Assembly: GCA_025384855.1 (NCBI GenBank) | Contig: JALAHT010000001.1 | Span: 561,064-625,063 of the forward strand | Direction: 5' to 3' | Origin: Luteirhabdus salina | GTDB lineage: Bacteria; Bacteroidota; Bacteroidia; Flavobacteriales; Flavobacteriaceae | DNA length: 64,000 nucleotides | Shown: piece after piece, positions 1 to 64,000 of the stretch | How positions within the stretch are numbered: position 1 is the first letter of the stretch | Layout: each line of letters starts with the position of its first letter | Translations under genes and position numbers: made by a program | Notes under the pieces: model-generated | What the model was told of the DNA's origin: nothing | Seen by the model: the letters and a program-made list of their open reading frames with translations, nothing else | Databases searched by the model: none

Positions 1-663
1 TGGCCGGTATATGATAGCTTCGACATTTTCGTAGCCGATTTGGATGGCAACATTACGGCCCAACTTACCGATGAACCTGGCTATGATGCTGAAGCAACGG
101 TAAGTCCGAAAGGCGATAAAATTGTATTTACCAGCGATAGAAGTGGCGATTTGGAATTGTACACCATGAATTTGGATGGTACCGATGTAAAGCAAATTAC
201 CGATGAGCTAGGCTACGACGGTGGTGCCTTTTTCTCGCCCGACGGGACCAAATTGATCTTCCGTGCCTCGCGTCCGAAAACTAAAGCAGAAGTAAAGGAA
301 TACAAAGATCTTTTAGCAAACGGGCTGGTCCAACCTACCGAAATGGAACTTTTCATCTGCAATGCTGATGGTAGCGATATGCGTCAGTTGACCAACCTCG
401 GAAACGCGAACTGGGCACCGTTCTTTCATCCTTCTGGTGAAAAAATCTTGTTCTCCAGTAATTTTGAAGCCGAACGTGGTTTTCCGTTCAATCTTTATAT
501 GATTGACTTGGATGGCAAAAATATCGAGCGTGTTACCCATGGTGAAACCTTCGATGCCTTCCCGGTATTCTCAAACAACGGGAAGTATTTGGTGTTCTCC
601 TCTAACCGAAACAATGGTGGCACACGAGATACCAACCTGTTTATAGCGGAGTGGGTTGATTAA
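1..663 (+). CDS. TolB-like periplasmic protein with WD40-like beta-propeller (PD40) repeats; 5'-partial, since the reading frame is open from base 1
   Basis: Translation carries repeated PD40-type motifs (SPKGDKIVFTSDRSGDLELY, SPDGTKLIFRAS, HPSGEKILFSSN, SNNGKYLVFSSNRN). The frame is continuous back to position 1, and a stem-loop terminator follows the stop. Confidence 0.7.
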   Translation, partial: WPVYDSFDIFVADLDGNITAQLTDEPGYDAEATVSPKGDKIVFTSDRSGDLELYTMNLDGTDVKQITDELGYDGGAFFSPDGTKLIFRASRPKTKAEVKEYKDLLANGLVQPTEMELFICNADGSDMRQLTNLGNANWAPFFHPSGEKILFSSNFEAERGFPFNLYMIDLDGKNIERVTHGETFDAFPVFSNNGKYLVFSSNRNNGGTRDTNLFIAEWVD

Positions 664-667
664 CCCC

Positions 668-727
668 AGACCCGCAGGGTTTCCAATACCCTGTGGGTCT
701 AAGAATGTAAAACCCCGCGGGTCTTTT
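668..727 (+). terminator. Intrinsic terminator region with alternative hairpins. Segment 668-680 (agacccgcagggt) is complementary to both 688-700 (accctgtgggtct) and 712-724 (accccgcgggtct). The latter is followed by a TTTT run.
   Basis: Inverted repeats read directly from the sequence; T-run at 724-727. Confidence 0.6.
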
Positions 728-741
728 CGTATCTTCGTTCT

Positions 742-2145
742 ATGACCGATTTTTTAAAGGCGTATCGTATTCCATTGCTCTTTGCATTGAGCAGCATTGC
801 CCTTTATTTTGCTTTTGCCTATAACTTGGAGCGAAGCGATTTTCCAAAGTTGATTATGCTCTATGGCGCTTTGTTCTTTTTGGCGTATAAGCTTCTACAA
901 ATAACCAAGGGGAGTTTTTGGGTCTTGGCAGGAATCGGGATTGCCTTCCGGTTGGTGTTTATTGTAGCATTGCCCAATCTTTCGCAGGATTTTTATCGTT
1001 TTTTATGGGACGGACGCTGGTTGGCGCAGGGCGTGAATCCGTATCTGTTCACTCCTGAAAACTTTATGAAGGGATTGGAATCGCTACAAGGCGCTACGAT
1101 TGCCCAAGCTGAAGTGTTGGTAGAAGGCATGGGAACCTTAAATGCGAGTCATTATAGTAACTATCCACCCGTTAATCAATTGTTTTTTGCATTGGCAGGA
1201 CTTCTGGCTGGGAAAAGCGTGTTGGAATCTGTTATCGTTTTACGATTGAGCATCATTTTGGCCGATATAGGGATTCTTTACTTCGGCAGGAAACTGTTAC
1301 GGAATTTAAAGAGGAACCCCCATCATATTTTCTGGTATTTCCTGAATCCTTTTATCATTATTGAAATGACGGGCAACCTTCATTTTGAAAGCGTGATGCT
1401 ATTCTTTTTGGTTTGGTCGTTGTACCTGCTTCAGAAGAAAAAATGGCTTTGGGCCGCGGTGCTGTTTGGGGTTTCTATTTCGGTGAAATTGCTTCCGCTA
1501 TTGTTTTTACCGCTGTTGTTGAAGTTTTTTAGGAAGAAGGAGGTCTCGACTGCCGTGCCCGCCGGCAGGCGGGCGCTCGACCTGACAAAGCTGTTTACCT
1601 TTTGGACAATAACAATCGCCACTGCTTGTATCACCTTTCTAACCTTTCTTTCTGCTGAATTCCTGCAGCACTTTTCAGCGACTATTGCGCTTTGGTTTCA
1701 AAAGTTTGAGTTCAATGCGAGTATCTATTATATCATTCGGTGGATTGGGTTTGAAGTCGTTGGCTGGAATATTATTGGAACGGTCGGTAAGATTCTGCCA
1801 ATCATTACCATATTGCTTGTGGCGGCCTTGGCCCTTTTTAGGAGAAATAATTCAATCTCTTCACTTGCTACGGCGATGCTGTTCGCGGTGTTTGGCTACT
1901 TTCTGTTATCGACCACCGTACATCCTTGGTATGTCGCAACCCCGCTTTTGCTTTGCCTTTTCACCAACTACCGCTTCCCTTTGGTCTGGAGCTTTATGGT
2001 AGTACTAAGCTATACCGCATATGGCAAAGAAGGATTTGATGAAAATTTATGGTTGGTGGCATTGGAGTATGTTGTGGTGATTGGATATTTCTATTGGGAA
2101 GTATTCTTTAATAAACCGCAACACAAAGAAATCGCTACTTCTTAA
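742..2145 (+). CDS. Polytopic integral membrane protein, probably a GT-C-type glycosyltransferase-like / DUF2029-like protein
   Basis: 467-aa ORF with many hydrophobic helices along its whole length and no soluble domain. The family assignment is tentative. Confidence 0.5.
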   Translation: MTDFLKAYRIPLLFALSSIALYFAFAYNLERSDFPKLIMLYGALFFLAYKLLQITKGSFWVLAGIGIAFRLVFIVALPNLSQDFYRFLWDGRWLAQGVNPYLFTPENFMKGLESLQGATIAQAEVLVEGMGTLNASHYSNYPPVNQLFFALAGLLAGKSVLESVIVLRLSIILADIGILYFGRKLLRNLKRNPHHIFWYFLNPFIIIEMTGNLHFESVMLFFLVWSLYLLQKKKWLWAAVLFGVSISVKLLPLLFLPLLLKFFRKKEVSTAVPAGRRALDLTKLFTFWTITIATACITFLTFLSAEFLQHFSATIALWFQKFEFNASIYYIIRWIGFEVVGWNIIGTVGKILPIITILLVAALALFRRNNSISSLATAMLFAVFGYFLLSTTVHPWYVATPLLLCLFTNYRFPLVWSFMVVLSYTAYGKEGFDENLWLVALEYVVVIGYFYWEVFFNKPQHKEIATS

Positions 2146-3664
2146 CCCGTTCCAAACGGTAGAAATCCTTCCGCCTGTCTTTTAGATTTTTAACCGCCCC
2201 AAAGTTGTGTAGTTCGCGTAGCAAGTCTAAATCGACATCGGCCACCAAGATCATTTCGGCATTGGCGGTGGCTTCGGCTTTTATGCCATTATTCGGAAAA
2301 GAGAAATCGCAGGGCGTAAATACCGCCGATTGCGCATACTGAATGTCCATATTATGAACCTTTGGCAAATTTCCGACACTTCCAGCAATAGCCACATAGC
2401 ATTCGTTTTCAATGGCGCGCGCCTGGGCACAAAGCTTCACTCTGGAGAAACCATTTTGGGTATCGGTCAAAAAGGGAACGAAGAGGATATCCATTCCATC
2501 ATCGGCCAACAAGCGCGACAGTTCAGGAAACTCGGAATCGTAGCAGATTAAGATTCCGATTTTACCACAATCGGTATCGAACGTCTTCAGCTCATGGCCG
2601 TTTTGCATCCCCCAGACCTTTGCTTCATCGGGAGTGACATGTATTTTTTCATAGCGCTCAGTACTTCCATCGCGTCGGCATAGATATCCAACATTATATA
2701 AAGTATCATTCACCACCTCTGGCATACTTCCGGTAATGATGTTGATGTTATATGAAATGGACAGTTGTGCCATACGGTTGGTTATTTCATCCGTATACTT
2801 CGCCAATTCCCGAATGGCTTCCGCTTCACTTAAATGATTGAAATCGGCCATTAACGGCGCATTAAAAAACTCTGGAAATACAGCGAAATCACTTCGATAG
2901 CCCGCCACACTATCGATAAAATATTCCGCTTGGTGCATCAAGTCTTCCAACCCATCATAGGGTCGCATTTGCCACTGAATCAATCCAAGGCGAACGACAT
3001 TCTTAACACTCGATGGTTTTTTGGTCGGTTTGGTATAATAGATATTGTCCCATTCCATCAACACTGCAAATTCACCTGAAGCGGTATCCCCTTCCAGATA
3101 ATTCTTCAGAATACGAACCGGGTGAAAATCGTTGGACATCTGGAAATTCAGGACCGGATCTTCAATCTCTTTGTGTCGAACCTTATCGATATACTGTTTT
3201 GGGGTGAGTTCCCCCGAGTATTTATGATAGTTGGGAATTCTTCCACCGAAAACGATTCCCTTCAGATTCAACTTTTCACACAACTCCTTCCGATAATCGT
3301 ATAAACGTCTCCCCAGTCGAAGTCCGCGATAATCGGGCTTGATAAACACATCAATGCCATACATCACGTCGCCCTTGGCATCGTGTATCTTAAAATCGGG
3401 ATCGGCCGTAATATCGTCATAGGTATGCTGATCTTCAATTTTATCAAAATCGACGATGATGGAAAGCGCACAGCCTGCAATGTTACCGTCTACTTTAATA
3501 ACCACCTGACCTTCAGGGAAAAGGGTAATTAATCGACCAATTTCCTCCAGTTTCCAATACGAATTGGGCATCCCGCCGTACGATTGCAAGGTAGCCTGTT
3601 TTAGCGCCTCATAATCGTCGAGGGTGAGATACGATAATTCAATATTTTCGATTTTGTTTTCCAT
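2135..3664 (-). CDS. Bifunctional GNAT N-acetyltransferase / carbon-nitrogen hydrolase (nitrilase superfamily) protein
   Basis: The N-terminal ~170 aa are GNAT-like. The C-terminal half has the CN-hydrolase Glu-Lys-Cys architecture (FPEFFN...E, ...K..., GILICYDSEFPE with catalytic Cys). It is last in an operon with polyamine genes. Confidence 0.75.
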   Translation of the reverse strand: MENKIENIELSYLTLDDYEALKQATLQSYGGMPNSYWKLEEIGRLITLFPEGQVVIKVDGNIAGCALSIIVDFDKIEDQHTYDDITADPDFKIHDAKGDVMYGIDVFIKPDYRGLRLGRRLYDYRKELCEKLNLKGIVFGGRIPNYHKYSGELTPKQYIDKVRHKEIEDPVLNFQMSNDFHPVRILKNYLEGDTASGEFAVLMEWDNIYYTKPTKKPSSVKNVVRLGLIQWQMRPYDGLEDLMHQAEYFIDSVAGYRSDFAVFPEFFNAPLMADFNHLSEAEAIRELAKYTDEITNRMAQLSISYNINIITGSMPEVVNDTLYNVGYLCRRDGSTERYEKIHVTPDEAKVWGMQNGHELKTFDTDCGKIGILICYDSEFPELSRLLADDGMDILFVPFLTDTQNGFSRVKLCAQARAIENECYVAIAGSVGNLPKVHNMDIQYAQSAVFTPCDFSFPNNGIKAEATANAEMILVADVDLDLLRELHNFGAVKNLKDRRKDFYRLERVKK

Positions 3665-3679
3665 TGAATTGTTTAGGAG

Positions 3680-4666
3680 TTACATATCGAGAAGGTAAGC
3701 AAAAATCAACGGAGCGACGATGGTAGCATCGCTTTCAATGATGAATTTCGGCGTATCGATATCTAGTTTTCCCCAGGTGATTTTTTCATTTGGAACGGCT
3801 CCTGAATAACTTCCGTAACTAGTAGTAGAGTCTGAAATCTGGCAGAAATAGCTCCAGAAAGGGGTGTCGGTACGTTCCATATCCTGATACAACATCGGTA
3901 CCACACAAATTGGGAAATCGCCGGCAATTCCACCGCCGATTTGGAAAAACCCGATTCCGTTTTCAGAATTATCGGTATACCAATCGGCTAAGAAGGTCAT
4001 ATACTCGATCCCACTCTTCATAGTAGAAGCCTTCAATTCACCTTTTAACACATAGCTGGCGAAAATATTCCCCATCGTACTATCTTCCCATCCAGGAACC
4101 ACGATCGGCAAGTTCTTTTCAGCCGCAGCGTACATCCATGAATCCTTGATATCGATTTCATAGTATTCTTCCAACACACCGCTTAACAGCATTTTATACA
4201 TAAATTCGTGTGGAAAATAGCGTTCGCCTTTCGCTTCAGCATCTTTCCAAATCTTGACAATATGTTGTTGTAAGCGACGGAATGCCTCTTCCTCTGGAAT
4301 GCAGGTATCGGTAACACGGTTCAAGCCGTTTTCCAATAAGTCCCATTCCTCTTTCGGCGTAAGATCACGATAGTTTGGCACTCTTTTATAATGTGAATGC
4401 GCCACCAAGTTCATAATATCTTCTTCCAAGTTCGCACCCGTACAGGAAATGATATGCACCTTATCCTGACGGATCATTTCTGCGAATATTTTTCCCAATT
4501 CCGCAGTACTCATGGCACCTGCCAAGGACACCAACATTTTTGCGCCACCGTTTAGTTGTTCCTCGTAGCCCTTTGCGGCATCTACGAGGGCGGCTGCATT
4601 AAAGTGCAGGTAGTATTTTTCAATAAATTGGGTAATCGCTCCTTTAGTACTCATTTTTTTCGTCAT
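3680..4666 (-). CDS. Deoxyhypusine synthase family protein (homospermidine-synthase-like). The start is probably at MTKKMSTKG, not at the upstream Met of the 352-aa ORF.
   Basis: DHS-like Rossmann sequence (GGAKMLVSLAGAMSTAELG, IISCTGANLEEDI). The longer ORF would overlap agmatinase by 95 nt, while an internal Met gives only a small overlap. Confidence 0.75.
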   Translation of the reverse strand: MTKKMSTKGAITQFIEKYYLHFNAAALVDAAKGYEEQLNGGAKMLVSLAGAMSTAELGKIFAEMIRQDKVHIISCTGANLEEDIMNLVAHSHYKRVPNYRDLTPKEEWDLLENGLNRVTDTCIPEEEAFRRLQQHIVKIWKDAEAKGERYFPHEFMYKMLLSGVLEEYYEIDIKDSWMYAAAEKNLPIVVPGWEDSTMGNIFASYVLKGELKASTMKSGIEYMTFLADWYTDNSENGIGFFQIGGGIAGDFPICVVPMLYQDMERTDTPFWSYFCQISDSTTSYGSYSGAVPNEKITWGKLDIDTPKFIIESDATIVAPLIFAYLLDM

Positions 4667-5579
4667 TAAATTTTGAAACTCCTTTTTTCGGCTCATGGAA
4701 GTTGCTTTCAAAAGCATCATCTTCCTCTTCACCTTCAAACTTATAGCTCAACATTTTGTAATACAGCTTTGCAGCAAGGAAATCGGATGATTTTTCATTT
4801 TCATTTGGGCAAAGCTCCACAATATCGAAGCCTACCACATTTTTTTCGTCAAAAACCTGCTTTAAGAAATCCATGGTTTCATACCAAAACAAACCACCAG
4901 GTTCTGGGGTGCCGGTCGACGGCATAATGGAAGGATCGAAAGCATCCAAATCGAAGGTAATAAATACGTTATCGCCCAGCGCTTCAATTACATTATCCAT
5001 CCAATATTCATCGCCTGCCATTTCGTGTGCCAACCACGTCTTATCTGAATCCATTACGGTCGTTTCGGCAACGTCCATGCTACGTACTCCCACTTGAATT
5101 AAATTCGTGGTCTGACTCGCTTCATACACCGCACAGGCATGATTGCATTTTGAACCTTCATATTCCTTTCGAAGGTCAGCGTGCGCATCGATATGCAACA
5201 CAGTAAGATCGTCGAAGCATTCATTGAAGGCACGGATCGTACCAATTGAAATACTGTGCTCGCCGCCGAAGATGGTGACGAACTTATTCCGAAGGATGTA
5301 TTCTTTTGTCATTTTATGCACTGCTTCTACTACCGCTTCAGGTGAAGCGTTTTCGGTAATCGGTTCTGCAAGGTAGATACCTTGTTTATACACTTCAGTC
5401 TCCGTCTCGATATCGTAGAGTTCCATATTTGCGGAAGCTTCCAAAAAGGCACGCGGTCCTTTGTCGGCTCCTTTCTGCCAAGTACTGGTGCCATCGTACG
5501 GCACTGGGATTAATACAATTTTACTGGTGTCCAGCCCTGCATATTTTTTCGGGATCCCGGCATAGGTCTTAGTTTCCAT
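4644..5579 (-). CDS. speB: Agmatinase (arginase/ureohydrolase family)
   Basis: Arginase-family Mn-binding motifs (GGEHSIS, DAHADL, DLDAFDPS) at canonical spacing. Lies between ADC and the DHS-like gene. Confidence 0.85.
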   Translation of the reverse strand: METKTYAGIPKKYAGLDTSKIVLIPVPYDGTSTWQKGADKGPRAFLEASANMELYDIETETEVYKQGIYLAEPITENASPEAVVEAVHKMTKEYILRNKFVTIFGGEHSISIGTIRAFNECFDDLTVLHIDAHADLRKEYEGSKCNHACAVYEASQTTNLIQVGVRSMDVAETTVMDSDKTWLAHEMAGDEYWMDNVIEALGDNVFITFDLDAFDPSIMPSTGTPEPGGLFWYETMDFLKQVFDEKNVVGFDIVELCPNENEKSSDFLAAKLYYKMLSYKFEGEEEDDAFESNFHEPKKGVSKFNDEKNEY

Positions 5580-6966
5580 ATCCTAAAATATTGAGCAATT
5601 GCTCGCTTGTTTGTTGTTCTGAAAATAATTTGTGGGTAATCTTACCCGAGTCGTCTTTGTCGATTAGCACATGCTTGGGCGACGGAATCAAGCAGTGTTG
5701 CAGTCCACCGAAACCACCAATAGTTTCCTGATAGGCTCCGGTATTGAAAAAGCCAATGTAAAGTGGCTTATCCTTTTTAAATTTTGGTAAATAAATGGCG
5801 TTCATGTGCTGTTCACTATTGTAGTAATCGTCACTATCGCAAGTCAATCCGCCCAGCAACACCCGCTCGTATTCATCGTTCCAGCGATTGATAGCCAACA
5901 TAATAAATCGCTTGCTAATAGCCCAAGTATCGGGTAGTGTGGTGATGAATGAGGAATTGATCATATTCCACTTCTCGCGATCGTTTTGTTGCTTTTGGTA
6001 AAGCACTTCATAAATGGCGCCACCGCTTTCACCTACGGTGAAGCTACCAAACTCGGTGAAGATATTCGGCACATCCACTCCGGCCTCTTTACATGAAACG
6101 TTGATTTGGTTTACGATTTCATCGACCATATAGGTGTAGTCGTATTCAAACGCCAAAGAGTTTTTGATCGGGAAACCACCGCCAATGTTTAGGCTGTCCA
6201 AGGTCGGACAAATCTTTTTGAGTTGAATGTACACCTTTAGACACTTCAATAACTCGTTCCAGTAATAGGCTGTGTCGCGAATGCCCGTATTGATGAAAAA
6301 GTGAAGCATGCGAAGGTTCACCTGATCGTTATTTTCGATTTGCTTTTGGTAAAAAGGCACGATATTACGGTAGCCGATTCCGAGACGGGAGGTATAGAAC
6401 TCAAATTTGGGTTCTTCCTCTGAAGCGATACGGATACCGACTTCAAAGTTTCCATCGATTTCCTCGGAAAGCAAGCCAATCTCTTCATAGTTATCGATAA
6501 TCGGAATGCAATTCTTATGACCGTTATTGATCAGGCGACCAATATTGGTAATGTATTGTTCCCGCTTGAAACCGTTACAGATAACATACGTATCATCGGT
6601 GATCTTTCCTTCTTTCTTTAAGTTCTCAACAATGTTGATATCGAAAGCAGAAGAGGTTTCTATATGGATATCATTTTTTAGGGCTTCATTTAGCACATGC
6701 TTAAAGTGCGAACTCTTGGTACAATAGCAATAGTTGTAGTTGCCTTTGTAATCGTGTTTTTCAATGGCATCGTTAAACCATTTTTTTGCACGGTTGATGT
6801 TATCTGAAATCTTTGGAAGATAGGTGAACTTTAAAGGAGCACCGTATTCCTTCACCAGATCCATCAAATGGATATCATGAAATTCTAGCGTATCATTTTT
6901 TAAGGTGAACTCTTCCTGTGGAAAATAATAGGTCTGATCGATTAGATCTTTGTACTTAATATTCAT
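5569..6966 (-). CDS. Arginine (Orn/Lys/Arg) decarboxylase, fold-type III PLP enzyme (short SpeA-like)
   Basis: YCTKSS (cf. YAVKAN) PLP-Lys region and the NIGGGFPI glycine-rich motif of the ODC/ADC family. First gene of the minus-strand polyamine operon. Confidence 0.75.
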   Translation of the reverse strand: MNIKYKDLIDQTYYFPQEEFTLKNDTLEFHDIHLMDLVKEYGAPLKFTYLPKISDNINRAKKWFNDAIEKHDYKGNYNYCYCTKSSHFKHVLNEALKNDIHIETSSAFDINIVENLKKEGKITDDTYVICNGFKREQYITNIGRLINNGHKNCIPIIDNYEEIGLLSEEIDGNFEVGIRIASEEEPKFEFYTSRLGIGYRNIVPFYQKQIENNDQVNLRMLHFFINTGIRDTAYYWNELLKCLKVYIQLKKICPTLDSLNIGGGFPIKNSLAFEYDYTYMVDEIVNQINVSCKEAGVDVPNIFTEFGSFTVGESGGAIYEVLYQKQQNDREKWNMINSSFITTLPDTWAISKRFIMLAINRWNDEYERVLLGGLTCDSDDYYNSEQHMNAIYLPKFKKDKPLYIGFFNTGAYQETIGGFGGLQHCLIPSPKHVLIDKDDSGKITHKLFSEQQTSEQLLNILGYGN

Positions 6967-7338
6967 TATATGAAATAGGTTGGTAGTTAAAAATAAAAAT
7001 GATTGCAGCTATTCCAATGGAGGAAGCAGCAGTATAACAAAATTTTAACCTGTTTTTCAGATACGGATCGGCTGAAGTCGATAAAGGAAGTAGTATACCT
7101 CGGAAAAATCCTCGAAGAGAAGGGCAAGACCTTGAATACGTCTTGAGAAACCGGAAGCTAGCTTTAAGGTTCGGTGGTCCGCCTTGCGGATTGCTTTTGA
7201 AGATGACTTCCTAACTTTCAAAAGCCCGAACGTAGAAACACATTTCAATTTGTTCAGCTAAAATCTCGGCAAATGTATGCTATTTTTTGAAACGACAATG
7301 TTTTTTGGGAAGAATTTGAATCAATTGAGGAACAAAGC

Positions 7339-7360
7339 TGCAAAGGGGCAAAGGGGCAAA
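7339..7360. repeat. Tandem GCAAAGG-type repeat (gcaaaggggcaaaggggcaaag). Related caaag-rich tracts open the other two islands (about 9055-9100 and 10420-10460).
   Basis: Read directly. Confidence 0.7.
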
Positions 7361-7404
7361 GAATTGAGAATTGAGAATTATTAGGTAATACTAAAATTCT
7401 TGTA

Positions 7405-7520
7405 GCCTACATCTAGAATATACGATTTTAGATTTACGATTGTAATTTTTTGTAATTTCACATCCACCTTCGAGCGAAACCTACAAAGACTATCGACTAC
7501 GGACTAGAGATTATAAATTG
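7405..7520. repeat. About 115-bp conserved intergenic module (copy 1), …gtaatttcacatccaccttcgagcgaaacctacaaagactatcgactacggactagagattataaatt. The paralogous copy lies at 9157-9252.
   Basis: About 80-85% identity by eye between 7405-7520 and 9157-9252. Confidence 0.7.
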
Positions 7521-7530
7521 GGTGTTGGGA

Positions 7531-7586
7531 GTTAGGAGTTAGGAGTTAGGAGTTAGGAGTTAGGAGTTAGGAGTTAGGAGTTAGGA
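7531..7586. repeat. Perfect tandem heptamer array, (GTTAGGA)x8
   Basis: Eight exact consecutive copies read in the sequence, with partial copies on either flank. Confidence 0.95.
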
Positions 7587-7724
7587 GAATAAAGAACATA
7601 GAAAAGAGAAAACTACAGTAGATTGCGCATAAACGATTGAAGATTTCCCGATTTGCAAAGGATTTCTTTTCGTACGATTAACCTTTAACTAATAACTGCA
7701 AAGACTTTTGGGGTGCCGGGTGCT

Positions 7725-7743
7725 GGATGATGGATGATGGATG
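7725..7743. repeat. Short tandem heptamer array, (GGATGAT) x about 2.7
   Basis: ggatgatggatgatggatg. Confidence 0.8.
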
Positions 7744-7746
7744 TAG

Positions 7747-7859
7747 GAAAAGAAATAGTAAAAAGGTTCAAATGTAAAATTTCAAAACCTATCGCTTATA
7801 GCATACAGCTTACTGCTTAAGGCTTATAGAGTACAGCCTACGGCGTACAGCCAACTATT
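7747..7859. repeat. Conserved intergenic module (copy 1): aaagaaatagtaaaaaggttcaaatgtaaaatttcaaaacctatcgcttatagcatacagcttactgcttaagg… followed by a degenerate period-7 nTAnnGC tract. Paralogs lie at 9297-9395 and 10520-10600.
   Basis: Three copies with high identity across about 80 bp, each placed immediately 3' of a tandem heptamer array. Confidence 0.8.
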
Positions 7860-7884
7860 CACGGATCACGGTTCACGGATCACG
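7860..7884. repeat. Tandem heptamer array, (CACGGAT/CACGGTT) x about 3.5
   Basis: cacggatcacggttcacggatcacg. Confidence 0.8.
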
Positions 7885-8068
7885 ACCATAAAGACATTGG
7901 CTTCGACCCTTCGATGCTTCGACTGCGCTCAGCACAGGCTTGCTCAGGGTGACAACTAACAACCAATTTAATCAGCCTCAGCCAACAGTGTTTGTAGTTT
8001 GGAACTTAGAATTTTAGTTAGTAATCGCTTATTGCGTATTGCTTACAGCGTACGGCATAATGCGTCCA

Positions 8069-8935
8069 CTACATCATACTAAACAAATTCACCTCTTCTT
8101 TGGTCAGAATCTTCCAGCGACCACGGGGAAGGTCTTTTTTGGTTAGGTGAGCGATGGTAACACAGTCTACACGTACTACATCATAGTTTAAGTGGTTAAA
8201 AATATCGCGAATAACGCTATTCCCCATGTTCTTGATCTTAAGACCGACTTCTTTTTTGGGTGAATGGTCAACATAGCTAATTTCCTCTACTTCTATTGTT
8301 TTCCCATCGACAGTAAGCCCTTCCTTGATTTTCTGAAGATCATCTGCCTTTAGGTTCTTATCCAATTCGATATGAAACAAACGTGGCATTCCTTTCGAAT
8401 GGAGTTTTTTCATCAAATCGTCATCGTTGGTGAACAGCAGCAATCCAGTAGCGTTCCGACCTAAACGACCGATGGGCTTCACTTTTGCTGAAGTAGCATT
8501 GCTGATAAGGTCCATAACGGTTAACCCTTTATTATCGCTAGTGGTGGTAGCCACGCCTTTCGGCTTGTTCAGCAATACATAAGTATTTGGTTCGGGATTG
8601 ATACGGCGACCATCGAAGCGCACATCGTCTTCCAACTGAACCTTATGGCCCATTTGAGTAACCACTTCACCATTTACGGTTACCAAGCCGGTTTTGATAT
8701 AGGTATCGGCATCGCGACGGGAGCAAATGCCACTGTTCGCAATGTATTTATTTAAGCGAATGCCATCAGGGTTTTTTTGATGGTTGGTCTTCCCCGCTTT
8801 GTTCTGGCGACCCGCTTGCTTATTGGTATTTTCTTTTTTGAAAGGAGCATTTCCTCTTGCACTGCTTCTTTTACGGGTATTGTTTCCCCCACGTCCTGAA
8901 GCCTTTCCTTTTCCTGATCTGTCTTGTCTGCTCAT
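8069..8935 (-). CDS. rluB: 23S rRNA pseudouridine synthase (RluB/RsuA family) with S4 RNA-binding domain and a basic low-complexity N-terminal tail
   Basis: S4 motif (NKYIANSGICSRRDADTYIKTGLVTVNG), RsuA-family catalytic region (…LGRLGRN…) and a Lys/Arg/Gly-rich N-terminus typical of Bacteroidota RluB. Confidence 0.85.
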   Translation of the reverse strand: MSRQDRSGKGKASGRGGNNTRKRSSARGNAPFKKENTNKQAGRQNKAGKTNHQKNPDGIRLNKYIANSGICSRRDADTYIKTGLVTVNGEVVTQMGHKVQLEDDVRFDGRRINPEPNTYVLLNKPKGVATTTSDNKGLTVMDLISNATSAKVKPIGRLGRNATGLLLFTNDDDLMKKLHSKGMPRLFHIELDKNLKADDLQKIKEGLTVDGKTIEVEEISYVDHSPKKEVGLKIKNMGNSVIRDIFNHLNYDVVRVDCVTIAHLTKKDLPRGRWKILTKEEVNLFSMM

Positions 8936-9156
8936 AATATAATGTCAGTTTTACTGACGTTTACTGCCCTGTAATTGGGCGATTTATTGAAATGCAAAGA
9001 TACAGGATAATTGTGCGAATTAAGAATTAAGAATGTGGAATTAAGGAAAGAAACAAAGTTTCAAAGGCGCAAAGACTCAAAAGGTGCAAAAGAGTTAAGA
9101 ATTAAGAGTTAAGAGTCAAGAGTTGTGAGATTTGAGATATGAGAAGTGAGAGTATA

Positions 9157-9252
9157 GAATTTAGATTTAGGATTGTAGCTTTTTGTAATATCACATCGAC
9201 CTTCGAGCGAAACTTCTAAAAACTATCTACTACGTACTAGAGACTATAAATT
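9157..9252. repeat. About 100-bp conserved intergenic module (copy 2). Paralog of 7405-7520.
   Basis: tttgtaatatcacatcgaccttcgagcgaaacttctaaaaactatctactacgtactagagactataaatt matches copy 1. Confidence 0.7.
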
Positions 9253-9268
9253 CCGAGTTAGGAGTTAG

Positions 9269-9296
9269 TGTTGGGTGTTGGGTGTTGGGTGTTGGG
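9269..9296. repeat. Tandem heptamer array, (TGTTGGG)x4, preceded by two GTTAGGA-like units
   Basis: Read directly. Confidence 0.9.
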
Positions 9297-9395
9297 ATAA
9301 AAGAAATAGCAAAAAAATTCTCAAATGTAAAATTTCAAAACCTATCGCTTATGGCATACAGCGTACTGCTTATACCGTACAGCCAACTATTCCCC
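9297..9395. repeat. Conserved intergenic module (copy 2): ataaaagaaatagcaaaaaaattctcaaatgtaaaatttcaaaacctatcgcttatggcatacagcgtactgcttataccgtacagccaactattc
   Basis: Paralogous to 7747-7859 and 10520-10600. Confidence 0.8.
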
Positions 9396-9421
9396 GCCTG
9401 CCTGCCGACTAGGCAGGTTCA

Positions 9422-10384
9422 CTATTCACCATTCGTAAACTTTACAGTCGACTGACGTTCGGTATTAACGACTAGTTGTGTGACATCGGGTCTGGAGTAA
9501 TGGCCGACGGGGTCAAAATTTTGGCGTTCTTCCAATACGCGATCAAAGTCCAGGGTTACGTAGAAGTTCCCAGACTTGTTAAGAATCGGTTCGAGAATCC
9601 ATTCCCCATTTGGACCCGCTACACAGCTTCCGCCGTTGGCAAGCGTTTTTGGAGCGTTCTCAAGGATTTTTTCTAGGTAGGGCGTGTCTTGTGGGAAGTC
9701 TTCTACATTCATCAACGCTGAAACGGAAACAACATAGCTTCTTGATTCCCGAGCGATAAAACGGGTAATTTCTTTAGTGTTATGATCGCTTCCCGGCCAA
9801 ACTGCAACATGCAAGTTTTCACCTTGGGCATAAAGCGAAGCACGTGGTAGCGGCATCCAATTCTCCCAACAATTTAGTCCGCCAACGGTAAAAGGAGGTA
9901 GTTTATGCGTTTGCAGTCCGTTCCCATCGCCGGGTGACCATGTTAGTCGCTCGTCGTAGGTAGGTTGCAATTTACGGTGTACCGATTCGATATTTCCTTC
10001 TTTTGAAATATAGACCAAAGAGGCGTAAATGCTATGCCCTCCCCTATCCTGTGGTCGTTCAATGATGCCAAGGTAGATGGCAATTTCATTTTCTTTCGCC
10101 GCCGCACAAACCTCATCCAAGTCGCCCTCCTCGATACAAACCGCCTGCTTCGCATAGTGCGCATGTAGTTCTTTATTGATGTTGGTATTCCATTCTGCCC
10201 CTCCGGTAAGGGCTAGCCAAAATGGATACCCCGGCACCAAGGCTTCACCAAAAACAATCAGATTGGCATCGTTTTTACCCGCTTCTTCAATCTGTGTAAT
10301 CACTTTTTCCAAGGTCTTTGACCGATTAAGCCAAACAGGAGCTATTTGAGCTAATGCTACGGTAAGTTGAGATGAATTCTTCAT
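9422..10384 (-). CDS. Carbon-nitrogen hydrolase family protein (nitrilase/amidase-like)
   Basis: CN-hydrolase catalytic triad context: FGEALVPGYPFW (Glu), RKLQPTYDER (Lys), GGLNCWENW (Cys). Confidence 0.8.
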   Translation of the reverse strand: MKNSSQLTVALAQIAPVWLNRSKTLEKVITQIEEAGKNDANLIVFGEALVPGYPFWLALTGGAEWNTNINKELHAHYAKQAVCIEEGDLDEVCAAAKENEIAIYLGIIERPQDRGGHSIYASLVYISKEGNIESVHRKLQPTYDERLTWSPGDGNGLQTHKLPPFTVGGLNCWENWMPLPRASLYAQGENLHVAVWPGSDHNTKEITRFIARESRSYVVSVSALMNVEDFPQDTPYLEKILENAPKTLANGGSCVAGPNGEWILEPILNKSGNFYVTLDFDRVLEERQNFDPVGHYSRPDVTQLVVNTERQSTVKFTNGE

Positions 10385-10491
10385 GGTTTAAAGATAGTGA
10401 TAACTTGATAAGAAGCAGCAAAGTTTCAAAGAGACAAAGAGGCAAATGGGCTGCAAAGAGTTAGGAGTTAAAGCTAGAAGCAGATTACAGA

Positions 10492-10519
10492 TGTAGGGTG
10501 TAGGGTGTAGGGTGTAGGG
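10492..10519. repeat. Tandem heptamer array, (TGTAGGG)x4
   Basis: Read directly. Confidence 0.9.
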
Positions 10520-10600
10520 ATAAAAGAAACAGTAAAAAGATTCAAACATAAAATTCCAAAGCCTATTGCTTATAGCGTATAGCTTACAGCTTACTGATCA
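10520..10600. repeat. Conserved intergenic module (copy 3): ataaaagaaacagtaaaaagattcaaacataaaattccaaagcctattgcttatagcgtatagcttacagcttactg
   Basis: Paralogous to 7747-7859 and 9297-9395. Confidence 0.8.
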
Positions 10601-10610
10601 CCGTTCACGC

Positions 10611-11516
10611 CTAAATAAACCGATTCAACAACAGATCGATATCGATTAGTACAATACTGAAGACCCCAGCAACAATGATAAACTTCAAGATGTTATGCAG
10701 CACTACATAGTGAAGTTTTCGTTTTGATTTCCAAAGAATCACCAAAAAAATAATTAATGCCGCGATACTTCCGAAGAAATAATACGTCATATACCCAATT
10801 TCAAAATTGAAGATCAGCAGCAGCGTCGGGATTAAGGTCAATATGCTGAGTAATGTCAACATCCGTTTCGAAACATGTTCACCATACACTACGGGAATGG
10901 TATGGTAGTTCTGTGCCAAATCGCCCTTTAGGTTTTCCAGATCCTTCACGAGTTCACGCATGGCGATCAGTAGAAACAAAAAGGTAGCATGGACAAATAT
11001 TACGATATCGAAATTTCGATAGTAGATAAAGACCGCAAAGAAAGGCACGACTGCCAATGTGCTGGCAACAAAATTCCCTACGAAAGGGTAGCGTTTCAGT
11101 TTATGTGAATAAAACCAAATTCCGAATATATAAAGTGAAAAGAAGATCACCGCCCGAAAGGAAACATAGCTCGCAAAAATCACCGAAATGAAGTTCAGGA
11201 TAAAATAGCCGGAAAGTTTAGTCCGCTGACTCACTAGTCGATCCAACATCGTTTTTCTTGGACGATTAATTAGATCCTTTTCGCTGTCGTAAAAGCTGTT
11301 GATGATGTATCCAGAAGCAATCGCAGCCGAAGATGCCAAAACGATCATAAGAAGATTGACATCAAAAACGACGTGACGCACGGCTAGGTTCGGCGCTAGA
11401 ATATACACCGAGGTGAGATACTGAGCAATAACAATAATGAGAATGTTGTACCCTCGTACAATAGAAAACAAGCTGAAAAACTTCAACAACAGATGCTTTT
11501 GTTTTCGGCTTAGCAT
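10611..11516 (-). CDS. UbiA-family aromatic/polyprenyl prenyltransferase (integral membrane)
   Basis: About 300 aa with about 8 TM helices. Asp-rich loop after TM2 (FYDSEKDLINRPRK) resembling a UbiA NDxxD motif. Sits next to mevalonate-pathway genes. Confidence 0.65.
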   Translation of the reverse strand: MLSRKQKHLLLKFFSLFSIVRGYNILIIVIAQYLTSVYILAPNLAVRHVVFDVNLLMIVLASSAAIASGYIINSFYDSEKDLINRPRKTMLDRLVSQRTKLSGYFILNFISVIFASYVSFRAVIFFSLYIFGIWFYSHKLKRYPFVGNFVASTLAVVPFFAVFIYYRNFDIVIFVHATFLFLLIAMRELVKDLENLKGDLAQNYHTIPVVYGEHVSKRMLTLLSILTLIPTLLLIFNFEIGYMTYYFFGSIAALIIFLVILWKSKRKLHYVVLHNILKFIIVAGVFSIVLIDIDLLLNRFI

Positions 11517-11539
11517 GAATATGTTAGGTTGAAAAAGTG

Positions 11540-12478
11540 TTAGAAATTATAAACTACTTCCAATTTATAATCCTTTAATGCCTCGCGGGCCTTATCGATA
11601 TCTTCAGTGAAGCCAAGCATATAACCACCGCCGCCAGAACCACAAAGTTTTAGGTAATAGGCATTGGTATCGATTCCTTTTTTCCATAAGGTGTGAAACT
11701 GTTTCGGAATCATCGGCTTAAAGTTATCGAGCACCACTTTTGAAAGTTGCTTCACGTTTCCGAAGAGTGACTTAACATCGCCATGCAGAAAATCATGGAC
11801 ACAGGCATCGGTATGCTTCACAAATTGATCCTTCAACATATTCCGGAAGCCTTCCTGCTTCATGTTTTCCATAAAAATCTGCACCATCGGAGCAGTTTCA
11901 CCCGTTGTACCACTATCCAATAAAAACACAGCGCCTTTGCCTTCTTCCGTTTGCGATGGAATACCGGCAGGTTCGATATTGTCTTTGGAATTGATAAGAA
12001 TCGGCAGGCTTAAGTAGCTGTTCAACGGATCGAGTCCAGACGATTTCCCATGGAAAAAAGACTCCATTTCAGCAAAAATTGCCTTCAGTTGAAGTAGCTT
12101 TTCACGCGTTAAATTCTCGAGTACCGTAATTTTATCGGTGGCATATTGATCATAAATTGCCGCCACCAAGGCACCACTACTTCCCACACCATAGCCTTGC
12201 GGAATACTACTATCGAAATACAAACCTTTTTCAACATCGGCCTTTAAACTAGCCAAATCGAACGTGACCAATTCTGGTTGCTGCTCTTGAAGATTTTGTA
12301 GGTAATCAGCAAATCGGCCTAAGGCATCGTTGCTCTTTTTAGTTGAAATGGTCTTATGTTCATCGATTTTAAGGGCTCCCTTATAAAAGTTGTAGGGGAT
12401 AGAGAGTCCTTTGGAATCCTTGATGATTCCATATTCACCGAACAGTAGGATTTTGGAGTAGAAAAGGGGACCGCGCAT
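11540..12478 (-). CDS. GHMP-family kinase, probably mevalonate kinase
   Basis: GHMP ATP-binding motif (PQGYGVGSSGALVAAIY). Adjacent to diphosphomevalonate decarboxylase. Confidence 0.6.
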   Translation of the reverse strand: MRGPLFYSKILLFGEYGIIKDSKGLSIPYNFYKGALKIDEHKTISTKKSNDALGRFADYLQNLQEQQPELVTFDLASLKADVEKGLYFDSSIPQGYGVGSSGALVAAIYDQYATDKITVLENLTREKLLQLKAIFAEMESFFHGKSSGLDPLNSYLSLPILINSKDNIEPAGIPSQTEEGKGAVFLLDSGTTGETAPMVQIFMENMKQEGFRNMLKDQFVKHTDACVHDFLHGDVKSLFGNVKQLSKVVLDNFKPMIPKQFHTLWKKGIDTNAYYLKLCGSGGGGYMLGFTEDIDKAREALKDYKLEVVYNF

Positions 12479-12579
12479 AAGCTTTGTAAGTTACTTCGTT
12501 AGTGCAAAGATACTATAGAATCGTTATACATATCAGAAAAAATACTTAAAATCTGCTACCTAACGCACTAAAAGCCTTA

Positions 12580-13662
12580 CTATTTCAAGGTTTTAGCACC
12601 TTTCCCTGTACGATCCTCAATGAATTTACCTTCCTTACAGAAAATCTTCAATTCGGATTGTATAAACTGCAACACTTCTGATTTTTCGTTTTTCAGATAT
12701 AGAACATGCACATTCGCACCCGCATCCAAGGTAAAGCAGATATGGCTTCCGGTTTCCCTACGATATTTCCATATCCGATTGATGATTTCCAAGGTATTGG
12801 GTTTCATTAAAATGAAATAAGGATTCGAGGTCATCATCATGGCATGGAGTGACAGCGCTTCACTTTCAACAATATTGATAAATGCTTCTACATCACCTTC
12901 CTTCAAGATAGGAGTCAATTTTGAAAGGTTGCCGTTCGCTTGCTGAAACCGCTGCTCCGAAAATGGATGATCGTGCATCAAATTATGACCGACCGTACTG
13001 CTCACCTGTTTCTCCCCTGTTTCAACCAACAGAATCGTGTTTTGATAATCCTGAAAAACCGGGTGTACTTCATAGGGGTACAAGGTTCCCACCAAATTGG
13101 AGCTCCCTTTAATCTTTGGATGTTTTCCCCAAACCACTAGCGGTCCTTCGATGCTTCGCGCTGCACTTCCGGAGCCGAGACGAGCTAAAAAAGATGCCTT
13201 CTGCAAGCCCTGTTCATGCGACATTGGTTCTGAAAGAAGTTTTTGTTCCAATTCCACCAAACACATGGCCAATGCACTCATCCCGCTGGCCGAAGAAGCA
13301 ATGCCGCTACTATGAGGAAAGCTGTTAGTCGTTTCGATAATAAAATCGTACTCCTTCACAAGCGGTATATACCGTTCGATCCGAGCAAAAAACTGCTCGA
13401 TTTTCGGTTTAAAATTTGGCGCTAAGGTTTCATCCAAATACACTTCAAATACAGAATCTTCACCGATTTTAGGCTTGTATTTTAAGGTTGTTTTGGTATG
13501 ACAGTTTGAAAGTGTAAAACTAATGGATGCATTCTTCGGCAACTGTTCACCATACTTTCCCCAATATTTTATCAGGGCAATATTACTAGGCGATTGAACG
13601 GTAACGCTTCCCTCTAATTGAGAAGAATAGGTTTCGGTAGGCAGAAATTGATCTTCAGTCAT
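12580..13662 (-). CDS. mvaD: Diphosphomevalonate decarboxylase
   Basis: MVD N-terminal signature (NIALIKYWGK…) and GHMP-fold motif (SSGIASSASGMSALAMC). Confidence 0.8.
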   Translation of the reverse strand: MTEDQFLPTETYSSQLEGSVTVQSPSNIALIKYWGKYGEQLPKNASISFTLSNCHTKTTLKYKPKIGEDSVFEVYLDETLAPNFKPKIEQFFARIERYIPLVKEYDFIIETTNSFPHSSGIASSASGMSALAMCLVELEQKLLSEPMSHEQGLQKASFLARLGSGSAARSIEGPLVVWGKHPKIKGSSNLVGTLYPYEVHPVFQDYQNTILLVETGEKQVSSTVGHNLMHDHPFSEQRFQQANGNLSKLTPILKEGDVEAFINIVESEALSLHAMMMTSNPYFILMKPNTLEIINRIWKYRRETGSHICFTLDAGANVHVLYLKNEKSEVLQFIQSELKIFCKEGKFIEDRTGKGAKTLK

Positions 13663-13723
13663 CCAAATAATTTAGGCCTCAAAGATACGCAATTCGATTT
13701 CGGAGTTGTAAAAAATTACTGTT

Positions 13724-14938
13724 GTGATGATGACATTCCGAAATTCTTCCGATGAGAAGAAAACACCTACAACTATGAACGGTTTACAGCTATTTGGTTT
13801 AAGTCTCTTTGCAATGCTTTTCAGCGGATGTTTCTTCGGAAACGAAAATCCGGAGAACGATTTTTTTGAAGACGAGGCCTATTACGGAAAAGAAGAGGAA
13901 TACGTTGACGATAGCTCCTACAGAGAGCCTTTAGAACCAACACAGTCTTATCAAAATTCAACAAAAGAAAAGAAAATGGAAGCACAGGAAAAACTACGAA
14001 ATTTTGAAAACCGCGATCAGAAAACGGGCATGATATCTAGCACAATACCTTTTCCCGCTTCTTGGCGACAAATTCAAAATAACAACGAATGGACTTTTGA
14101 GGGACCAAACGGACTGAAAGTTAGCGGATCTTTTGGTCAGCAGTTTTTTTATGGCGGTCAGCCGAATCCCTACAGCGACAAGTATCGCAATCCGATGGGA
14201 ATTCAACAAATAATCGATGAATTCTTTATGCCCACGGCCCAGCGCACTCAGCGAACGCTAATATCCACCTACGAGCTTCCGAAAGTAGCAGCCGCCACCC
14301 AAGCCTTTCGGGACCAACTATGGCAATATGCCCCTACCCAAAAAACCACTAGAGCATATGGGATGGAATGGAAAGACCCCCAAGGGATGCACTATTTAAC
14401 AGTTTTAAATGTTACCGACGATCGCTCACCACTTGGAAACAATTGGATGTTTTACGGTCAGTTTATCCAAGCAAAAGCTGACGATTTCGAAGAAGCCAAA
14501 AAAGCATTTTTATATGGCATTATAAACACTAAGTATAACCCGCAATGGATTGCAGCCTTCAATCAGCGCGAACTACAACGGGCAAATATTAGTGATGCCG
14601 CGCATCGAAAAAGATTGGCAGCTATCAATGCACGTGGCCAAGCAACGCTCGACCTCGGGAAAACCTATAGTGAAATTTCCGATATCAGTCATGCCGGATA
14701 CCTTAATAGGAGTAATATGAATAGCCACGGACACAATAAAACCATTAGCGGTATAAACGAAACCGTTACCATCGCAAATCATGGTACTGGAGAGCATTAT
14801 AGTGTTCCAATGGGTACCAAACACTATTGGGTTTCAAATGATGGCACGTACTTTGGAACAAATAACACCCTATACAACCCTAATACCGATAAACGCATGT
14901 ATGATAAGGAATGGACACAATTTGAAGTTGAACAATAA
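13724..14938 (+). CDS. Hypothetical lipoprotein (Trp/Asn/Gln-rich). The true start may be the internal Met at 13775.
   Basis: Signal peptide with lipobox (LFAMLFSGC). No recognisable catalytic motif. Confidence 0.5.
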   Translation: MMMTFRNSSDEKKTPTTMNGLQLFGLSLFAMLFSGCFFGNENPENDFFEDEAYYGKEEEYVDDSSYREPLEPTQSYQNSTKEKKMEAQEKLRNFENRDQKTGMISSTIPFPASWRQIQNNNEWTFEGPNGLKVSGSFGQQFFYGGQPNPYSDKYRNPMGIQQIIDEFFMPTAQRTQRTLISTYELPKVAAATQAFRDQLWQYAPTQKTTRAYGMEWKDPQGMHYLTVLNVTDDRSPLGNNWMFYGQFIQAKADDFEEAKKAFLYGIINTKYNPQWIAAFNQRELQRANISDAAHRKRLAAINARGQATLDLGKTYSEISDISHAGYLNRSNMNSHGHNKTISGINETVTIANHGTGEHYSVPMGTKHYWVSNDGTYFGTNNTLYNPNTDKRMYDKEWTQFEVEQ

Positions 14939-14985
14939 CGGAATGATTTTAAAAAATATGTATCTTTCTTCCTCTGTTACAACCA

Positions 14986-15570
14986 ATGGGGAAGGTAAAA
15001 CATTTAGCGAAACAATCGCAACTCGTAGAGGCTGTAAAACGGAACGACGAACAGACGTTGCGCTCGCTCTATACCCAAAACTATTACAAGACCGAAAAAT
15101 ACGTGCTTCAAAACAGTGGCTCGAAACCGCAGGCCAAGGATATTTATCAGGAAGCTTTTATAACCGTTTGGAAAAATGTAAAAGCTGGAAAGTTCATCCC
15201 TAAAAACGACACAGCACTTCAGGGATACCTATTCCAAATTTCCAAAAACAAATGGTTGGATGTACTGCGCTCCTATCAATATCGAAAGACCCGCCAATTA
15301 GACACCAACTATCTTAATGTACATGAAGATGAAAACGCCATGGACACGGTAGAAGAAAAGCACACGAAGCAGAAACAACAACAACTTATCATAAAGGCCT
15401 TTTCCCAGTTGGGAGAGGACTGCCGACGTCTTTTAGAAGCATTTTATTTTGAAAAGCAAAGCATGCGAAATATTTCATCCCTATTCGAGATAACCGAAGC
15501 TTCTGCTAGAAATAAAAAATACAGATGTATTGAACGGTTGCGCGAATTAACAAACCTCCCCCCATCATGA
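14986..15570 (+). CDS. RNA polymerase ECF-type sigma-70 factor
   Basis: Sigma region 2 (LYTQNYYKT…YQEAFITVW) and region 4 HTH (ISSLFEITEASARNKKYRCIERLREL). Confidence 0.85.
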   Translation: MGKVKHLAKQSQLVEAVKRNDEQTLRSLYTQNYYKTEKYVLQNSGSKPQAKDIYQEAFITVWKNVKAGKFIPKNDTALQGYLFQISKNKWLDVLRSYQYRKTRQLDTNYLNVHEDENAMDTVEEKHTKQKQQQLIIKAFSQLGEDCRRLLEAFYFEKQSMRNISSLFEITEASARNKKYRCIERLRELTNLPPS

Positions 15571-16301
15571 AAAAGAAAATCGAAATATCCCAGGAAACCT
15601 TCGAACGAATCGAAGCGTATCTTTCGAATGAGCTGTCTGAAACTGAAGCGCTGAAATTCGAAAGCAGAATTAAATCCGATGCACAGTTTGCTACGCAAGT
15701 TGCGGAGGTAGAAGCTTTTCTAAACGCTATTGAAGTCGCAGCTTTAAAGCCGAAGTTAAACGACTACCATAGTGAAATTGCTACTAAAACAACTTCACAG
15801 GGCGGGAAAAATTATATAAAATATGCTGCCGCAGCCTCCATCATTTTGGCTATTGCACTCGTGTGGTTGTTTACGAAAACAAATCCACGGGAGGAATTAT
15901 ATGCTACCTACTATTCTCCCGATCCCGGCTTACCGACAATTATGAGTGCTACCTCTCAATTTGAGTTTTATGATGGAATGGTAAGCTACAAGCAGGGTAA
16001 TTATGAAGAAGCCCTATCGAAATGGCAACCTTTGGTCGAAGAAAAACCTGAGAACGACACCCTGAGCTACTTTATGGGAATGGCCCATATGGCCACCGAT
16101 GAAATAACGTCGGCACTTCTTTATTTGAACTCAACTATTGAAAAAACTACTTCTACCTTTTATTCGGAAGCTATCTATTACAAAGCGCTCGCTTTAGTAA
16201 AGGCTGCTAAGCTAAATGAAGCTATTCAGCTTTTGGCGGTGCATCCGTCAGATAAAAACCAATCGCTCTTAAACGCTATTCGTAAATTAAAAGATGAATA
16301 A
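15567..16301 (+). CDS. Putative anti-sigma factor (single-pass membrane protein with TPR-like periplasmic part)
   Basis: Start overlaps the sigma-factor stop by 4 nt (ATGA). One central TM helix (AAAASIILAIALVWLF). Assigned by position. Confidence 0.5.
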   Translation: MKKKIEISQETFERIEAYLSNELSETEALKFESRIKSDAQFATQVAEVEAFLNAIEVAALKPKLNDYHSEIATKTTSQGGKNYIKYAAAASIILAIALVWLFTKTNPREELYATYYSPDPGLPTIMSATSQFEFYDGMVSYKQGNYEEALSKWQPLVEEKPENDTLSYFMGMAHMATDEITSALLYLNSTIEKTTSTFYSEAIYYKALALVKAAKLNEAIQLLAVHPSDKNQSLLNAIRKLKDE

Positions 16302-19300
16302 ACGCTTCTTCACCTTAATGCTATTTATGATTCCCTATATAATTTGGGGGCAACATGATTCGCTAGTAGGGGTATCCAGAATGACCGAACTGGTGCAGGC
16401 AAAAAAAATTAAAGAAGCAAATACATACCTTGCGCAACAGCTTTCAAAATTCAAAAAAGAAGAAAAAGCTGATAGCATCGCCAAGTACATCGAATTCATC
16501 GGAAGCTTTTCACTTAACCAAGAAGATTGGGACCGTGCCTTAGAACGCACCAACAAATGGGTAACCTACATTTTAAGCTTTAATGACCCCTTCGCTTCAA
16601 AATATGCATACAAAGAATTAGCATGGGTACAAAGCGATGCCGGACGACCCGATCTTGCCTATCTTTCCGTAGAAAAAGCCTTGCATTTTGCAAAAAAGGA
16701 TAGCTCTAACGCACCGCCTACCGAGGACGATATGCACTATAATCTGGGATATTATGCCAGCAGTATGGGAAATTATGTAGCCTCTAAAAACCATTATCAA
16801 AAAAGCCTGGAAACATTTAATAAGCGGAAGGAAAAGAATTACGTATCGCTGCAACAGGTATACAATGCGTTAGGGGGAGTCATGTGGCGGGAAGGCAAAA
16901 TGGATAGCTGCCAGTATTATTTTCAAAAATCCTTGGAAGCTCTAAAGAAAACCGAGAACACCCCCGAAAACCAATACTACCGACCCGCACTTGTTATGAT
17001 GAATATGGCCGTTGTCTCTAATGTGCTGGGCAAAAATCAAGAAGCGATAGCGTATTCTCAAAAGGCCATCAACGATTTGAATGACTATATGGTTAATGGC
17101 ACCGACGAACAGCGTATCAGTGCAGCAGAAGCCAGCAAGTTTGCTGCTATCGATAATCTAGGGGCTTTCCATAATGCTGTTGGTGAATTTCGCAAAGCGG
17201 AAGAGCTTATCGAGTATTCCTATCAGCGTAAGCTCAAAACTCGAAATCCAAATGACCCCAATGTCATTATTTCAAAAATCTTACTTGCACAGGCGAAGTT
17301 AAACACCAGGGATTTAAACAATGCTTTGTATTTGGTTGAAGAAGTGCAACAACAAATCAATGAAAATCCTGCCATTCCTGAATATTGGAAAGGATCTGCC
17401 TTTACCACCTACGGAAAAATTTTGGAAGCCTTAAAACGACCTAAAGAGGCCGGACCTGCCTATGAAAAAGGTCGCGAACTATTCTTACAATCGCTTGGTG
17501 GAAACTACAACAACGACCTGCTCTCGGAAATTGCTAACATGGCGGTTTTCTATGCGAAAAACAACCAACGAAAAAAGGCCCTTGCCACTGCAGAAGAGTT
17601 ATACTCAGCGTCGAAAAAAAGTGAATTTCACAAAACCCAACAAGGTCTCCATTATATTTTGGCCGTAGCGGAAACCTATTTCCAACTCGGAGAATTTGAG
17701 AAAGCAAAATCGTTTTCACAAGAAGTAATCGATGCGATTGAAGTACCAAAACAGCAACAAAAAGTCTCGCCCGATGTTGTACTTAATAGCTTTCAATTGC
17801 CTCGGGCCATCTTAATCCATGCCCAATCTGAATATGCTTTACTTCCCGCAATAACCCTCTCCAAAATCAACCAGCTTTCAAATTCGCTAACCAACGCATT
17901 CGAAGTACTTCAATTACGGCAATCGTTCTTACAGAATTACGAGGATGTTCGTTTTTTGATTTCACAAAACACCGACCTTTTCAACTTTGCAAAAAAACTA
18001 CAACTCCAAGCCTATCAAAAATCGAAGGATTCAAAATATTTGGAAAAACTGATTCAATACCATGAATCGAGTATCTACAACCGAATTCGAGCCCGATTAG
18101 CTCTACGGGAATATCAGCCTTCCGATAAGCTTCCAGCAAGTATTCTTCAACAGGAATCAGAACTTAAAGCTAAACTTTCCAGCGCACTACAGAATTCTTC
18201 CGAAGAAGGGATTTCAACGTTCATCAAAGCTTCCAACGAATGGGAAACACTTCGCGAAACCCTGAAAACCGACTATCCCGATTATTTTTCATTGAAATAT
18301 GGATCCATTCTTCACGAGAAAAACGATTGGAAAAATGAAATTCCAGCCAATACCACATTGATTCGGTATCTTTTTGTAGAAGATGAATTATATTCGTTAG
18401 TCCTTACCAACAACAGCAGCACGCTTCAAAAACACACCACAAACAAGCTTTCCGAAACCATCGAAGCGCTACAGCAGCATTCCAATACTGTGGAAGCGTA
18501 TCGAGAGCCAATGTATATTTTATACGAACAGCTCTGGGGCACAATTGCCGATAACGTTGCCACAGAAGAGGTCATAATTATTCCAGACGGTCCCCTCTTC
18601 AACCTTAGCTTCGATCTTCTAACCAAAACCCCGATAGCCTCTTTTAAGGAATTAGCGACAAAAGGACTCTTGGCCAACCATTGCATTTCATACGAACCCA
18701 GTCTTTATATGTTGCAAAACGGTACAGCCGAAGTACCTCAAGAAAGATTTGTAGCCTTCGCTCCGACCTTCGATGCTGAAATGAAGGTACGATATAAGAA
18801 TGCACAAAAGGATTCTACCGCTATCGACAAAACCTATCTTACATTACTTCCGCAGCCGTTCATTCGTGAAGTCGCGGAGAAATATAGCAAATTGTTTCGG
18901 GGGACGGCCTACCTTAACGATGACGCTTCGAAAATGCGATTTTTATCGGAAGCAGACCAACATAGCATCATTCATATTGGCACCCATGCGGAAAGCAATA
19001 ATGTAAGTCCAGAGCTTTCGCGACTAATTTTTGCCAAAGGCGAATCATCAGAAACGGTATCAGAAGAGAATTCCCTATATGCCTACGAGCTTTACAATTA
19101 CGAACTTTCATCCGAACTCGCCATATTAACGGCTTGTGAAACGGGAAAGCCTTCTTATCAGCCTGGGGAGGGAATGCTTTCCTTAACCCATGCCTTCACC
19201 CATGCTGGCAGTCAGAGTATTCTAACCAGCCTATGGAATGTAGACGAAAAGTCGAGTGCGGCTATCGTTGCAGCTTTCTACGATCATCTGGCCGACGGTG

Positions 19301-19518
19301 TCCCAAAAAATAAAGCGTTGCAGTTGGCAAAACTCGAATACCTTTCACAGGCAAAGGGACGCGTACAAGCGCCTCCCTATTGGGCAGGATTGATTTTAAT
19401 GGGTAATACCGAACCGCTAAAAATGACATTAGATCATTCCAACTGGATTCTTTATGGAGGAATCCTTTTAATAGTTATTGGACTTCTTTTTTGGCTGTGG
19501 AGACGCAAAAAAGCTTAA
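16294..19518 (+). CDS. TPR-repeat / CHAT-domain (caspase-like protease) protein with C-terminal TM anchor
   Basis: N-terminal TPR-like helical repeats. C-terminal CHAT fold with His (…SIIHIGTHAESN…) and Cys (…LAILTACETGK…) dyad. Terminal TM helix (ILYGGILLIVIGLLFWLW). Overlaps the anti-sigma stop. Confidence 0.8.
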   Translation: MNKRFFTLMLFMIPYIIWGQHDSLVGVSRMTELVQAKKIKEANTYLAQQLSKFKKEEKADSIAKYIEFIGSFSLNQEDWDRALERTNKWVTYILSFNDPFASKYAYKELAWVQSDAGRPDLAYLSVEKALHFAKKDSSNAPPTEDDMHYNLGYYASSMGNYVASKNHYQKSLETFNKRKEKNYVSLQQVYNALGGVMWREGKMDSCQYYFQKSLEALKKTENTPENQYYRPALVMMNMAVVSNVLGKNQEAIAYSQKAINDLNDYMVNGTDEQRISAAEASKFAAIDNLGAFHNAVGEFRKAEELIEYSYQRKLKTRNPNDPNVIISKILLAQAKLNTRDLNNALYLVEEVQQQINENPAIPEYWKGSAFTTYGKILEALKRPKEAGPAYEKGRELFLQSLGGNYNNDLLSEIANMAVFYAKNNQRKKALATAEELYSASKKSEFHKTQQGLHYILAVAETYFQLGEFEKAKSFSQEVIDAIEVPKQQQKVSPDVVLNSFQLPRAILIHAQSEYALLPAITLSKINQLSNSLTNAFEVLQLRQSFLQNYEDVRFLISQNTDLFNFAKKLQLQAYQKSKDSKYLEKLIQYHESSIYNRIRARLALREYQPSDKLPASILQQESELKAKLSSALQNSSEEGISTFIKASNEWETLRETLKTDYPDYFSLKYGSILHEKNDWKNEIPANTTLIRYLFVEDELYSLVLTNNSSTLQKHTTNKLSETIEALQQHSNTVEAYREPMYILYEQLWGTIADNVATEEVIIIPDGPLFNLSFDLLTKTPIASFKELATKGLLANHCISYEPSLYMLQNGTAEVPQERFVAFAPTFDAEMKVRYKNAQKDSTAIDKTYLTLLPQPFIREVAEKYSKLFRGTAYLNDDASKMRFLSEADQHSIIHIGTHAESNNVSPELSRLIFAKGESSETVSEENSLYAYELYNYELSSELAILTACETGKPSYQPGEGMLSLTHAFTHAGSQSILTSLWNVDEKSSAAIVAAFYDHLADGVPKNKALQLAKLEYLSQAKGRVQAPPYWAGLILMGNTEPLKMTLDHSNWILYGGILLIVIGLLFWLWRRKKA

Positions 19519-20054
19519 TTCGACACGTTTTTAAGTAATGTCAAGACCTTTTTCATCGTTCTATAATTTCGTGTGGTAGCTGTCACTTTCAGCTTCTTCT
19601 CAAAATAATTGTTGTTGAATTTGGCGCGCCCATAGCCGTTCTCGGGATAGAAATAAATACATGTTTCTGCAATGATAAATTCTTCTTCTTTGGAAGCTTC
19701 CGAAGCAATAGCCGTTCTTTCTACGGAATTTGGAATGGCGTGAAGCAAGGTGAAGTAACTATTCTCTTTTTTTTCTTGCGAAAAGGGACAGTGCTTTACA
19801 ATAGCTGCTATTTCTGAAGTGGTTTTAATCAGGATTGGAACTTCCCAACCATATTTTTCCGAAATGGCAGTTTGTATTTCGGAAGTGGCTTCTTTTGAAG
19901 TTTTTTGTGTTTGAAAAACGACATTTCCAGTTTGGAGATAAGCCCGATTATTTTTGTAGCCCAAGGCTGAAAACAATCGTTCTTGGTCGGACATCGAAAA
20001 TTTCTTCTGCCCTCCAACATTTATTCCCCTTAAAAAGGCCACGTAGGTATTCAT
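19515..20054 (-). CDS. DUF1697 domain protein
   Basis: N-terminus MNTYVAFLRGINVGGQKKFSM matches the DUF1697 consensus start. Confidence 0.65.
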   Translation of the reverse strand: MNTYVAFLRGINVGGQKKFSMSDQERLFSALGYKNNRAYLQTGNVVFQTQKTSKEATSEIQTAISEKYGWEVPILIKTTSEIAAIVKHCPFSQEKKENSYFTLLHAIPNSVERTAIASEASKEEEFIIAETCIYFYPENGYGRAKFNNNYFEKKLKVTATTRNYRTMKKVLTLLKNVSN

Positions 20055-20455
20055 CAGTTCTTCTGGCGCATTTCAGCTTTTCGCATCGGCATGTTATCTA
20101 TTTTTGAAAAGAAAACGCTTGCGGGTTCGGGACGATTCGATTGATATTTTTCACCCCCATCCAAACCGATTAGTGTAATTTGAAAATCTTCTCCTACGGC
20201 AATTTCACTTTCACCAGTAACTTCAGTATTGAAGTTTGTTTTATACCCCTCAGATGTTACGTGGTAAATGACCAACTTTCGGTCTTTCAATCCTGACATT
20301 TTCTTTTTCAACATAGTAAGTTGTCGTTGTGCAAGATGATTATCGAAGGTTTCAGAGGTTATGACCAATAAACGGTCGTTCCATTGGTGCTTGGTGAGGT
20401 TTTGGGAAAACATAGCAAATGAAATAAAAAATAATAGTAGGGAAAGCATTTTCAT
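20054..20455 (-). CDS. DUF4174-like secreted protein
   Basis: Signal peptide plus small conserved core. Weak family recollection. Confidence 0.4.
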   Translation of the reverse strand: MKMLSLLLFFISFAMFSQNLTKHQWNDRLLVITSETFDNHLAQRQLTMLKKKMSGLKDRKLVIYHVTSEGYKTNFNTEVTGESEIAVGEDFQITLIGLDGGEKYQSNRPEPASVFFSKIDNMPMRKAEMRQKN

Positions 20456-20501
20456 AGGTACAAGGTACTATACTTGAAGGCGAATTTGCCTTAAGGAAGT
20501 A

Positions 20502-21728
20502 CTAAAGTCTATCGGAAATTGCCTTGGCTACCATAAATCCTCCCGTCCATGCATTCTGAAAATTAAAGCCTCCCGTTACGGCATCGATGTTTAGCACTTC
20601 TCCCGCCAAGTATAAGTTTCGATGTTTTTTGCTTTCGAAGGTTTTGAAATCGACTTCCACTAAATCCACCCCTCCGGCAGTGACGAACTCTTCCTTAAAG
20701 GTGCTTTTTCCTTCTACTTGAAAAGTAGCATTGGTAAGTTGTTGGGCCAACGTTGAAATATCGGCGTTCGATAAGTGCGCCCAATTCGCTTCCTTTGCAA
20801 TTTTGGAAGCTGTTACCAACCGTTTCCAAAGACGTTTCGGTAAGTCGAATTGTGGATGGGTAGCGACTTGTTTTTTGGCAAGCGATAGTTTCAATTCCTT
20901 CAGCATTTCCACACATTCCGCTGCGGAAACATCCATCAGCCAATTCACTCTAATAGAAAAATGATACTCCACCGTAGCCAAATCGCGTGCACCCCAAGCG
21001 GAAAGTTTAAGAATCGCCGGACCGCTCATTCCCCAATGGGTAATCAGTAATGGCCCATCCGCTTCAAGTGATGTATTTGATAGTCCTTCAATTCGAATTG
21101 TGGCTGGCGTAGAAACCCCTGCCAAACCTTCAATTCGGGAATCTTGAATATTAAAGGTGAACAAGGAAGGTACGGGTGAAATAATGGTATGTCCCAACCG
21201 TTTCAACAGCTTCCATATCTTCGGATTGCTACCCGTAGCAACCACTACGGAAGAAGCAACAAACTGTTCTTCTTTTGTTTCTATATGCCAATATTCATCA
21301 TCAAAGGTGACCTCTTGTACCGAATGACCTGTCAACACCTCAACCCCTAACCGATTGGCTTCACCTAAAAAACAATCGATAATAGTTTGGGAATCGTCTG
21401 TTATGGGAAACATACGGCCATCATCTTCGGTTTTCAGCGGAATGCCCTTTTCTTCAAACCAACCGACTGTATCGCCCGTCATAAAAGTATGAAATGGGCC
21501 TAAGAGCTCTTTTTTTCCACGCGGATATTGTTCCACCAATTCCTTTGGAAGAAATTCGGCATGGGTAACATTGCAGCGTCCGCCTCCAGAGATTTTGACC
21601 TTCGTCAATACTTCCTTCCCCCGCTCCAAAATGATGATTTTGAGATTCGGCTTTTGTTCCGCTAAGTTAATAGCTGTAAAAAACCCCGCGGCACCACCGC
21701 CAACGATTATGACGTCGGCCGATATCAC
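20502..21728 (-). CDS. HI0933/BaiN-like FAD-dependent flavoprotein (aminoacetone oxidase family)
   Basis: N-terminal dinucleotide fold (VIIVGGGAAGFF), GGGRCNVTH motif and C-terminal GGFNFQNAWTGG. Confidence 0.8.
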   Translation of the reverse strand: MISADVIIVGGGAAGFFTAINLAEQKPNLKIIILERGKEVLTKVKISGGGRCNVTHAEFLPKELVEQYPRGKKELLGPFHTFMTGDTVGWFEEKGIPLKTEDDGRMFPITDDSQTIIDCFLGEANRLGVEVLTGHSVQEVTFDDEYWHIETKEEQFVASSVVVATGSNPKIWKLLKRLGHTIISPVPSLFTFNIQDSRIEGLAGVSTPATIRIEGLSNTSLEADGPLLITHWGMSGPAILKLSAWGARDLATVEYHFSIRVNWLMDVSAAECVEMLKELKLSLAKKQVATHPQFDLPKRLWKRLVTASKIAKEANWAHLSNADISTLAQQLTNATFQVEGKSTFKEEFVTAGGVDLVEVDFKTFESKKHRNLYLAGEVLNIDAVTGGFNFQNAWTGGFMVAKAISDRL

Positions 21729-23164
21729 CTGTTCAGTTTTTCAGCGCCAAATCCTTCACATAAATCGATGGTTTCCTTTACGTGTTCCATCGTCGTACGT
21801 GGATTGATCAAACACATACGAAGTACAATCTGGCCGTTTAAAACAGTAGTTACTAATAAAGCTTCACGAGAGCCGACCACCTTTTCGGAAATATATTGGT
21901 TCAATTTATCGAGCTCTTTTTCACCCAACTTTTCCTTAATCGGATTGTACCGAAAGTTGATCACTGCTAAGGTCGCTGGAGAAATTACTTCCCAATACGC
22001 ACTTTTACGAAGTAAGGCCTCGGTGCGCTCTGCCATTTCAATATTGTAGGTAATCGCTTTGCGAAAGGCTTTTAGTCCGAAAGTCTTTACGCTCATGTAG
22101 AATTTCAAAGCTCTGAAACGCCGGGTAAGCTGAACTCCGTGGTCGTAAAAGTTTATTTCACTTTCATTTCCTTCTACATCGCGCAGGTATTCTGGTTTTT
22201 CGGTGAAGGTATTCTTCAGCCATTTGCTGTTTCGGACTAACAAACAGCCCATTTCATAGGGTTGAAAAAACCACTTATGCGGATCGACCGTTAACGAATC
22301 AGCTTTTTCGATGCCTTTCAGCAATTGCTTACCGTTTTTCGCTAAGATTGCAGCACCACCATAGGCGCCATCTATATGAAACCAAAGTCCTTCACTTTTA
22401 CAGATTTTGGATAGTTCGGTAAGCGGATCGACCGTTCCTGTGTTCGTGGTACCTGCCGTTGCCACCATGCAAAAAGGTTGAAGTCCTTCTAACTTGTCTT
22501 TTGCGATAGCATTTTTCAGCTTATTGATGGAAAGCTTGAACTCTATGTCGGTGGGAATGATGCGAATTTGTTCTTTTCTAAACCCTAGAATTCGGATGGC
22601 CTTGATATTCGATGAATGCGCCTGATCGGAAAGATATATAACCGCCTTGCTAAAATCGTCTCCGCACTTAATGCGTCGTGCCGTTACGATAGCCGTTAAA
22701 TTTGCCATCGAGCCTCCGCTGGTAAAGATTCCGCCTCCCTTTTTTGGTGGGAAGCCGAAGATTTTCAACAACCAGTTAAGCGTAACAATTTCCAATTCTG
22801 CCGCGGCTGGACTTGCAGCCCATCCCCCAGAAAAAATATTAAACCCAGTAGCCAAGGTATCGGCCATGGCACTGACGTAGTTGCTTGGTCCCGGAACGAA
22901 GGAGAACGATTTTGGATGTGAAACGATAGCACTTTGCGTCATTACATTCTGAAGCACAAAATCTAATACCTCTTGCGCATCGGACGGTTTTTCGGGTGCT
23001 TCTTCCAGAAACATCCTATCCATTTCGGAACGAGAGGCCAATGCCACCGGTTTCTTGTCATTTTGCGTAGCCGTATGGTCTACTACGGCATCCACGATGG
23101 AATAACCATATTCCTTCATTTGCTCCTTCGATAATTCCAACCTTGCATTTGCGTCCAGTTTCAC
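21725..23164 (-). CDS. Group II PLP-dependent amino-acid decarboxylase (aromatic-L-amino-acid / DABA decarboxylase family)
   Basis: SGGSMANLTAI… and the DPHKW PLP-lysine motif. Confidence 0.8.
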   Translation of the reverse strand: MKLDANARLELSKEQMKEYGYSIVDAVVDHTATQNDKKPVALASRSEMDRMFLEEAPEKPSDAQEVLDFVLQNVMTQSAIVSHPKSFSFVPGPSNYVSAMADTLATGFNIFSGGWAASPAAAELEIVTLNWLLKIFGFPPKKGGGIFTSGGSMANLTAIVTARRIKCGDDFSKAVIYLSDQAHSSNIKAIRILGFRKEQIRIIPTDIEFKLSINKLKNAIAKDKLEGLQPFCMVATAGTTNTGTVDPLTELSKICKSEGLWFHIDGAYGGAAILAKNGKQLLKGIEKADSLTVDPHKWFFQPYEMGCLLVRNSKWLKNTFTEKPEYLRDVEGNESEINFYDHGVQLTRRFRALKFYMSVKTFGLKAFRKAITYNIEMAERTEALLRKSAYWEVISPATLAVINFRYNPIKEKLGEKELDKLNQYISEKVVGSREALLVTTVLNGQIVLRMCLINPRTTMEHVKETIDLCEGFGAEKLNR

Positions 23165-23272
23165 GATTCAATAGGGTTTAAAATTCGCTGCAAAAGTACG
23201 GCTTTAAAAGGGTTTCCGCATAAAAAAAGCACGCCAAGATTAGGGCGTGCTTTTTTATTTGAAATTAATTTT

Positions 23273-24745
23273 CTATCGAACAACCAACTTTCGGATGGCC
23301 GCCTCGGTATCAGTTTCAAAACGGATAAAGTAAACGCCTGCAGCTACAGGAAGGTTCACCGTATTTTCACCACTAACGACCGCTACTTCAAATACATTCT
23401 TCCCTGTAACATCATAGACGGAAAGCGTTTCAAAGCCTACCATATTATCGAAATTGATGGTTCCTTTGGAAGGATTCGGATAGAAGCTAAAGTCTTGTAA
23501 GATTTCATCTTCAACAGAAAACTCTGCACAGCTAATTGGATCAAAAATTACTTCACCCAAAGAACTATCGTCGGGTTGATGAAAGATTACTTCTTCCGCA
23601 TCGGCTAAAGAATTCGGGGCATCATTTTCTTTCCAACAGTTATTTTTCGCCTGAATCGTATTTGGTGTGTTGTTGTATAAAGCAAAGGTTTGACCACTGT
23701 TTTCATTTTCGGAAAAGATGTTATCCCCAGAATTGTTTACTTCATCACCCAAGTTGATTGATGCTTCCCCTTGTAGCGTAATGCCCCAAAGGTTTCTGCG
23801 AATTTCATTTCCTTGCGCAATCACTTCCATTCCGCCAGAAGATGTATTAAGGTTAATACCACTTCCACCTAGGTTAGGATCGCCTTGGGTGTTATTGTCT
23901 TCAATCACATTAAAACGCATATAGGCGAACGAATTATTCCCTAGCATGGTAATTCCATACCGGTTGTCGGTAATAACATTATCATCAATTATCGCTCGGA
24001 TGTTGCCACCAACAAAGTTTGCAATGGCAATTCCCCCCACTTGGTCAAGGGCAGGATCGCCTTTAATCGTGTTTTGAATAATCTTTAGTGAATCGTTCAC
24101 TTTCGTGATTCCCAAATTGATTTGCGGACGGTTGCTATTCTCTTGTGTATTCCCTTCAATATAATTGTTGAAGATGTAGGGTGAAACTTCAATATTGGCA
24201 CCCGATGAAATCGCCGGCAACTGATTAAAAGTTATCGTATTATTCGTGATTTGTGGTACTCCCCGAGAAAGGGAAATGGTTCCGCCGGTAGTAGCACCTT
24301 CTACATTGTTTGTCAACGTACAGTTATTTAAGGTGAAGGTTTCGGTCAACACTCGCAATCCACCCCCAAATTGGATGGTACTGTTTTGAATATTGATCTC
24401 TGAGAATTCCTCGAAGCGAAATCCTTCGTATGGTGCTGCTTCATCGATGGCAGTAAAGGTGACATCATCGGCCGTAACCTCAAATGTTCCAAATACCGTA
24501 ATCAAGAGATCGGCATCGATGGATAAGGTTAGGTCTTCATCGATAATTACTGTATCGGAAGCGGCAATTTCAAGATTTTCCAACAACTCGTATTGATCGC
24601 CACTAACCGTAATCGTACTCGGGCTCGCATTCGCGATATCGTCGAGCGTCCAAACGACTCCAGTATCGGGAGTTGTAAACGTCTGTGCCAATAAAACAGC
24701 TGGCGTAATAAATAGTAAAAGGAGTAAAAAAGTATTCTTTTTCAT
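23273..24745 (-). CDS. T9SS-secreted protein with right-handed parallel beta-helix repeats and C-terminal Por sorting domain. Start taken at MKKNTFLLLLLF (signal peptide).
   Basis: Signal peptide. Beta-helix-type Asn/Gly/Thr-rich repeats. C-terminal about 80 aa with T9SS CTD character (…FYPNPSKGTINF…LSVYDVTGKNVF…GVYFIRFETD…). Confidence 0.75.
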   Translation of the reverse strand: MKKNTFLLLLLFITPAVLLAQTFTTPDTGVVWTLDDIANASPSTITVSGDQYELLENLEIAASDTVIIDEDLTLSIDADLLITVFGTFEVTADDVTFTAIDEAAPYEGFRFEEFSEINIQNSTIQFGGGLRVLTETFTLNNCTLTNNVEGATTGGTISLSRGVPQITNNTITFNQLPAISSGANIEVSPYIFNNYIEGNTQENSNRPQINLGITKVNDSLKIIQNTIKGDPALDQVGGIAIANFVGGNIRAIIDDNVITDNRYGITMLGNNSFAYMRFNVIEDNNTQGDPNLGGSGINLNTSSGGMEVIAQGNEIRRNLWGITLQGEASINLGDEVNNSGDNIFSENENSGQTFALYNNTPNTIQAKNNCWKENDAPNSLADAEEVIFHQPDDSSLGEVIFDPISCAEFSVEDEILQDFSFYPNPSKGTINFDNMVGFETLSVYDVTGKNVFEVAVVSGENTVNLPVAAGVYFIRFETDTEAAIRKLVVR

Positions 24746-24902
24746 GATTTTATTGAATTTTTTCCAAAAATACGTACTCATGTTGCAGTACCCAATGAAT
24801 TCCCTAAAAAGATTAAGGGTTGAAGTGAAGTTTCCTCTTAAATTTTTCTCAAATTGAAGGGTGTGGTTTAACAAGGTCAAAAAATCCCCGTACTTTTAAA
24901 GA

Positions 24903-25958
24903 ATGGAAATCGTACTATACGTCCTTACCGTATTTTTTATCGTTACGCCATACCTGCCAGCCACCGAGCATCCGCATTGGTTTTATCGGATGCCCGATTT
25001 TGTGCGACTGCAAACCATTGGGATACAGCTATTGCTAATCGTATTATTTTTCTTCATAATACAACCGTGGCACTTAGCCGACTACATCATGGTGGCAGCA
25101 TTGCTGGTTACCCTAATTTATCAAATTGTAAAAGTATTTCCCTACAGCAAGTTGTATCCAAGGCAAAAACCCGATTTTGAAAGCGGGGGTTGTGTTTCCA
25201 TCTTGGCCGGTAATGTTTTTCAGGACAACCACAGCTACGATAAGTTTATTGCAGAAGTAAAACGATTCGATCCAGATATGGTATTGACGATGGAGTCTGA
25301 CCAGAAATGGGAAGATGGTTTGAGCGAATTAGAAGAAACCTATCCCCATACAACCAAGATTCCGTTGGATAATTATTACGGAATGCATCTTTACAGCAAA
25401 ATTGCCCTAAAGAATTTGGAGGTTCATTATCATGTTGAAGACGACATACCTTCTATTTTATTCGAATGCCCCGTAACCGAAGCCCAAGATGTATTCTTTG
25501 CCTGTTTGCATCCTGCCCCACCAAGTCCGACTGAAAATGAAACCTCGAAGGAGCGCGATGCTGAGTTGATGATGGTAGGTAAAAAGATTCGTGAAATGAA
25601 AAAACCAGTGGTGGTGTGTGGCGACATGAATGATGTGGTTTGGAGTAGAACAACACGATTGTTCAAAAAAATGACGGCTATGATCGACCCGCGTATCGGA
25701 CGCGGTTTCTTTCCTACCTACCATGCGGGATATCGATTAATGCGGTTCCCTCTCGACCATTTGTTCCATACCAAGGATTTATTTGTGAAGACGATGATCC
25801 GTAGTAACAACTTCGACAGCGATCATTTTGCGATGTATTACGAAATTCACTTACGTGCGGGTAGAGGACCTGAAACGAAAGGCGAATTGGATACAGAGGA
25901 AAAACATGAAGTGGAGGAAAAGATTGAAGAGGGCATTGAAAAAACCAAAGAATCTTAA
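24903..25958 (+). CDS. Endonuclease/exonuclease/phosphatase (EEP) family membrane-anchored hydrolase
   Basis: N-terminal TM helices. EEP C-terminal motifs (…DHLFHTKDL…SDHFAMYYE). Confidence 0.7.
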   Translation: MEIVLYVLTVFFIVTPYLPATEHPHWFYRMPDFVRLQTIGIQLLLIVLFFFIIQPWHLADYIMVAALLVTLIYQIVKVFPYSKLYPRQKPDFESGGCVSILAGNVFQDNHSYDKFIAEVKRFDPDMVLTMESDQKWEDGLSELEETYPHTTKIPLDNYYGMHLYSKIALKNLEVHYHVEDDIPSILFECPVTEAQDVFFACLHPAPPSPTENETSKERDAELMMVGKKIREMKKPVVVCGDMNDVVWSRTTRLFKKMTAMIDPRIGRGFFPTYHAGYRLMRFPLDHLFHTKDLFVKTMIRSNNFDSDHFAMYYEIHLRAGRGPETKGELDTEEKHEVEEKIEEGIEKTKES

Positions 25959-28900
25959 TTTCTATCCAATCCCTTTTCCAAAACCGAACGAATGCCTTCT
26001 AAATTAGTACTAAATTCCATCATCTGAAGCAGCAGTTGTGCCATTTCATTTTTATCACCCAATCCCTTTAGTTTATTGTTCTTTTCAAAGGTTTCCTTAA
26101 TAGATTCCCATCGCTCCTTTTCTTCAGCCGTGAGTGTTCCTCGCAATTCTCTAAATTTCAAAAGGTTTGCTTCTGCGGAAGCATTTAGCGTTTGGGCTTC
26201 ACTTTCATAATGTGAAAGAAGGAGTGTATCGATTTCCTTTGTATTCATAATCGGTACAACTTTCGCCACCAACTTATTCATATCCCGATAAGAGCCTTGA
26301 AGCTTGAAAGGGGGTTCGGTTCGATACGCATCTTCCATAGCAGCACTTTTGATGTATGTTTTATTTACGGCTAACACTGTTTCACGCACCATGACAATTT
26401 TTTCCAATACCGATTCGTAGTCCTTTACTTCCTGCGAACTATAGTTCCCAAGTAATTGACCATCGGCTGTATGGTTTTCAACCCGATCCAATAAGGTATA
26501 GAAATCTTCAAAGTGAACGCTGCTTAATTGGTGCATCAGCGGATTTGAGGTTAGTGCGTTTTCAACCAAACTCAGTTTAAACAGATGTTCGGTATCCCCG
26601 ATAATATCTCCCAAATTGTAAATATCGGCCCGGTTTGCTAACATATCTGGTATCTGGAATTTTTCACCACTTTCCGTATACGGGTTTCCCGCCATCACCA
26701 CGCAGAACTTTTTTCCGCGTAAATCATAGGTTTTCGATTCGCCTTTATGAACCCCCTCAATTTTTCGGGTTCCATCAGAAAGAGATATAAATTTCTGCAG
26801 AAATTCGGGACTACAGTGTTGGATATCATCCAAGTAAAGCATCACGTTATTCCCCATCTCAAAAGCGAGGTTCAGTCGCTTTAATTCTTCTCGGGCGGCA
26901 CTGTTAGTCGCTGCCATGGGGTCGACAGAGGTAACTTCATGACCGATGGCCGGACCGTTAATCTTCACAAATACCAACCCGAGTCTATTGGCAATGTATT
27001 CCATCAAGGTTGTCTTACCATATCCTGGTGGTGAAATGAGCAGCAGCATTCCCATTCGGTCCGTTCGCTTGGCATCGCCTACAGTTCCCAACTGCTTCGA
27101 CAAATTATCGCCAATCAACGGCAAGTACACTTGGTCTATCAGTTTGTTACGTACGAAGGAGGTAAGCACTCTAGGCTTAAATTCTTCAAGCTTTAAGTTC
27201 TTCTTCATCTGCTCTATAACAGCATGTTTCGTCTTACGGAAATGTTCGAAAGCCGGCACCTTTTCACCTAAGAAGATAGCCATTGAATTCATGAATTCAT
27301 GGTAATCGAATTGGAATGCTCCCTCCTTAATAGTTTCATGACTACCTTTTAGGTTTTTGATAGTTGCGGTAGGCGATGCATTTTTGGTGGCTGAAACTGA
27401 GGCATCTTCAAAAATGATTGCACAAACTACCTCATCGATATACTTGCGATGCGTAGCGAGGTTCTCCGTAGCCGAAGTACTTTTGATATATGCCGAAACC
27501 CACTGACGAACCAATCGGATTTTAGCCTCGTATGATGATGCCTCTTCATAGCCTTTCTTAAATTTGATATCGGCCTGTTGTTTCTTTAAGGCTTTTTGGA
27601 AGTTATCACTTAGTGTCCCTGCTTCCGCGCTCTGGATAAATGTTGCATCACCTTGCAATTCCTCAAAAATGTATTGAGCGATATTTTTGGTCATTACAAC
27701 ATCAAAAAGCGGAGCTTCCTGCAGGAAAACTTCAATCTGACGACAAATTTTTTCAATAATATAATCATATTCAGCGCTGTTGGGAAAACATTGAATAACC
27801 ACTCCAGAAGCTTTTATAGCGCGGTCTAGTATGCCGCGATGTTGCGCCTTCATTCCATGCCAAAAGAATTGCGCATTGGCTCTGATCTCTGGGTGAAATT
27901 TTAATAATCCTAAATCGAGATGTTTTTGAATCAGCACTTGTAAAATTGCCGTCGCATCATGATCGTGAACTCCCTTGATGTATCCTTCCGCATACGATTC
28001 TCTACTCAGGTTTTGAACAAACTGGAGCAGTTCGCCATCGTTGTGGTGAAGTGTATCTTCATTACTTACTTTCGCAAAAGCCTTGTACGCTAGGTACGCG
28101 CCTCGATATACCGCCTTGTTTTCCGAGATATACTCTTGTTCCCACAAGTCAGCGGATTCCAAAAGGGTTTCATCGGTGATGCTTTCATAATAGTCCGTTC
28201 CGGTGAGGTGGGCCTGCAAGCCCTCTTTTTTGTGAACGATAGTAAGGTCTAACGGTTGTCGGTTTACACCAAATTTATGACTACCCAATCGAATAACATT
28301 TTCACCATCCTCATACAGTTCGTTCTTATCCTTTAGTTTTCGCAACGCTTCTTCGCGAGCGGTTTTCAATTTGGTTTCAATGGCTTCCGCTTTTCCACTA
28401 TCCTCCATTTCACGAAGCTTCTGAATAATGTCGCGTACCTTATTCACCATTAGGTCAGAAGCAAAATATCCATTCACTTCAGCACCGGTAGTGAAACGCT
28501 CTGCCTTTTTCTGAACACCATTTAGGATACGCGTTGCGGCACTTTCAAAAGCAACGGCTTTTTTGTTTCGCTTTTCAACCAATGCATTTTTCTGGGCTTC
28601 GAAAGCGGCATACACCTCTTCCCTTTTTTCGATAATCACTTCAATAAAAGCTTCGAAATCGGCAAACTTCCCTTCCAATTCCTCTAGCTGAACCGAAATC
28701 TTATTTTGAAATTCATCACATTTCTCCGGCGTGGCAGCCATATCGAGATAATTGATGATACTTTGGTCGATAAGCTTCAGTTGCGCCGCAAAATCGGCTT
28801 CGGCCTCGGCTTTAACCAAAGACTTCCGCTTGTTTTTCAAGCTTGCTTTCAACTGATTGATAGAAGCGAAGATTAAGGAAATATCATCGATAATCTTGGT

Positions 28901-30847
28901 GCTCTGAGCAGTATCTTCAATGGAAAGATTTGAAACAATGTCGATCAACATTTCAAGTCCCTCCGCAATCTCATTAATTTCAGCTTCTAGCTTTTTAGCT
29001 TCGGTAACCTTCGACACTTTTTGAAGCATCTTTTCCTTTTCGGCCACGGCATCCTGATATGGTTGAAGCGCTTTCGGATTCAATAGAAATTGAACACAGC
29101 GCTCTGAAATCCGTTCTGTTTGCGTAGCGATTTCTTCCTCTAGCGATTCGGCGAAAGAAATCTCGACATACCGGATGTCCTTCAAGGAGATTGTTTCTCC
29201 CCTCACGCCCCTTAACTTCGACAAGGCCTGCACATACTCCTGAATCGATCGAAAAGAAGTGCTTTTTATCTTTCCGAATAAATCCTCAACTTTTTTAGAA
29301 ACCTCCTGCGAAGCATTCTTGGCCTTTTTCTTCAGTTGCTGAACCTTTTCGAACTCCTCGATTGCAGCATTCGCTGCATCATTTATTTCACCTAAAGGCT
29401 CATTAAGTTTCTTGGTCTCTGGCTCTGGCAACCAATAGTAGGCGTCCAGGATATCCTTCGAAAACTTTGCAATATCGCTATAAAGACTTTGGTAACTATC
29501 TTCTTTGTTCAATAGCGTAATTAGCCCATTAATTTCAGCCATCGCCTTCACGATATCCTTGTTACCGATTTTATACAGCAAACTATCCTCGTGTTGCGAT
29601 GGCATATAATCGCCCTTCAAAAAAGGTGTTTGCCAAATCTGAATAACGTGATGCTTGGTCTGTTCGGCCTCCGTCTTAAAGTAACACAATTCACCTTGCT
29701 CTAAAATGGTGAATCCATTACAGATAATCGGCGTTTTAATTTCTTGTGAAATGACGTTATACGCCATCAGATTATAAAGGCTTTTATCTGGCGCATAAAA
29801 GACATATAGAAAATCTTCCCCATTGGGAGAAACAATCTTTTCCTGAAACTGGACATTGGGAATGGCATTATCGAAAATGGAATACTCCCCTGTCTGAAGG
29901 TAATATCCCGTTGGAAAAATAATGCCTTGATCGTCTGGCAGCAATACACAGGTATCCTTAATACTTTCAATCTTTTGTACTTCCTTGATTTTATGGTTGT
30001 ATACAAAATATCGTGGAGGTTCCTGAAAGGGTTTTATTTCTAATACCACTAGGTTGCCAAGGTTTGCATAACGATATTGACCGTCATCTAGGGTTTGATC
30101 CTTATGCTCGACACCTTCCGAAAAAATACCCTTGCCATCTTCGGTATTGTCCTCAATTTTTATGGTTAGGTCACCACCGACGGTTTCTACGAATACTTTA
30201 TCCAAAATGGATACATGTGGGTGTACGCCATAACGATGCATATCTCGTGTAACCTCCTGCCAATTGAATTCGTGTTGCGCTGGAAACGTATACTCATGAT
30301 CGCTTCGGTTATCGACATAGGACAACGAATCGTCCTTTATCAACCACTTGAAGGTCTTGATATCCGATGTACTCTCACTTAATTGAAATACCATATACAG
30401 ATAGTTTCCAATTATCGAAAACTTCGAGAATATGGTATTCCGGTAATATTTATAAAGATTGGTGAAATCGGTAATAAAGGTTTCGTCCTGCAGCATTTCC
30501 ATAGGCAGCGGTTCGAACCTATTATCCTTAAAGCGGTATAAACTGAAGACATCGTCTAGGGTGATATCTGTTCGAAGACCGAAATGGACATTATAACCAA
30601 ATAAACACGTATTTCCTAGTGAAACGATATCGCGCGCAATACAGTTATTTTCAGTATTGATGCGATCGTTGGCCACCAACTTCGTTTCCAGCGAGCCAAA
30701 AACCGTCTTGCGCTCGTCGTTGAGCGCTTGCAGGCGATTCTGCAGCGTTTGTTTCTGCTTCTGAAGGCGATTCTGAATGATTTCATAGGTACCACCATCA
30801 AGCGTAGGGTTTTGCTGTACTTTTTGTTCGTCGGATGTTGATGCCAT
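25955..30847 (-). CDS. Giant (1630 aa) coiled-coil protein with a single C-terminal MoxR/AAA_5-type ATPase module. Sometimes carried in annotations as 'DNA repair ATPase-like'.
   Basis: Walker A (LISPPGYGKTT), Walker B (VMLYLDDIQH), MoxR-like sensor segment (VVMAGNPYTESGEKFQIPDMLANRADIY). About 500 aa of heptad-rich coiled coil in the middle. Intergenic spacing suggests co-transcription with the flotillin, NfeD-like, PspA and YbjN-like genes downstream. Confidence 0.8.
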   Translation of the reverse strand: MASTSDEQKVQQNPTLDGGTYEIIQNRLQKQKQTLQNRLQALNDERKTVFGSLETKLVANDRINTENNCIARDIVSLGNTCLFGYNVHFGLRTDITLDDVFSLYRFKDNRFEPLPMEMLQDETFITDFTNLYKYYRNTIFSKFSIIGNYLYMVFQLSESTSDIKTFKWLIKDDSLSYVDNRSDHEYTFPAQHEFNWQEVTRDMHRYGVHPHVSILDKVFVETVGGDLTIKIEDNTEDGKGIFSEGVEHKDQTLDDGQYRYANLGNLVVLEIKPFQEPPRYFVYNHKIKEVQKIESIKDTCVLLPDDQGIIFPTGYYLQTGEYSIFDNAIPNVQFQEKIVSPNGEDFLYVFYAPDKSLYNLMAYNVISQEIKTPIICNGFTILEQGELCYFKTEAEQTKHHVIQIWQTPFLKGDYMPSQHEDSLLYKIGNKDIVKAMAEINGLITLLNKEDSYQSLYSDIAKFSKDILDAYYWLPEPETKKLNEPLGEINDAANAAIEEFEKVQQLKKKAKNASQEVSKKVEDLFGKIKSTSFRSIQEYVQALSKLRGVRGETISLKDIRYVEISFAESLEEEIATQTERISERCVQFLLNPKALQPYQDAVAEKEKMLQKVSKVTEAKKLEAEINEIAEGLEMLIDIVSNLSIEDTAQSTKIIDDISLIFASINQLKASLKNKRKSLVKAEAEADFAAQLKLIDQSIINYLDMAATPEKCDEFQNKISVQLEELEGKFADFEAFIEVIIEKREEVYAAFEAQKNALVEKRNKKAVAFESAATRILNGVQKKAERFTTGAEVNGYFASDLMVNKVRDIIQKLREMEDSGKAEAIETKLKTAREEALRKLKDKNELYEDGENVIRLGSHKFGVNRQPLDLTIVHKKEGLQAHLTGTDYYESITDETLLESADLWEQEYISENKAVYRGAYLAYKAFAKVSNEDTLHHNDGELLQFVQNLSRESYAEGYIKGVHDHDATAILQVLIQKHLDLGLLKFHPEIRANAQFFWHGMKAQHRGILDRAIKASGVVIQCFPNSAEYDYIIEKICRQIEVFLQEAPLFDVVMTKNIAQYIFEELQGDATFIQSAEAGTLSDNFQKALKKQQADIKFKKGYEEASSYEAKIRLVRQWVSAYIKSTSATENLATHRKYIDEVVCAIIFEDASVSATKNASPTATIKNLKGSHETIKEGAFQFDYHEFMNSMAIFLGEKVPAFEHFRKTKHAVIEQMKKNLKLEEFKPRVLTSFVRNKLIDQVYLPLIGDNLSKQLGTVGDAKRTDRMGMLLLISPPGYGKTTLMEYIANRLGLVFVKINGPAIGHEVTSVDPMAATNSAAREELKRLNLAFEMGNNVMLYLDDIQHCSPEFLQKFISLSDGTRKIEGVHKGESKTYDLRGKKFCVVMAGNPYTESGEKFQIPDMLANRADIYNLGDIIGDTEHLFKLSLVENALTSNPLMHQLSSVHFEDFYTLLDRVENHTADGQLLGNYSSQEVKDYESVLEKIVMVRETVLAVNKTYIKSAAMEDAYRTEPPFKLQGSYRDMNKLVAKVVPIMNTKEIDTLLLSHYESEAQTLNASAEANLLKFRELRGTLTAEEKERWESIKETFEKNNKLKGLGDKNEMAQLLLQMMEFSTNLEGIRSVLEKGLDRN

Positions 30848-30967
30848 AGGGCAATTGAAATTACTTCGGTTTCACTTTAAAAAATGGGAATAGTAGCTAT
30901 ATGAAACTATCCATAAACAGCGCTAACGGCCTTCCGCAATACACGGAAGGCTGCTACGCCACTTCAC

Positions 30968-33034
30968 TTAAGATAGTTTTTTGGAATCTAGTCCTAGTCC
31001 TTTCGCAAGGTTAAACAGATTGCTAAACAAAGTCTGTTCTTCTGCGTCGTCTGATCGCTTCTTCAGGTCCATTAATAGATTGGCGATGGTCAGGTTCTTG
31101 ATATCTTCGGAAGAGATGCCATATTTTTCAGCAAACTCCCGAACTTTTTCAAGTAAGTTGCCTTTTACATCTTCACTACCAAGGATAGCATCCTTCACCT
31201 GCTGAATGTTTTGACTGTTTTCGACGAGTCGATCGAATCCTTTTCCTTTTGTAATCTGACCGATAATTTGCTCGAAGAACATAGTTTCACCACCCACGAT
31301 ATCGATCTTCGCTGCTTTTAAGGCATCTCCGATTACCTTCGCTTGGGCGTCGGCGATATCTTTTTGGATATTGATATGAGCAAGGTCTACCTGAAGTTCT
31401 TTATCTAGGCGTAACTTGAACTCTTCGTGGTCTTTTCCAACGCCATCCAATTTCTTCATGGCATTTGCTTTCTCTTCGATTCCGGCTGCATCGGCAAGGG
31501 CTTTTTCCTTGATGACTTCAGCCTCTGCCATTCCATCCTTACGCTTTGCTTCCGCTTTCGCCTGAATACCGGCAGCTTCAGCGGTAGCGCGTTTTTCGAT
31601 GATAAGAGCTTCCACAATACCTTGACGCTCGTTGGCATCTGCTTTGGCATGCATTACTTGTGCTTCTGATAGTCCAACCGTAGCCTCTTCTTTCGCTTGT
31701 GCTTCTGCAAGAATCTTACGTGCCTCGGCTTTCTTCTCACTTGCTTCCTTATCGGCTTGTGCTTCGATATTGATTTCCTCTGCGCGTTGTTTAGCGGCCT
31801 CTTTTTGAGCTTCGGCAGCCTTGATCGTTTTAATAAGATCTTCCTGGGCGTTTGCCTCTGCGACAGTAATCTTCACCTGCTTATCACGGTCGGCGGTTTT
31901 AAAGGCTTCAATATCCTTCATATTCTCCTGCTCTTCAACCACGCCTTTTTCAAGCATTACGCGGTCGCGAATAACATCTTGGATATTTTTCTTTTCAACC
32001 TCAACAACCTTTTCTTTTTCAATTTGCGCTAAGGTTACTACTCGTTCGCGCTCGGTAGCTTCCAACAGGCGATCTTTCTCTACGCGCTCTGTCTCAACGG
32101 CATCTGTTCGTTGTTTGTTTTTCAGGGCAACGATAATCTGTCGCTCCATGTTCTCTTCGGCTATCTTCACCTTTTCATGGGTTGCGATACGAGCCGTTTC
32201 AGATTTTAAGCGCTCTTCTTCTGACACTTTTAAGGTTTCGGCCTCTTCGCGCGCTTTTATATTAGCTATTTCACGTTTTTGCTGCTCTTCTTTTTCTGAA
32301 AGTTGCTTATCAAGCTCCAAAATTGCCTCCCGCGCTTCCACATCTTGCTTGCGGATGGTTTTTTCCTCATCTCTTTTGATAAGGTTCGCCTTGATATTTT
32401 GGGCTGCGGTAAGCTCTGTAATCTTTTTGATACCCTCTGCATCCAAAATATTGTCTGGCTTCAAAGAAGTAACAGCGGTTTGCTCTAGGAAGTCGATAGC
32501 ACAATCCTCCAACGTATAACCATTTAGGTCGGTACCGATAATGTTTACGATTTCGTCACGGAACTCGCGTCGCGCTTCATAAAGTTCGGTAAACTCAAAT
32601 TTCTTACCTACGGTTTTCAAGGCTTCCGAAAACTTCGCCTCGAAGAGATCCTCTAAAGTTTCGATACGGGAAGCACGGTTTACCCCGATGGTTTGGGCTA
32701 CCTTTTTAATATATTGGATATCATTGTTCACTCGAACAAAGAATGCTACCTTAATATCGGCCCGCATATTATCCTTACAGATAAGACCTTCAACACCTAG
32801 GCGTTCAATTTGGATTTTCTTGACCGAAACATCCATAATTTCCACCTTGTGAAAGACCGGTACGACATATAGTCCTTTATCGGTGGCAACTTTCGTACCT
32901 CCAAATCCAGTTCTTATAAGCGCTTGTCCTTGCGCCACTTTTTTGTAAAACATCGCGATTATCGCGAAGTAGACAATAATTAGGAAAAGGAGTATACCTA
33001 TCCCTGTGCCAATAATTGGTAAAATTGATTCCAT
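30968..33034 (-). CDS. Flotillin-family (SPFH/band-7) protein with extended Glu/Ala/Lys coiled-coil region
   Basis: N-terminal TM, SPFH domain (…YVVPVFHKVEIMDVSVKKIQIERLG…) and long EAxxK repeats. Confidence 0.85.
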   Translation of the reverse strand: MESILPIIGTGIGILLFLIIVYFAIIAMFYKKVAQGQALIRTGFGGTKVATDKGLYVVPVFHKVEIMDVSVKKIQIERLGVEGLICKDNMRADIKVAFFVRVNNDIQYIKKVAQTIGVNRASRIETLEDLFEAKFSEALKTVGKKFEFTELYEARREFRDEIVNIIGTDLNGYTLEDCAIDFLEQTAVTSLKPDNILDAEGIKKITELTAAQNIKANLIKRDEEKTIRKQDVEAREAILELDKQLSEKEEQQKREIANIKAREEAETLKVSEEERLKSETARIATHEKVKIAEENMERQIIVALKNKQRTDAVETERVEKDRLLEATERERVVTLAQIEKEKVVEVEKKNIQDVIRDRVMLEKGVVEEQENMKDIEAFKTADRDKQVKITVAEANAQEDLIKTIKAAEAQKEAAKQRAEEINIEAQADKEASEKKAEARKILAEAQAKEEATVGLSEAQVMHAKADANERQGIVEALIIEKRATAEAAGIQAKAEAKRKDGMAEAEVIKEKALADAAGIEEKANAMKKLDGVGKDHEEFKLRLDKELQVDLAHINIQKDIADAQAKVIGDALKAAKIDIVGGETMFFEQIIGQITKGKGFDRLVENSQNIQQVKDAILGSEDVKGNLLEKVREFAEKYGISSEDIKNLTIANLLMDLKKRSDDAEEQTLFSNLFNLAKGLGLDSKKLS

Positions 33035-33049
33035 AAAGCAAATTTGGTT

Positions 33050-33760
33050 TTAATCGTTATAAGCTTGCACTAAAAAATAGTTGTGGTCTGCCGACCGTTT
33101 TATGATGAGCACCTGGGTTCCATAGGCCAAGGGAGCACCGTCTAACGACTTTACATAAATAGCATTGCTATTTCCCTCGACGACAACTTCGGCATTGCCC
33201 ATTTTATCTTCTGAAATAGATGACAGCAATAGCGCCTGGCGTCCGAGATAATCGATAGGCGCGTCGCCATCCTTATTAAGGTTCTTGAAAAATCCTTTGA
33301 ACGGGGTGGTAAAGATCTTATTGATAAACAAAGCTGGAAACAGCGCCAATAGCATCACTAAGAAACCGATGAAATTATCATAGGTAAAGGTAAGCGCGGT
33401 TACCAGTACTGTCGTAAACCACCAAATAAAGATCCAACAGGTGAAGGTGAACATAAATGGCAGTCCGACAAAGTTGAAATAGATCAAAAATATCTGCCAC
33501 CACTTTAATGGCTTCCTACGCTTCCCAACTACGTCTTCCTGGTTCACTTCGGCATTAGAAATGTCTTGGAAATCCATGTTGCCGCCTTCAATCCCCGAGT
33601 CTACATCGATATCAGCATCGACATCCACCTCTACATCAAAGTCGAGGTCGAAATCCAACCCACCAATCATCGTGATGATCCAATAGATAATGAGAAGGAT
33701 GAGTAGAATTGACAGGACACTATTTACCTCCGAAAAAAGTATGTTGAAAAAATCGCTCAC
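33050..33760 (-). CDS. NfeD-like membrane protein (TM helices, acidic DVDVD linker, C-terminal OB-fold-like beta domain)
   Basis: Two hydrophobic blocks. C-terminal …AEVVVEGNSNAIYVKSLDGAPLAYGTQVLIIK… resembles NfeD short-form beta-barrel. Adjacent to flotillin, as NfeD genes typically are. Confidence 0.45.
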   Translation of the reverse strand: MSDFFNILFSEVNSVLSILLILLIIYWIITMIGGLDFDLDFDVEVDVDADIDVDSGIEGGNMDFQDISNAEVNQEDVVGKRRKPLKWWQIFLIYFNFVGLPFMFTFTCWIFIWWFTTVLVTALTFTYDNFIGFLVMLLALFPALFINKIFTTPFKGFFKNLNKDGDAPIDYLGRQALLLSSISEDKMGNAEVVVEGNSNAIYVKSLDGAPLAYGTQVLIIKRSADHNYFLVQAYND

Positions 33761-33762
33761 GT

Positions 33763-34479
33763 TTAGGCGTCTTTACCGTCGTTCATCCCCAATTGTGCCT
33801 TCAATTTATCAAGTTCTTCATCTGCTTTTGCCTCCGATGTATCGGCGGCTTTGTCCAGTTCCTCATCGACCGACTTATTCGCATTTGCGATATCGCCATA
33901 GGCTTCAGCCAGTGCTTCTTCCTGTGCCACCTTTTCCTTCATACGTTCCAGCATAGAAACCGTTCCCGCACTGTCCAACTCTGCCATTTGTTTGTTAAGG
34001 TTCTTGGTAGCATTGCTTACCTTAACGCGTGCCTTCAGCGTTTTAAGTTCGTTTTCCCAGTTGCTGATATTGGCTTTTATGGTTTGAACATTTTTCTGCA
34101 ATTGTGCCACATTATTATCGAATTTCTCAGATTCGTTTTTGGCCTGTTCTGCTTGCTTTTCGGCAGCTTCTTTTTGCATCAAGGCTTCCTTGGCCAAACG
34201 ATCGGCTTCGGCAGCGTCCATTTCCTTATTATGTCCTTTTTTCAGAATGATGATTGCCTTATCCTGATATTCCTGCGCTTTATTTTGATGGTTTTCCTGG
34301 TCGTTTTTAGCCCGAATTGCTAAAGCTTTCACTTTTGCCAATGCCTCAAGGCTTTTTTCAAGATCTAGTTTCATATCGCGGATTCCCTGCTCCGTCATTT
34401 TGATAGGATCTTCCATCTTATCGATGGCTGCATTCGTTTCCGCTTGTCCGATTTTAAAGAGTCGTCTGAAGATATTCAT
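33763..34479 (-). CDS. pspA: PspA/IM30 (Vipp1) family protein
   Basis: N-terminus MNIFRRLFKIGQAETNAAIDKMEDPIKMTEQGIRDMKLDLEKS is the canonical PspA/IM30 start. All-helical coiled coil. Confidence 0.85.
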   Translation of the reverse strand: MNIFRRLFKIGQAETNAAIDKMEDPIKMTEQGIRDMKLDLEKSLEALAKVKALAIRAKNDQENHQNKAQEYQDKAIIILKKGHNKEMDAAEADRLAKEALMQKEAAEKQAEQAKNESEKFDNNVAQLQKNVQTIKANISNWENELKTLKARVKVSNATKNLNKQMAELDSAGTVSMLERMKEKVAQEEALAEAYGDIANANKSVDEELDKAADTSEAKADEELDKLKAQLGMNDGKDA

Positions 34480-34491
34480 AGTACGTCGATT

Positions 34492-34887
34492 TTAATAGTT
34501 AGAAAATTCAATGATTTGTTCGGAATACTCACTTAGCAATAAGCTTAGGGAGTTAAGGCTGCCTTCCAACTCGTTCAAATCCATATTCTCAATTTGAAGG
34601 GTATCGCGGAAAATAACTTTCCTTCCGGTTTCATCAAGCACAAAAGCACCATGAATAATGTCGCGATTCTTCTGCAACAGATTTTGAAACACTTTTTCTG
34701 ACTGGTTGTTAATCGTAAAAATAAATTGCTCTAGGATTAAAATGGGAGGCGCTACTCCCAAAATCAGATTACGTATTCCTGCATTTTCCTTTTGAACTAC
34801 CAAAACACCATCTTCCTTATTTTCATGTGTAATGTTGAAATTCAACTCCAATAGAAAATCTCTTGTGATGGTAAAATGGTTTTTCAT
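34492..34887 (-). CDS. YbjN-like small cytosolic protein
   Basis: About 130 aa. Pattern recalled from YbjN family members that are frequently encoded with PspA. Confidence 0.45.
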   Translation of the reverse strand: MKNHFTITRDFLLELNFNITHENKEDGVLVVQKENAGIRNLILGVAPPILILEQFIFTINNQSEKVFQNLLQKNRDIIHGAFVLDETGRKVIFRDTLQIENMDLNELEGSLNSLSLLLSEYSEQIIEFSNY

Positions 34888-35101
34888 GTTAAAAAAGTTT
34901 TAAAAATGAAACAAGATGTCAATAATACAAAATTATTTTAGCCTTCGCCCGTATTTTTTTTCACACCCTATTAATGATTACAATTAAGTAAACTACCGAA
35001 GCAATAATGCTCAAGAAATTAGCTATACTTAATCTTTTTCGCTAATATTGTTAGTCAAATATATCACTTATTTTTAATATTGCAAATAAAATTAGCAATT
35101 T

Positions 35102-35857
35102 ATGTCAAAATTTGGCAAAAATATCAGAAAAATTAGAAGCGTGAAGACTCTTAGTCAGCAGGCCTTTGCAGAGTTATTCGGGCTCAAGCGCGGTACATTG
35201 GGCGCTTATGAAGAAGGTAGAAGTGAACCGAAAATAGAGACCATTATAAAAATTGCTAATCATTTTAGCATCCCTATCGACGACTTGCTAACGAAGGAAC
35301 TTACCGTCAATAAACTTTTAAAATTTAAAGGCGATTTGGCTATCGAGGATTCTTCCTCACCTACGGAAACCTTTGCAAGAGTACCGTGCATCACACCGAA
35401 GACCAGTGGTGAATATATGCATCGTTATAAAGATAAATCGTTCTTACTACAACTTCCAGCACTTTCGCTTCCTATCAATCCAGAAAAACGCTTCCGAGGA
35501 TATACAGTGGAAAATTTGGAAATGGGCAGCAACGACAAAGGGTTGTTTCCGAAGGATATTGTGATTGGGGAGGTAGTTCCAAAAAATGTCTACAAGAAAT
35601 TAAACAACGGCGTTTTGGTCTTGGTACTAGCAAATAACGCGTTGATTCTACGTCGCTTGTATATTGCGAAGGACATCGCCACCCTTCGTGCCGATCATAA
35701 GAATGTAGAAGAGATGAGCATACCGCTTTCAGATATAGAAGAGCTATGGCGTATTCGATATGTGTTCTATCACCGCTTACCTGATCTAAAAGAAGGATTG
35801 GAGGAAAAACTTCAAAAATTGGAAAAGGAGTTTGCTAAAATTCGCAAAGGGCTATAG
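35102..35857 (+). CDS. XRE-family HTH transcriptional regulator with uncharacterised C-terminal domain
   Basis: N-terminal HTH_XRE (IRKIRSVKTLSQQAFAELFGLKRGTLGAYEEGRSEP). Confidence 0.7.
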   Translation: MSKFGKNIRKIRSVKTLSQQAFAELFGLKRGTLGAYEEGRSEPKIETIIKIANHFSIPIDDLLTKELTVNKLLKFKGDLAIEDSSSPTETFARVPCITPKTSGEYMHRYKDKSFLLQLPALSLPINPEKRFRGYTVENLEMGSNDKGLFPKDIVIGEVVPKNVYKKLNNGVLVLVLANNALILRRLYIAKDIATLRADHKNVEEMSIPLSDIEELWRIRYVFYHRLPDLKEGLEEKLQKLEKEFAKIRKGL

Positions 35858-36046
35858 AATAGCCTATGACATTAAATCTTCTGCATTTTTAGGTAGCAAT
35901 GGGGAAATGTTGGGAAAGCATCTTACACTTTCGGTATTTAGACAAGGCACCTTTCTAAAAGCACACTTTACAGAAGCGGTGGCAGGCTGTGATTGGACGA
36001 AGGTTACGGATCCAATTCGGATATATGCTAATCAAACCTCAATTAA

Positions 36047-36075
36047 TTCAAAAAGCCTCTCAAAAAGAGAGGCTT
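36047..36075 (+). terminator. Intrinsic terminator: perfect 9-bp stem (aagcctctc / gagaggctt) with AAAAA loop, then TTTACTT
   Basis: Read directly. Lies between the XRE gene and the tRNA fragment and could act bidirectionally. Confidence 0.75.
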
Positions 36076-36081
36076 TACTTG

Positions 36082-36140
36082 TGCGGCTGAAGGGAGTCGA
36101 ACCCCCACGCCTTGCGGCACTAGATCCTAAGTCTAGCGTA
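36082..36140 (-). other. Partial tRNA-Leu(TAG): 3' fragment (anticodon arm, long variable arm, T-arm, 3' acceptor strand) with no 5' acceptor or D-arm. Interpreted as an att-site remnant at the left end of an integrated element.
   Basis: Minus-strand reading: CTAGA-CTTAGGA-TCTAG (anticodon loop with UAG), GCCGCAAGGC variable stem-loop, GGGGG-TTCGACT-CCCTT T-arm, CAGCCGC 3' acceptor plus discriminator A. The complementary 5' acceptor GCGGCTG is absent downstream. Confidence 0.6.
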
Positions 36141-36235
36141 CATTTGCCTAAATAACACCAAAGTCACTCATTTTCAATTGATTATAAAAAACATCATTTT
36201 CTTTGATATCATCTAATATCAATTGATTTCAGCAT

Positions 36236-36341
36236 TTGTTGTACCTATGTTGTACCTAAAAAGTCTAATAAATTTGTATCTTTATCGAAAGTTTACAACA
36301 AAAATTAAGCTCAAAATACAATGTTGTACCTATGTTGTACC
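36236..36341 (+). promoter_or_regulatory. Two copies of the 21-bp direct repeat tgttgtacctatgttgtacct (four TGTTGTACCT units), 85 bp apart, upstream of the integrase. Candidate arm-type recombinase/regulator binding sites.
   Basis: Exact repeats at 36236-36256 and 36321-36341. Confidence 0.55.
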
Positions 36342-36374
36342 TGATTTGACTTTCGTACTCAAAACAGGTCAATT

Positions 36375-37589
36375 ATGTCGTCAAATGCAAAAATAGTACT
36401 ACGCAAAAAACCGAACAGTAAAGGTCTATATCCACTAGCTATTCGTATCACAAAAAATCGTCGCTCAACATACCAATATATTGGTCATTATATCGACTTA
36501 GAGGATTGGGACGAAAAAAACATTCGAGTAAAAAAATCAAATCAAAACGCAGAAAGTTTAAACAAGTTGTTATCACAAGAACTTTCTGATGCCAATAAAG
36601 CACTTATTGATTTGCAATCAGAACACAAAGATGCTTCTGCAAACCAAATCAAAAAAGAGCTATACGCATTGGGTAATACTTCTACCTTTTTTGAACTTGC
36701 CCAAGAGCATCTCAATGAATTGAAAGCTGCTGAAAAATTAAACCGCCTATCCACAGATAGTGCTTTGGTAACTTATATCTTAAAATTCAATAAATCCAAA
36801 CAACTTTCCTTTCAGGAAATCGACGAGCGTTTCCTGAAGAAATTGATGATATATCTAAAAGTTGAACATTCTCTAGCTGAAACGTCAATAATGAATATAC
36901 TGGTATTTATCCGCTTATTGTTCAATAGGGCAATAAAGCTTAAAATTGTTAGTAGGGAATTGTACCCTTTTGGTGGTGATAAGATTAAAATTAAATTTCC
37001 GGAAACAAATAAAATTGGGTTGAATATTATTGAAGTAAGAGCTATAGAGGCTCTTGATAATTTAACGTTAGCTGAAATGCACACAAGAAACGTTTGGCTT
37101 TTCAGCTTCAATTTTGCAGGAATGCGAGTTACTGATGTACTATGGACAAAGTGGTCCGATATTTATGACGGCAGACTACATTATAGAATGAATAAAAACT
37201 CGAAATTATTATCATTGAAAATACCAGATAAAGTTTTTAAAATTTTAGACTACTACAGGGACGACAAGAGATACCCAACGGATTTTGTTTTCCCTGAATT
37301 GAAAAAAGCGAATCTCGATGACGCTAAAGACATCTATAACAAAAGAAAGACAGCTACCAAAAAATTTAATGATAATCTAAAGTCTATTGCTAAAAAGGCA
37401 AAAATAGATAAGAAGGTTACTATGCACATTGCGAGGCATACTTTTGGTAACATCGCTGGTGATACCATTCACCCCTTAATGCTTCAGAAGCTATACCGCC
37501 ATAGCGATTTAAAGACAACATTAAATTATCAAGCTAATTTTATACATAAAGAAGCTGATGATGCCTTGGAAAGCGTAGTAAATTTCTGA
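36375..37589 (+). CDS. int: Tyrosine-type site-specific integrase (phage integrase family)
   Basis: C-terminal catalytic region with R…HxxR…Y (…MHIARHTFGNIAGD…LYRHSDLKTTLNYQANF). N-terminal SAM-like/core-binding domain. Confidence 0.85.
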   Translation: MSSNAKIVLRKKPNSKGLYPLAIRITKNRRSTYQYIGHYIDLEDWDEKNIRVKKSNQNAESLNKLLSQELSDANKALIDLQSEHKDASANQIKKELYALGNTSTFFELAQEHLNELKAAEKLNRLSTDSALVTYILKFNKSKQLSFQEIDERFLKKLMIYLKVEHSLAETSIMNILVFIRLLFNRAIKLKIVSRELYPFGGDKIKIKFPETNKIGLNIIEVRAIEALDNLTLAEMHTRNVWLFSFNFAGMRVTDVLWTKWSDIYDGRLHYRMNKNSKLLSLKIPDKVFKILDYYRDDKRYPTDFVFPELKKANLDDAKDIYNKRKTATKKFNDNLKSIAKKAKIDKKVTMHIARHTFGNIAGDTIHPLMLQKLYRHSDLKTTLNYQANFIHKEADDALESVVNF

Positions 37590-37699
37590 AAAAAATATTA
37601 AAACAAAATTTAGATAGCTTAAGTTCTATTCTTCTGAGCAAAATTAAAATTCTGTTAATCACGATAAAAAATGTTAAATTTTTGTAATTTTGCATTTAA

Positions 37700-38119
37700 A
37701 TGAATCAATATATTCACAAATCAATGGCGGTTTTTATGGCAGCTGTAGTCTTTATGACTACGATGTCATTTACTATTGATATGCATTACTGTGGAGATTC
37801 TTTGGTAGATTTTTCATTCGTTCAGAAAGCGAAAACTTGCGGGATGGAAAAAGCTCAGGCTACTACAAGTTGTGAGAACCCAACCCTTTCAGAAAAAACG
37901 TGTTGTACGGATAAGCAAGTCGTTAAAGAAGGAAAGGATGATTTAAAAGTTTCATTTGACCAACTTACCTTAGAGCAACAAGTCTTTGTTGCCTCATTTA
38001 CATATTCGTATTTAAGTCTTTTTGAAGGAATTGAATCTAACGATGTTCCTTTCATCGATTACCCGCCCCCCTTTGTCAAACGGGATGTGCAAGTGCTGCA
38101 CCAGACTTTTTTAATTTGA
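37700..38119 (+). CDS. Hypothetical secreted Cys-containing protein
   Basis: Signal-peptide-like N-terminus and several Cys (CGDS, CGMEK, CEN, CC). Confidence 0.45.
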   Translation: MNQYIHKSMAVFMAAVVFMTTMSFTIDMHYCGDSLVDFSFVQKAKTCGMEKAQATTSCENPTLSEKTCCTDKQVVKEGKDDLKVSFDQLTLEQQVFVASFTYSYLSLFEGIESNDVPFIDYPPPFVKRDVQVLHQTFLI

Positions 38120-38227
38120 TTTATTAGACTTTTGAAACAAAGCCCAACAGTTACGCTGTAGTGGGCTAAAGCTCGTGTACAGTATTTTCTACTTTGCACA
38201 ATTTCAACTATCTAATAATCATATCGT

Positions 38228-41200
38228 ATGCTAAATAAAAGCATAAAATTTCTCATAGAAAACAAACTTGTTGCCGTTATACTACTCGCCCTATTCGTAG
38301 GTTGGGGAGTCGTTAATGCACCCTTCAATTGGGAAACAGGTATTTTACCAACTGATCCTGTAGCGGTTGATGCCATTCCAGACATCGGCGAAAATCAGCA
38401 AATTGTTTTTACCAAATGGCAAGGGCGTTCACCGCAGGATATCGAAGACCAGATTACCTATCCGCTCACAACTTCATTGTTGGGAATTCCTGGTGTCAAG
38501 ACCATCCGAAGCTCTTCAATGTTCGGTTTTTCCAGTATCTATATCATTTTTGAAGAAGATGTAGAATTCTATTGGTCACGCAGCCGCATCCTTGAAAAGC
38601 TCAATTCGCTTCCCGCAAACTTATTGCCCGATGGTGTAAACCCTGCATTGGGTCCAGATGCTACAGGCTTGGGACAAATTTTTTGGTACACGCTGGAAGG
38701 TCGAGATAAAGAGGGCAACGTAACTGGCGGTTGGGATTTACAAGAATTGCGTAGCATACAGGATTACTATGTAAAATACGGATTGTCTTCGGCAAGTGGT
38801 GTTTCAGAAGTAGCCTCAATTGGTGGGTATGTTCAAGAATACCAAGTGGATGTTGACCCTGAAAAAATGCGTCAGTACAACATCGGCTTGACCGATATTG
38901 TAAAGGCGGTAAAGGAAAGTAATCAAGACATTGGTGCGCAGACTTTGGAAATCAATCAAGCTGAATATTTGGTTCGTGGTTTAGGGTATGTGAAATCTGT
39001 TGCAGATATTGAAAATGCGGTAGTCGCTTCTGAAAATTTTACTTCTATCAGAATCAAGGACATCGCCAATGTCCATTTGGGACCGCAGACACGTCGTGGT
39101 ATTTTAGATAAAGAAGGTGCCGAAGTGGTAGGCGGTGTCGTGGTAGCCCGCTATGGTGCAAACCCATTGGAAGTCATCAATAATGTAAAAGACCAAATAG
39201 CTGAATTATCATCCGGACTACCTACAAAAACCTTGGCAGATGGTCGTACATCACAAGTGACTATCGTTCCCTTTTATGACCGAACGCAACTTATTCAGGA
39301 AACACTTCACACGCTCAATGAAGCCCTTACACTTGAAATCCTGATTACCATTTTGGTCATCATCGTAATGGTGTTCAATCTGCGTGCATCCATTCTAATT
39401 TCTGGCCTGTTGCCTGTTGCCGTTTTAATGGTTTTTATAACAATGAAGCTCTTTAATGTAGATGCCAACATTGTTGCCTTGTCAGGAATTGCCATTGCTA
39501 TCGGTACAATGGTGGACGTGGGCGTTATACTTGCCGAAAATATGATTCGGCATCTGGAAGATGAAAAATTACGCTTTCGCGAAAGCGGAATAGAATACAC
39601 TACAAACGAAATCATCTACAACGCTACTGCGGAAGTTTCTGGTGCAATTTTAACCGCTGTGCTCACGACGATTATCAGTTTCCTACCTGTGTTTACGATG
39701 ATAGGTGCCGAAGGGAAACTCTTCAGACCATTGGCTTTTACAAAAACAATGGCACTTGCTGCATCGCTTGTAATCGCGCTGTTTTTAATACCGCCTTTTG
39801 CCGCGTTTCTTTTTAAGAAAAGTAACCTAATGGAGCGCTCAAAGTACATTATTAATGGTGTTCTGATCGTACTTGGTATCACAGCCATTTTTTATGGCTA
39901 TTGGCTTGGTCTCATTTTGATTGCCTACGGTGTTGTTGCGCTTTTGAGCGTAAGGGATAGAATTACAGAAAATCGAGCTAATCTTATTCATATTGTTATT
40001 TCCTGTATGGCGATTGTTTTTCTACTCGCCGAATACTGGCGACCGCTTGGTTTTGACCGAAGTATTCTAATGAATTTGATTTTTGTTGCCATTATCTGTT
40101 TTGGATTACTTGGTGTGTTTACTGTTTTCCGAAAATACTATGACCGCATTTTGCGCTGGGCACTTCAAAATCGATACCTATTTTTAATTATTCCAACCAC
40201 GGTGCTGATTTTAGGTGTGGTCATAATGCGCAACACAGGGAAGGAATTTATGCCGGCACTTAATGAAGGTTCATTCCTGTTAATGCCGACATCCTTACCG
40301 CACGCTGGTGTCGAAGAGAACAAGCGTGTCTTGCAACAGCTGGATATGGCCGTGGCAAGCATCCCTGAAATTGAAACTGTAGTGGGAAAAGCAGGTAGGA
40401 CAGAATCTGCCCTCGACCCTGCACCACTCTCAATGTATGAAAACGTGATTCAGTACAAGTCTGAATATATGCGAAATGAGAATGGCGAAAGACAACGCTA
40501 CCGTGTAAACGATGATGGTCTATTTGTTCTGAAAAATGACAAGTTCATTATAAACCCAAATAATGAAATCGATGATGATGCTAACTATGAAGCGTCACAA
40601 CTCAAAACAAGTGCAACACGCAATGATTTGATTGAAGATAACGATGGGGAATATTATCGAAACTGGCGACCGGAAATAAGCAGTCCTGATGACATTTGGA
40701 ATGAAATTGTAAAAGTAACCAAGTTTCCAGGCGTGACTTCTGCGCCCAAGTTGCAGCCCATAGAGACACGACTCGTTATGCTACAAACAGGTATGCGAGC
40801 ACCAATGGGAATCAAGGTAAAAGGACCAGATTTAAAAACCATAGAAAACTTTGGACTGCAACTGGAAGATATTTTAAAACAAGCCGAAGGTGTCAAAGAA
40901 CAAGCTGTTTTTGCAGACCGCATCGTGGGTAAACCTTATTTATTGATTGACATTAAACGAGACCAGTTAGCACGCTATGGGATTTCCATAATGGATGTTC
41001 AGGAAGTCCTTCAAGTAGCTGTGGGCGGTATGCCACTTACCCAAACAGTAGAAGGACGTGAGCGCTATGGTGTAAGAGTACGCTATCCACGGGAATTGCG
41101 AGCAAATCCAGAAGATTTAAAAAGTATCTATGTACCTGTATCAACTGGAAGTCCGGTTCCTTTGGGCGAACTGGTAGAAATACGCTACGAGCAAGGCCCA

Positions 41201-41980
41201 CAAGTCATTAAGAGCGAAGATACATTTTTGATAGGGTATGTCCTCTTTGATAAACTCGATGGCTTTGCCGAAGTAGATGTGGTTGAAAATGCCCAAGCGC
41301 TCATTCAACAGAAAATAGATAATGGCGATTTGGTCGTGCCACAAGGAATCAGTTACCGATTTACAGGAACATACGAAAATCAATTACGGGCAGAAAAAAC
41401 GTTATCGGTGGTTGTGCCACTTTGTTTGCTGGTCATTTTCTTGATTTTGTATTTCCAGTTCAAGTCGGTTTCTACGTCGCTTATGGTTTTTACAGCAATC
41501 GCCGTAGCCTTTGCAGGTGGCTTTATAATGATTTGGCTTTATGGGCAGGATTGGTTTTTCAATTTCAGCTTTTTTGGCGAGAACCTACGGGACTTGTTCA
41601 ATATGAAAACCATCAATTTAAGTGTGGCCGTGTGGGTCGGTTTTATTGCCCTTTTCGGTATTGCAACTGATGATGGTGTTGTAATGGCAACCTATTTAGA
41701 CCAATCTTTCAAAAGTAACGAACCAGATAGCAAAAAAGGCATACGTCTCGCCACATTGGAAGCCGCAGGAAAACGAATACGCCCGTGTTTGATGACCACC
41801 GTGACCACAGTTTTGGCATTGTTGCCAGTACTCACATCTACAGGAAAAGGAAGCGACATTATGATACCGATGGCAATCCCCATTTTTGGCGGAATGATAA
41901 TCGACGTCACATCCTATTTTCTCTTACCAGTTTTATATAGCTGGAAAAAAGAATACCAACTTAAAAGAGCAAACAAATGA
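38228..41980 (+). CDS. cusA: CusA/CzcA-family heavy-metal efflux RND transporter
   Basis: 1250 aa with 12-TM RND topology, large periplasmic loops, and the HME-family length and profile (…AIGTMVDVGVILAENM…). Confidence 0.9.
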   Translation: MLNKSIKFLIENKLVAVILLALFVGWGVVNAPFNWETGILPTDPVAVDAIPDIGENQQIVFTKWQGRSPQDIEDQITYPLTTSLLGIPGVKTIRSSSMFGFSSIYIIFEEDVEFYWSRSRILEKLNSLPANLLPDGVNPALGPDATGLGQIFWYTLEGRDKEGNVTGGWDLQELRSIQDYYVKYGLSSASGVSEVASIGGYVQEYQVDVDPEKMRQYNIGLTDIVKAVKESNQDIGAQTLEINQAEYLVRGLGYVKSVADIENAVVASENFTSIRIKDIANVHLGPQTRRGILDKEGAEVVGGVVVARYGANPLEVINNVKDQIAELSSGLPTKTLADGRTSQVTIVPFYDRTQLIQETLHTLNEALTLEILITILVIIVMVFNLRASILISGLLPVAVLMVFITMKLFNVDANIVALSGIAIAIGTMVDVGVILAENMIRHLEDEKLRFRESGIEYTTNEIIYNATAEVSGAILTAVLTTIISFLPVFTMIGAEGKLFRPLAFTKTMALAASLVIALFLIPPFAAFLFKKSNLMERSKYIINGVLIVLGITAIFYGYWLGLILIAYGVVALLSVRDRITENRANLIHIVISCMAIVFLLAEYWRPLGFDRSILMNLIFVAIICFGLLGVFTVFRKYYDRILRWALQNRYLFLIIPTTVLILGVVIMRNTGKEFMPALNEGSFLLMPTSLPHAGVEENKRVLQQLDMAVASIPEIETVVGKAGRTESALDPAPLSMYENVIQYKSEYMRNENGERQRYRVNDDGLFVLKNDKFIINPNNEIDDDANYEASQLKTSATRNDLIEDNDGEYYRNWRPEISSPDDIWNEIVKVTKFPGVTSAPKLQPIETRLVMLQTGMRAPMGIKVKGPDLKTIENFGLQLEDILKQAEGVKEQAVFADRIVGKPYLLIDIKRDQLARYGISIMDVQEVLQVAVGGMPLTQTVEGRERYGVRVRYPRELRANPEDLKSIYVPVSTGSPVPLGELVEIRYEQGPQVIKSEDTFLIGYVLFDKLDGFAEVDVVENAQALIQQKIDNGDLVVPQGISYRFTGTYENQLRAEKTLSVVVPLCLLVIFLILYFQFKSVSTSLMVFTAIAVAFAGGFIMIWLYGQDWFFNFSFFGENLRDLFNMKTINLSVAVWVGFIALFGIATDDGVVMATYLDQSFKSNEPDSKKGIRLATLEAAGKRIRPCLMTTVTTVLALLPVLTSTGKGSDIMIPMAIPIFGGMIIDVTSYFLLPVLYSWKKEYQLKRANK

Positions 41981-43275
41981 AAAATATAAAAATCATAATC
42001 TGTCTTTTGTTTGTTTCCGCTGAAGTTTATGCTGAGCGAAGACGAAGTGCGAAAGCCCGCCTGAACGCACTACTAATTATAAGCATTGGACTGATTTCAA
42101 TCGGCGGGCAGGCGCAACAATTACAGTCCTACATTGAAGAAGCTGAAGCTAATAACCCAGAAATTCAGGCTTTTGAATTGCGCTACAATATTGCCGAAGA
42201 AAAGGTCAATGAAGCAAACTGGCTACCTAATACGGAAGTAAGCGCAGGCTATTTTGTAAGTGAGCCAGAAACAAGGGTGGGCGCACAACGAGCACGGATA
42301 GGCGTAAAACAGATGTTGCCTTGGTTTGGAACCGTTACCGCACGTGAAAATTATGCGACTTCTATGGCCGAAGCTGAATATGTGGAAATCACAATTGCCA
42401 AACGGAAATTGGCGCTTTCAGTAGCGCAATCTTATTACAGATTGTATGAAACAAGAGCAAAGCAAGAGGTACTTGACGAGAACATTCAACTATTAAAAAC
42501 CTATGAGCGACTTGCCCTTACCTCGGTAGAAGTGGGCAAGGCATCTGCGGTAGATGTATTGCGGTTGCAGATTCGTCAAAATGAATTGCAGCAGCAAAAA
42601 GAGGTTTTGGAAGAGGAATTTAGCGCAGAACAAACAACATTTAATAATCTTCTCAATCGGGATGATAATAGCACGGTTGATATAGTTGCAATAATGGAAA
42701 TCCCAGAGGATGACCCTATAAACGGCACGGAAGCTTTATCGCTCAATCCTGAACTGCTCAAGTACGATAAATTATATGAATCCATAGCACAATCAGAATT
42801 GCTCAATCAGCGTGAGAGCCTACCTATGGTTGGCTTTGGCGTGGATTACCTGCCAGTAACTGCACGTAATGATGTAATGTTCAGTGATAACGGAAAAGAT
42901 ATCTTGATGCCAATGGTTTCGGTTTCCATACCCATTTTTAACAATAGGTACAAGTCTATTACAAGGCAAAATGAGCTACGCCAGCAAGAAATCGAAACTC
43001 AAAAGGAGCAACGATTGAATGTTTTGGAATCCGCTTTCGCGAAAGCGTTATCCCAACGCAACCAAGCCCGAATTAAATTCAATACTCAGACTAAGAATTT
43101 AAAGCAGGCTAAAGATGCCGAGCAAATTCTAATCAAGAATTATGAAACGGGAACCATCGATTTTAACGATGTGCTTGATATACAGGAACTGCAATTAAAA
43201 TTTCAAATGAATCAGATAGAATCTGTTCAGATGTATTACGTGCAACAATCCATCATAAATTATTTAATTCAATAG
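41977..43275 (+). CDS. TolC-family outer-membrane efflux protein (CusC/CzcC-like)
   Basis: Signal peptide and two coiled-coil/beta repeats. 4-nt overlap with the RND gene. Confidence 0.7.
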   Translation: MKNIKIIICLLFVSAEVYAERRRSAKARLNALLIISIGLISIGGQAQQLQSYIEEAEANNPEIQAFELRYNIAEEKVNEANWLPNTEVSAGYFVSEPETRVGAQRARIGVKQMLPWFGTVTARENYATSMAEAEYVEITIAKRKLALSVAQSYYRLYETRAKQEVLDENIQLLKTYERLALTSVEVGKASAVDVLRLQIRQNELQQQKEVLEEEFSAEQTTFNNLLNRDDNSTVDIVAIMEIPEDDPINGTEALSLNPELLKYDKLYESIAQSELLNQRESLPMVGFGVDYLPVTARNDVMFSDNGKDILMPMVSVSIPIFNNRYKSITRQNELRQQEIETQKEQRLNVLESAFAKALSQRNQARIKFNTQTKNLKQAKDAEQILIKNYETGTIDFNDVLDIQELQLKFQMNQIESVQMYYVQQSIINYLIQ

Positions 43276-43277
43276 CA

Positions 43278-43841
43278 ATGGTAAAAGATTTTTACATAAA
43301 AAATATGGTGTGCGACCGTTGCATCAAGGTGTTGAAGGATGAACTGAAAGCAAATCACATCAAGTTGCATCAGATTGAATTGGGTCGGTTACAGCTGGAC
43401 ATTGATGCCCTTGATTTGGACAAACTCGAAGCGGTATTGAAAGAAAACGGTTTTTCGCTCATCGATAGTACGGAAGATAAGTTGACCGAACGGGTAAAGG
43501 TTGAACTCATAAAAACGATGCAGGAACTACCGATTCAACTTGATAAAAAACTGTCCGAACATTTGGTGGATGCCTTGGGACACGAGTATTCAAAAATCAG
43601 CAAGGTATTCTCTTTTACGCAAGGTGTTACTATTGAAAAATATTTCATCAAACTAAAAATTGAAAAGGTAAAAGAACTCGTACAGGCTAACGAACACAAT
43701 TTTACTGAAATGGCGCAACTGCTCGATTACAGTCACATCAACCATTTGAGCGGACAGTTTAAAAGCGAGACGGGAATGAGCCTTTCGACCTATAAATCCC
43801 AACAAAAGAATTTTAGGAATTCGTTGGACAAAATTATGTAG
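43278..43841 (+). CDS. AraC-family transcriptional regulator with N-terminal HMA-like metal-binding domain
   Basis: N-terminal MxCxxC (NMVCDRC). C-terminal AraC HTH (…MAQLLDYSHINHLSGQFKSETGMSLSTYKS). Confidence 0.7.
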   Translation: MVKDFYIKNMVCDRCIKVLKDELKANHIKLHQIELGRLQLDIDALDLDKLEAVLKENGFSLIDSTEDKLTERVKVELIKTMQELPIQLDKKLSEHLVDALGHEYSKISKVFSFTQGVTIEKYFIKLKIEKVKELVQANEHNFTEMAQLLDYSHINHLSGQFKSETGMSLSTYKSQQKNFRNSLDKIM

Positions 43842-43923
43842 ATAAGAACCAAAATTATGACACAAGCTGTTGATTTACAGCAGTAATTTCCCTTGGAAAT
43901 TAAATGTTTAATTAAAAACAAAA

Positions 43924-44247
43924 ATGATGAGAAACTCTGAATTAATTAGCGCCCTTGGCAATTGTATCAACCATTGTAACTATTGTGCAGATGCCTGTTT
44001 AGAAGAAGAAAATGTAAAAATGATGGTCAATTGTATTCGTACAGACCGCGTCTGTGCAGAAGTATGCAGCACTTTGGCTCAGGTGTTGGCAACCAAGTTT
44101 GAAGACGTAGATGATTTGGTACGCTACTGTCAAAAAGTTTGTAACGCTTGTGCAGATGAATGTTCACAGCACGACCACAAACACTGTCAAGATTGTGCAG
44201 AAGCCTGTAGAAAATGTGCTGAGGCCTGTGAAAGCTATTTAGCATAA
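43924..44247 (+). CDS. Four-helix-bundle copper-binding protein (Csp/DUF326 family)
   Basis: Repeated CxxxC motifs along predicted helices (CINHCNYCADAC, CAEVCS, CQKVCNACADEC, CQDCAEACRKCAEAC). Confidence 0.8.
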   Translation: MMRNSELISALGNCINHCNYCADACLEEENVKMMVNCIRTDRVCAEVCSTLAQVLATKFEDVDDLVRYCQKVCNACADECSQHDHKHCQDCAEACRKCAEACESYLA

Positions 44248-44294
44248 AACAAAACTGATTTTACAGACCATACATTTAATTTAAAATAGCACTT

Positions 44295-46640
44295 ATGAAT
44301 TCAAAAATCTTAATTCTTTTGATGATTCTTGTATCATCAACTGCCATAGCACAGACCGAGCCTTCCGTAGAAGGCAATGTAGATAACCTGCCCGTAAGGG
44401 AATATACCCTTACTCTACGGGAGGAGCTCGTAAACAAAGCAGACAAGGAAGTTATGGGGATGACCATAAATGGCCAAATCCCCGGGCCAACACTCAATTT
44501 TAATGAGGGCGAATATGCCGTAATTTATGTCAAGAACGAGATGAGCGTGGAATCATCGATACATTGGCACGGCCTTCTGTTGCCAAATTTCTACGATGGC
44601 GTTCCCTATCTATCCACCCCACCTATCGAACCTGGCAAGACTTTAAAATACGAATTTGCTATTAAGCAAAATGGAACCTACTGGTATCATTCCCATACAA
44701 TGCTACAGGAACAAAGTGGTATCTATGGTCCTTTTGTAATACAGCCCAAGGAAAAAACAGATTTAGAATATGATAAAGAGCTCGTGCTACTACTTTCAGA
44801 TTGGACTAACGAAAAGCCAAGGGATGTACAACGATTTTTAAAGCGTGGCACAGAATGGTACAATATCAGAAAAGGGACGGCCACGCCACTTAACCAAGTA
44901 ATTGCGAGAGGTGCTTTGGGTGCGCAGGTCGATTTTTGGAGGCAACGAATGGAAGGAGCCGATATTGCCGATATCTATTACCCAGCATTTCTTATCAATG
45001 GAGAAGAGAAAATTGAATATCCCGAATTTAAACCAGGAGAGAAAGTACGTCTGCGCATTATCGATGGTTCTGCATCAACCTCTTTTTGGATGACCTTTGG
45101 AGGGGAAGACCCATTGATGGTGGCAGCTGATGGAAAGGATGTAGTTCCCGTAAGAAAGAACAAGACTTTTATTGGTGTTGCAGAGACCTATGATTTTATC
45201 GTCACGATACCTGACAACGGAAAACTCGAATACAAGATTATGGCACAGGATGGTTCTGGCACAGCTACTGCCTATTTGGGCCAGGGAGAGGTGATAGCTG
45301 CACCAGATATACCAAGACCAGATAAAATTGCGATGATGCAGCAAATGGCGAAGATGAAAATGAAAATGGGAGCACCAGCATTAAAATTTAGACCAAGAAA
45401 GGATGAGCGCTACGAAATGAAGGAAAAGTGGGGAATGCAAAAGAGCGATATGACAATGGGAGAAATGGAAATGGAACAATCGGCTATGAAGGGAGGAGAC
45501 AAGATGAAGAATATGTCTATGGAAAAGCCAAAGGATTCAATGCAGATGGACCATTCCAAAATGGGAAAAATGGATAAAAAAATGGATGATATGAAAATGG
45601 ACGAACCGGATGGAATGCAGGGAATGAATATGTTTTCAGAATACAACTACGATTATCTTAAATCACCCGAGAAAACCAACTATGACCCCGACGTGCCTGT
45701 AACCGAAATTTTGTTGAACCTTACTGGAAATATGCAACGGTATATCTGGAGCTTGAACGGTGTACCTCTTTCTGAAGCGGACAAGATAAAGATAAAGGGA
45801 GATGAAGTAACCCGAATCACGTTCAATAACTTAACGATGATGCACCACCCGATGCACCTACACGGACATTTTTTTAGGGTCATCAACGAGAATGGGGAAT
45901 ACTCACCCCTAAAACACACGGTAAATGTACCGCCTATGCAGGAAATAACCATCGAGTTTTATGGTAATGAATATGGCGACTGGTTTTTTCACTGTCACAT
46001 ACTTTATCATATGATGGGAGGTATGGCTCGTATTGTGAGTTATGATACACCTCGCGACCCACGATTAGAAGAGTTTCCAGTATCTAAACTTATACACGAA
46101 ACAGACCAATTTTATTCTTGGGGTATGGTAGATGCTGCATCACATATGACCACCTTGAACTTAGTAAGCTCAAACATCCGTAACCAGTTTTCACTGAGGG
46201 GCGAATATGGATGGAACAAGAATATGGAAGTAGAGGTAGCATATGACAGGTATCTATATGATTATTTGACCGTTTTTGGTGGTATAAATATTGAAAATGG
46301 AATGGAGGATAGCCTTGATGAAATAACAACTACAGCGATAGCAGGAATACGATACCTCACCCCTTACCTCTTTACACTTGATGTCCGTACGGACAGTAAG
46401 TTGCGCCCACAGATAAGTTTGAGTCGTGCCATCTCAATTTTTCCAAGAACCATCATATTTGGAATGTATGAATACCAAATGGATTTTGGTTGGGTAGATG
46501 ACCTGCCACAAGGGGTTAATTTTAAAGAAGAGGTTACTTGGAGCGCAGGAGTAGAATATTTACTATCAAAGAATTTTTCACTAATGGGAAGCTACGACAA
46601 CCGTTTTGGTGCAGGTGGTGGGCTTTCTCTAAGATTTTAA
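44295..46640 (+). CDS. Multicopper oxidase (CopA/CueO-like) with Met-rich insert and a C-terminal beta-barrel-like extension of about 190 aa
   Basis: Cu-site motifs HWHG (T2/T3) and HCHILYHMMGGM (T1). Met-rich segment (MMQQMAKMKMKMG…MDHSKMGKMDKKMDDMKMDEPDGMQGMNM). Past the T1 site, alternating-hydrophobic segments ending …GGGLSLRF with C-terminal Phe. Confidence 0.85.
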   Translation: MNSKILILLMILVSSTAIAQTEPSVEGNVDNLPVREYTLTLREELVNKADKEVMGMTINGQIPGPTLNFNEGEYAVIYVKNEMSVESSIHWHGLLLPNFYDGVPYLSTPPIEPGKTLKYEFAIKQNGTYWYHSHTMLQEQSGIYGPFVIQPKEKTDLEYDKELVLLLSDWTNEKPRDVQRFLKRGTEWYNIRKGTATPLNQVIARGALGAQVDFWRQRMEGADIADIYYPAFLINGEEKIEYPEFKPGEKVRLRIIDGSASTSFWMTFGGEDPLMVAADGKDVVPVRKNKTFIGVAETYDFIVTIPDNGKLEYKIMAQDGSGTATAYLGQGEVIAAPDIPRPDKIAMMQQMAKMKMKMGAPALKFRPRKDERYEMKEKWGMQKSDMTMGEMEMEQSAMKGGDKMKNMSMEKPKDSMQMDHSKMGKMDKKMDDMKMDEPDGMQGMNMFSEYNYDYLKSPEKTNYDPDVPVTEILLNLTGNMQRYIWSLNGVPLSEADKIKIKGDEVTRITFNNLTMMHHPMHLHGHFFRVINENGEYSPLKHTVNVPPMQEITIEFYGNEYGDWFFHCHILYHMMGGMARIVSYDTPRDPRLEEFPVSKLIHETDQFYSWGMVDAASHMTTLNLVSSNIRNQFSLRGEYGWNKNMEVEVAYDRYLYDYLTVFGGINIENGMEDSLDEITTTAIAGIRYLTPYLFTLDVRTDSKLRPQISLSRAISIFPRTIIFGMYEYQMDFGWVDDLPQGVNFKEEVTWSAGVEYLLSKNFSLMGSYDNRFGAGGGLSLRF

Positions 46641-47099
46641 AAGTTCCTTGATTAACACCTTAACAATAAGTATTAAGATTAACGAACAATAATAAAATGA
46701 TAGGAAGGGGTACTCATATGATGGGAAAATTGACAAAGGAGCGAAAACAACATATAGAGGGTAATCTTTCTTAAAACGATAATTATAAAAATTAAAGGTA
46801 TGATGATATTTTGGTGGATAATAGGACTTGCCCTTTTGGGATGGTTAATATTTTTTATAGCCGGTAAAAGAAAAAAGTAATAACTCAATAATAGGGATAC
46901 AGGAAGGTTCTGAAGTTTAACAGTATCGGATTTTTAAAACCAATGTATCGACCTAAAACAATAACGCTTTTCGATATTGTTTTTATAAAAAATAATTAAA
47001 CAGTTGATTGTTGAATGTCTATTATAATCTGATGATATTTAGATGGAACCTACAGGTCATTTGTAAAAGTTTAAAGAGTAACAATTTAAAATAAGAATA

Positions 47100-47636
47100 A
47101 TGAAAACACTAATGAAAACAACAATCGCAGCTTTTGCACTTATAGCATTTATTAGCTGCAAGGAAAAACAAACTGTAGAGATTAACACACCTGAAGAGGT
47201 AAAGACCGCAAAAGAAAACACTGCAGATGTGGCAGACCAAGGCTTTATAGACGGGATGACCGGGAAGGTATGGCACAATTACCTTGAAATCAAGATGGCG
47301 CTGGCAAAAAGCGATGAGAGTCAAGCAAAATCCATTAGCAAGGATATGGCAGCATCATTTGGTGAAGAACGAATGGAGATGAAACAGCTCGCACAACAAA
47401 TGGCTGATGCTCAAGATATAGAAGAGGTCAGGGAACTTTTTGCACAGTTCACGGAAAAGGCGGGGCCTATGTTTGAAGATGCCTTATCTGAAGGAACCAT
47501 ATACAAAAAATACTGCCCAATGGCATTTAACAATGAAGGAGCCTATTGGTATGCAGATGTAAAAGAAATTACCAATCCCTATTTCGGAGAGAAAATGCTG
47601 AAGTGCGGGTCGGTCAAAAAAACCATTAATAAATAA
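47100..47636 (+). CDS. DUF3347 domain protein (periplasmic; candidate metal-binding)
   Basis: Lipoprotein signal (FISC). C-terminal conserved block YKKYCPM…YWY…[12 protein letters not shown]. Confidence 0.7.
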
Positions 47637-47653
47637 CCCTTAAATATATAATT

Positions 47654-48271
47654 ATGAAAATGATGAAACAAAATGTAATGATTGCCGGACTGGCATTAGT
47701 TCTATTTAGTGCTACTGCCTGCAAAGACGGAAACAAAAACGAACCCACAGCGCCTATGAGTAATGAGATGCATCAAGAATCGATGGATGATATGATGGAT
47801 GATAAACCAATGAATGAAGATGATGAAATAGCAATGAACAATGGTCAAGACGCAAAAGCAGAAGCTATTTTGACCGACTATTTTAAACTTAAGGACGCTT
47901 TGGTTAACGATGATAATGCCAAAGCCAAAGAACTTGGGGCAAGCCTCGCAACAACCTTAGGAAAGCTCGATATTTCAGAATACACCGATACGCAGCAATC
48001 AGATTTAAAGGACATCGTTGAGGATGCGGTAGAACACGCAGAGCACATTTCAGAAAGCGATATAACACACCAGCGAGAGCACTTTAAAGTATTGAGCAAG
48101 GATGTAACAGATATGGTTGCTATTACAGGAACAGAAAACACCTTGTACCAACAGTTTTGCCCAATGTATGATGGCGGTAGCGCTTGGTTGAGCACGAGCA
48201 AGGACGTTAAGAATCCGTATTACGGTAGTAAAATGTTAACCTGCGGTAAAGTCCAGAAAGAAATCAACTAA
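47654..48271 (+). CDS. DUF3347 domain protein with Met/Asp-rich N-terminal region
   Basis: Lipobox (TAC). [16 protein letters not shown]-terminal [15 protein letters not shown]…[12 protein letters not shown]. Confidence 0.7.
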
Positions 48272-48724
48272 ATGAAGATTGTAAAAATCATAGCGGGAAT
48301 TCTTTTGGTGGCGCTTGTGCTCATTCAGTTTATTCCGGTGAACTATAACCAAAACGATACCGTGCCCCAAACAGATTTTATGGTGGTGCATAAGGTTCCG
48401 GAGGCTATTCAGAAAAAGATACAGGTTTCCTGCTATGATTGTCACAGTAACAACACCCAATATCCTTGGTATAATCGAGTTCAGCCAGTTGCTTGGTTCT
48501 TGGAAGACCACATTAAAGAAGGTAAGGCAGAGCTAAATTTCAACGAATGGGATTCATTGTCAAGTCGCAGAAAGACAAGTAAATTAAGGTCTATCATCAA
48601 GCAAATTGAAAGTGGTGAGATGCCCTTGAATTCATACACCTTAATTCATAGAGACGCCAAGTTCTCGAAAGAAGAAACGGAAGAAATCATCAATTGGGTA
48701 ACACAATTAAAAGACAGTTTATAA
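48272..48724 (+). CDS. Haem-binding-domain protein (CxxCH)
   Basis: TM/signal N-terminus. CYDCHS motif plus conserved [14 protein letters not shown]. Confidence 0.6.
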
Positions 48725-48744
48725 ATAATCTAAAAATTAAAATT

Positions 48745-49299
48745 ATGAAAAAGATAAAAATGAGTATAGCAGCAATGCTATTGTTAACAGTTTCTTTTGT
48801 TTATGCACAGGAAAAAGATAAAATGGACCACATCAATATGAAAATGGACCATAGTAAAATGATGGATACCAAGACTGATGCAAAGGCAGAAGTAATTTTA
48901 AATGACTATTTCAACCTAAAAGATGCCTTGGTGGCTGATGATACCAAAAAAGCGGCACAATTAGGCACTACATTAGTGGCTTCCTTAAAAGCATTTGACA
49001 GCAGTAACTATACAAAAGAACAACAAAGCGAGCTGGCAGATATTATAGAAGATGCCACCGAACACGCCGTGCATATTGCCGAAAGCGCCATAGACCACCA
49101 ACGCGAACATTTTAAAACGTTAAGCAAGGATATCACGGATATGGTGGCCATTACTGGAACAAAAAATACATTGTACCAACAATTTTGCCCAATGTACGAT
49201 AATGGTAGCGCGTGGTTGAGCCAAAAGGGTGAAGTGAGGAATCCGTATTACGGGAGCAAGATGCTTAAGTGTGGCAAAGTAGAAAAGACTATTCAATAG
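48745..49299 (+). CDS. DUF3347 domain protein with His/Met-rich N-terminal region (paralog of 47654-48271). Start taken at MKKIKMS.
   Basis: [16 protein letters not shown]-terminal [15 protein letters not shown]…[12 protein letters not shown]. About 60-65% identical to the preceding paralog over the C-terminal 130 aa. Confidence 0.7.
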
Positions 49300-49989
49300 A
49301 TTATCCCTATCCAAGAAGTCCTTTTCTTGTTCTGGTTTATTAGTTAACAGATAGTTATAGAGTTTTTGGAGAATATAGAATAGTTTATAAGTCCTGTCGT
49401 GGGAAGGAAAATAATTGATGGTTAGTGTTAGTTCCTTCCCAAGTCAGGCAAAAATTTAAGTCCTAATAAGAGAGAGGGCACGTATTTCTGGTTGGTTTTT
49501 AAGGCCCTTTCTCTTAATTAGGCACAATAAATTTATTGAAAAAGAAAAGTTGATTTGGTTAATAGTAGCCCGAATATGGAAGAGACGATGCATCAATTAG
49601 TGATGATGAAGCTCTTCCCTTTCCGGGCAAAATAGAGGATTATTGAAAAAGAGAAGTTTAGTGAAGATTACTTGATTTTGGGAGGTGAGCATTTCAGATT
49701 GGTTTATTGGTTAATACCAGTTCGCCTCTCATCTTCAAGTATAACCTAATAATTTCAGTTTCATAATCTCAAGCTGAAAAAATATATAAAGTTGATGAAG
49801 GATTGCTGCAATACAAATAATGGCAAAGCGCAAAGTAAAAGTCCATTAAAGAAATGGACTAACTATATAGTGTATACAATCCTAACATTAATAATTGGTG
49901 GTGCATTGGCGTTGCAGTTTTTTGGTTAGAAGAATAAGCAAACTCGAAACAAAGACCTATGATGAGATTTTTACAGTTAACAAATAAGA

Positions 49990-50538
49990 ATGGATAAAGA
50001 AAAAGACATAGAAACCACAGAGGCGTTTTATGGGCAGCTTTTCAATAGCTCAAAGTATGTTCTATTGGTGCTGCTTATTGCTTCAGTAATCGAACTGTAT
50101 GCGCTACCTACTATGGAAGGGGTTTTGGCTATAGGTATACTTCTTGCCTTAACATTACTAAAAATAGGATTTATTATAGCCTTGTCCTTTAACCAATTAA
50201 TGAAGATAATTGGTCAGAGCCATCTATTGAGCCACGTACTGGTCTTGTTCGGATATCTGATTGTGTTGATAGTTTTATCGTTTACAATAGATTACACGGC
50301 GTTACAGTTTGTGGATGCTATTCATTTTAAAATGAACAACAGTATTGGCAATGATGGACTGTCGGTATTTTTTGATTTATCCTATTTTAGTTTGATAACA
50401 TTCTCATCAGTAGGATATGGTGATATAGTCCCAATTTCCTTACCCGCGAAAATCCTGGTGGCGCTTGAAGTGGCACTGCGGTTTTTCGTCCTGGTCTTTG
50501 GTATCGCAAATGTGAATAGAATTCGAGTAAATAAATAA
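49990..50538 (+). CDS. Two-TM potassium channel family protein
   Basis: K+ selectivity filter TFSSVGYGD between two hydrophobic helices. Confidence 0.75.
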   Translation: MDKEKDIETTEAFYGQLFNSSKYVLLVLLIASVIELYALPTMEGVLAIGILLALTLLKIGFIIALSFNQLMKIIGQSHLLSHVLVLFGYLIVLIVLSFTIDYTALQFVDAIHFKMNNSIGNDGLSVFFDLSYFSLITFSSVGYGDIVPISLPAKILVALEVALRFFVLVFGIANVNRIRVNK

Positions 50539-50556
50539 CCTTTAAAAACTAAAAGT

Positions 50557-51033
50557 ATGAAAACACTAAAATTAACTACGGTGGTAATGTTGCTCATAAT
50601 AGCGACAAGCCCACTATTTGGACAAGATGCAAAAACAGAAAAAGAAGCAGTGCTTACAGTAATGAAAAGCTATAAGGATGCCCTACAAAACCTAACGACC
50701 GATGGTACTTTCGAATTATTTACCGAGGATTCCGAGGTTTTTGAATCGGGAGGCGTCGAGGGTACGTACAGCCACTATATAGAACATCATTTAGGACCGG
50801 AATTGGGTCACTTTGAAAAATTCGAATTTACAGATTATGAAATCGATGCCAAGGTAGATGTACCCTATGCCTTTACTACCGAAACGTACATATATACCAT
50901 TGTCCTCAATCCGGACGACAAGGGAAATAGCCGGACCATAAAGAAAAAAGGGGTAGCAACCTCAATCCTTAAAAAAATAGATGGAAAATGGAAAATAATA
51001 AAAACCCATTCATCTTCAAGAAATACTAAGTAA
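50557..51033 (+). CDS. Secreted SnoaL-like/DUF4440-like protein (NTF2 fold)
   Basis: Signal peptide. About 140-aa alpha+beta-pattern domain. Family call tentative. Confidence 0.45.
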   Translation: MKTLKLTTVVMLLIIATSPLFGQDAKTEKEAVLTVMKSYKDALQNLTTDGTFELFTEDSEVFESGGVEGTYSHYIEHHLGPELGHFEKFEFTDYEIDAKVDVPYAFTTETYIYTIVLNPDDKGNSRTIKKKGVATSILKKIDGKWKIIKTHSSSRNTK

Positions 51034-51039
51034 CATCCG

Positions 51040-51618
51040 ATGAGTAGATATATTTCAATTAGTATAGTGTTCGGTCTTCTTCTTATTATCAGTTGTAAAG
51101 AGAAGAAAACCGAGCCATTGCCGGAACAGTCGAAAGAAAAAACCATAGAACAACCGCCAAAAAAAGTGTTAAGCCCCCACACCTCTGCAATGGCGACCAT
51201 TGGTAATGCGCACATCCATATTGATTATTCATCGCCAGGGGTTAGGGACAGGATGATTTTTGGTGGTTTGCTGGCGTATGACAAAGTCTGGCAAGCAGGA
51301 GCACATATGGCTACGTGGATAGAGACGGATACGGATTTAGAAATAGATGGTAAGGAACTGAAAGCAGGTAAATATGGATTTTTCACCATTCCTTCAAAAG
51401 AAGAATGGACCATCATTTTAAATTCCAATTGGAACCAGCACGGAAAGGATGAATATGACGAAAATGATGATGTGATACGGTTTAAGTTAAAACCTATTAT
51501 TGCGGATAGTCTAAAAGAACACTTAGAATATAGTATCCATAAGATTAGCGATACTGAAGGTGAGATAACATTGGCTTGGGAAAAAGTTAAAGTAGTAATT
51601 CCATTCAAAGTAAAATAG
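51040..51618 (+). CDS. DUF2911 domain lipoprotein
   Basis: Lipobox (IISC). Core …HIHIDYSSPGVRDRMIFGGLLAYDKVWQAGAH…. Confidence 0.6.
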   Translation: MSRYISISIVFGLLLIISCKEKKTEPLPEQSKEKTIEQPPKKVLSPHTSAMATIGNAHIHIDYSSPGVRDRMIFGGLLAYDKVWQAGAHMATWIETDTDLEIDGKELKAGKYGFFTIPSKEEWTIILNSNWNQHGKDEYDENDDVIRFKLKPIIADSLKEHLEYSIHKISDTEGEITLAWEKVKVVIPFKVK

Positions 51619-51704
51619 CAAGATATGGTCAACCAAAGCTCAATGATAAAGAAATTAAAAACACGTGTATCATCAACGAATAAAAAACTAATACAGTTTA
51701 AACC

Positions 51705-52931
51705 GTGAACGAATTTTTAAAACAATGGGGCGAAGCCGCCTATACGACTACCGGATTTTTCTGGATGGCGCTTTGGGCATTCATTTTGGGTTATATCATC
51801 AGTAGTATGATACAGATTTTCGTGACCGAAAAGAAGATGCAAAAAACAATGGGCGAAAACGAAGGCAAAAGTGTGCTTTTGGGCACGTTTTTCGGTTTTA
51901 TAAGTAGCTCGTGCAGTTTTTCTGCTTTGGCAGGTACAAAATCCATTTTTAAGAAAGGGGCAAGTTTTGTGTCTTCCATTGCCTTTCTGTTGGCATCGAC
52001 CAATCTCGTCATAGAATTGGGGATTATCATTTCCATCTTTTTGGGTTGGCAGTTTGTGGTGGGCGAATATGTAGGTGGTATTCTCTTGATTGGTATTTCG
52101 TGGATTTTGATACGACTCATCAATCCTAAAAAACTCATCGAAAAAGCCCGCAAAAGTCTGGAAAATGAAGATGATGATGAGATGGACGGTTCCAAAGATT
52201 GGAAGAAACAAATCAAGAACGAAGACAGTTGGGCGCGCGTTGCCAAAAAATACAAGATGGAATGGCAAATGGTCTGGAAGGATGTAACCGTAGGTTTTAC
52301 CGTTGCGGGTATTACAGCGGCTTTTGTGCCAGATTCGTTCTTTCAGACCTTATTTATCAATAGCGGTCAAGGCAATACAGATTTCACATTTTTCGAAATT
52401 CTGGAACATATCGTGGTCGGTCCGGTTGCCGCATTTTTGACTTTTATCGGTTCAATGGGCAACATTCCGTTAGCAGCGTTACTATTCGGAAAAGGCGTGA
52501 GTTTTGCTGGCGTAATGGCCTTTTTTTTTAGCGATTTGGTGGTTTTTCCAGTACTGAGAATCAATGCAAAGTATTATGGTTGGAAAATGTCATTGTTTAT
52601 CACGTTTTTATTGTTTACAGCATTAATTGGTACGGCATTGACGCTACATTATGGGTTTGATGCATTGAATATGCTACCAGATTCATCACAAGTGAAGATT
52701 CAGGATAGCGAATTTTTCAAGATTGATTATACCTTTTTCTTGAACGTTGCTTTTCTCATCATTTCGGCCTATCTCGTTTATCTGGGTTTTTTCAAGAAAA
52801 AAGATGTAGAACATTCAATGAGCGAGATGGTACCCAAAAGTCCATTGTTGGAAAGTGTTTTAAAATATGCAGCCTTCATCTGTTATATATGGCTTGCAGG
52901 AGGACTGATTGTAAAATTTTTAATCAACTAA
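51705..52931 (+). CDS. Predicted permease (DUF318 / ArsP-like family)
   Basis: About 10 TM helices in two repeats with cytoplasmic charged loop. Cys cluster SSSCSFSA in TM2 region. Confidence 0.65.
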   Translation: MNEFLKQWGEAAYTTTGFFWMALWAFILGYIISSMIQIFVTEKKMQKTMGENEGKSVLLGTFFGFISSSCSFSALAGTKSIFKKGASFVSSIAFLLASTNLVIELGIIISIFLGWQFVVGEYVGGILLIGISWILIRLINPKKLIEKARKSLENEDDDEMDGSKDWKKQIKNEDSWARVAKKYKMEWQMVWKDVTVGFTVAGITAAFVPDSFFQTLFINSGQGNTDFTFFEILEHIVVGPVAAFLTFIGSMGNIPLAALLFGKGVSFAGVMAFFFSDLVVFPVLRINAKYYGWKMSLFITFLLFTALIGTALTLHYGFDALNMLPDSSQVKIQDSEFFKIDYTFFLNVAFLIISAYLVYLGFFKKKDVEHSMSEMVPKSPLLESVLKYAAFICYIWLAGGLIVKFLIN

Positions 52932-52942
52932 AATTAGTGGCT

Positions 52943-53236
52943 ATGAAAACATTCGATACCCTTTCCCAAACAATGACCCACTTGCAAAAGAAAGGTTATA
53001 CCTACGATTTTAATTTATGTTCGGGACACATTGAATGTAATGCGCTAAAGCTAAAATTACATCCAGAGGATTTCGATGTAGATGAGATGCATCGTTTTGA
53101 AGGAATGAGCAGTACCGATGACAACAGCGTTCTTTACGCTATTTCATCAAAAAATGGAATTAAAGGATTATTGGTCGATGCCTATGGTGTCTATGCAGAG
53201 AATATTTCTGAAGCAATGCGAAAAAAATTAAGATAA
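52943..53236 (+). CDS. Small hypothetical protein (about 97 aa), recurrent in Bacteroidota metal-resistance islands
   Basis: Start chosen at MKTFDTL. No motif recognised. Confidence 0.45.
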   Translation: MKTFDTLSQTMTHLQKKGYTYDFNLCSGHIECNALKLKLHPEDFDVDEMHRFEGMSSTDDNSVLYAISSKNGIKGLLVDAYGVYAENISEAMRKKLR

Positions 53237-53237
53237 A

Positions 53238-55754
53238 ATGAAACATACCTATCACATACACGGAATGACCTGCAAAGGTTGCCAGAATCACGTCGAAAAA
53301 ACCCTTTCCAATATAGAGGGAGTAACCAGTGCATCAGTCAATTTGGAAAAGGCAGAAGCCATCATAGAAATGGATAATCACATTCCTATCGAGACTTTTC
53401 AAAAGATATTAAATGATGACGGCGGTACGTATTCTATCCACAAACCAGGCGAGCATCATCATAAAGAGGATTCCGCTTCCGCTAAAAAGCAAAAACCCAA
53501 AGATAAGGGAACGGGAACGTTCTATTGCCCAATGCACTGCGAGGGAGACAAGACCTATGAAAGGCCGGGCGATTGCCCCGTCTGCGGGATGGATTTGGTC
53601 GAGGAACAAAATTTAACCGCCACCACTTCCGAGCAATGGACCTGCCCTATGCACCCTGAAGTTGTTAAAGACGGACCTGGAGACTGTCCTATTTGTGGGA
53701 TGGACCTGGTGCCGATGAAACCCGATATTTCCGCAGAAGAAAAGACCTATAAAAAATTGCTCAAAAAGTTCTGGATAGCAGTCGCTTTTACATTGCCTAT
53801 ATTTTTCATAGCAATGTCAGAAATGCTGTCAAAAAATCCCTTGGAAAGTATTCTCGAAATAAAATACTGGAACTGGATTCAGTTTGTGCTTTCCCTTCCC
53901 GTTGTTTTCTATGCCACGTGGATGTTTTTTGAACGTGCGTATCGCAGTATCGTCACCTGGAATCTAAATATGTTTACGCTCATTGGGATAGGTACCGGAG
54001 TGGCTTGGGTTTTTAGTGTTTTCGGGATGCTGTTTCCGCAGCTTTTCCCCCAAGAATTTTTAACCGAATCAGGAACTGTATTTGTTTATTTTGAGGCGAC
54101 CACAGTTATTTTAACGCTCGTGCTACTCGGACAGGTACTTGAGGCCCGTGCGCACAGTAAGACCAATTCTGCGGTCAAGGAACTCTTAAAACTTGCGCCC
54201 AATAAAGCTATTAAGGTAGTCGATGGAAATGAAGAAGAAGTTTCCATCGACCAGATAGAAAAAGGAGATATATTACGGGTGAAACCAGGAGATAAAATTC
54301 CTGTTGATGGCAAAATTACCGAAGGAGAAACTACTGTAGATGAATCGATGATTTCGGGAGAGCCCATTCCAGTTAATAAATCTGTAGATGACAAAGTAAG
54401 TAGCGGTACCATAAACGGCAACCAGTCGTTCTTGATGGAGGCCGAAAAAGTAGGTAGCGACACATTACTTTCCCAAATCATCAAAATGGTAAATGATGCC
54501 AGTCGCAGTCGTGCCCCTATCCAGAAATTGGCCGATACGGTTTCAGGCTATTTTGTGCCAATAGTCATATTTATTGCGGTCATAACCTTTATCGTTTGGG
54601 CAATCTGGGGTCCGGAACCCGCTTATGTCTATGGGTTTGTGAATGCCATTGCCGTATTGATTATCGCCTGTCCGTGTGCATTAGGATTGGCAACACCGAT
54701 GTCCGTTATGGTGGGTGTTGGTAAAGGCGCTCAGAATGGCGTACTTATCAAGAATGCCGAAGCCCTTGAAAAAATGGACAAGGTAGATACCCTTATTGTT
54801 GATAAGACCGGAACAATTACCGAGGGAAAACCCACGGTGGAGAAGGTAGGTTCTTTTGATGATAAACAATTTAGCGAAAGCGAAATTCTACATTTTATTG
54901 CATCTCTAAACAGTTCCAGCGAGCATCCATTGGCCGAAGCTACTGTGAAATACGGAAAGCAGCAGAATGTTGAACTATCAAAAACCGAAAATTTCAGCGC
55001 AATAACGGGAAAAGGCGTAGAAGGTACTGTTGATGGCAAGAAGCTCGATTTAGGAAACGATAGGATGATGGAATATGCCAAGGCTACTATTTCATCTGCT
55101 ATGAAAGATGAAGCACAATCCTTTCAAAAACAAGGGAAAACCGTTTCGTATTTAGCTATTGATGGTAAGGTTTCAGGCTATGTCGTGATAGGCGACAAAA
55201 TCAAGAAAACAAGCGCCAAGGCCATCAAGGAATTACAGGACAAGGGGATTGCCGTGATAATGCTCACGGGCGATAACCACGATACAGCACAGGCCGTAGC
55301 ATCAGAGCTAAACCTTGCTGACTTTAAAGCCAGTATGTTACCTGAAAATAAGTTGCAGGAAGTTGAAAAATTGCAGAATGAAGGGAAGGTGGTCGCAATG
55401 GCAGGTGATGGCATCAATGATGCACCAGCACTGGCAAAAAGTAATGTGGGAATCGCTATGGGGACAGGTACAGATGTAGCCATAGAAAGTGCGATGATAA
55501 CCTTGGTAAAAGGTGATTTGCACGGTATCGTAAAAGCTAAAAATTTAAGCCATATGGTTATGCGAAATATCAAGCAGAATCTCTTTTTCGCTTTCATCTA
55601 TAATACCTTAGGTGTGCCCATTGCGGCTGGAGTCCTATTTCCGTTTTTCGGTTTGTTATTATCACCTATGATTGCAGCTTTGGCAATGAGTTTTAGTTCC
55701 GTATCGGTTATTGCAAATGCCTTACGATTACGTACCAAAAAAATCGATAGCTAA
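53238..55754 (+). CDS. copA: Copper-translocating P1B-type ATPase with N-terminal HMA and two CPxCG metal-binding modules
   Basis: HMA GMTCKGCQNH. Two CP(M)H…GDCPxCGMDL modules. TM CPC motif (ACPCALGLATP). DKTGT phosphorylation site. GDGINDAP hinge. Confidence 0.9.
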   Translation: MKHTYHIHGMTCKGCQNHVEKTLSNIEGVTSASVNLEKAEAIIEMDNHIPIETFQKILNDDGGTYSIHKPGEHHHKEDSASAKKQKPKDKGTGTFYCPMHCEGDKTYERPGDCPVCGMDLVEEQNLTATTSEQWTCPMHPEVVKDGPGDCPICGMDLVPMKPDISAEEKTYKKLLKKFWIAVAFTLPIFFIAMSEMLSKNPLESILEIKYWNWIQFVLSLPVVFYATWMFFERAYRSIVTWNLNMFTLIGIGTGVAWVFSVFGMLFPQLFPQEFLTESGTVFVYFEATTVILTLVLLGQVLEARAHSKTNSAVKELLKLAPNKAIKVVDGNEEEVSIDQIEKGDILRVKPGDKIPVDGKITEGETTVDESMISGEPIPVNKSVDDKVSSGTINGNQSFLMEAEKVGSDTLLSQIIKMVNDASRSRAPIQKLADTVSGYFVPIVIFIAVITFIVWAIWGPEPAYVYGFVNAIAVLIIACPCALGLATPMSVMVGVGKGAQNGVLIKNAEALEKMDKVDTLIVDKTGTITEGKPTVEKVGSFDDKQFSESEILHFIASLNSSSEHPLAEATVKYGKQQNVELSKTENFSAITGKGVEGTVDGKKLDLGNDRMMEYAKATISSAMKDEAQSFQKQGKTVSYLAIDGKVSGYVVIGDKIKKTSAKAIKELQDKGIAVIMLTGDNHDTAQAVASELNLADFKASMLPENKLQEVEKLQNEGKVVAMAGDGINDAPALAKSNVGIAMGTGTDVAIESAMITLVKGDLHGIVKAKNLSHMVMRNIKQNLFFAFIYNTLGVPIAAGVLFPFFGLLLSPMIAALAMSFSSVSVIANALRLRTKKIDS

Positions 55755-56464
55755 TGGTCAATAGAAAAACAGCAAAATGGATTCGAAAAGCCCACCGCTA
55801 CTTGGGTATCTTCCTGGGTATTCAGTTCCTGATGTGGACGATTAGCGGGATGTATTTTAGCTGGACGGATATTGACGAGATACACGGCGACCATTTCAAA
55901 AAAGAGATTCCTGAACAAACTGCATTTTCAGGTTTGGTGGGAAGTTCTCAACTAAATATTCAGGAACCGATTAAGTCATTAGAATTACTTGAAATAGCGG
56001 ATGCGCCCTATTATTGGATTAATGAGACTGTGCTTTATAATGCACTTACAGGAACAAAGAAAGACGAGCTCACAGAACAAGAAGCAATCAAAGTGTCAGA
56101 ACGCTATATGTTGGCAGATTTAGAATTTGACCAAATACGAAGAATTGAATCTGTTGGCGACCACCACGAGTACCGCGGACGACCATTACCTGCTTATGAG
56201 ATTTCATATAAAACCGATGAAAATTTAAAAGCCTACGTGGCGATTGAGAATGGTGCTTTTCAAACAGTACGTCATCGCGATTGGCGCTGGTTCGATTTTT
56301 TATGGATGACCCACACAATGGATTATCAGGGAAGGGATAACTTCAACACTATTGTTTTAAGAGCTTTTTCACTGTTAGGCTTGATAACAGTATTGAGTGG
56401 CTTTATCCTTTGGTATATTTCATCACCAACTCTTAGAAAATTAATTAAAAACAATCGTAAATAA
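55754..56464 (+). CDS. PepSY-associated TM helix protein
   Basis: N-terminal WIRKAHRYLGIFLGIQFLMWTISG motif. C-terminal TM. Confidence 0.65.
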   Translation: MVNRKTAKWIRKAHRYLGIFLGIQFLMWTISGMYFSWTDIDEIHGDHFKKEIPEQTAFSGLVGSSQLNIQEPIKSLELLEIADAPYYWINETVLYNALTGTKKDELTEQEAIKVSERYMLADLEFDQIRRIESVGDHHEYRGRPLPAYEISYKTDENLKAYVAIENGAFQTVRHRDWRWFDFLWMTHTMDYQGRDNFNTIVLRAFSLLGLITVLSGFILWYISSPTLRKLIKNNRK

Positions 56465-56485
56465 GTAACATTAAAATCAACTATT

Positions 56486-56974
56486 ATGGAAAATTCAATG
56501 GAAAACAAAAAGAAAAATCAATACACAAAATTTGTAGGAATGCTCGCTGCATCCTTCGTGGCTATGTACATCACAATGTACCTAAACACTTATGAGTGGG
56601 ACCACGTATGGTTCAGCCTAACCCGCTTTTATATGGTCTGTTTAGGGATTGCAGCGATGGCCATTATTATGTTTGTTGCAATGCGCGGGATGTACAAAAA
56701 CAAGAAAAAGAATATCGCAATTGTTTTAGGAAGTATAGTATTGTTTGTAAGTGCTTTGACCTTGGTGCGTGAACAAAAATCAACTGTGGGCGATGTGCTC
56801 TGGATGAAAGCAATGATACCGCACCATTCAATAGCAATTTTAACAAGTAAAAGAGCAGATATCAAAGACCCTGAAGCTAAAAAATTGGCAGAAGAAATTA
56901 TTGAGGCACAATTACGGGAAATCGCACAGATGAAAAAAATAATTTACAGATTAGAAAACGAAAAAGAGGAATAG
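56486..56974 (+). CDS. DUF305 domain protein
   Basis: MIPHHSIAI…EIIEAQLREIAQM matches the DUF305 conserved His-rich core. TM N-terminus. Confidence 0.7.
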   Translation: MENSMENKKKNQYTKFVGMLAASFVAMYITMYLNTYEWDHVWFSLTRFYMVCLGIAAMAIIMFVAMRGMYKNKKKNIAIVLGSIVLFVSALTLVREQKSTVGDVLWMKAMIPHHSIAILTSKRADIKDPEAKKLAEEIIEAQLREIAQMKKIIYRLENEKEE

Positions 56975-57005
56975 TACGAGTACTAATTTCTATAAAATTA
57001 TTATT

Positions 57006-58748
57006 ATGAAAAAGAACATTATTTATATAAGTATTGCAGTTATCGCAGGCTTATTGGCAGGATATCTCATATTCGGAAATTCAGGAACAGAACAAAATGC
57101 TGTTAAGGATTTATCCGATATGTCAGATACCCACGACCATTCCGGCGAGTCGGAAAACCAAATGTGGACCTGCTCAATGCACCCACAGATTATGCAACCC
57201 GAACCAGGCGACTGCCCTATATGTGGAATGGACTTGATACCTGCCGAATCTGGTGCCGATGGCCTTGCAATGAATGAGATTAAAATGACAGAGAACGCAA
57301 TGGCACTGGCCAACATTCAAACTACTATAGTGGGTAATGGTACAATGTCTGAAGCCGATGGGATGATTTCACTTTCGGGCAAAATCGATACCAACGAAGA
57401 AAACAATGCCGTACAAGCAAGCTATTTTGATGGGCGTATCGAACGTTTGAATGTCAATTATGAAGGCCAAAAAGTAAATCGTGGTCAATTGCTGGCCACC
57501 ATTTATGCGCCAAATTTGGTCGCTGCACAGCAAGAATTGCTCACAACAGCTTCATTAAAAGAATCGCAGCCTGAACTGTATAAAGCAGTTCGAAATAAAT
57601 TGAAAAATTGGAAGCTTTCCGATAACCAGATTAATGCCATAGAATCCTCTGGAAATGTACGCGATAATTTTCCTGTATATGCCACTGTTTCAGGAACGGT
57701 TTCAGAAGTGATGGCACGTGAAGGCGACTATGTAAAACAAGGTCAGCCTATTTTGAAGGTAAGCAATTTGAATTCGGTTTGGGCAGAATTTGATGCCTAT
57801 GAAAATCAAATTTCAGATTTAAAAGTAGGTCAGAAAATAAAGGTAGTAACCAATGCCTATACCAATAAAGAATTTGACGCCACGATTTCGTTTATTGACC
57901 CCATACTTAACAATGCAACAAGAACGGTTACCGTTAGAGCAACACTTAAAAATACAGAAGACCTATTTAAACCAGGTATGTTTGTAACTGGCAAACTCAA
58001 AGGGGAAATGAAGATGAACAACCAAGTTATTACAGTTCCTGCAAGTGCCGTAATGTGGACAGGCGAACGCTCATTGGTCTATATAAAAACCAACCCCAAC
58101 GAACCTGTTTTTGAAATGCGTGAAGTAACCATAGGAAATCGAAATGGCGAAAATTATACTGTGATAGAAGGCTTACAGACTGGCGACGAGATTGTGACCA
58201 ACGGAACCTTTACAGTAGACGCAGCAGCCCAGCTACAAGGCAAAAAATCTATGATGAATCAGGGAAAAGAACAGGCACCTGAGATGCCTATGTCTCAAAT
58301 GAAAATGGAATTTACAGAGAATTTTCAAAAGCAATTTAAAAAGGCCCTCAAGCCTTATTTGCAGATGAAAGATGCATTGGTAGCGAGCGATGCCAGTCAA
58401 GTTTCCGCTTTTGCGAAAGCGACATCAACATTTTTAAAATCCGCTGATATTAAAAGTCTCGGTAGTATGGAACAATCACATATTAAGAAAAGTATCGAAA
58501 TGCTCGATGCCATTGCGGCGAATGACAACTTGGAAAATCAACGTGACCATTTTGTAATATTAAATGAAAATATGGTGCCCATTGCGATGAGTGTAAATGG
58601 AACTGATGCGATACTATACGTTCAGAAATGCCCAATGGCCAATAAAAATAAAGGCGCGGTCTGGCTAAGCACGGAAGAAGAAATTCGTAACCCTTATTAT
58701 GGCGATGCGATGTTGACGTGTGGTAGTGTGATTGAGGAAATAAAATAG
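57006..58748 (+). CDS. cusB: CusB-like efflux RND periplasmic adaptor (MFP) with N-terminal CPxCGMDL metal-binding module and C-terminal DUF3347-like domain
   Basis: MWTCSMHPQIMQPEPGDCPICGMDL. Biotinyl-lipoyl/beta-barrel MFP core. C-terminal …YVQKCPMANKNKGAVWLSTEEEIRNPYYGDAMLTCG. Confidence 0.8.
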   Translation: MKKNIIYISIAVIAGLLAGYLIFGNSGTEQNAVKDLSDMSDTHDHSGESENQMWTCSMHPQIMQPEPGDCPICGMDLIPAESGADGLAMNEIKMTENAMALANIQTTIVGNGTMSEADGMISLSGKIDTNEENNAVQASYFDGRIERLNVNYEGQKVNRGQLLATIYAPNLVAAQQELLTTASLKESQPELYKAVRNKLKNWKLSDNQINAIESSGNVRDNFPVYATVSGTVSEVMAREGDYVKQGQPILKVSNLNSVWAEFDAYENQISDLKVGQKIKVVTNAYTNKEFDATISFIDPILNNATRTVTVRATLKNTEDLFKPGMFVTGKLKGEMKMNNQVITVPASAVMWTGERSLVYIKTNPNEPVFEMREVTIGNRNGENYTVIEGLQTGDEIVTNGTFTVDAAAQLQGKKSMMNQGKEQAPEMPMSQMKMEFTENFQKQFKKALKPYLQMKDALVASDASQVSAFAKATSTFLKSADIKSLGSMEQSHIKKSIEMLDAIAANDNLENQRDHFVILNENMVPIAMSVNGTDAILYVQKCPMANKNKGAVWLSTEEEIRNPYYGDAMLTCGSVIEEIK

Positions 58749-58775
58749 TTTAGAAATAGAAAATGATTTAATAAA

Positions 58776-59402
58776 ATGAACAAAGCACTGCAGTTACACT
58801 ATGGTTCCCAATTTGAACAAGCACTGTTAGAGGAAATAAATCAGGTAGCAACCTTTATGGAAGTTCCGGAAGGACAAGATTTAATAAGACCAGGACAATT
58901 TATAAAGTCTATGCCTTTATTGTTATCAGGCAGTATAAAAATTATGCGTCCAGATGCCGATGGAGAAGAGTTGTTACTATACCATCTTGAGAAAGGCGAT
59001 ACCTGTGCAATGACAATGACCTGCTGTATGGGAAATACGAAAAGTGAAATACACGCAGTTACCGAGACCCCTACAAAGCTCTTGATGATTCCTATAGGTA
59101 AAATGGAAGAATGGTCAAGAAAATACAAAACTTGGCGAAACTTTGTATTTGCAAGTTATCACGCACGTATGATGGAAATGCTCGAAAGCATTGATAACAT
59201 TGCCTTCAATAATATGGATGAACGTTTGGAAAATTATTTAAATAATAAAATTGAATTACTAAACAGTAAACACATATATACAACACACAAAGAAATTGCA
59301 GCAGACCTTCATACCAGCCGTGTGGTTATTTCCAGACTGCTTAAAAAAATGGAAAAGGACCTTAAAATAAAATTACACCGCAGTTTTATCGAAGTACTGT
59401 AA
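58776..59402 (+). CDS. Crp/Fnr-family transcriptional regulator
   Basis: cNMP-binding beta-roll. C-terminal HTH (HKEIAADLHTSRVVISRLLKKME). Confidence 0.8.
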   Translation: MNKALQLHYGSQFEQALLEEINQVATFMEVPEGQDLIRPGQFIKSMPLLLSGSIKIMRPDADGEELLLYHLEKGDTCAMTMTCCMGNTKSEIHAVTETPTKLLMIPIGKMEEWSRKYKTWRNFVFASYHARMMEMLESIDNIAFNNMDERLENYLNNKIELLNSKHIYTTHKEIAADLHTSRVVISRLLKKMEKDLKIKLHRSFIEVL

Positions 59403-59462
59403 CATCGGTTACAAACATTTAATATACTGACAGGTACATTTGTCTCATAACTGGTTTGACAA

Positions 59463-60266
59463 ATGGAAATCGTAGAAATTTTAGGATATATAGGGGCGCT
59501 GCTCATAGGGCTCGTTTTAGGTTTAATTGGCGGCGGTGGCTCAATCCTTACTGTTCCCATTTTGGTATACGCACTCTCTCTCAATCCCGTAATCGCTACA
59601 GCCTACTCATTGTTTGTCGTGGGTGCAACTTCACTTGTTGGAGCATTTAAAAATATGATGAAGGGAATGGTAGATTTTAAAACTGCCATCATCTTCGCCA
59701 TACCTGCATTTATCGCAGTATATCTTACTAGAGCCTTTTTAATTCCTGCCATACCCGAAGAGCTTTTTCAAATAGGCGATTTTATGGTCACTAAGAATCT
59801 GGCTATTATGCTGTTTTTTGCTATCATAATGCTATTGGCTTCCGTTTCGATGATACGAAATAAACGTAAGGAAACGGATGAGGAAACGGAAATCACCTAT
59901 AATTATCCACTTATCATAGTTGAAGGTATTATTGTGGGAACAATTACAGGTATTGTAGGTGCTGGCGGTGGGTTCTTGATTATTCCGGCTTTGGTTCTGT
60001 TGGCAAAGTTGCCTATGAAAAAAGCGGTGGCCACTTCACTTTTAATTATTGCAATTAAATCTTTGATCGGGTTTTTGGGCGATGTTCAAAATTTAGATAT
60101 TGATTGGCCATTCCTGCTTATTTTTACAGGAATTTCAATAGTGGGTATTTTTATTGGAATATGGCTAAATAAATTTATCGATGGAAAAAAATTAAAGAAA
60201 GGATTTGGCTGGTTCGTGTTGGTAATGGGTATCTATATTATCTATAAGGAAATTGCCAAGCAATAA
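59463..60266 (+). CDS. TauE/SafE-family sulfite/anion exporter
   Basis: Duplicated 4-TM repeats with GGGGS/GAGGG motifs (LGLIGGGGSILTVPIL; GIVGAGGGFLIIPAL). Confidence 0.8.
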   Translation: MEIVEILGYIGALLIGLVLGLIGGGGSILTVPILVYALSLNPVIATAYSLFVVGATSLVGAFKNMMKGMVDFKTAIIFAIPAFIAVYLTRAFLIPAIPEELFQIGDFMVTKNLAIMLFFAIIMLLASVSMIRNKRKETDEETEITYNYPLIIVEGIIVGTITGIVGAGGGFLIIPALVLLAKLPMKKAVATSLLIIAIKSLIGFLGDVQNLDIDWPFLLIFTGISIVGIFIGIWLNKFIDGKKLKKGFGWFVLVMGIYIIYKEIAKQ

Positions 60267-60268
60267 CT

Positions 60269-61168
60269 ATGGGAAAATACATTGAAATAATAAAACAATC
60301 TTTTTCAGGGTATTACAACTACCTAATTCAAGAAATAACCAATCCCTCGTGGACCAATTATTTTTATTGGCTCATAGGGTTGTCTTTACTTGTATTTCTA
60401 TTGGAAATTATCATCCCTTGGCGTAAAAAGCAACCTGTTTTGAGAAAGGGATTTTTTCTGGATGCCTTTTATATTCTTTTTAATTTCTTCCTGTTTTCCT
60501 TAATTGGTTACAATGCACTCTCTAATGTTGGTGTAGAATTATTTAATGATTTCTTGGGCCTTTTTGGCATTACAAATATAGTAGCCATAGAGGTGCAGAC
60601 ACTTCCGGTATGGTCGCAACTTTTAATAATGTTCATCATTGCAGATTTTGTGCAATGGAATGTTCATAGGATGCTGCACAGAATTCCATGGATGTGGAAA
60701 TTCCATAAAATTCATCATAGCGTTAAGGAAATGGGTTTTGCCGCACAATTTCGGTTTCATTTTTTGGAGACCATCGTGTATAAGTCCATACAGTACATAC
60801 CACTGGCAATGATAGGTTTCGGTATCGAACAGTTTTTTGTGGTACATATGTTTGCCGTTTTTGTAGGGCATCTCAACCACGCAAACCTTGACTGGAGCTA
60901 CGGAAAGCTGGGCTACATATTCAACAATCCACGTATGCATATTTGGCACCATTCTAAAGAGCTTCCCAAAAGCCATCCCTATGGTATGAATTTCGGACTT
61001 ACCTTGAGTGTCTGGGATTATTTATTTAATACTGCCTATGTACCCAAAAGTGGTCGAGATATTGTATTAGGTTTTGAAAACGACACGAATTTTCCAAGGA
61101 CGTTTTGGGAACAGCTGAAGTATCCGTTTGTTCGAAATACAGATAATTCAAAAAAACATAACTCATAA
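60269..61168 (+). CDS. Fatty-acid hydroxylase / sterol desaturase superfamily membrane protein
   Basis: His boxes HRMLH, HKIHH, HIWHH. Confidence 0.75.
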   Translation: MGKYIEIIKQSFSGYYNYLIQEITNPSWTNYFYWLIGLSLLVFLLEIIIPWRKKQPVLRKGFFLDAFYILFNFFLFSLIGYNALSNVGVELFNDFLGLFGITNIVAIEVQTLPVWSQLLIMFIIADFVQWNVHRMLHRIPWMWKFHKIHHSVKEMGFAAQFRFHFLETIVYKSIQYIPLAMIGFGIEQFFVVHMFAVFVGHLNHANLDWSYGKLGYIFNNPRMHIWHHSKELPKSHPYGMNFGLTLSVWDYLFNTAYVPKSGRDIVLGFENDTNFPRTFWEQLKYPFVRNTDNSKKHNS

Positions 61169-61252
61169 GGCTTCACCATTTGACTAATCTGTTGTTATGT
61201 ATCAAAGGTTACAGAAAATGCCGTAGACCTTTTTTAATTTTACAAAAAAACA

Positions 61253-62587
61253 GTGATTATGAATATCAAACAATTTGAATACAAGCCACTTGCCCACTAC
61301 TCTTATGCAATTGTAAGCAATGGTAAGATGGCGGTAATAGACCCAGAACGCAACCCTGAGCAGTATTACGCTTTCGCGAAAGCTAACGATGTAGAAATCG
61401 TTGCAGTAATCGAAACACATCCACACGCTGATTTTGTAAGCTCGCATCTCGAAATCCATAAAAAGACAGGCGCTGTAGTGTATACCAGTACAAAAGTAGG
61501 TGCAGACTACCCGCATCAATCCTTTGATGAAGGTGCAAGTATAAAATTAGGAACAGTTATACTTAAGGCAATAAATACCCCAGGGCATTCGCCAGACAGT
61601 ATAACCGTAGTGGCAACTGAGGGCGAGGAAACGGTATTATTTACTGGTGACACTCTTTTCATAGGCGACGTAGGCCGTCCAGATTTACGTGAGAAGGCGG
61701 GTAATATGAAAGCCAAACGAGAAGAACTGGCCGAAATGATGTACGAAACCATTACAGATAAATTCAAGAATTTACCTGATGATGCTTTGGTTTACCCAGC
61801 ACACGGTGCAGGTACCCTTTGCGGAAAGAGTATAGGTAATGATTCTAGCAGTACCCTAGGCAATGAGCGTATGGGCAATTGGGCATTTAAAGAGCAGTCC
61901 AAAGAAGAATTTATAGACACCTTACTTGATGGTCAACCCTTTATTCCTTCCTATTTTGGTTATAATGTGGATGTCAATAAAACTGGTGCAGCAGATTTGC
62001 AACCTTCCATTGAAAACATTCCATTCACTGAAAATACAGTTGCGGAAGGACTTATAGTTGATACGCGAGACGAAGCCACATTTAAAAATGGACATTTGAA
62101 GGGAAGCATTAACATTCAGGCTGTATCAGAAAACGCGAAGTTCGAAACCTGGTTGGGTTCTATTATTGAGCCTAGGGAAAAGTTTACCTTGGTTATAGAC
62201 AAGGTCGAAAACAAGGATAGTTTATTACACCGTGTGGCAAAAATAGGCTACGAAAAACAGCTGAAACAAGTTATCACCCTTTCTCAAGAAAATCTGGTAA
62301 AAACCGAAAAACTGGACTTGTCTGACTTTAAGAACAATCCTAAAAAGTACACCATAGTTGATATACGCAATACAAGCGAGGTAGAAGAAGAAAAGTTTTT
62401 CGACAGCGCCATTTCACATCCTCTTAATGAGCTGAGAGAAACTGCTAATGATATCCCTACAGATAAACCTATTGTAGTGCACTGTGCAGGCGGTTACAGA
62501 AGTGCTGCAGGAAGTAGCATAATTAAAAATAAAATTTCTGGAACTAAAGTATATGACCTAAGCGATGATATCGAAAAATTTAAATAA
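61253..62587 (+). CDS. MBL-fold metallo-hydrolase fused to rhodanese domain (persulfide-dioxygenase-like)
   Basis: MBL motif ETHPHADF. C-terminal rhodanese active-site loop VVHCAGGYRS. Confidence 0.8.
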   Translation: MIMNIKQFEYKPLAHYSYAIVSNGKMAVIDPERNPEQYYAFAKANDVEIVAVIETHPHADFVSSHLEIHKKTGAVVYTSTKVGADYPHQSFDEGASIKLGTVILKAINTPGHSPDSITVVATEGEETVLFTGDTLFIGDVGRPDLREKAGNMKAKREELAEMMYETITDKFKNLPDDALVYPAHGAGTLCGKSIGNDSSSTLGNERMGNWAFKEQSKEEFIDTLLDGQPFIPSYFGYNVDVNKTGAADLQPSIENIPFTENTVAEGLIVDTRDEATFKNGHLKGSINIQAVSENAKFETWLGSIIEPREKFTLVIDKVENKDSLLHRVAKIGYEKQLKQVITLSQENLVKTEKLDLSDFKNNPKKYTIVDIRNTSEVEEEKFFDSAISHPLNELRETANDIPTDKPIVVHCAGGYRSAAGSSIIKNKISGTKVYDLSDDIEKFK

Positions 62588-62593
62588 TTTTCT

Positions 62594-63814
62594 ATGGATA
62601 TTCGTTTAGGGTTAAGGGAGAACTGGAAACAGTTTTCTCTTTTAATTTTGGTAAGCGCCTTTGTTGGCGGTATGGTTGGATTGGAACGCAGCATATTCCC
62701 TGAATATGCACAGAAGGTTTTTGGGATTGAATCAAAAACAGCAGTACTTTCATTCATAACAGCATTCGGAATTACAAAGGCTCTGACCAATTACTTTACC
62801 GGGCGCCTGGCAAATCTAATAGGTAGAAAAAATTTATTGATTTTTGGATGGTTATTCGCCATTCCTGTTCCTTTTATTTTAATGAATGTAAGCAATTGGA
62901 ACTGGGTGATAGTTGCCAATCTTCTTCTAGGAATCAATCAAGGTCTGACCTGGAGCAGTACCGTGGTAATGAAAATTGATTTGGTAGGGGAGAAAAATCG
63001 CGGACTGGCTATGGGGCTCAATGAATTTGCAGGTTACTTTGCCATCGGTATAGTAGCATTCTTATCAGGTTATGTCGCGGACCAATATGGTATAACCCCA
63101 TATCCGTTTTACATAGGAATTGTCATATCAATTATAGGACTTTTATTGAGCCTCTTCTTTATAAATGATACCGGTAAGTTTGTGAACCTAGAAAGTAAAA
63201 CTGATGATTCTACCTCACTTAAAAATGTTTTTTGGGAAACCACCTTAAAAGATAAAACCCTTAGTTCTGTGAGCCAAGCAGGGCTGGTAAACAACCTTAA
63301 TGATGGAATGATATGGGGGCTATTGCCAATGATTTTGCTTCAGTCCAACTACGATTCTCAAAATATAGGGATTATAACCGCTATCTACCCTACGGTTTGG
63401 GGATTGGGACAATTATTTACGGGCAGGATGTCAGATGTATATTCTAAAAAAGCAATGTTATTCTGGGGAATGCTTTTGCAAGGTATTGCGATTTTAATTT
63501 TACCCTTCATTACAGAGAGCTACATAATTCTAGTTGTCTTAACTTTTACGTTGGGGATTGGTACTGCACTGGTCTACCCTACTTTCTTGTCTACAATTGC
63601 AGCTGCTACGAACCCATCCCAACGTGCAGAAAGCATAGGAACTTTTAGATTGTGGCGAGATTTGGGGTATGCTATTGGAGCAGTAGTTTCCGGCATTATC
63701 GCAGATTTATTTGGTGTGTCGATGGCAATACTGACTATAGGAGGCATAACCATACTATCGGCAATGGTAATCAAATATAGGATGCCACAACTTAAGTTAA
63801 TAAAGAATTTTTAA
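62594..63814 (+). CDS. MFS transporter
   Basis: 12 predicted TM helices. MFS motif A-like GRLANLIGRKN. Confidence 0.8.
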   Translation: MDIRLGLRENWKQFSLLILVSAFVGGMVGLERSIFPEYAQKVFGIESKTAVLSFITAFGITKALTNYFTGRLANLIGRKNLLIFGWLFAIPVPFILMNVSNWNWVIVANLLLGINQGLTWSSTVVMKIDLVGEKNRGLAMGLNEFAGYFAIGIVAFLSGYVADQYGITPYPFYIGIVISIIGLLLSLFFINDTGKFVNLESKTDDSTSLKNVFWETTLKDKTLSSVSQAGLVNNLNDGMIWGLLPMILLQSNYDSQNIGIITAIYPTVWGLGQLFTGRMSDVYSKKAMLFWGMLLQGIAILILPFITESYIILVVLTFTLGIGTALVYPTFLSTIAAATNPSQRAESIGTFRLWRDLGYAIGAVVSGIIADLFGVSMAILTIGGITILSAMVIKYRMPQLKLIKNF

Positions 63815-63881
63815 AGTTCTTTTGGCGACCCTTGCTACAAACTATGAAATTTTTAAAAATGATAATTAACAAATAAAATTT

Positions 63882-64000
63882 ATGTGTATGAATTGGATAT
63901 ATGAACCGTGGCCGTGGTATATCGCAGGACCACTTATTGCACTTGTGATGTTGTTATTGTTGCTCGTTGGAAAGCAATTTGGTATGTCCTCAAACTTACG
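63882..64000 (+). CDS. YeeE/YedE-family (sulfur-compound transport) protein, N-terminal fragment running off the window
   Basis: MCMNWIYEPWPWYIAGPLIALVMLLLLLVGKQFGMSSNL matches the YeeE/YedE N-terminal consensus (W..GP..G…GK.FG.SS). Not in the supplied ORF track because it is truncated. Confidence 0.5.
   Translation, partial: MCMNWIYEPWPWYIAGPLIALVMLLLLLVGKQFGMSSNL

Follow-up and report, generated by a model that had tools for sequence, protein, structure and literature searches.

A Flavobacteriaceae island that probably splits the host tRNA-Leu(UAG) gene and carries its own replacement

By the textbook rule, islands that integrate into tRNA genes rebuild their target, and island finders of the Islander type depend on this rule. 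In Luteirhabdus salina, a DNA stretch of 64,000 nucleotides (the window) contains only the 3' part of a tRNA-Leu gene beside a tyrosine integrase gene, which raises the question of where the rest of this tRNA is and what took its place. A sequence-only reading of the window had seen here an integrated mobile element that comprises all DNA to the right of the fragment and that duplicated the tRNA 3' end on insertion. What it had observed was confirmed, and so was the mobile element; the duplication and regeneration of the tRNA was not. We consider it likely that positions 36124-64000 are the integrase-proximal 28 kb of a marine Flavobacteriaceae island of at least 59 kb, probably conjugative, that splits tRNA-Leu(UAG) and bears a replacement tRNA. 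The features at the junction are as follows:

36047..36079, minus strand: terminator-like hairpin and T-run of the host tRNA-Leu gene (host DNA; read from the sequence)
36080..36123, minus strand: host-derived 3' part of tRNA-Leu(UAG), comprising the 3' strand of the anticodon stem, the variable arm, the T arm and the acceptor 3' strand (partial Rfam tRNA match)
36124..36134, no strand assigned: 11-bp common core ATCCTAAGTCT (AGACTTAGGAT on the tRNA strand), anticodon loop and flanking bases
36135..36374, plus strand: P arm of the element attachment site, identical beside a different host flank
36237..36257, plus strand: arm-type repeat 1 (TGTTGTACCTATGTTGTACCT), putative binding site of the integrase N-terminal arm domain
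36322..36342, plus strand: arm-type repeat 2, exact copy of the same 21-mer
36375..37589, plus strand: tyrosine integrase with arm-binding domain (Pfam Arm-DNA-bind_5, Phage_int_SAM_5, Phage_integrase)

The tRNA-Leu(UAG) fragment, correctly recognized as a 3' half in the earlier reading, extends over positions 36080-36139 of the minus strand. ARAGORN called no tRNA in the whole window, and the Rfam tRNA model yielded a sub-threshold match at 36082-36147 on the minus strand (22.6 bits vs a gathering score of 29). The fragment retains an anticodon arm (loop CUUAGGA, anticodon UAG), a long variable arm, a T arm and the acceptor strand of the 3' side; it has no D arm, and the acceptor strand of the 5' side stays unpaired. 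The 55-nt 3' half is identical to intact tRNA-Leu(TAG) genes at 26 loci. It is followed by the hairpin AAAGCCTCTC-TTTTT-GAGAGGCTTT and TTGAA, which a consensus terminator scan did not call at 36047-36079.

The common core was deduced by comparing the attR sites of two hosts with the attL sites of L144 and of 28 marine metagenome loci, and with a relative in Altibacter HG106, which diverges immediately beyond the core. Accordingly, attP and attB have only the 11 bp AGACTTAGGAT in common, with the anticodon loop at their center. This comparison places strand exchange somewhere within 36124-36134; the sequence-only reading had put the left junction near 36140, rightly at the tRNA fragment but not at the exact position. 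The first five nucleotides of the P arm (ACGCT on the tRNA strand) are still tRNA-like. Over its full length the P arm is 100% identical in L005-L011 despite their different host flank, and 78% identical to that of the Altibacter HG106 relative. The four direct repeats noticed earlier are exact copies of TGTTGTACCT at 36237, 36248, 36322 and 36333, which together make up the two 21-mers, and no further exact copy exists within the 64 kb. When one mismatch was allowed, TGTTGTACCT had 10 matches vs 3.2 expected, a number reached in none of 100 shuffles. Repeat 1 is kept at 21 of 21 positions in the P arm of L046, itself 78% identical, and both 21-mers together at 42 of 42 positions in a P arm otherwise 78% identical. 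The far end of the element again has the same 20-mer, in L144 (9563-9583), in L129 and in those metagenome loci that are long enough. Such repeats are probable binding sites of the integrase N-terminal arm domain.

The integrase gene itself, predicted as such in the earlier reading, is an intact ORF whose translation contains the catalytic R...HxxR...H...Y residues. It adjoins the attachment site about 240 bp from the core, at one end of the element, as in Islander-type islands. Altibacter lentus encodes an identical protein (WP_034260728.1), and relatives with 90% and 67.5% identity adjoin tRNA-Leu remnants in two isolate genomes, Altibacter sp. HG106 and Allomuricauda sp. CP2A.

From 36124 rightward, the window has 99.98-100% DNA identity to contigs of another host species: 100% across 11,466 bp and 99.98-100% further right, in L001 and L128 as far as position 64000. 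L005-L011 encode the identical integrase next to a different left flank (PLP decarboxylase, GDPD and an HI0933-like protein) and a different tRNA-Leu 3' half. The flank proteins of the two hosts are only 79%, 61%, and 41% identical, and the terminator hairpin of the window is wholly unlike its counterpart in the other host. Between the tRNA remnants of the window and of L005, which both lie beside the same element, there are host-specific differences, the last of them at 36121. Since these remnants differ by host just outside the core, they derive from the host and are no repeat carried by the element. The G+C content is about 0.37-0.41 within the element vs 0.41-0.44 to the left of it. Judged by its near-identity between hosts, the island is a recently mobile element.

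The far junction was obtained from the other host and, in addition, from 28 marine metagenome loci; all of these loci begin it, the whole junction being present only in those that are long enough. Its order is an orphan host 5' half, a spacer of about 30-34 nt, a complete tRNA-Leu(UAG), a terminator, the arm repeat, ParB and DUF932. In L144 and L145, which stem from the same samples as L001 and L009, an M20 peptidase gene precedes the host 5' half GCGGGCG...CCAGACTTAGGAT, a 34-nt spacer, the complete tRNA-Leu(TAG) and its terminator; the arm repeat, ParB_N and, later, DUF932 come after. An orphan 5' half, a non-tRNA spacer and a separate complete tRNA are also found in L146 and L152. The metagenome loci have at least 12 distinct host 5' halves, each cut after AGACTTAGGAT, and the one in L154 and L157 (GCGGCTG...CTAGA) is complementary to the window fragment. 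With the exception of L151, what comes after the host 5' half in the other host and the 28 loci is TAAACC... or TTAACC... rather than the 3' half of a tRNA. The 5' half of L144 is undetected by Rfam and ARAGORN, and neither junction (3' side in the window, 5' side in L144) has a functional host tRNA.

The two halves fit each other. Joined to the 3' half of L005, the 5' half of L144 gives a sequence identical to the intact tRNA-Leu of eight reference genomes, and the tRNAs reconstructed from rejoined halves form all cloverleaf pairs. A comparison with relatives, as proposed in the earlier reading, did reveal the empty site: in L035, an intact tRNA-Leu is flanked by PLP decarboxylase and HI0933 to one side and by M20 and YjdM to the other, and M20 is the upstream neighbor of the tRNA-Leu target in about 70 reference loci. 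Separate contigs, none of which spans both ends, supplied the integrase side and the ParB side; the two were linked by the complementary tRNA halves, by joint occurrence in at least four samples, by the arm repeat common to both and by the synteny of the empty site. The earlier view that the element continues past 64000 and exceeds 28 kb proved right, as at least 59 kb are documented. By analogy, we assume that the far end of the window genome, which lies outside the window, is the same as in the other host.

The complete tRNA-Leu(TAG) of the element (L144 9420-9502, a copy outside the window) scores 59.2 bits against the Rfam tRNA gathering score of 29. Three main variants exist, in which every pair is kept and seven pairs are altered on both sides, and none of 500 shuffles matched the observed score. 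With such compensatory changes the element tRNA is well formed and looks functional. Over 55 nt it shares only 90.9% identity with the window fragment, differing at 5 of 55 positions, so that a search for an intact tRNA matching the 3' 55 nt of the fragment, as the sequence-only reading had advised, would have failed despite a real element. Likewise, the duplicated 3' end and regenerated tRNA that it had postulated are at odds with the mere 11 common bp, the orphan 5' half and the separate complete tRNA of the element. All but one of the reference genomes that matched the tRNA pattern, complete chromosomes included, have one match each, a count that is blind to copies with other 3' halves. The element tRNA would be needed, and its expression would plausibly start at the host tRNA promoter captured about 84 nt upstream.

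Could this nevertheless be a classical tRNA island, in which an element-borne copy of the tRNA 3' part regenerates the gene on the far side, and the displaced 3' fragment by the integrase is a direct repeat? Islands in tRNA genes usually regenerate their target, and the anticodon loop is a common sublocation of the crossover (PMC4383910). Moreover, the far end of the window genome lies outside the window, and in L151 the element tRNA continues a host 5' end in register, a fusion that resembles a classical regenerated tRNA; the window genome could carry this form at its far end. However, the acceptor stem of L151 has a C-A mismatch, as expected of a secondary recombinant, which this locus looks like. 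Furthermore, L144, L145, L146, L152 and the 28 metagenome loci have a cut 5' half, a spacer of about 30-34 nt and a separate tRNA, only 11 bp are shared, and the remnants vary by host immediately outside the core. Of the features that define Islander islands, a tRNA fragment that is contiguous with the crossover and regenerates the tRNA was absent from the other host and the 28 loci (L151 excepted), and the fragment is no long duplicate of a regenerated gene, with 11 bp shared and 5 of 55 positions differing in a host-dependent manner. We therefore regard a classical island as unlikely.

It also appears improbable, somewhat more so than a classical island, that the locus is the dead, fixed remnant of an old island, with the tRNA fragment a decaying pseudogene and the integrase and repeats inactive. 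For the window species itself, neither an excised form nor an empty site nor the far end was seen, and the HTH gene of its left flank is carried by just two other contigs, both of which end at or near the junction. This reading conflicts with the 100% identity of element DNA between hosts whose flank proteins are 41-79% identical, with the intact integrase ORF and catalytic residues, with the two perfect arm repeats, and with a tRNA 3' half that is undecayed and identical to live tRNA genes.

The junction anatomy in the other host and the metagenomes, the fitting halves, the empty site and the identity of the element in two host species were observed directly. For the favored reading, a splitting island with its own tRNA, we propose the following mechanism. 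A lambda-type tyrosine integrase with an arm-binding domain would recombine attP with the host tRNA-Leu(UAG) gene at its anticodon loop, aided by 21-bp arm repeats that flank the core on both sides. As attP and attB share only the 11 bp, the host tRNA would be cut in two and not rebuilt. Its 3' half and terminator would stay beside the integrase, as the window fragment, and its 5' half would be left at the far end, adjoining the conserved M20 peptidase gene, while the complete tRNA-Leu(UAG) and terminator of the element, about 34 nt inside this end, would take over the lost function. On precise excision, both host halves would be rejoined. Whether widespread conjugative-type islands of marine Flavobacteriaceae generally integrate in this tRNA-dependent manner, destroying the only tRNA-Leu(UAG) of the host and rescuing it with their own copy, is in our view an evenly balanced proposition. 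If so, transcription of the element tRNA, which lies only about 34 nt from the crossover, would start from the host tRNA promoter that the element has captured, and the body of the host tRNA would not need to match, as the 11-bp anticodon-loop core would suffice. This would also explain the near-identical metal-resistance cargo in different genera, and the element tRNA might serve as a landing site for more copies, accounting for the tandem junctions present in L159 and L179.

How the island moves is suggested by its relatives. L177, which has the same far-end architecture, encodes a MobB relaxase (NF041495, 410 bits vs a cutoff of 200) together with a MobC-like coupling protein with T4CP domains, and RteC is present in another relative. 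The parts of this exact element that were read, toward its two ends, contain neither a relaxase nor a coupling protein nor a tra gene, and none of the loci compared extends into a tra cluster. Based on these MobB/MobC-like genes in relatives, the element is probably an ICE and presumably transferred by conjugation. That it is a prophage with tRNA-dependent lysogeny in the strict sense is highly improbable: the same integration logic is known from temperate actinobacteriophages (PMC10865867), but the approximately 59 kb of element sequence read contain no capsid, tail, terminase or lysis genes, the far end has ParB_N and DUF932, relatives have MobB and MobC, and close relatives of the integrase were absent from IMG/VR, as were any matches from a plasmid search.

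The closest known mechanism is the tRNA-dependent lysogeny of actinobacteriophages, described for Fionnbharth/K4 and cluster L and also suggested for the Lactobacillus prophage Lj965 (Guerrero-Bustamante and Hatfull, 2024; PMC10865867). In these phages, the need for the phage tRNA was demonstrated genetically; the behavior was previously unrecognized, and the authors left its frequency elsewhere open (PMC10865867). In both systems, the tyrosine integrase has an arm-binding domain, arm-type sites lie to either side of the core, and the common core of only about 10 bp is in a host tRNA gene that is not rebuilt. In contrast to the phages, the island is a non-phage element of at least 59 kb with metal resistance, ParB/DUF932 and Mob genes in relatives, it resides in Bacteroidota and targets tRNA-Leu(UAG), and its tRNA lies inside attP about 34 nt from the crossover, after integration just downstream of the host tRNA promoter. 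Islander class 'A' comprises classical tRNA-gene islands with an anticodon-loop crossover (PMC4383910). These share with our island the tyrosine integrase, the crossover centered on the anticodon loop with the stem as inverted repeat, and a displaced tRNA fragment at one end, but have a contiguous tRNA 3' part and a regenerated gene instead of two orphan halves and a whole gene brought along.

Among the ICEs of Bacteroidota, ICEEaII/III of Elizabethkingia, ICECspPOL2 of Chryseobacterium (10.1101/402107; PMC8694125) and the CTnDOT type are likewise large, tRNA-linked and equipped with a tyrosine integrase, and relatives of our element have RteC, MobB and MobC-type genes. The published ICEEaII/III and ICECspPOL2 types, however, insert at the tRNA 3' end with direct repeats (e.g., 18 bp in tRNA-Glu) and leave the tRNA intact; splitting and replacement of the tRNA, unlike in our island, is unreported for published ICEs of Flavobacteriaceae and Weeksellaceae (10.1101/402107; PMC8694125). 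In ICEMh1/ICEPmu1 of Pasteurellaceae, an 11-bp repeat corresponds to the anticodon loop of tRNA-Leu, and, besides a disrupted copy at one end and a full-length copy at the opposite end, "a third disrupted copy upstream of the full-length" one is mentioned in passing (PMC6861422). As far as the description in that paper goes, this layout matches our island, but the hosts are Proteobacteria, the target is tRNA-Leu(CAA), a XerCD-like pair was proposed, and the authors assumed tRNA regeneration (PMC6861422).

The splitting of a host tRNA by an element that brings its own replacement has so far been described for a few phages only, and our data indicate the same logic in a large, probably conjugative non-phage element of a different phylum, in many marine metagenomes and several genera. 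With its junction sequences, core, arm sites and tRNA variants it is a defined, testable system. That 11 conserved bases suffice might explain a broad host range, and algorithms that seek a tRNA with a matching fragment would mis-map or miss such islands.

The part of the cargo within the window is composed as follows:

37700..38119, plus strand: HYC_CC_PP / DUF8199 family protein (NCBIfam NF047658, 120 bits; PF26622 listed)
38228-41980, plus strand: CusA-type RND pump (Pfam ACR_tran, 623 bits)
41977-43275, plus strand: outer-membrane factor (Pfam OEP, 148 bits)
43278..46640, plus strand: AraC-type regulator, Csp/DUF326 copper-storage-like protein, multicopper oxidase (Pfam HTH_18, DUF326, Cu-oxidase_1/2/3)
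47100..49299, plus strand: three DUF3347 paralogues, Haem_bd protein (Pfam)
49990..53236, plus strand: Ion_trans_2 channel, SnoaL-like protein, DUF2911, ArsP_1-type permease, small ORF (Pfam)
53238..58748, plus strand: CopA-type P1B ATPase, PepSY_TM, DUF305, CusB-type adaptor fused to DUF3347 (Pfam)
58776..63814, plus strand: sulfur module of Crp-family regulator, TauE, FA_hydroxylase, MBL-rhodanese and MFS transporter (Pfam)
63888..64000, plus strand: first ~37 codons of YeeE/Sulf_transp, with the gene start at 63888 (the element runs on)

A copper/silver and sulfur cargo on the plus strand had been foreseen, and Pfam confirmed its families: CusA-type RND, OEP, Csp/DUF326, multicopper oxidase, ion channel, CopA, PepSY_TM, DUF305, CusB, Crp, TauE, MBL-rhodanese, and three DUF3347 proteins, a fourth DUF3347 domain being fused to CusB. 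The actual gene order differs from the one given, which omitted AraC, Haem_bd, SnoaL, DUF2911, the ArsP_1 permease and FA_hydroxylase and ended in YeeE; this gene is only partial in the window (about 37 codons), the last complete one being the MFS transporter (62594-63814). The domains typical of Cus/Cop systems are present, namely ACR_tran, HlyD_D23/HMBD, OEP, E1-E2_ATPase with HMA/HMBD, and Cu-oxidase_1-3 (Pfam). Going by family names, from which the metal specificity is taken, this cargo would provide copper/silver efflux and oxidation plus sulfur handling. Beyond 64000, L001 and L128 continue with YeeE, a TonB receptor, a CzcA-OEP fusion, CzcB, two P-type ATPases, Fur and Lpd. The island traces a route by which a block of about 47 kb of copper, silver, zinc/cobalt/cadmium and sulfur genes moves among Flavobacteriaceae, and its downstream CzcA-OEP protein is 99-100% identical across Altibacter, Aquimarina, Nonlabens and Gilvibacter.

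The left end of the element lies at a truncated tRNA gene. ARAGORN found no tRNA in the whole 64 kb window and no Rfam family occurs there at or above its gathering score, but a permissive Rfam search gave a sub-threshold tRNA match at 36082-36147 on the minus strand (22.6 bits versus a gathering score of 29). The partial tRNA-Leu proposed by the sequence-only reading is thereby borne out, as a 3' half only. The fragment retains an intact anticodon arm (loop CUUAGGA, anticodon UAG for leucine), long variable arm, T arm and 3' acceptor strand; it lacks the D arm, and its 5' acceptor strand is unpaired. Many reference genomes have an intact tRNA-Leu(TAG) with exactly this 55-nt 3' half, which thus is not decayed. 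A second tRNA fragment or an intact tRNA, sought inside the window, was absent. G+C drops slightly on the right side of the junction. The features of this end are:

36047-36079: hairpin followed by a T-run, downstream of the tRNA fragment, read from the sequence (no call by the consensus terminator scan)
36080-36139, minus strand: 3' half of tRNA-Leu(UAG)
36237 and 36322: two copies of the 21-mer TGTTGTACCTATGTTGTACCT, right of the tRNA fragment
right of the 21-mers: tyrosine integrase of 404 aa, with Pfam Arm-DNA-bind_5, SAM_5 and catalytic domains

The four 10-mer direct repeats noted previously are these two 21-mers, which have no further exact copy in the window. The active-site residues of the integrase are legible in its translation.

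Exactly this integrase protein, WP_034260728.1 of Altibacter lentus, is encoded on many metagenome contigs. On those of another host (L005-L011) its left neighbours are a PLP decarboxylase, GDPD and an HI0933-like protein, unlike in the window, and the tRNA-Leu 3' half and terminator also differ from the window's. From 36124 rightwards the DNA is 100% identical between the two types over the 11,466 bp available, and the remainder up to 64000 is 99.98-100% identical on the matching loci L001 and L128. Flank proteins of the window and L005 share 79% (PLP decarboxylase), 61% (HI0933) and 41% (DUF1697) identity. By these sequence comparisons, the two hosts are evidently different species and the element is recently mobile. 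A CzcA-OEP fusion protein of the cargo is 99–100% identical in Altibacter, Aquimarina, Nonlabens, and Gilvibacter and occurs in many metagenomes as well, which fits a recent spread between genera. The HTH gene of the window's left flank was found on only two other contigs, both short Logan contigs. Contig L012 ends at its position 10523 (about window 36117), inside the tRNA 3' half and just short of the crossover core, as if the assembly graph branched there; the sample may contain both occupied and empty sites.

Because the window stops inside the element, its far end was sought in copies elsewhere. A rightward walk over matching contigs reached a window-equivalent position of about 83 kb and extended the cargo to at least 47 kb, including YeeE, a TonB receptor, the CzcA-OEP fusion, CzcB, P-II, Fur, two more P-type ATPases, and Lpd, whose 97%-identical cluster representative belongs to a related but different element. 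The fusion is placed as follows:

L128 10001-14404 (window-equivalent about 68.6-73.0 kb): CzcA-type RND pump fused to an OEP-like C-terminal region, 1467 aa

The far junction itself was found on L144 and L145, which were reached via a ParB homolog (P0338) attributed to the same Altibacter lentus genome and share their samples of origin with L001 and L009; the link between the two ends of the element is drawn across separate contigs. The sequence-only reading had placed the intact tRNA-Leu beyond 64000, but L144 carries an orphan host half followed by a separate, complete element tRNA. The order is M20 peptidase, GCGGGCGTGGTGGAATTGGTAGACACGCCAGACTTAGGAT (a clean tRNA 5' half), TAAACCAAATAAAAAGTGTTAAATTGCACTTTAT, a complete 83-nt tRNA-Leu(TAG), a strong terminator, AGGTACAACATAGGTACAACA, ParB_N and, later, DUF932. 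The acceptor strand GCGGGCG and anticodon stem strand CCAGA of the orphan half complement CGCCCGC and TCTGG of the L005 remnant, and the two halves joined are base-for-base the intact tRNA-Leu(TAG) of eight reference genomes. By this layout and the rejoined halves, the host tRNA is split at the anticodon loop and not rebuilt, the element bringing a separate full gene. By analogy, we infer that the far junction of the window genome is like that of L144. It would lie at least about 30 kb to the right of the window, on the minus strand beside an M20 peptidase gene, and is predicted to read GCGGCTGTGGTGGAA(C/T)TGGTAGACACGCTAGACTTAGGAT, then TAAACCAAATAAAAAGTGTTAAATTGCACTTTAT and GCGGGTGTGGTGG...CACCCGCA, a terminator and AGGTACAACATAGGTACAACA.

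In L129, which shares the CzcA module, a tRNA-Leu(TAG) adjoins a ParB_N gene with an arm repeat close by. The full tRNA followed by ParB and CzcA on the same strand was considered as contradicting the orientation of the window element; this was rejected, since L129 holds a related element with the shared module in another position. Its orphan 5' half (5781-5842) has a palindromic insertion of about 20 nt (TCCCGATAGATATCGGGA) in the D-arm region, which suggests decay of an old orphan half.

The crossover site can be narrowed from several sides. The remnants of the two hosts differ as far as window position 36121, 36122-36123 being the next host-derived bases, and a relative in Altibacter sp. 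HG106 (integrase 90% identical, same tRNA variant as the window) departs from the window sequence directly after ...AGATCCTAAGTCT. Taken together with the far junctions, these give a common core of 11 bp, AGACTTAGGAT, at window 36124-36134. It spans the whole 7-nt anticodon loop and reaches 3 nt into the 5' strand of the stem and 1 nt into its 3' strand. The element DNA between core and integrase (P arm) is 78% identical to that of the HG106 relative, whereas the two 21-mers match at 42 of 42 positions. At the far end, the same repeat, as a 20-mer, occurs once in every relative extending far enough, its orientation relative to the tRNA unchanged. As the integrase has an arm-binding domain, the repeats are most simply read as putative arm-type sites flanking the core on both sides, as in phage lambda. 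The attP of the excised circle would be expected to read ...GTACGCTAGACTTAGGATTAAACC...

The element tRNA scores 59.2 bits against the Rfam tRNA model. In an alignment of three element tRNA variants and two reconstructed host tRNAs, all 115 of 115 pair cells hold standard pairs, and seven pairs in the acceptor, anticodon, and T stems are changed on both sides; none of 500 shuffles and no slid register comes near this result. Such a pairing pattern would be expected of a gene kept functional by selection. A sigma-70 promoter scan was set aside as evidence of expression because Bacteroidota promoters differ. The claim that the element-type anticodon stem (TCAGA/TCTGA) is absent from host tRNAs was dropped, because the search pattern by construction could not match that stem.

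In Flavobacteriaceae, tRNA-Leu(TAG) has an M20 peptidase as its upstream neighbor at about 70 reference loci, and in the relative L035 an intact tRNA-Leu is flanked by PLP decarboxylase and HI0933 to one side and by M20 and YjdM to the opposite side. The empty site sought in relatives was therefore found, both insertion flanks bracketing an unoccupied tRNA. Among 115 reference loci (GTDB representatives matching the tRNA 3'-half pattern) the tRNA is intact in 110, remnants lie beside related integrases in two (Altibacter sp. HG106 and Allomuricauda sp. CP2A), and the locus end cuts off the tRNA in three. Subsaximicrobium wynnwilliamsii (NZ_VORM01000006.1) is the only reference genome with two pattern matches, full-length tRNA-Leu(TAG) copies 3.2 kb apart (L094 7756-7838, L075 3032-3114). 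The anticodon stem of the distal copy is mismatched (CGAGA/TCTAG) and no arm repeat lies between the copies; this stretch may be left over from an old insertion.

A scan of JGI/TARA metagenomes yielded 28 loci matching the far-junction pattern. The layout begins alike in all 28 and is complete in those extending far enough: after the host half follow a spacer of about 30–34 nt, the element tRNA (three main variants), a terminator, and the arm repeat. The host 5' halves come in at least 12 versions (acceptor strands GCGGCTG, GCAGGCG, GCGGGCG, GCGGATG, and GCGGGTG), every one cut right after AGACTTAGGAT. Two loci, L154 and L157, have the same element end as L144 and a 5' half (GCGGCTG...CTAGA) complementing the window fragment (TCTAG...CAGCCGC); hosts of the window's tRNA type thus also carry this architecture. 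Some loci deviate. In L151 (ena:ERZ27299776:k119_13670, 1637-1719) the element tRNA is joined in register to a host 5' end, GCGGGCG, with orphan half and spacer deleted, and the hybrid tRNA has a C6-A67 mismatch. This recombinant mimics a classically regenerated tRNA and suggests a route that could interconvert both architectures. In L159 (about 4000-4080) and L179 (about 7750-7839) an element-type spacer precedes the orphan 5' half, and in L159 the stem of that half, ACGTCAGA, is of element type as well. It therefore seems that the tRNA of a first element served as insertion site for a second, giving a tandem array. In L165 (9195-9302) the 5' half and spacer are duplicated in tandem.

The earlier estimate of at least 28 kb for the element is borne out and rises to at least 59 kb, because L128 and L144 do not overlap; a length based on a JGI contig listed as carrying CzcA together with ParB was dropped when the two proteins were traced to different contigs. 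No phage genes were found in the approximately 59 kb of element sequence read, a plasmid collection gave no relevant match, and IMG/VR contained distant integrases only. The far end carries ParB_N and DUF932, and in the relative L177 the same far end is followed by SSB, DUF6876, a MobB-family relaxase (410 bits; cutoff 200), and a MobC-like coupling protein. GerE and RteC end the cargo of another relative. We infer an integrative element of Bacteroidota type, probably conjugative or at least mobilizable, the Mob genes being known from relatives. An island inserted in a tRNA gene normally brings a fragment that makes the gene whole again (PMC4383910), and published ICEs of Flavobacteriaceae and Weeksellaceae use the 3' ends of tRNAs as insertion sites, with direct repeats (10.1101/402107, PMC8694125). 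For actinobacteriophages, integration that leaves the target tRNA unrestored while the element supplies a cognate tRNA was reported in 2024 under the name "tRNA-dependent lysogeny"; the core is about 10 bp long, arm sites are present, and the authors raised the question of how common this is elsewhere (PMC10865867). Among 23 papers using this term, we found no application to an ICE or to Bacteroidota. ICEMh1 of Pasteurellaceae, for which a third, disrupted tRNA-Leu copy just upstream of a full-length one was mentioned uninterpreted (PMC6861422), may have the same layout as the element here.

Within the window, all genes beyond the integrase are on the plus strand. Nearly all cargo names of the sequence-only reading were confirmed by Pfam, but the final gene that is complete encodes an MFS transporter, the window edge cuts off YeeE after about 37 codons, and several genes had been missed (AraC, Haem_bd, SnoaL, DUF2911, ArsP_1 permease, and FA_hydroxylase). 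A small HYC_CC_PP/DUF8199 protein (37700-38119) is encoded directly 3' of the integrase in the window and in every L005-L011 copy. Homologs of PLP decarboxylase, HI0933, and DUF1697 are also encoded by the window, at 19515-23164. A 12.7-kb block that is missing in the other host separates the PLP decarboxylase gene from the tRNA fragment:

23273-35857: Por_Secre_tail protein, 351-aa ORF, 1630-aa DUF3686/DUF7902 AAA protein, PspA/IM30, CesT_Tir_1, HTH_3 regulator, and two proteins of 688 and 236 aa without Pfam match

A second tRNA island was rejected for this block, since the window has no further tRNA or fragment to bound it; it may be a stress or defense module. Further left, an ECF-type sigma factor, a TPR protein, and a 1074-aa TPR-CHAT (caspase-like) protein are encoded in a row at 14986-19518 on the plus strand.
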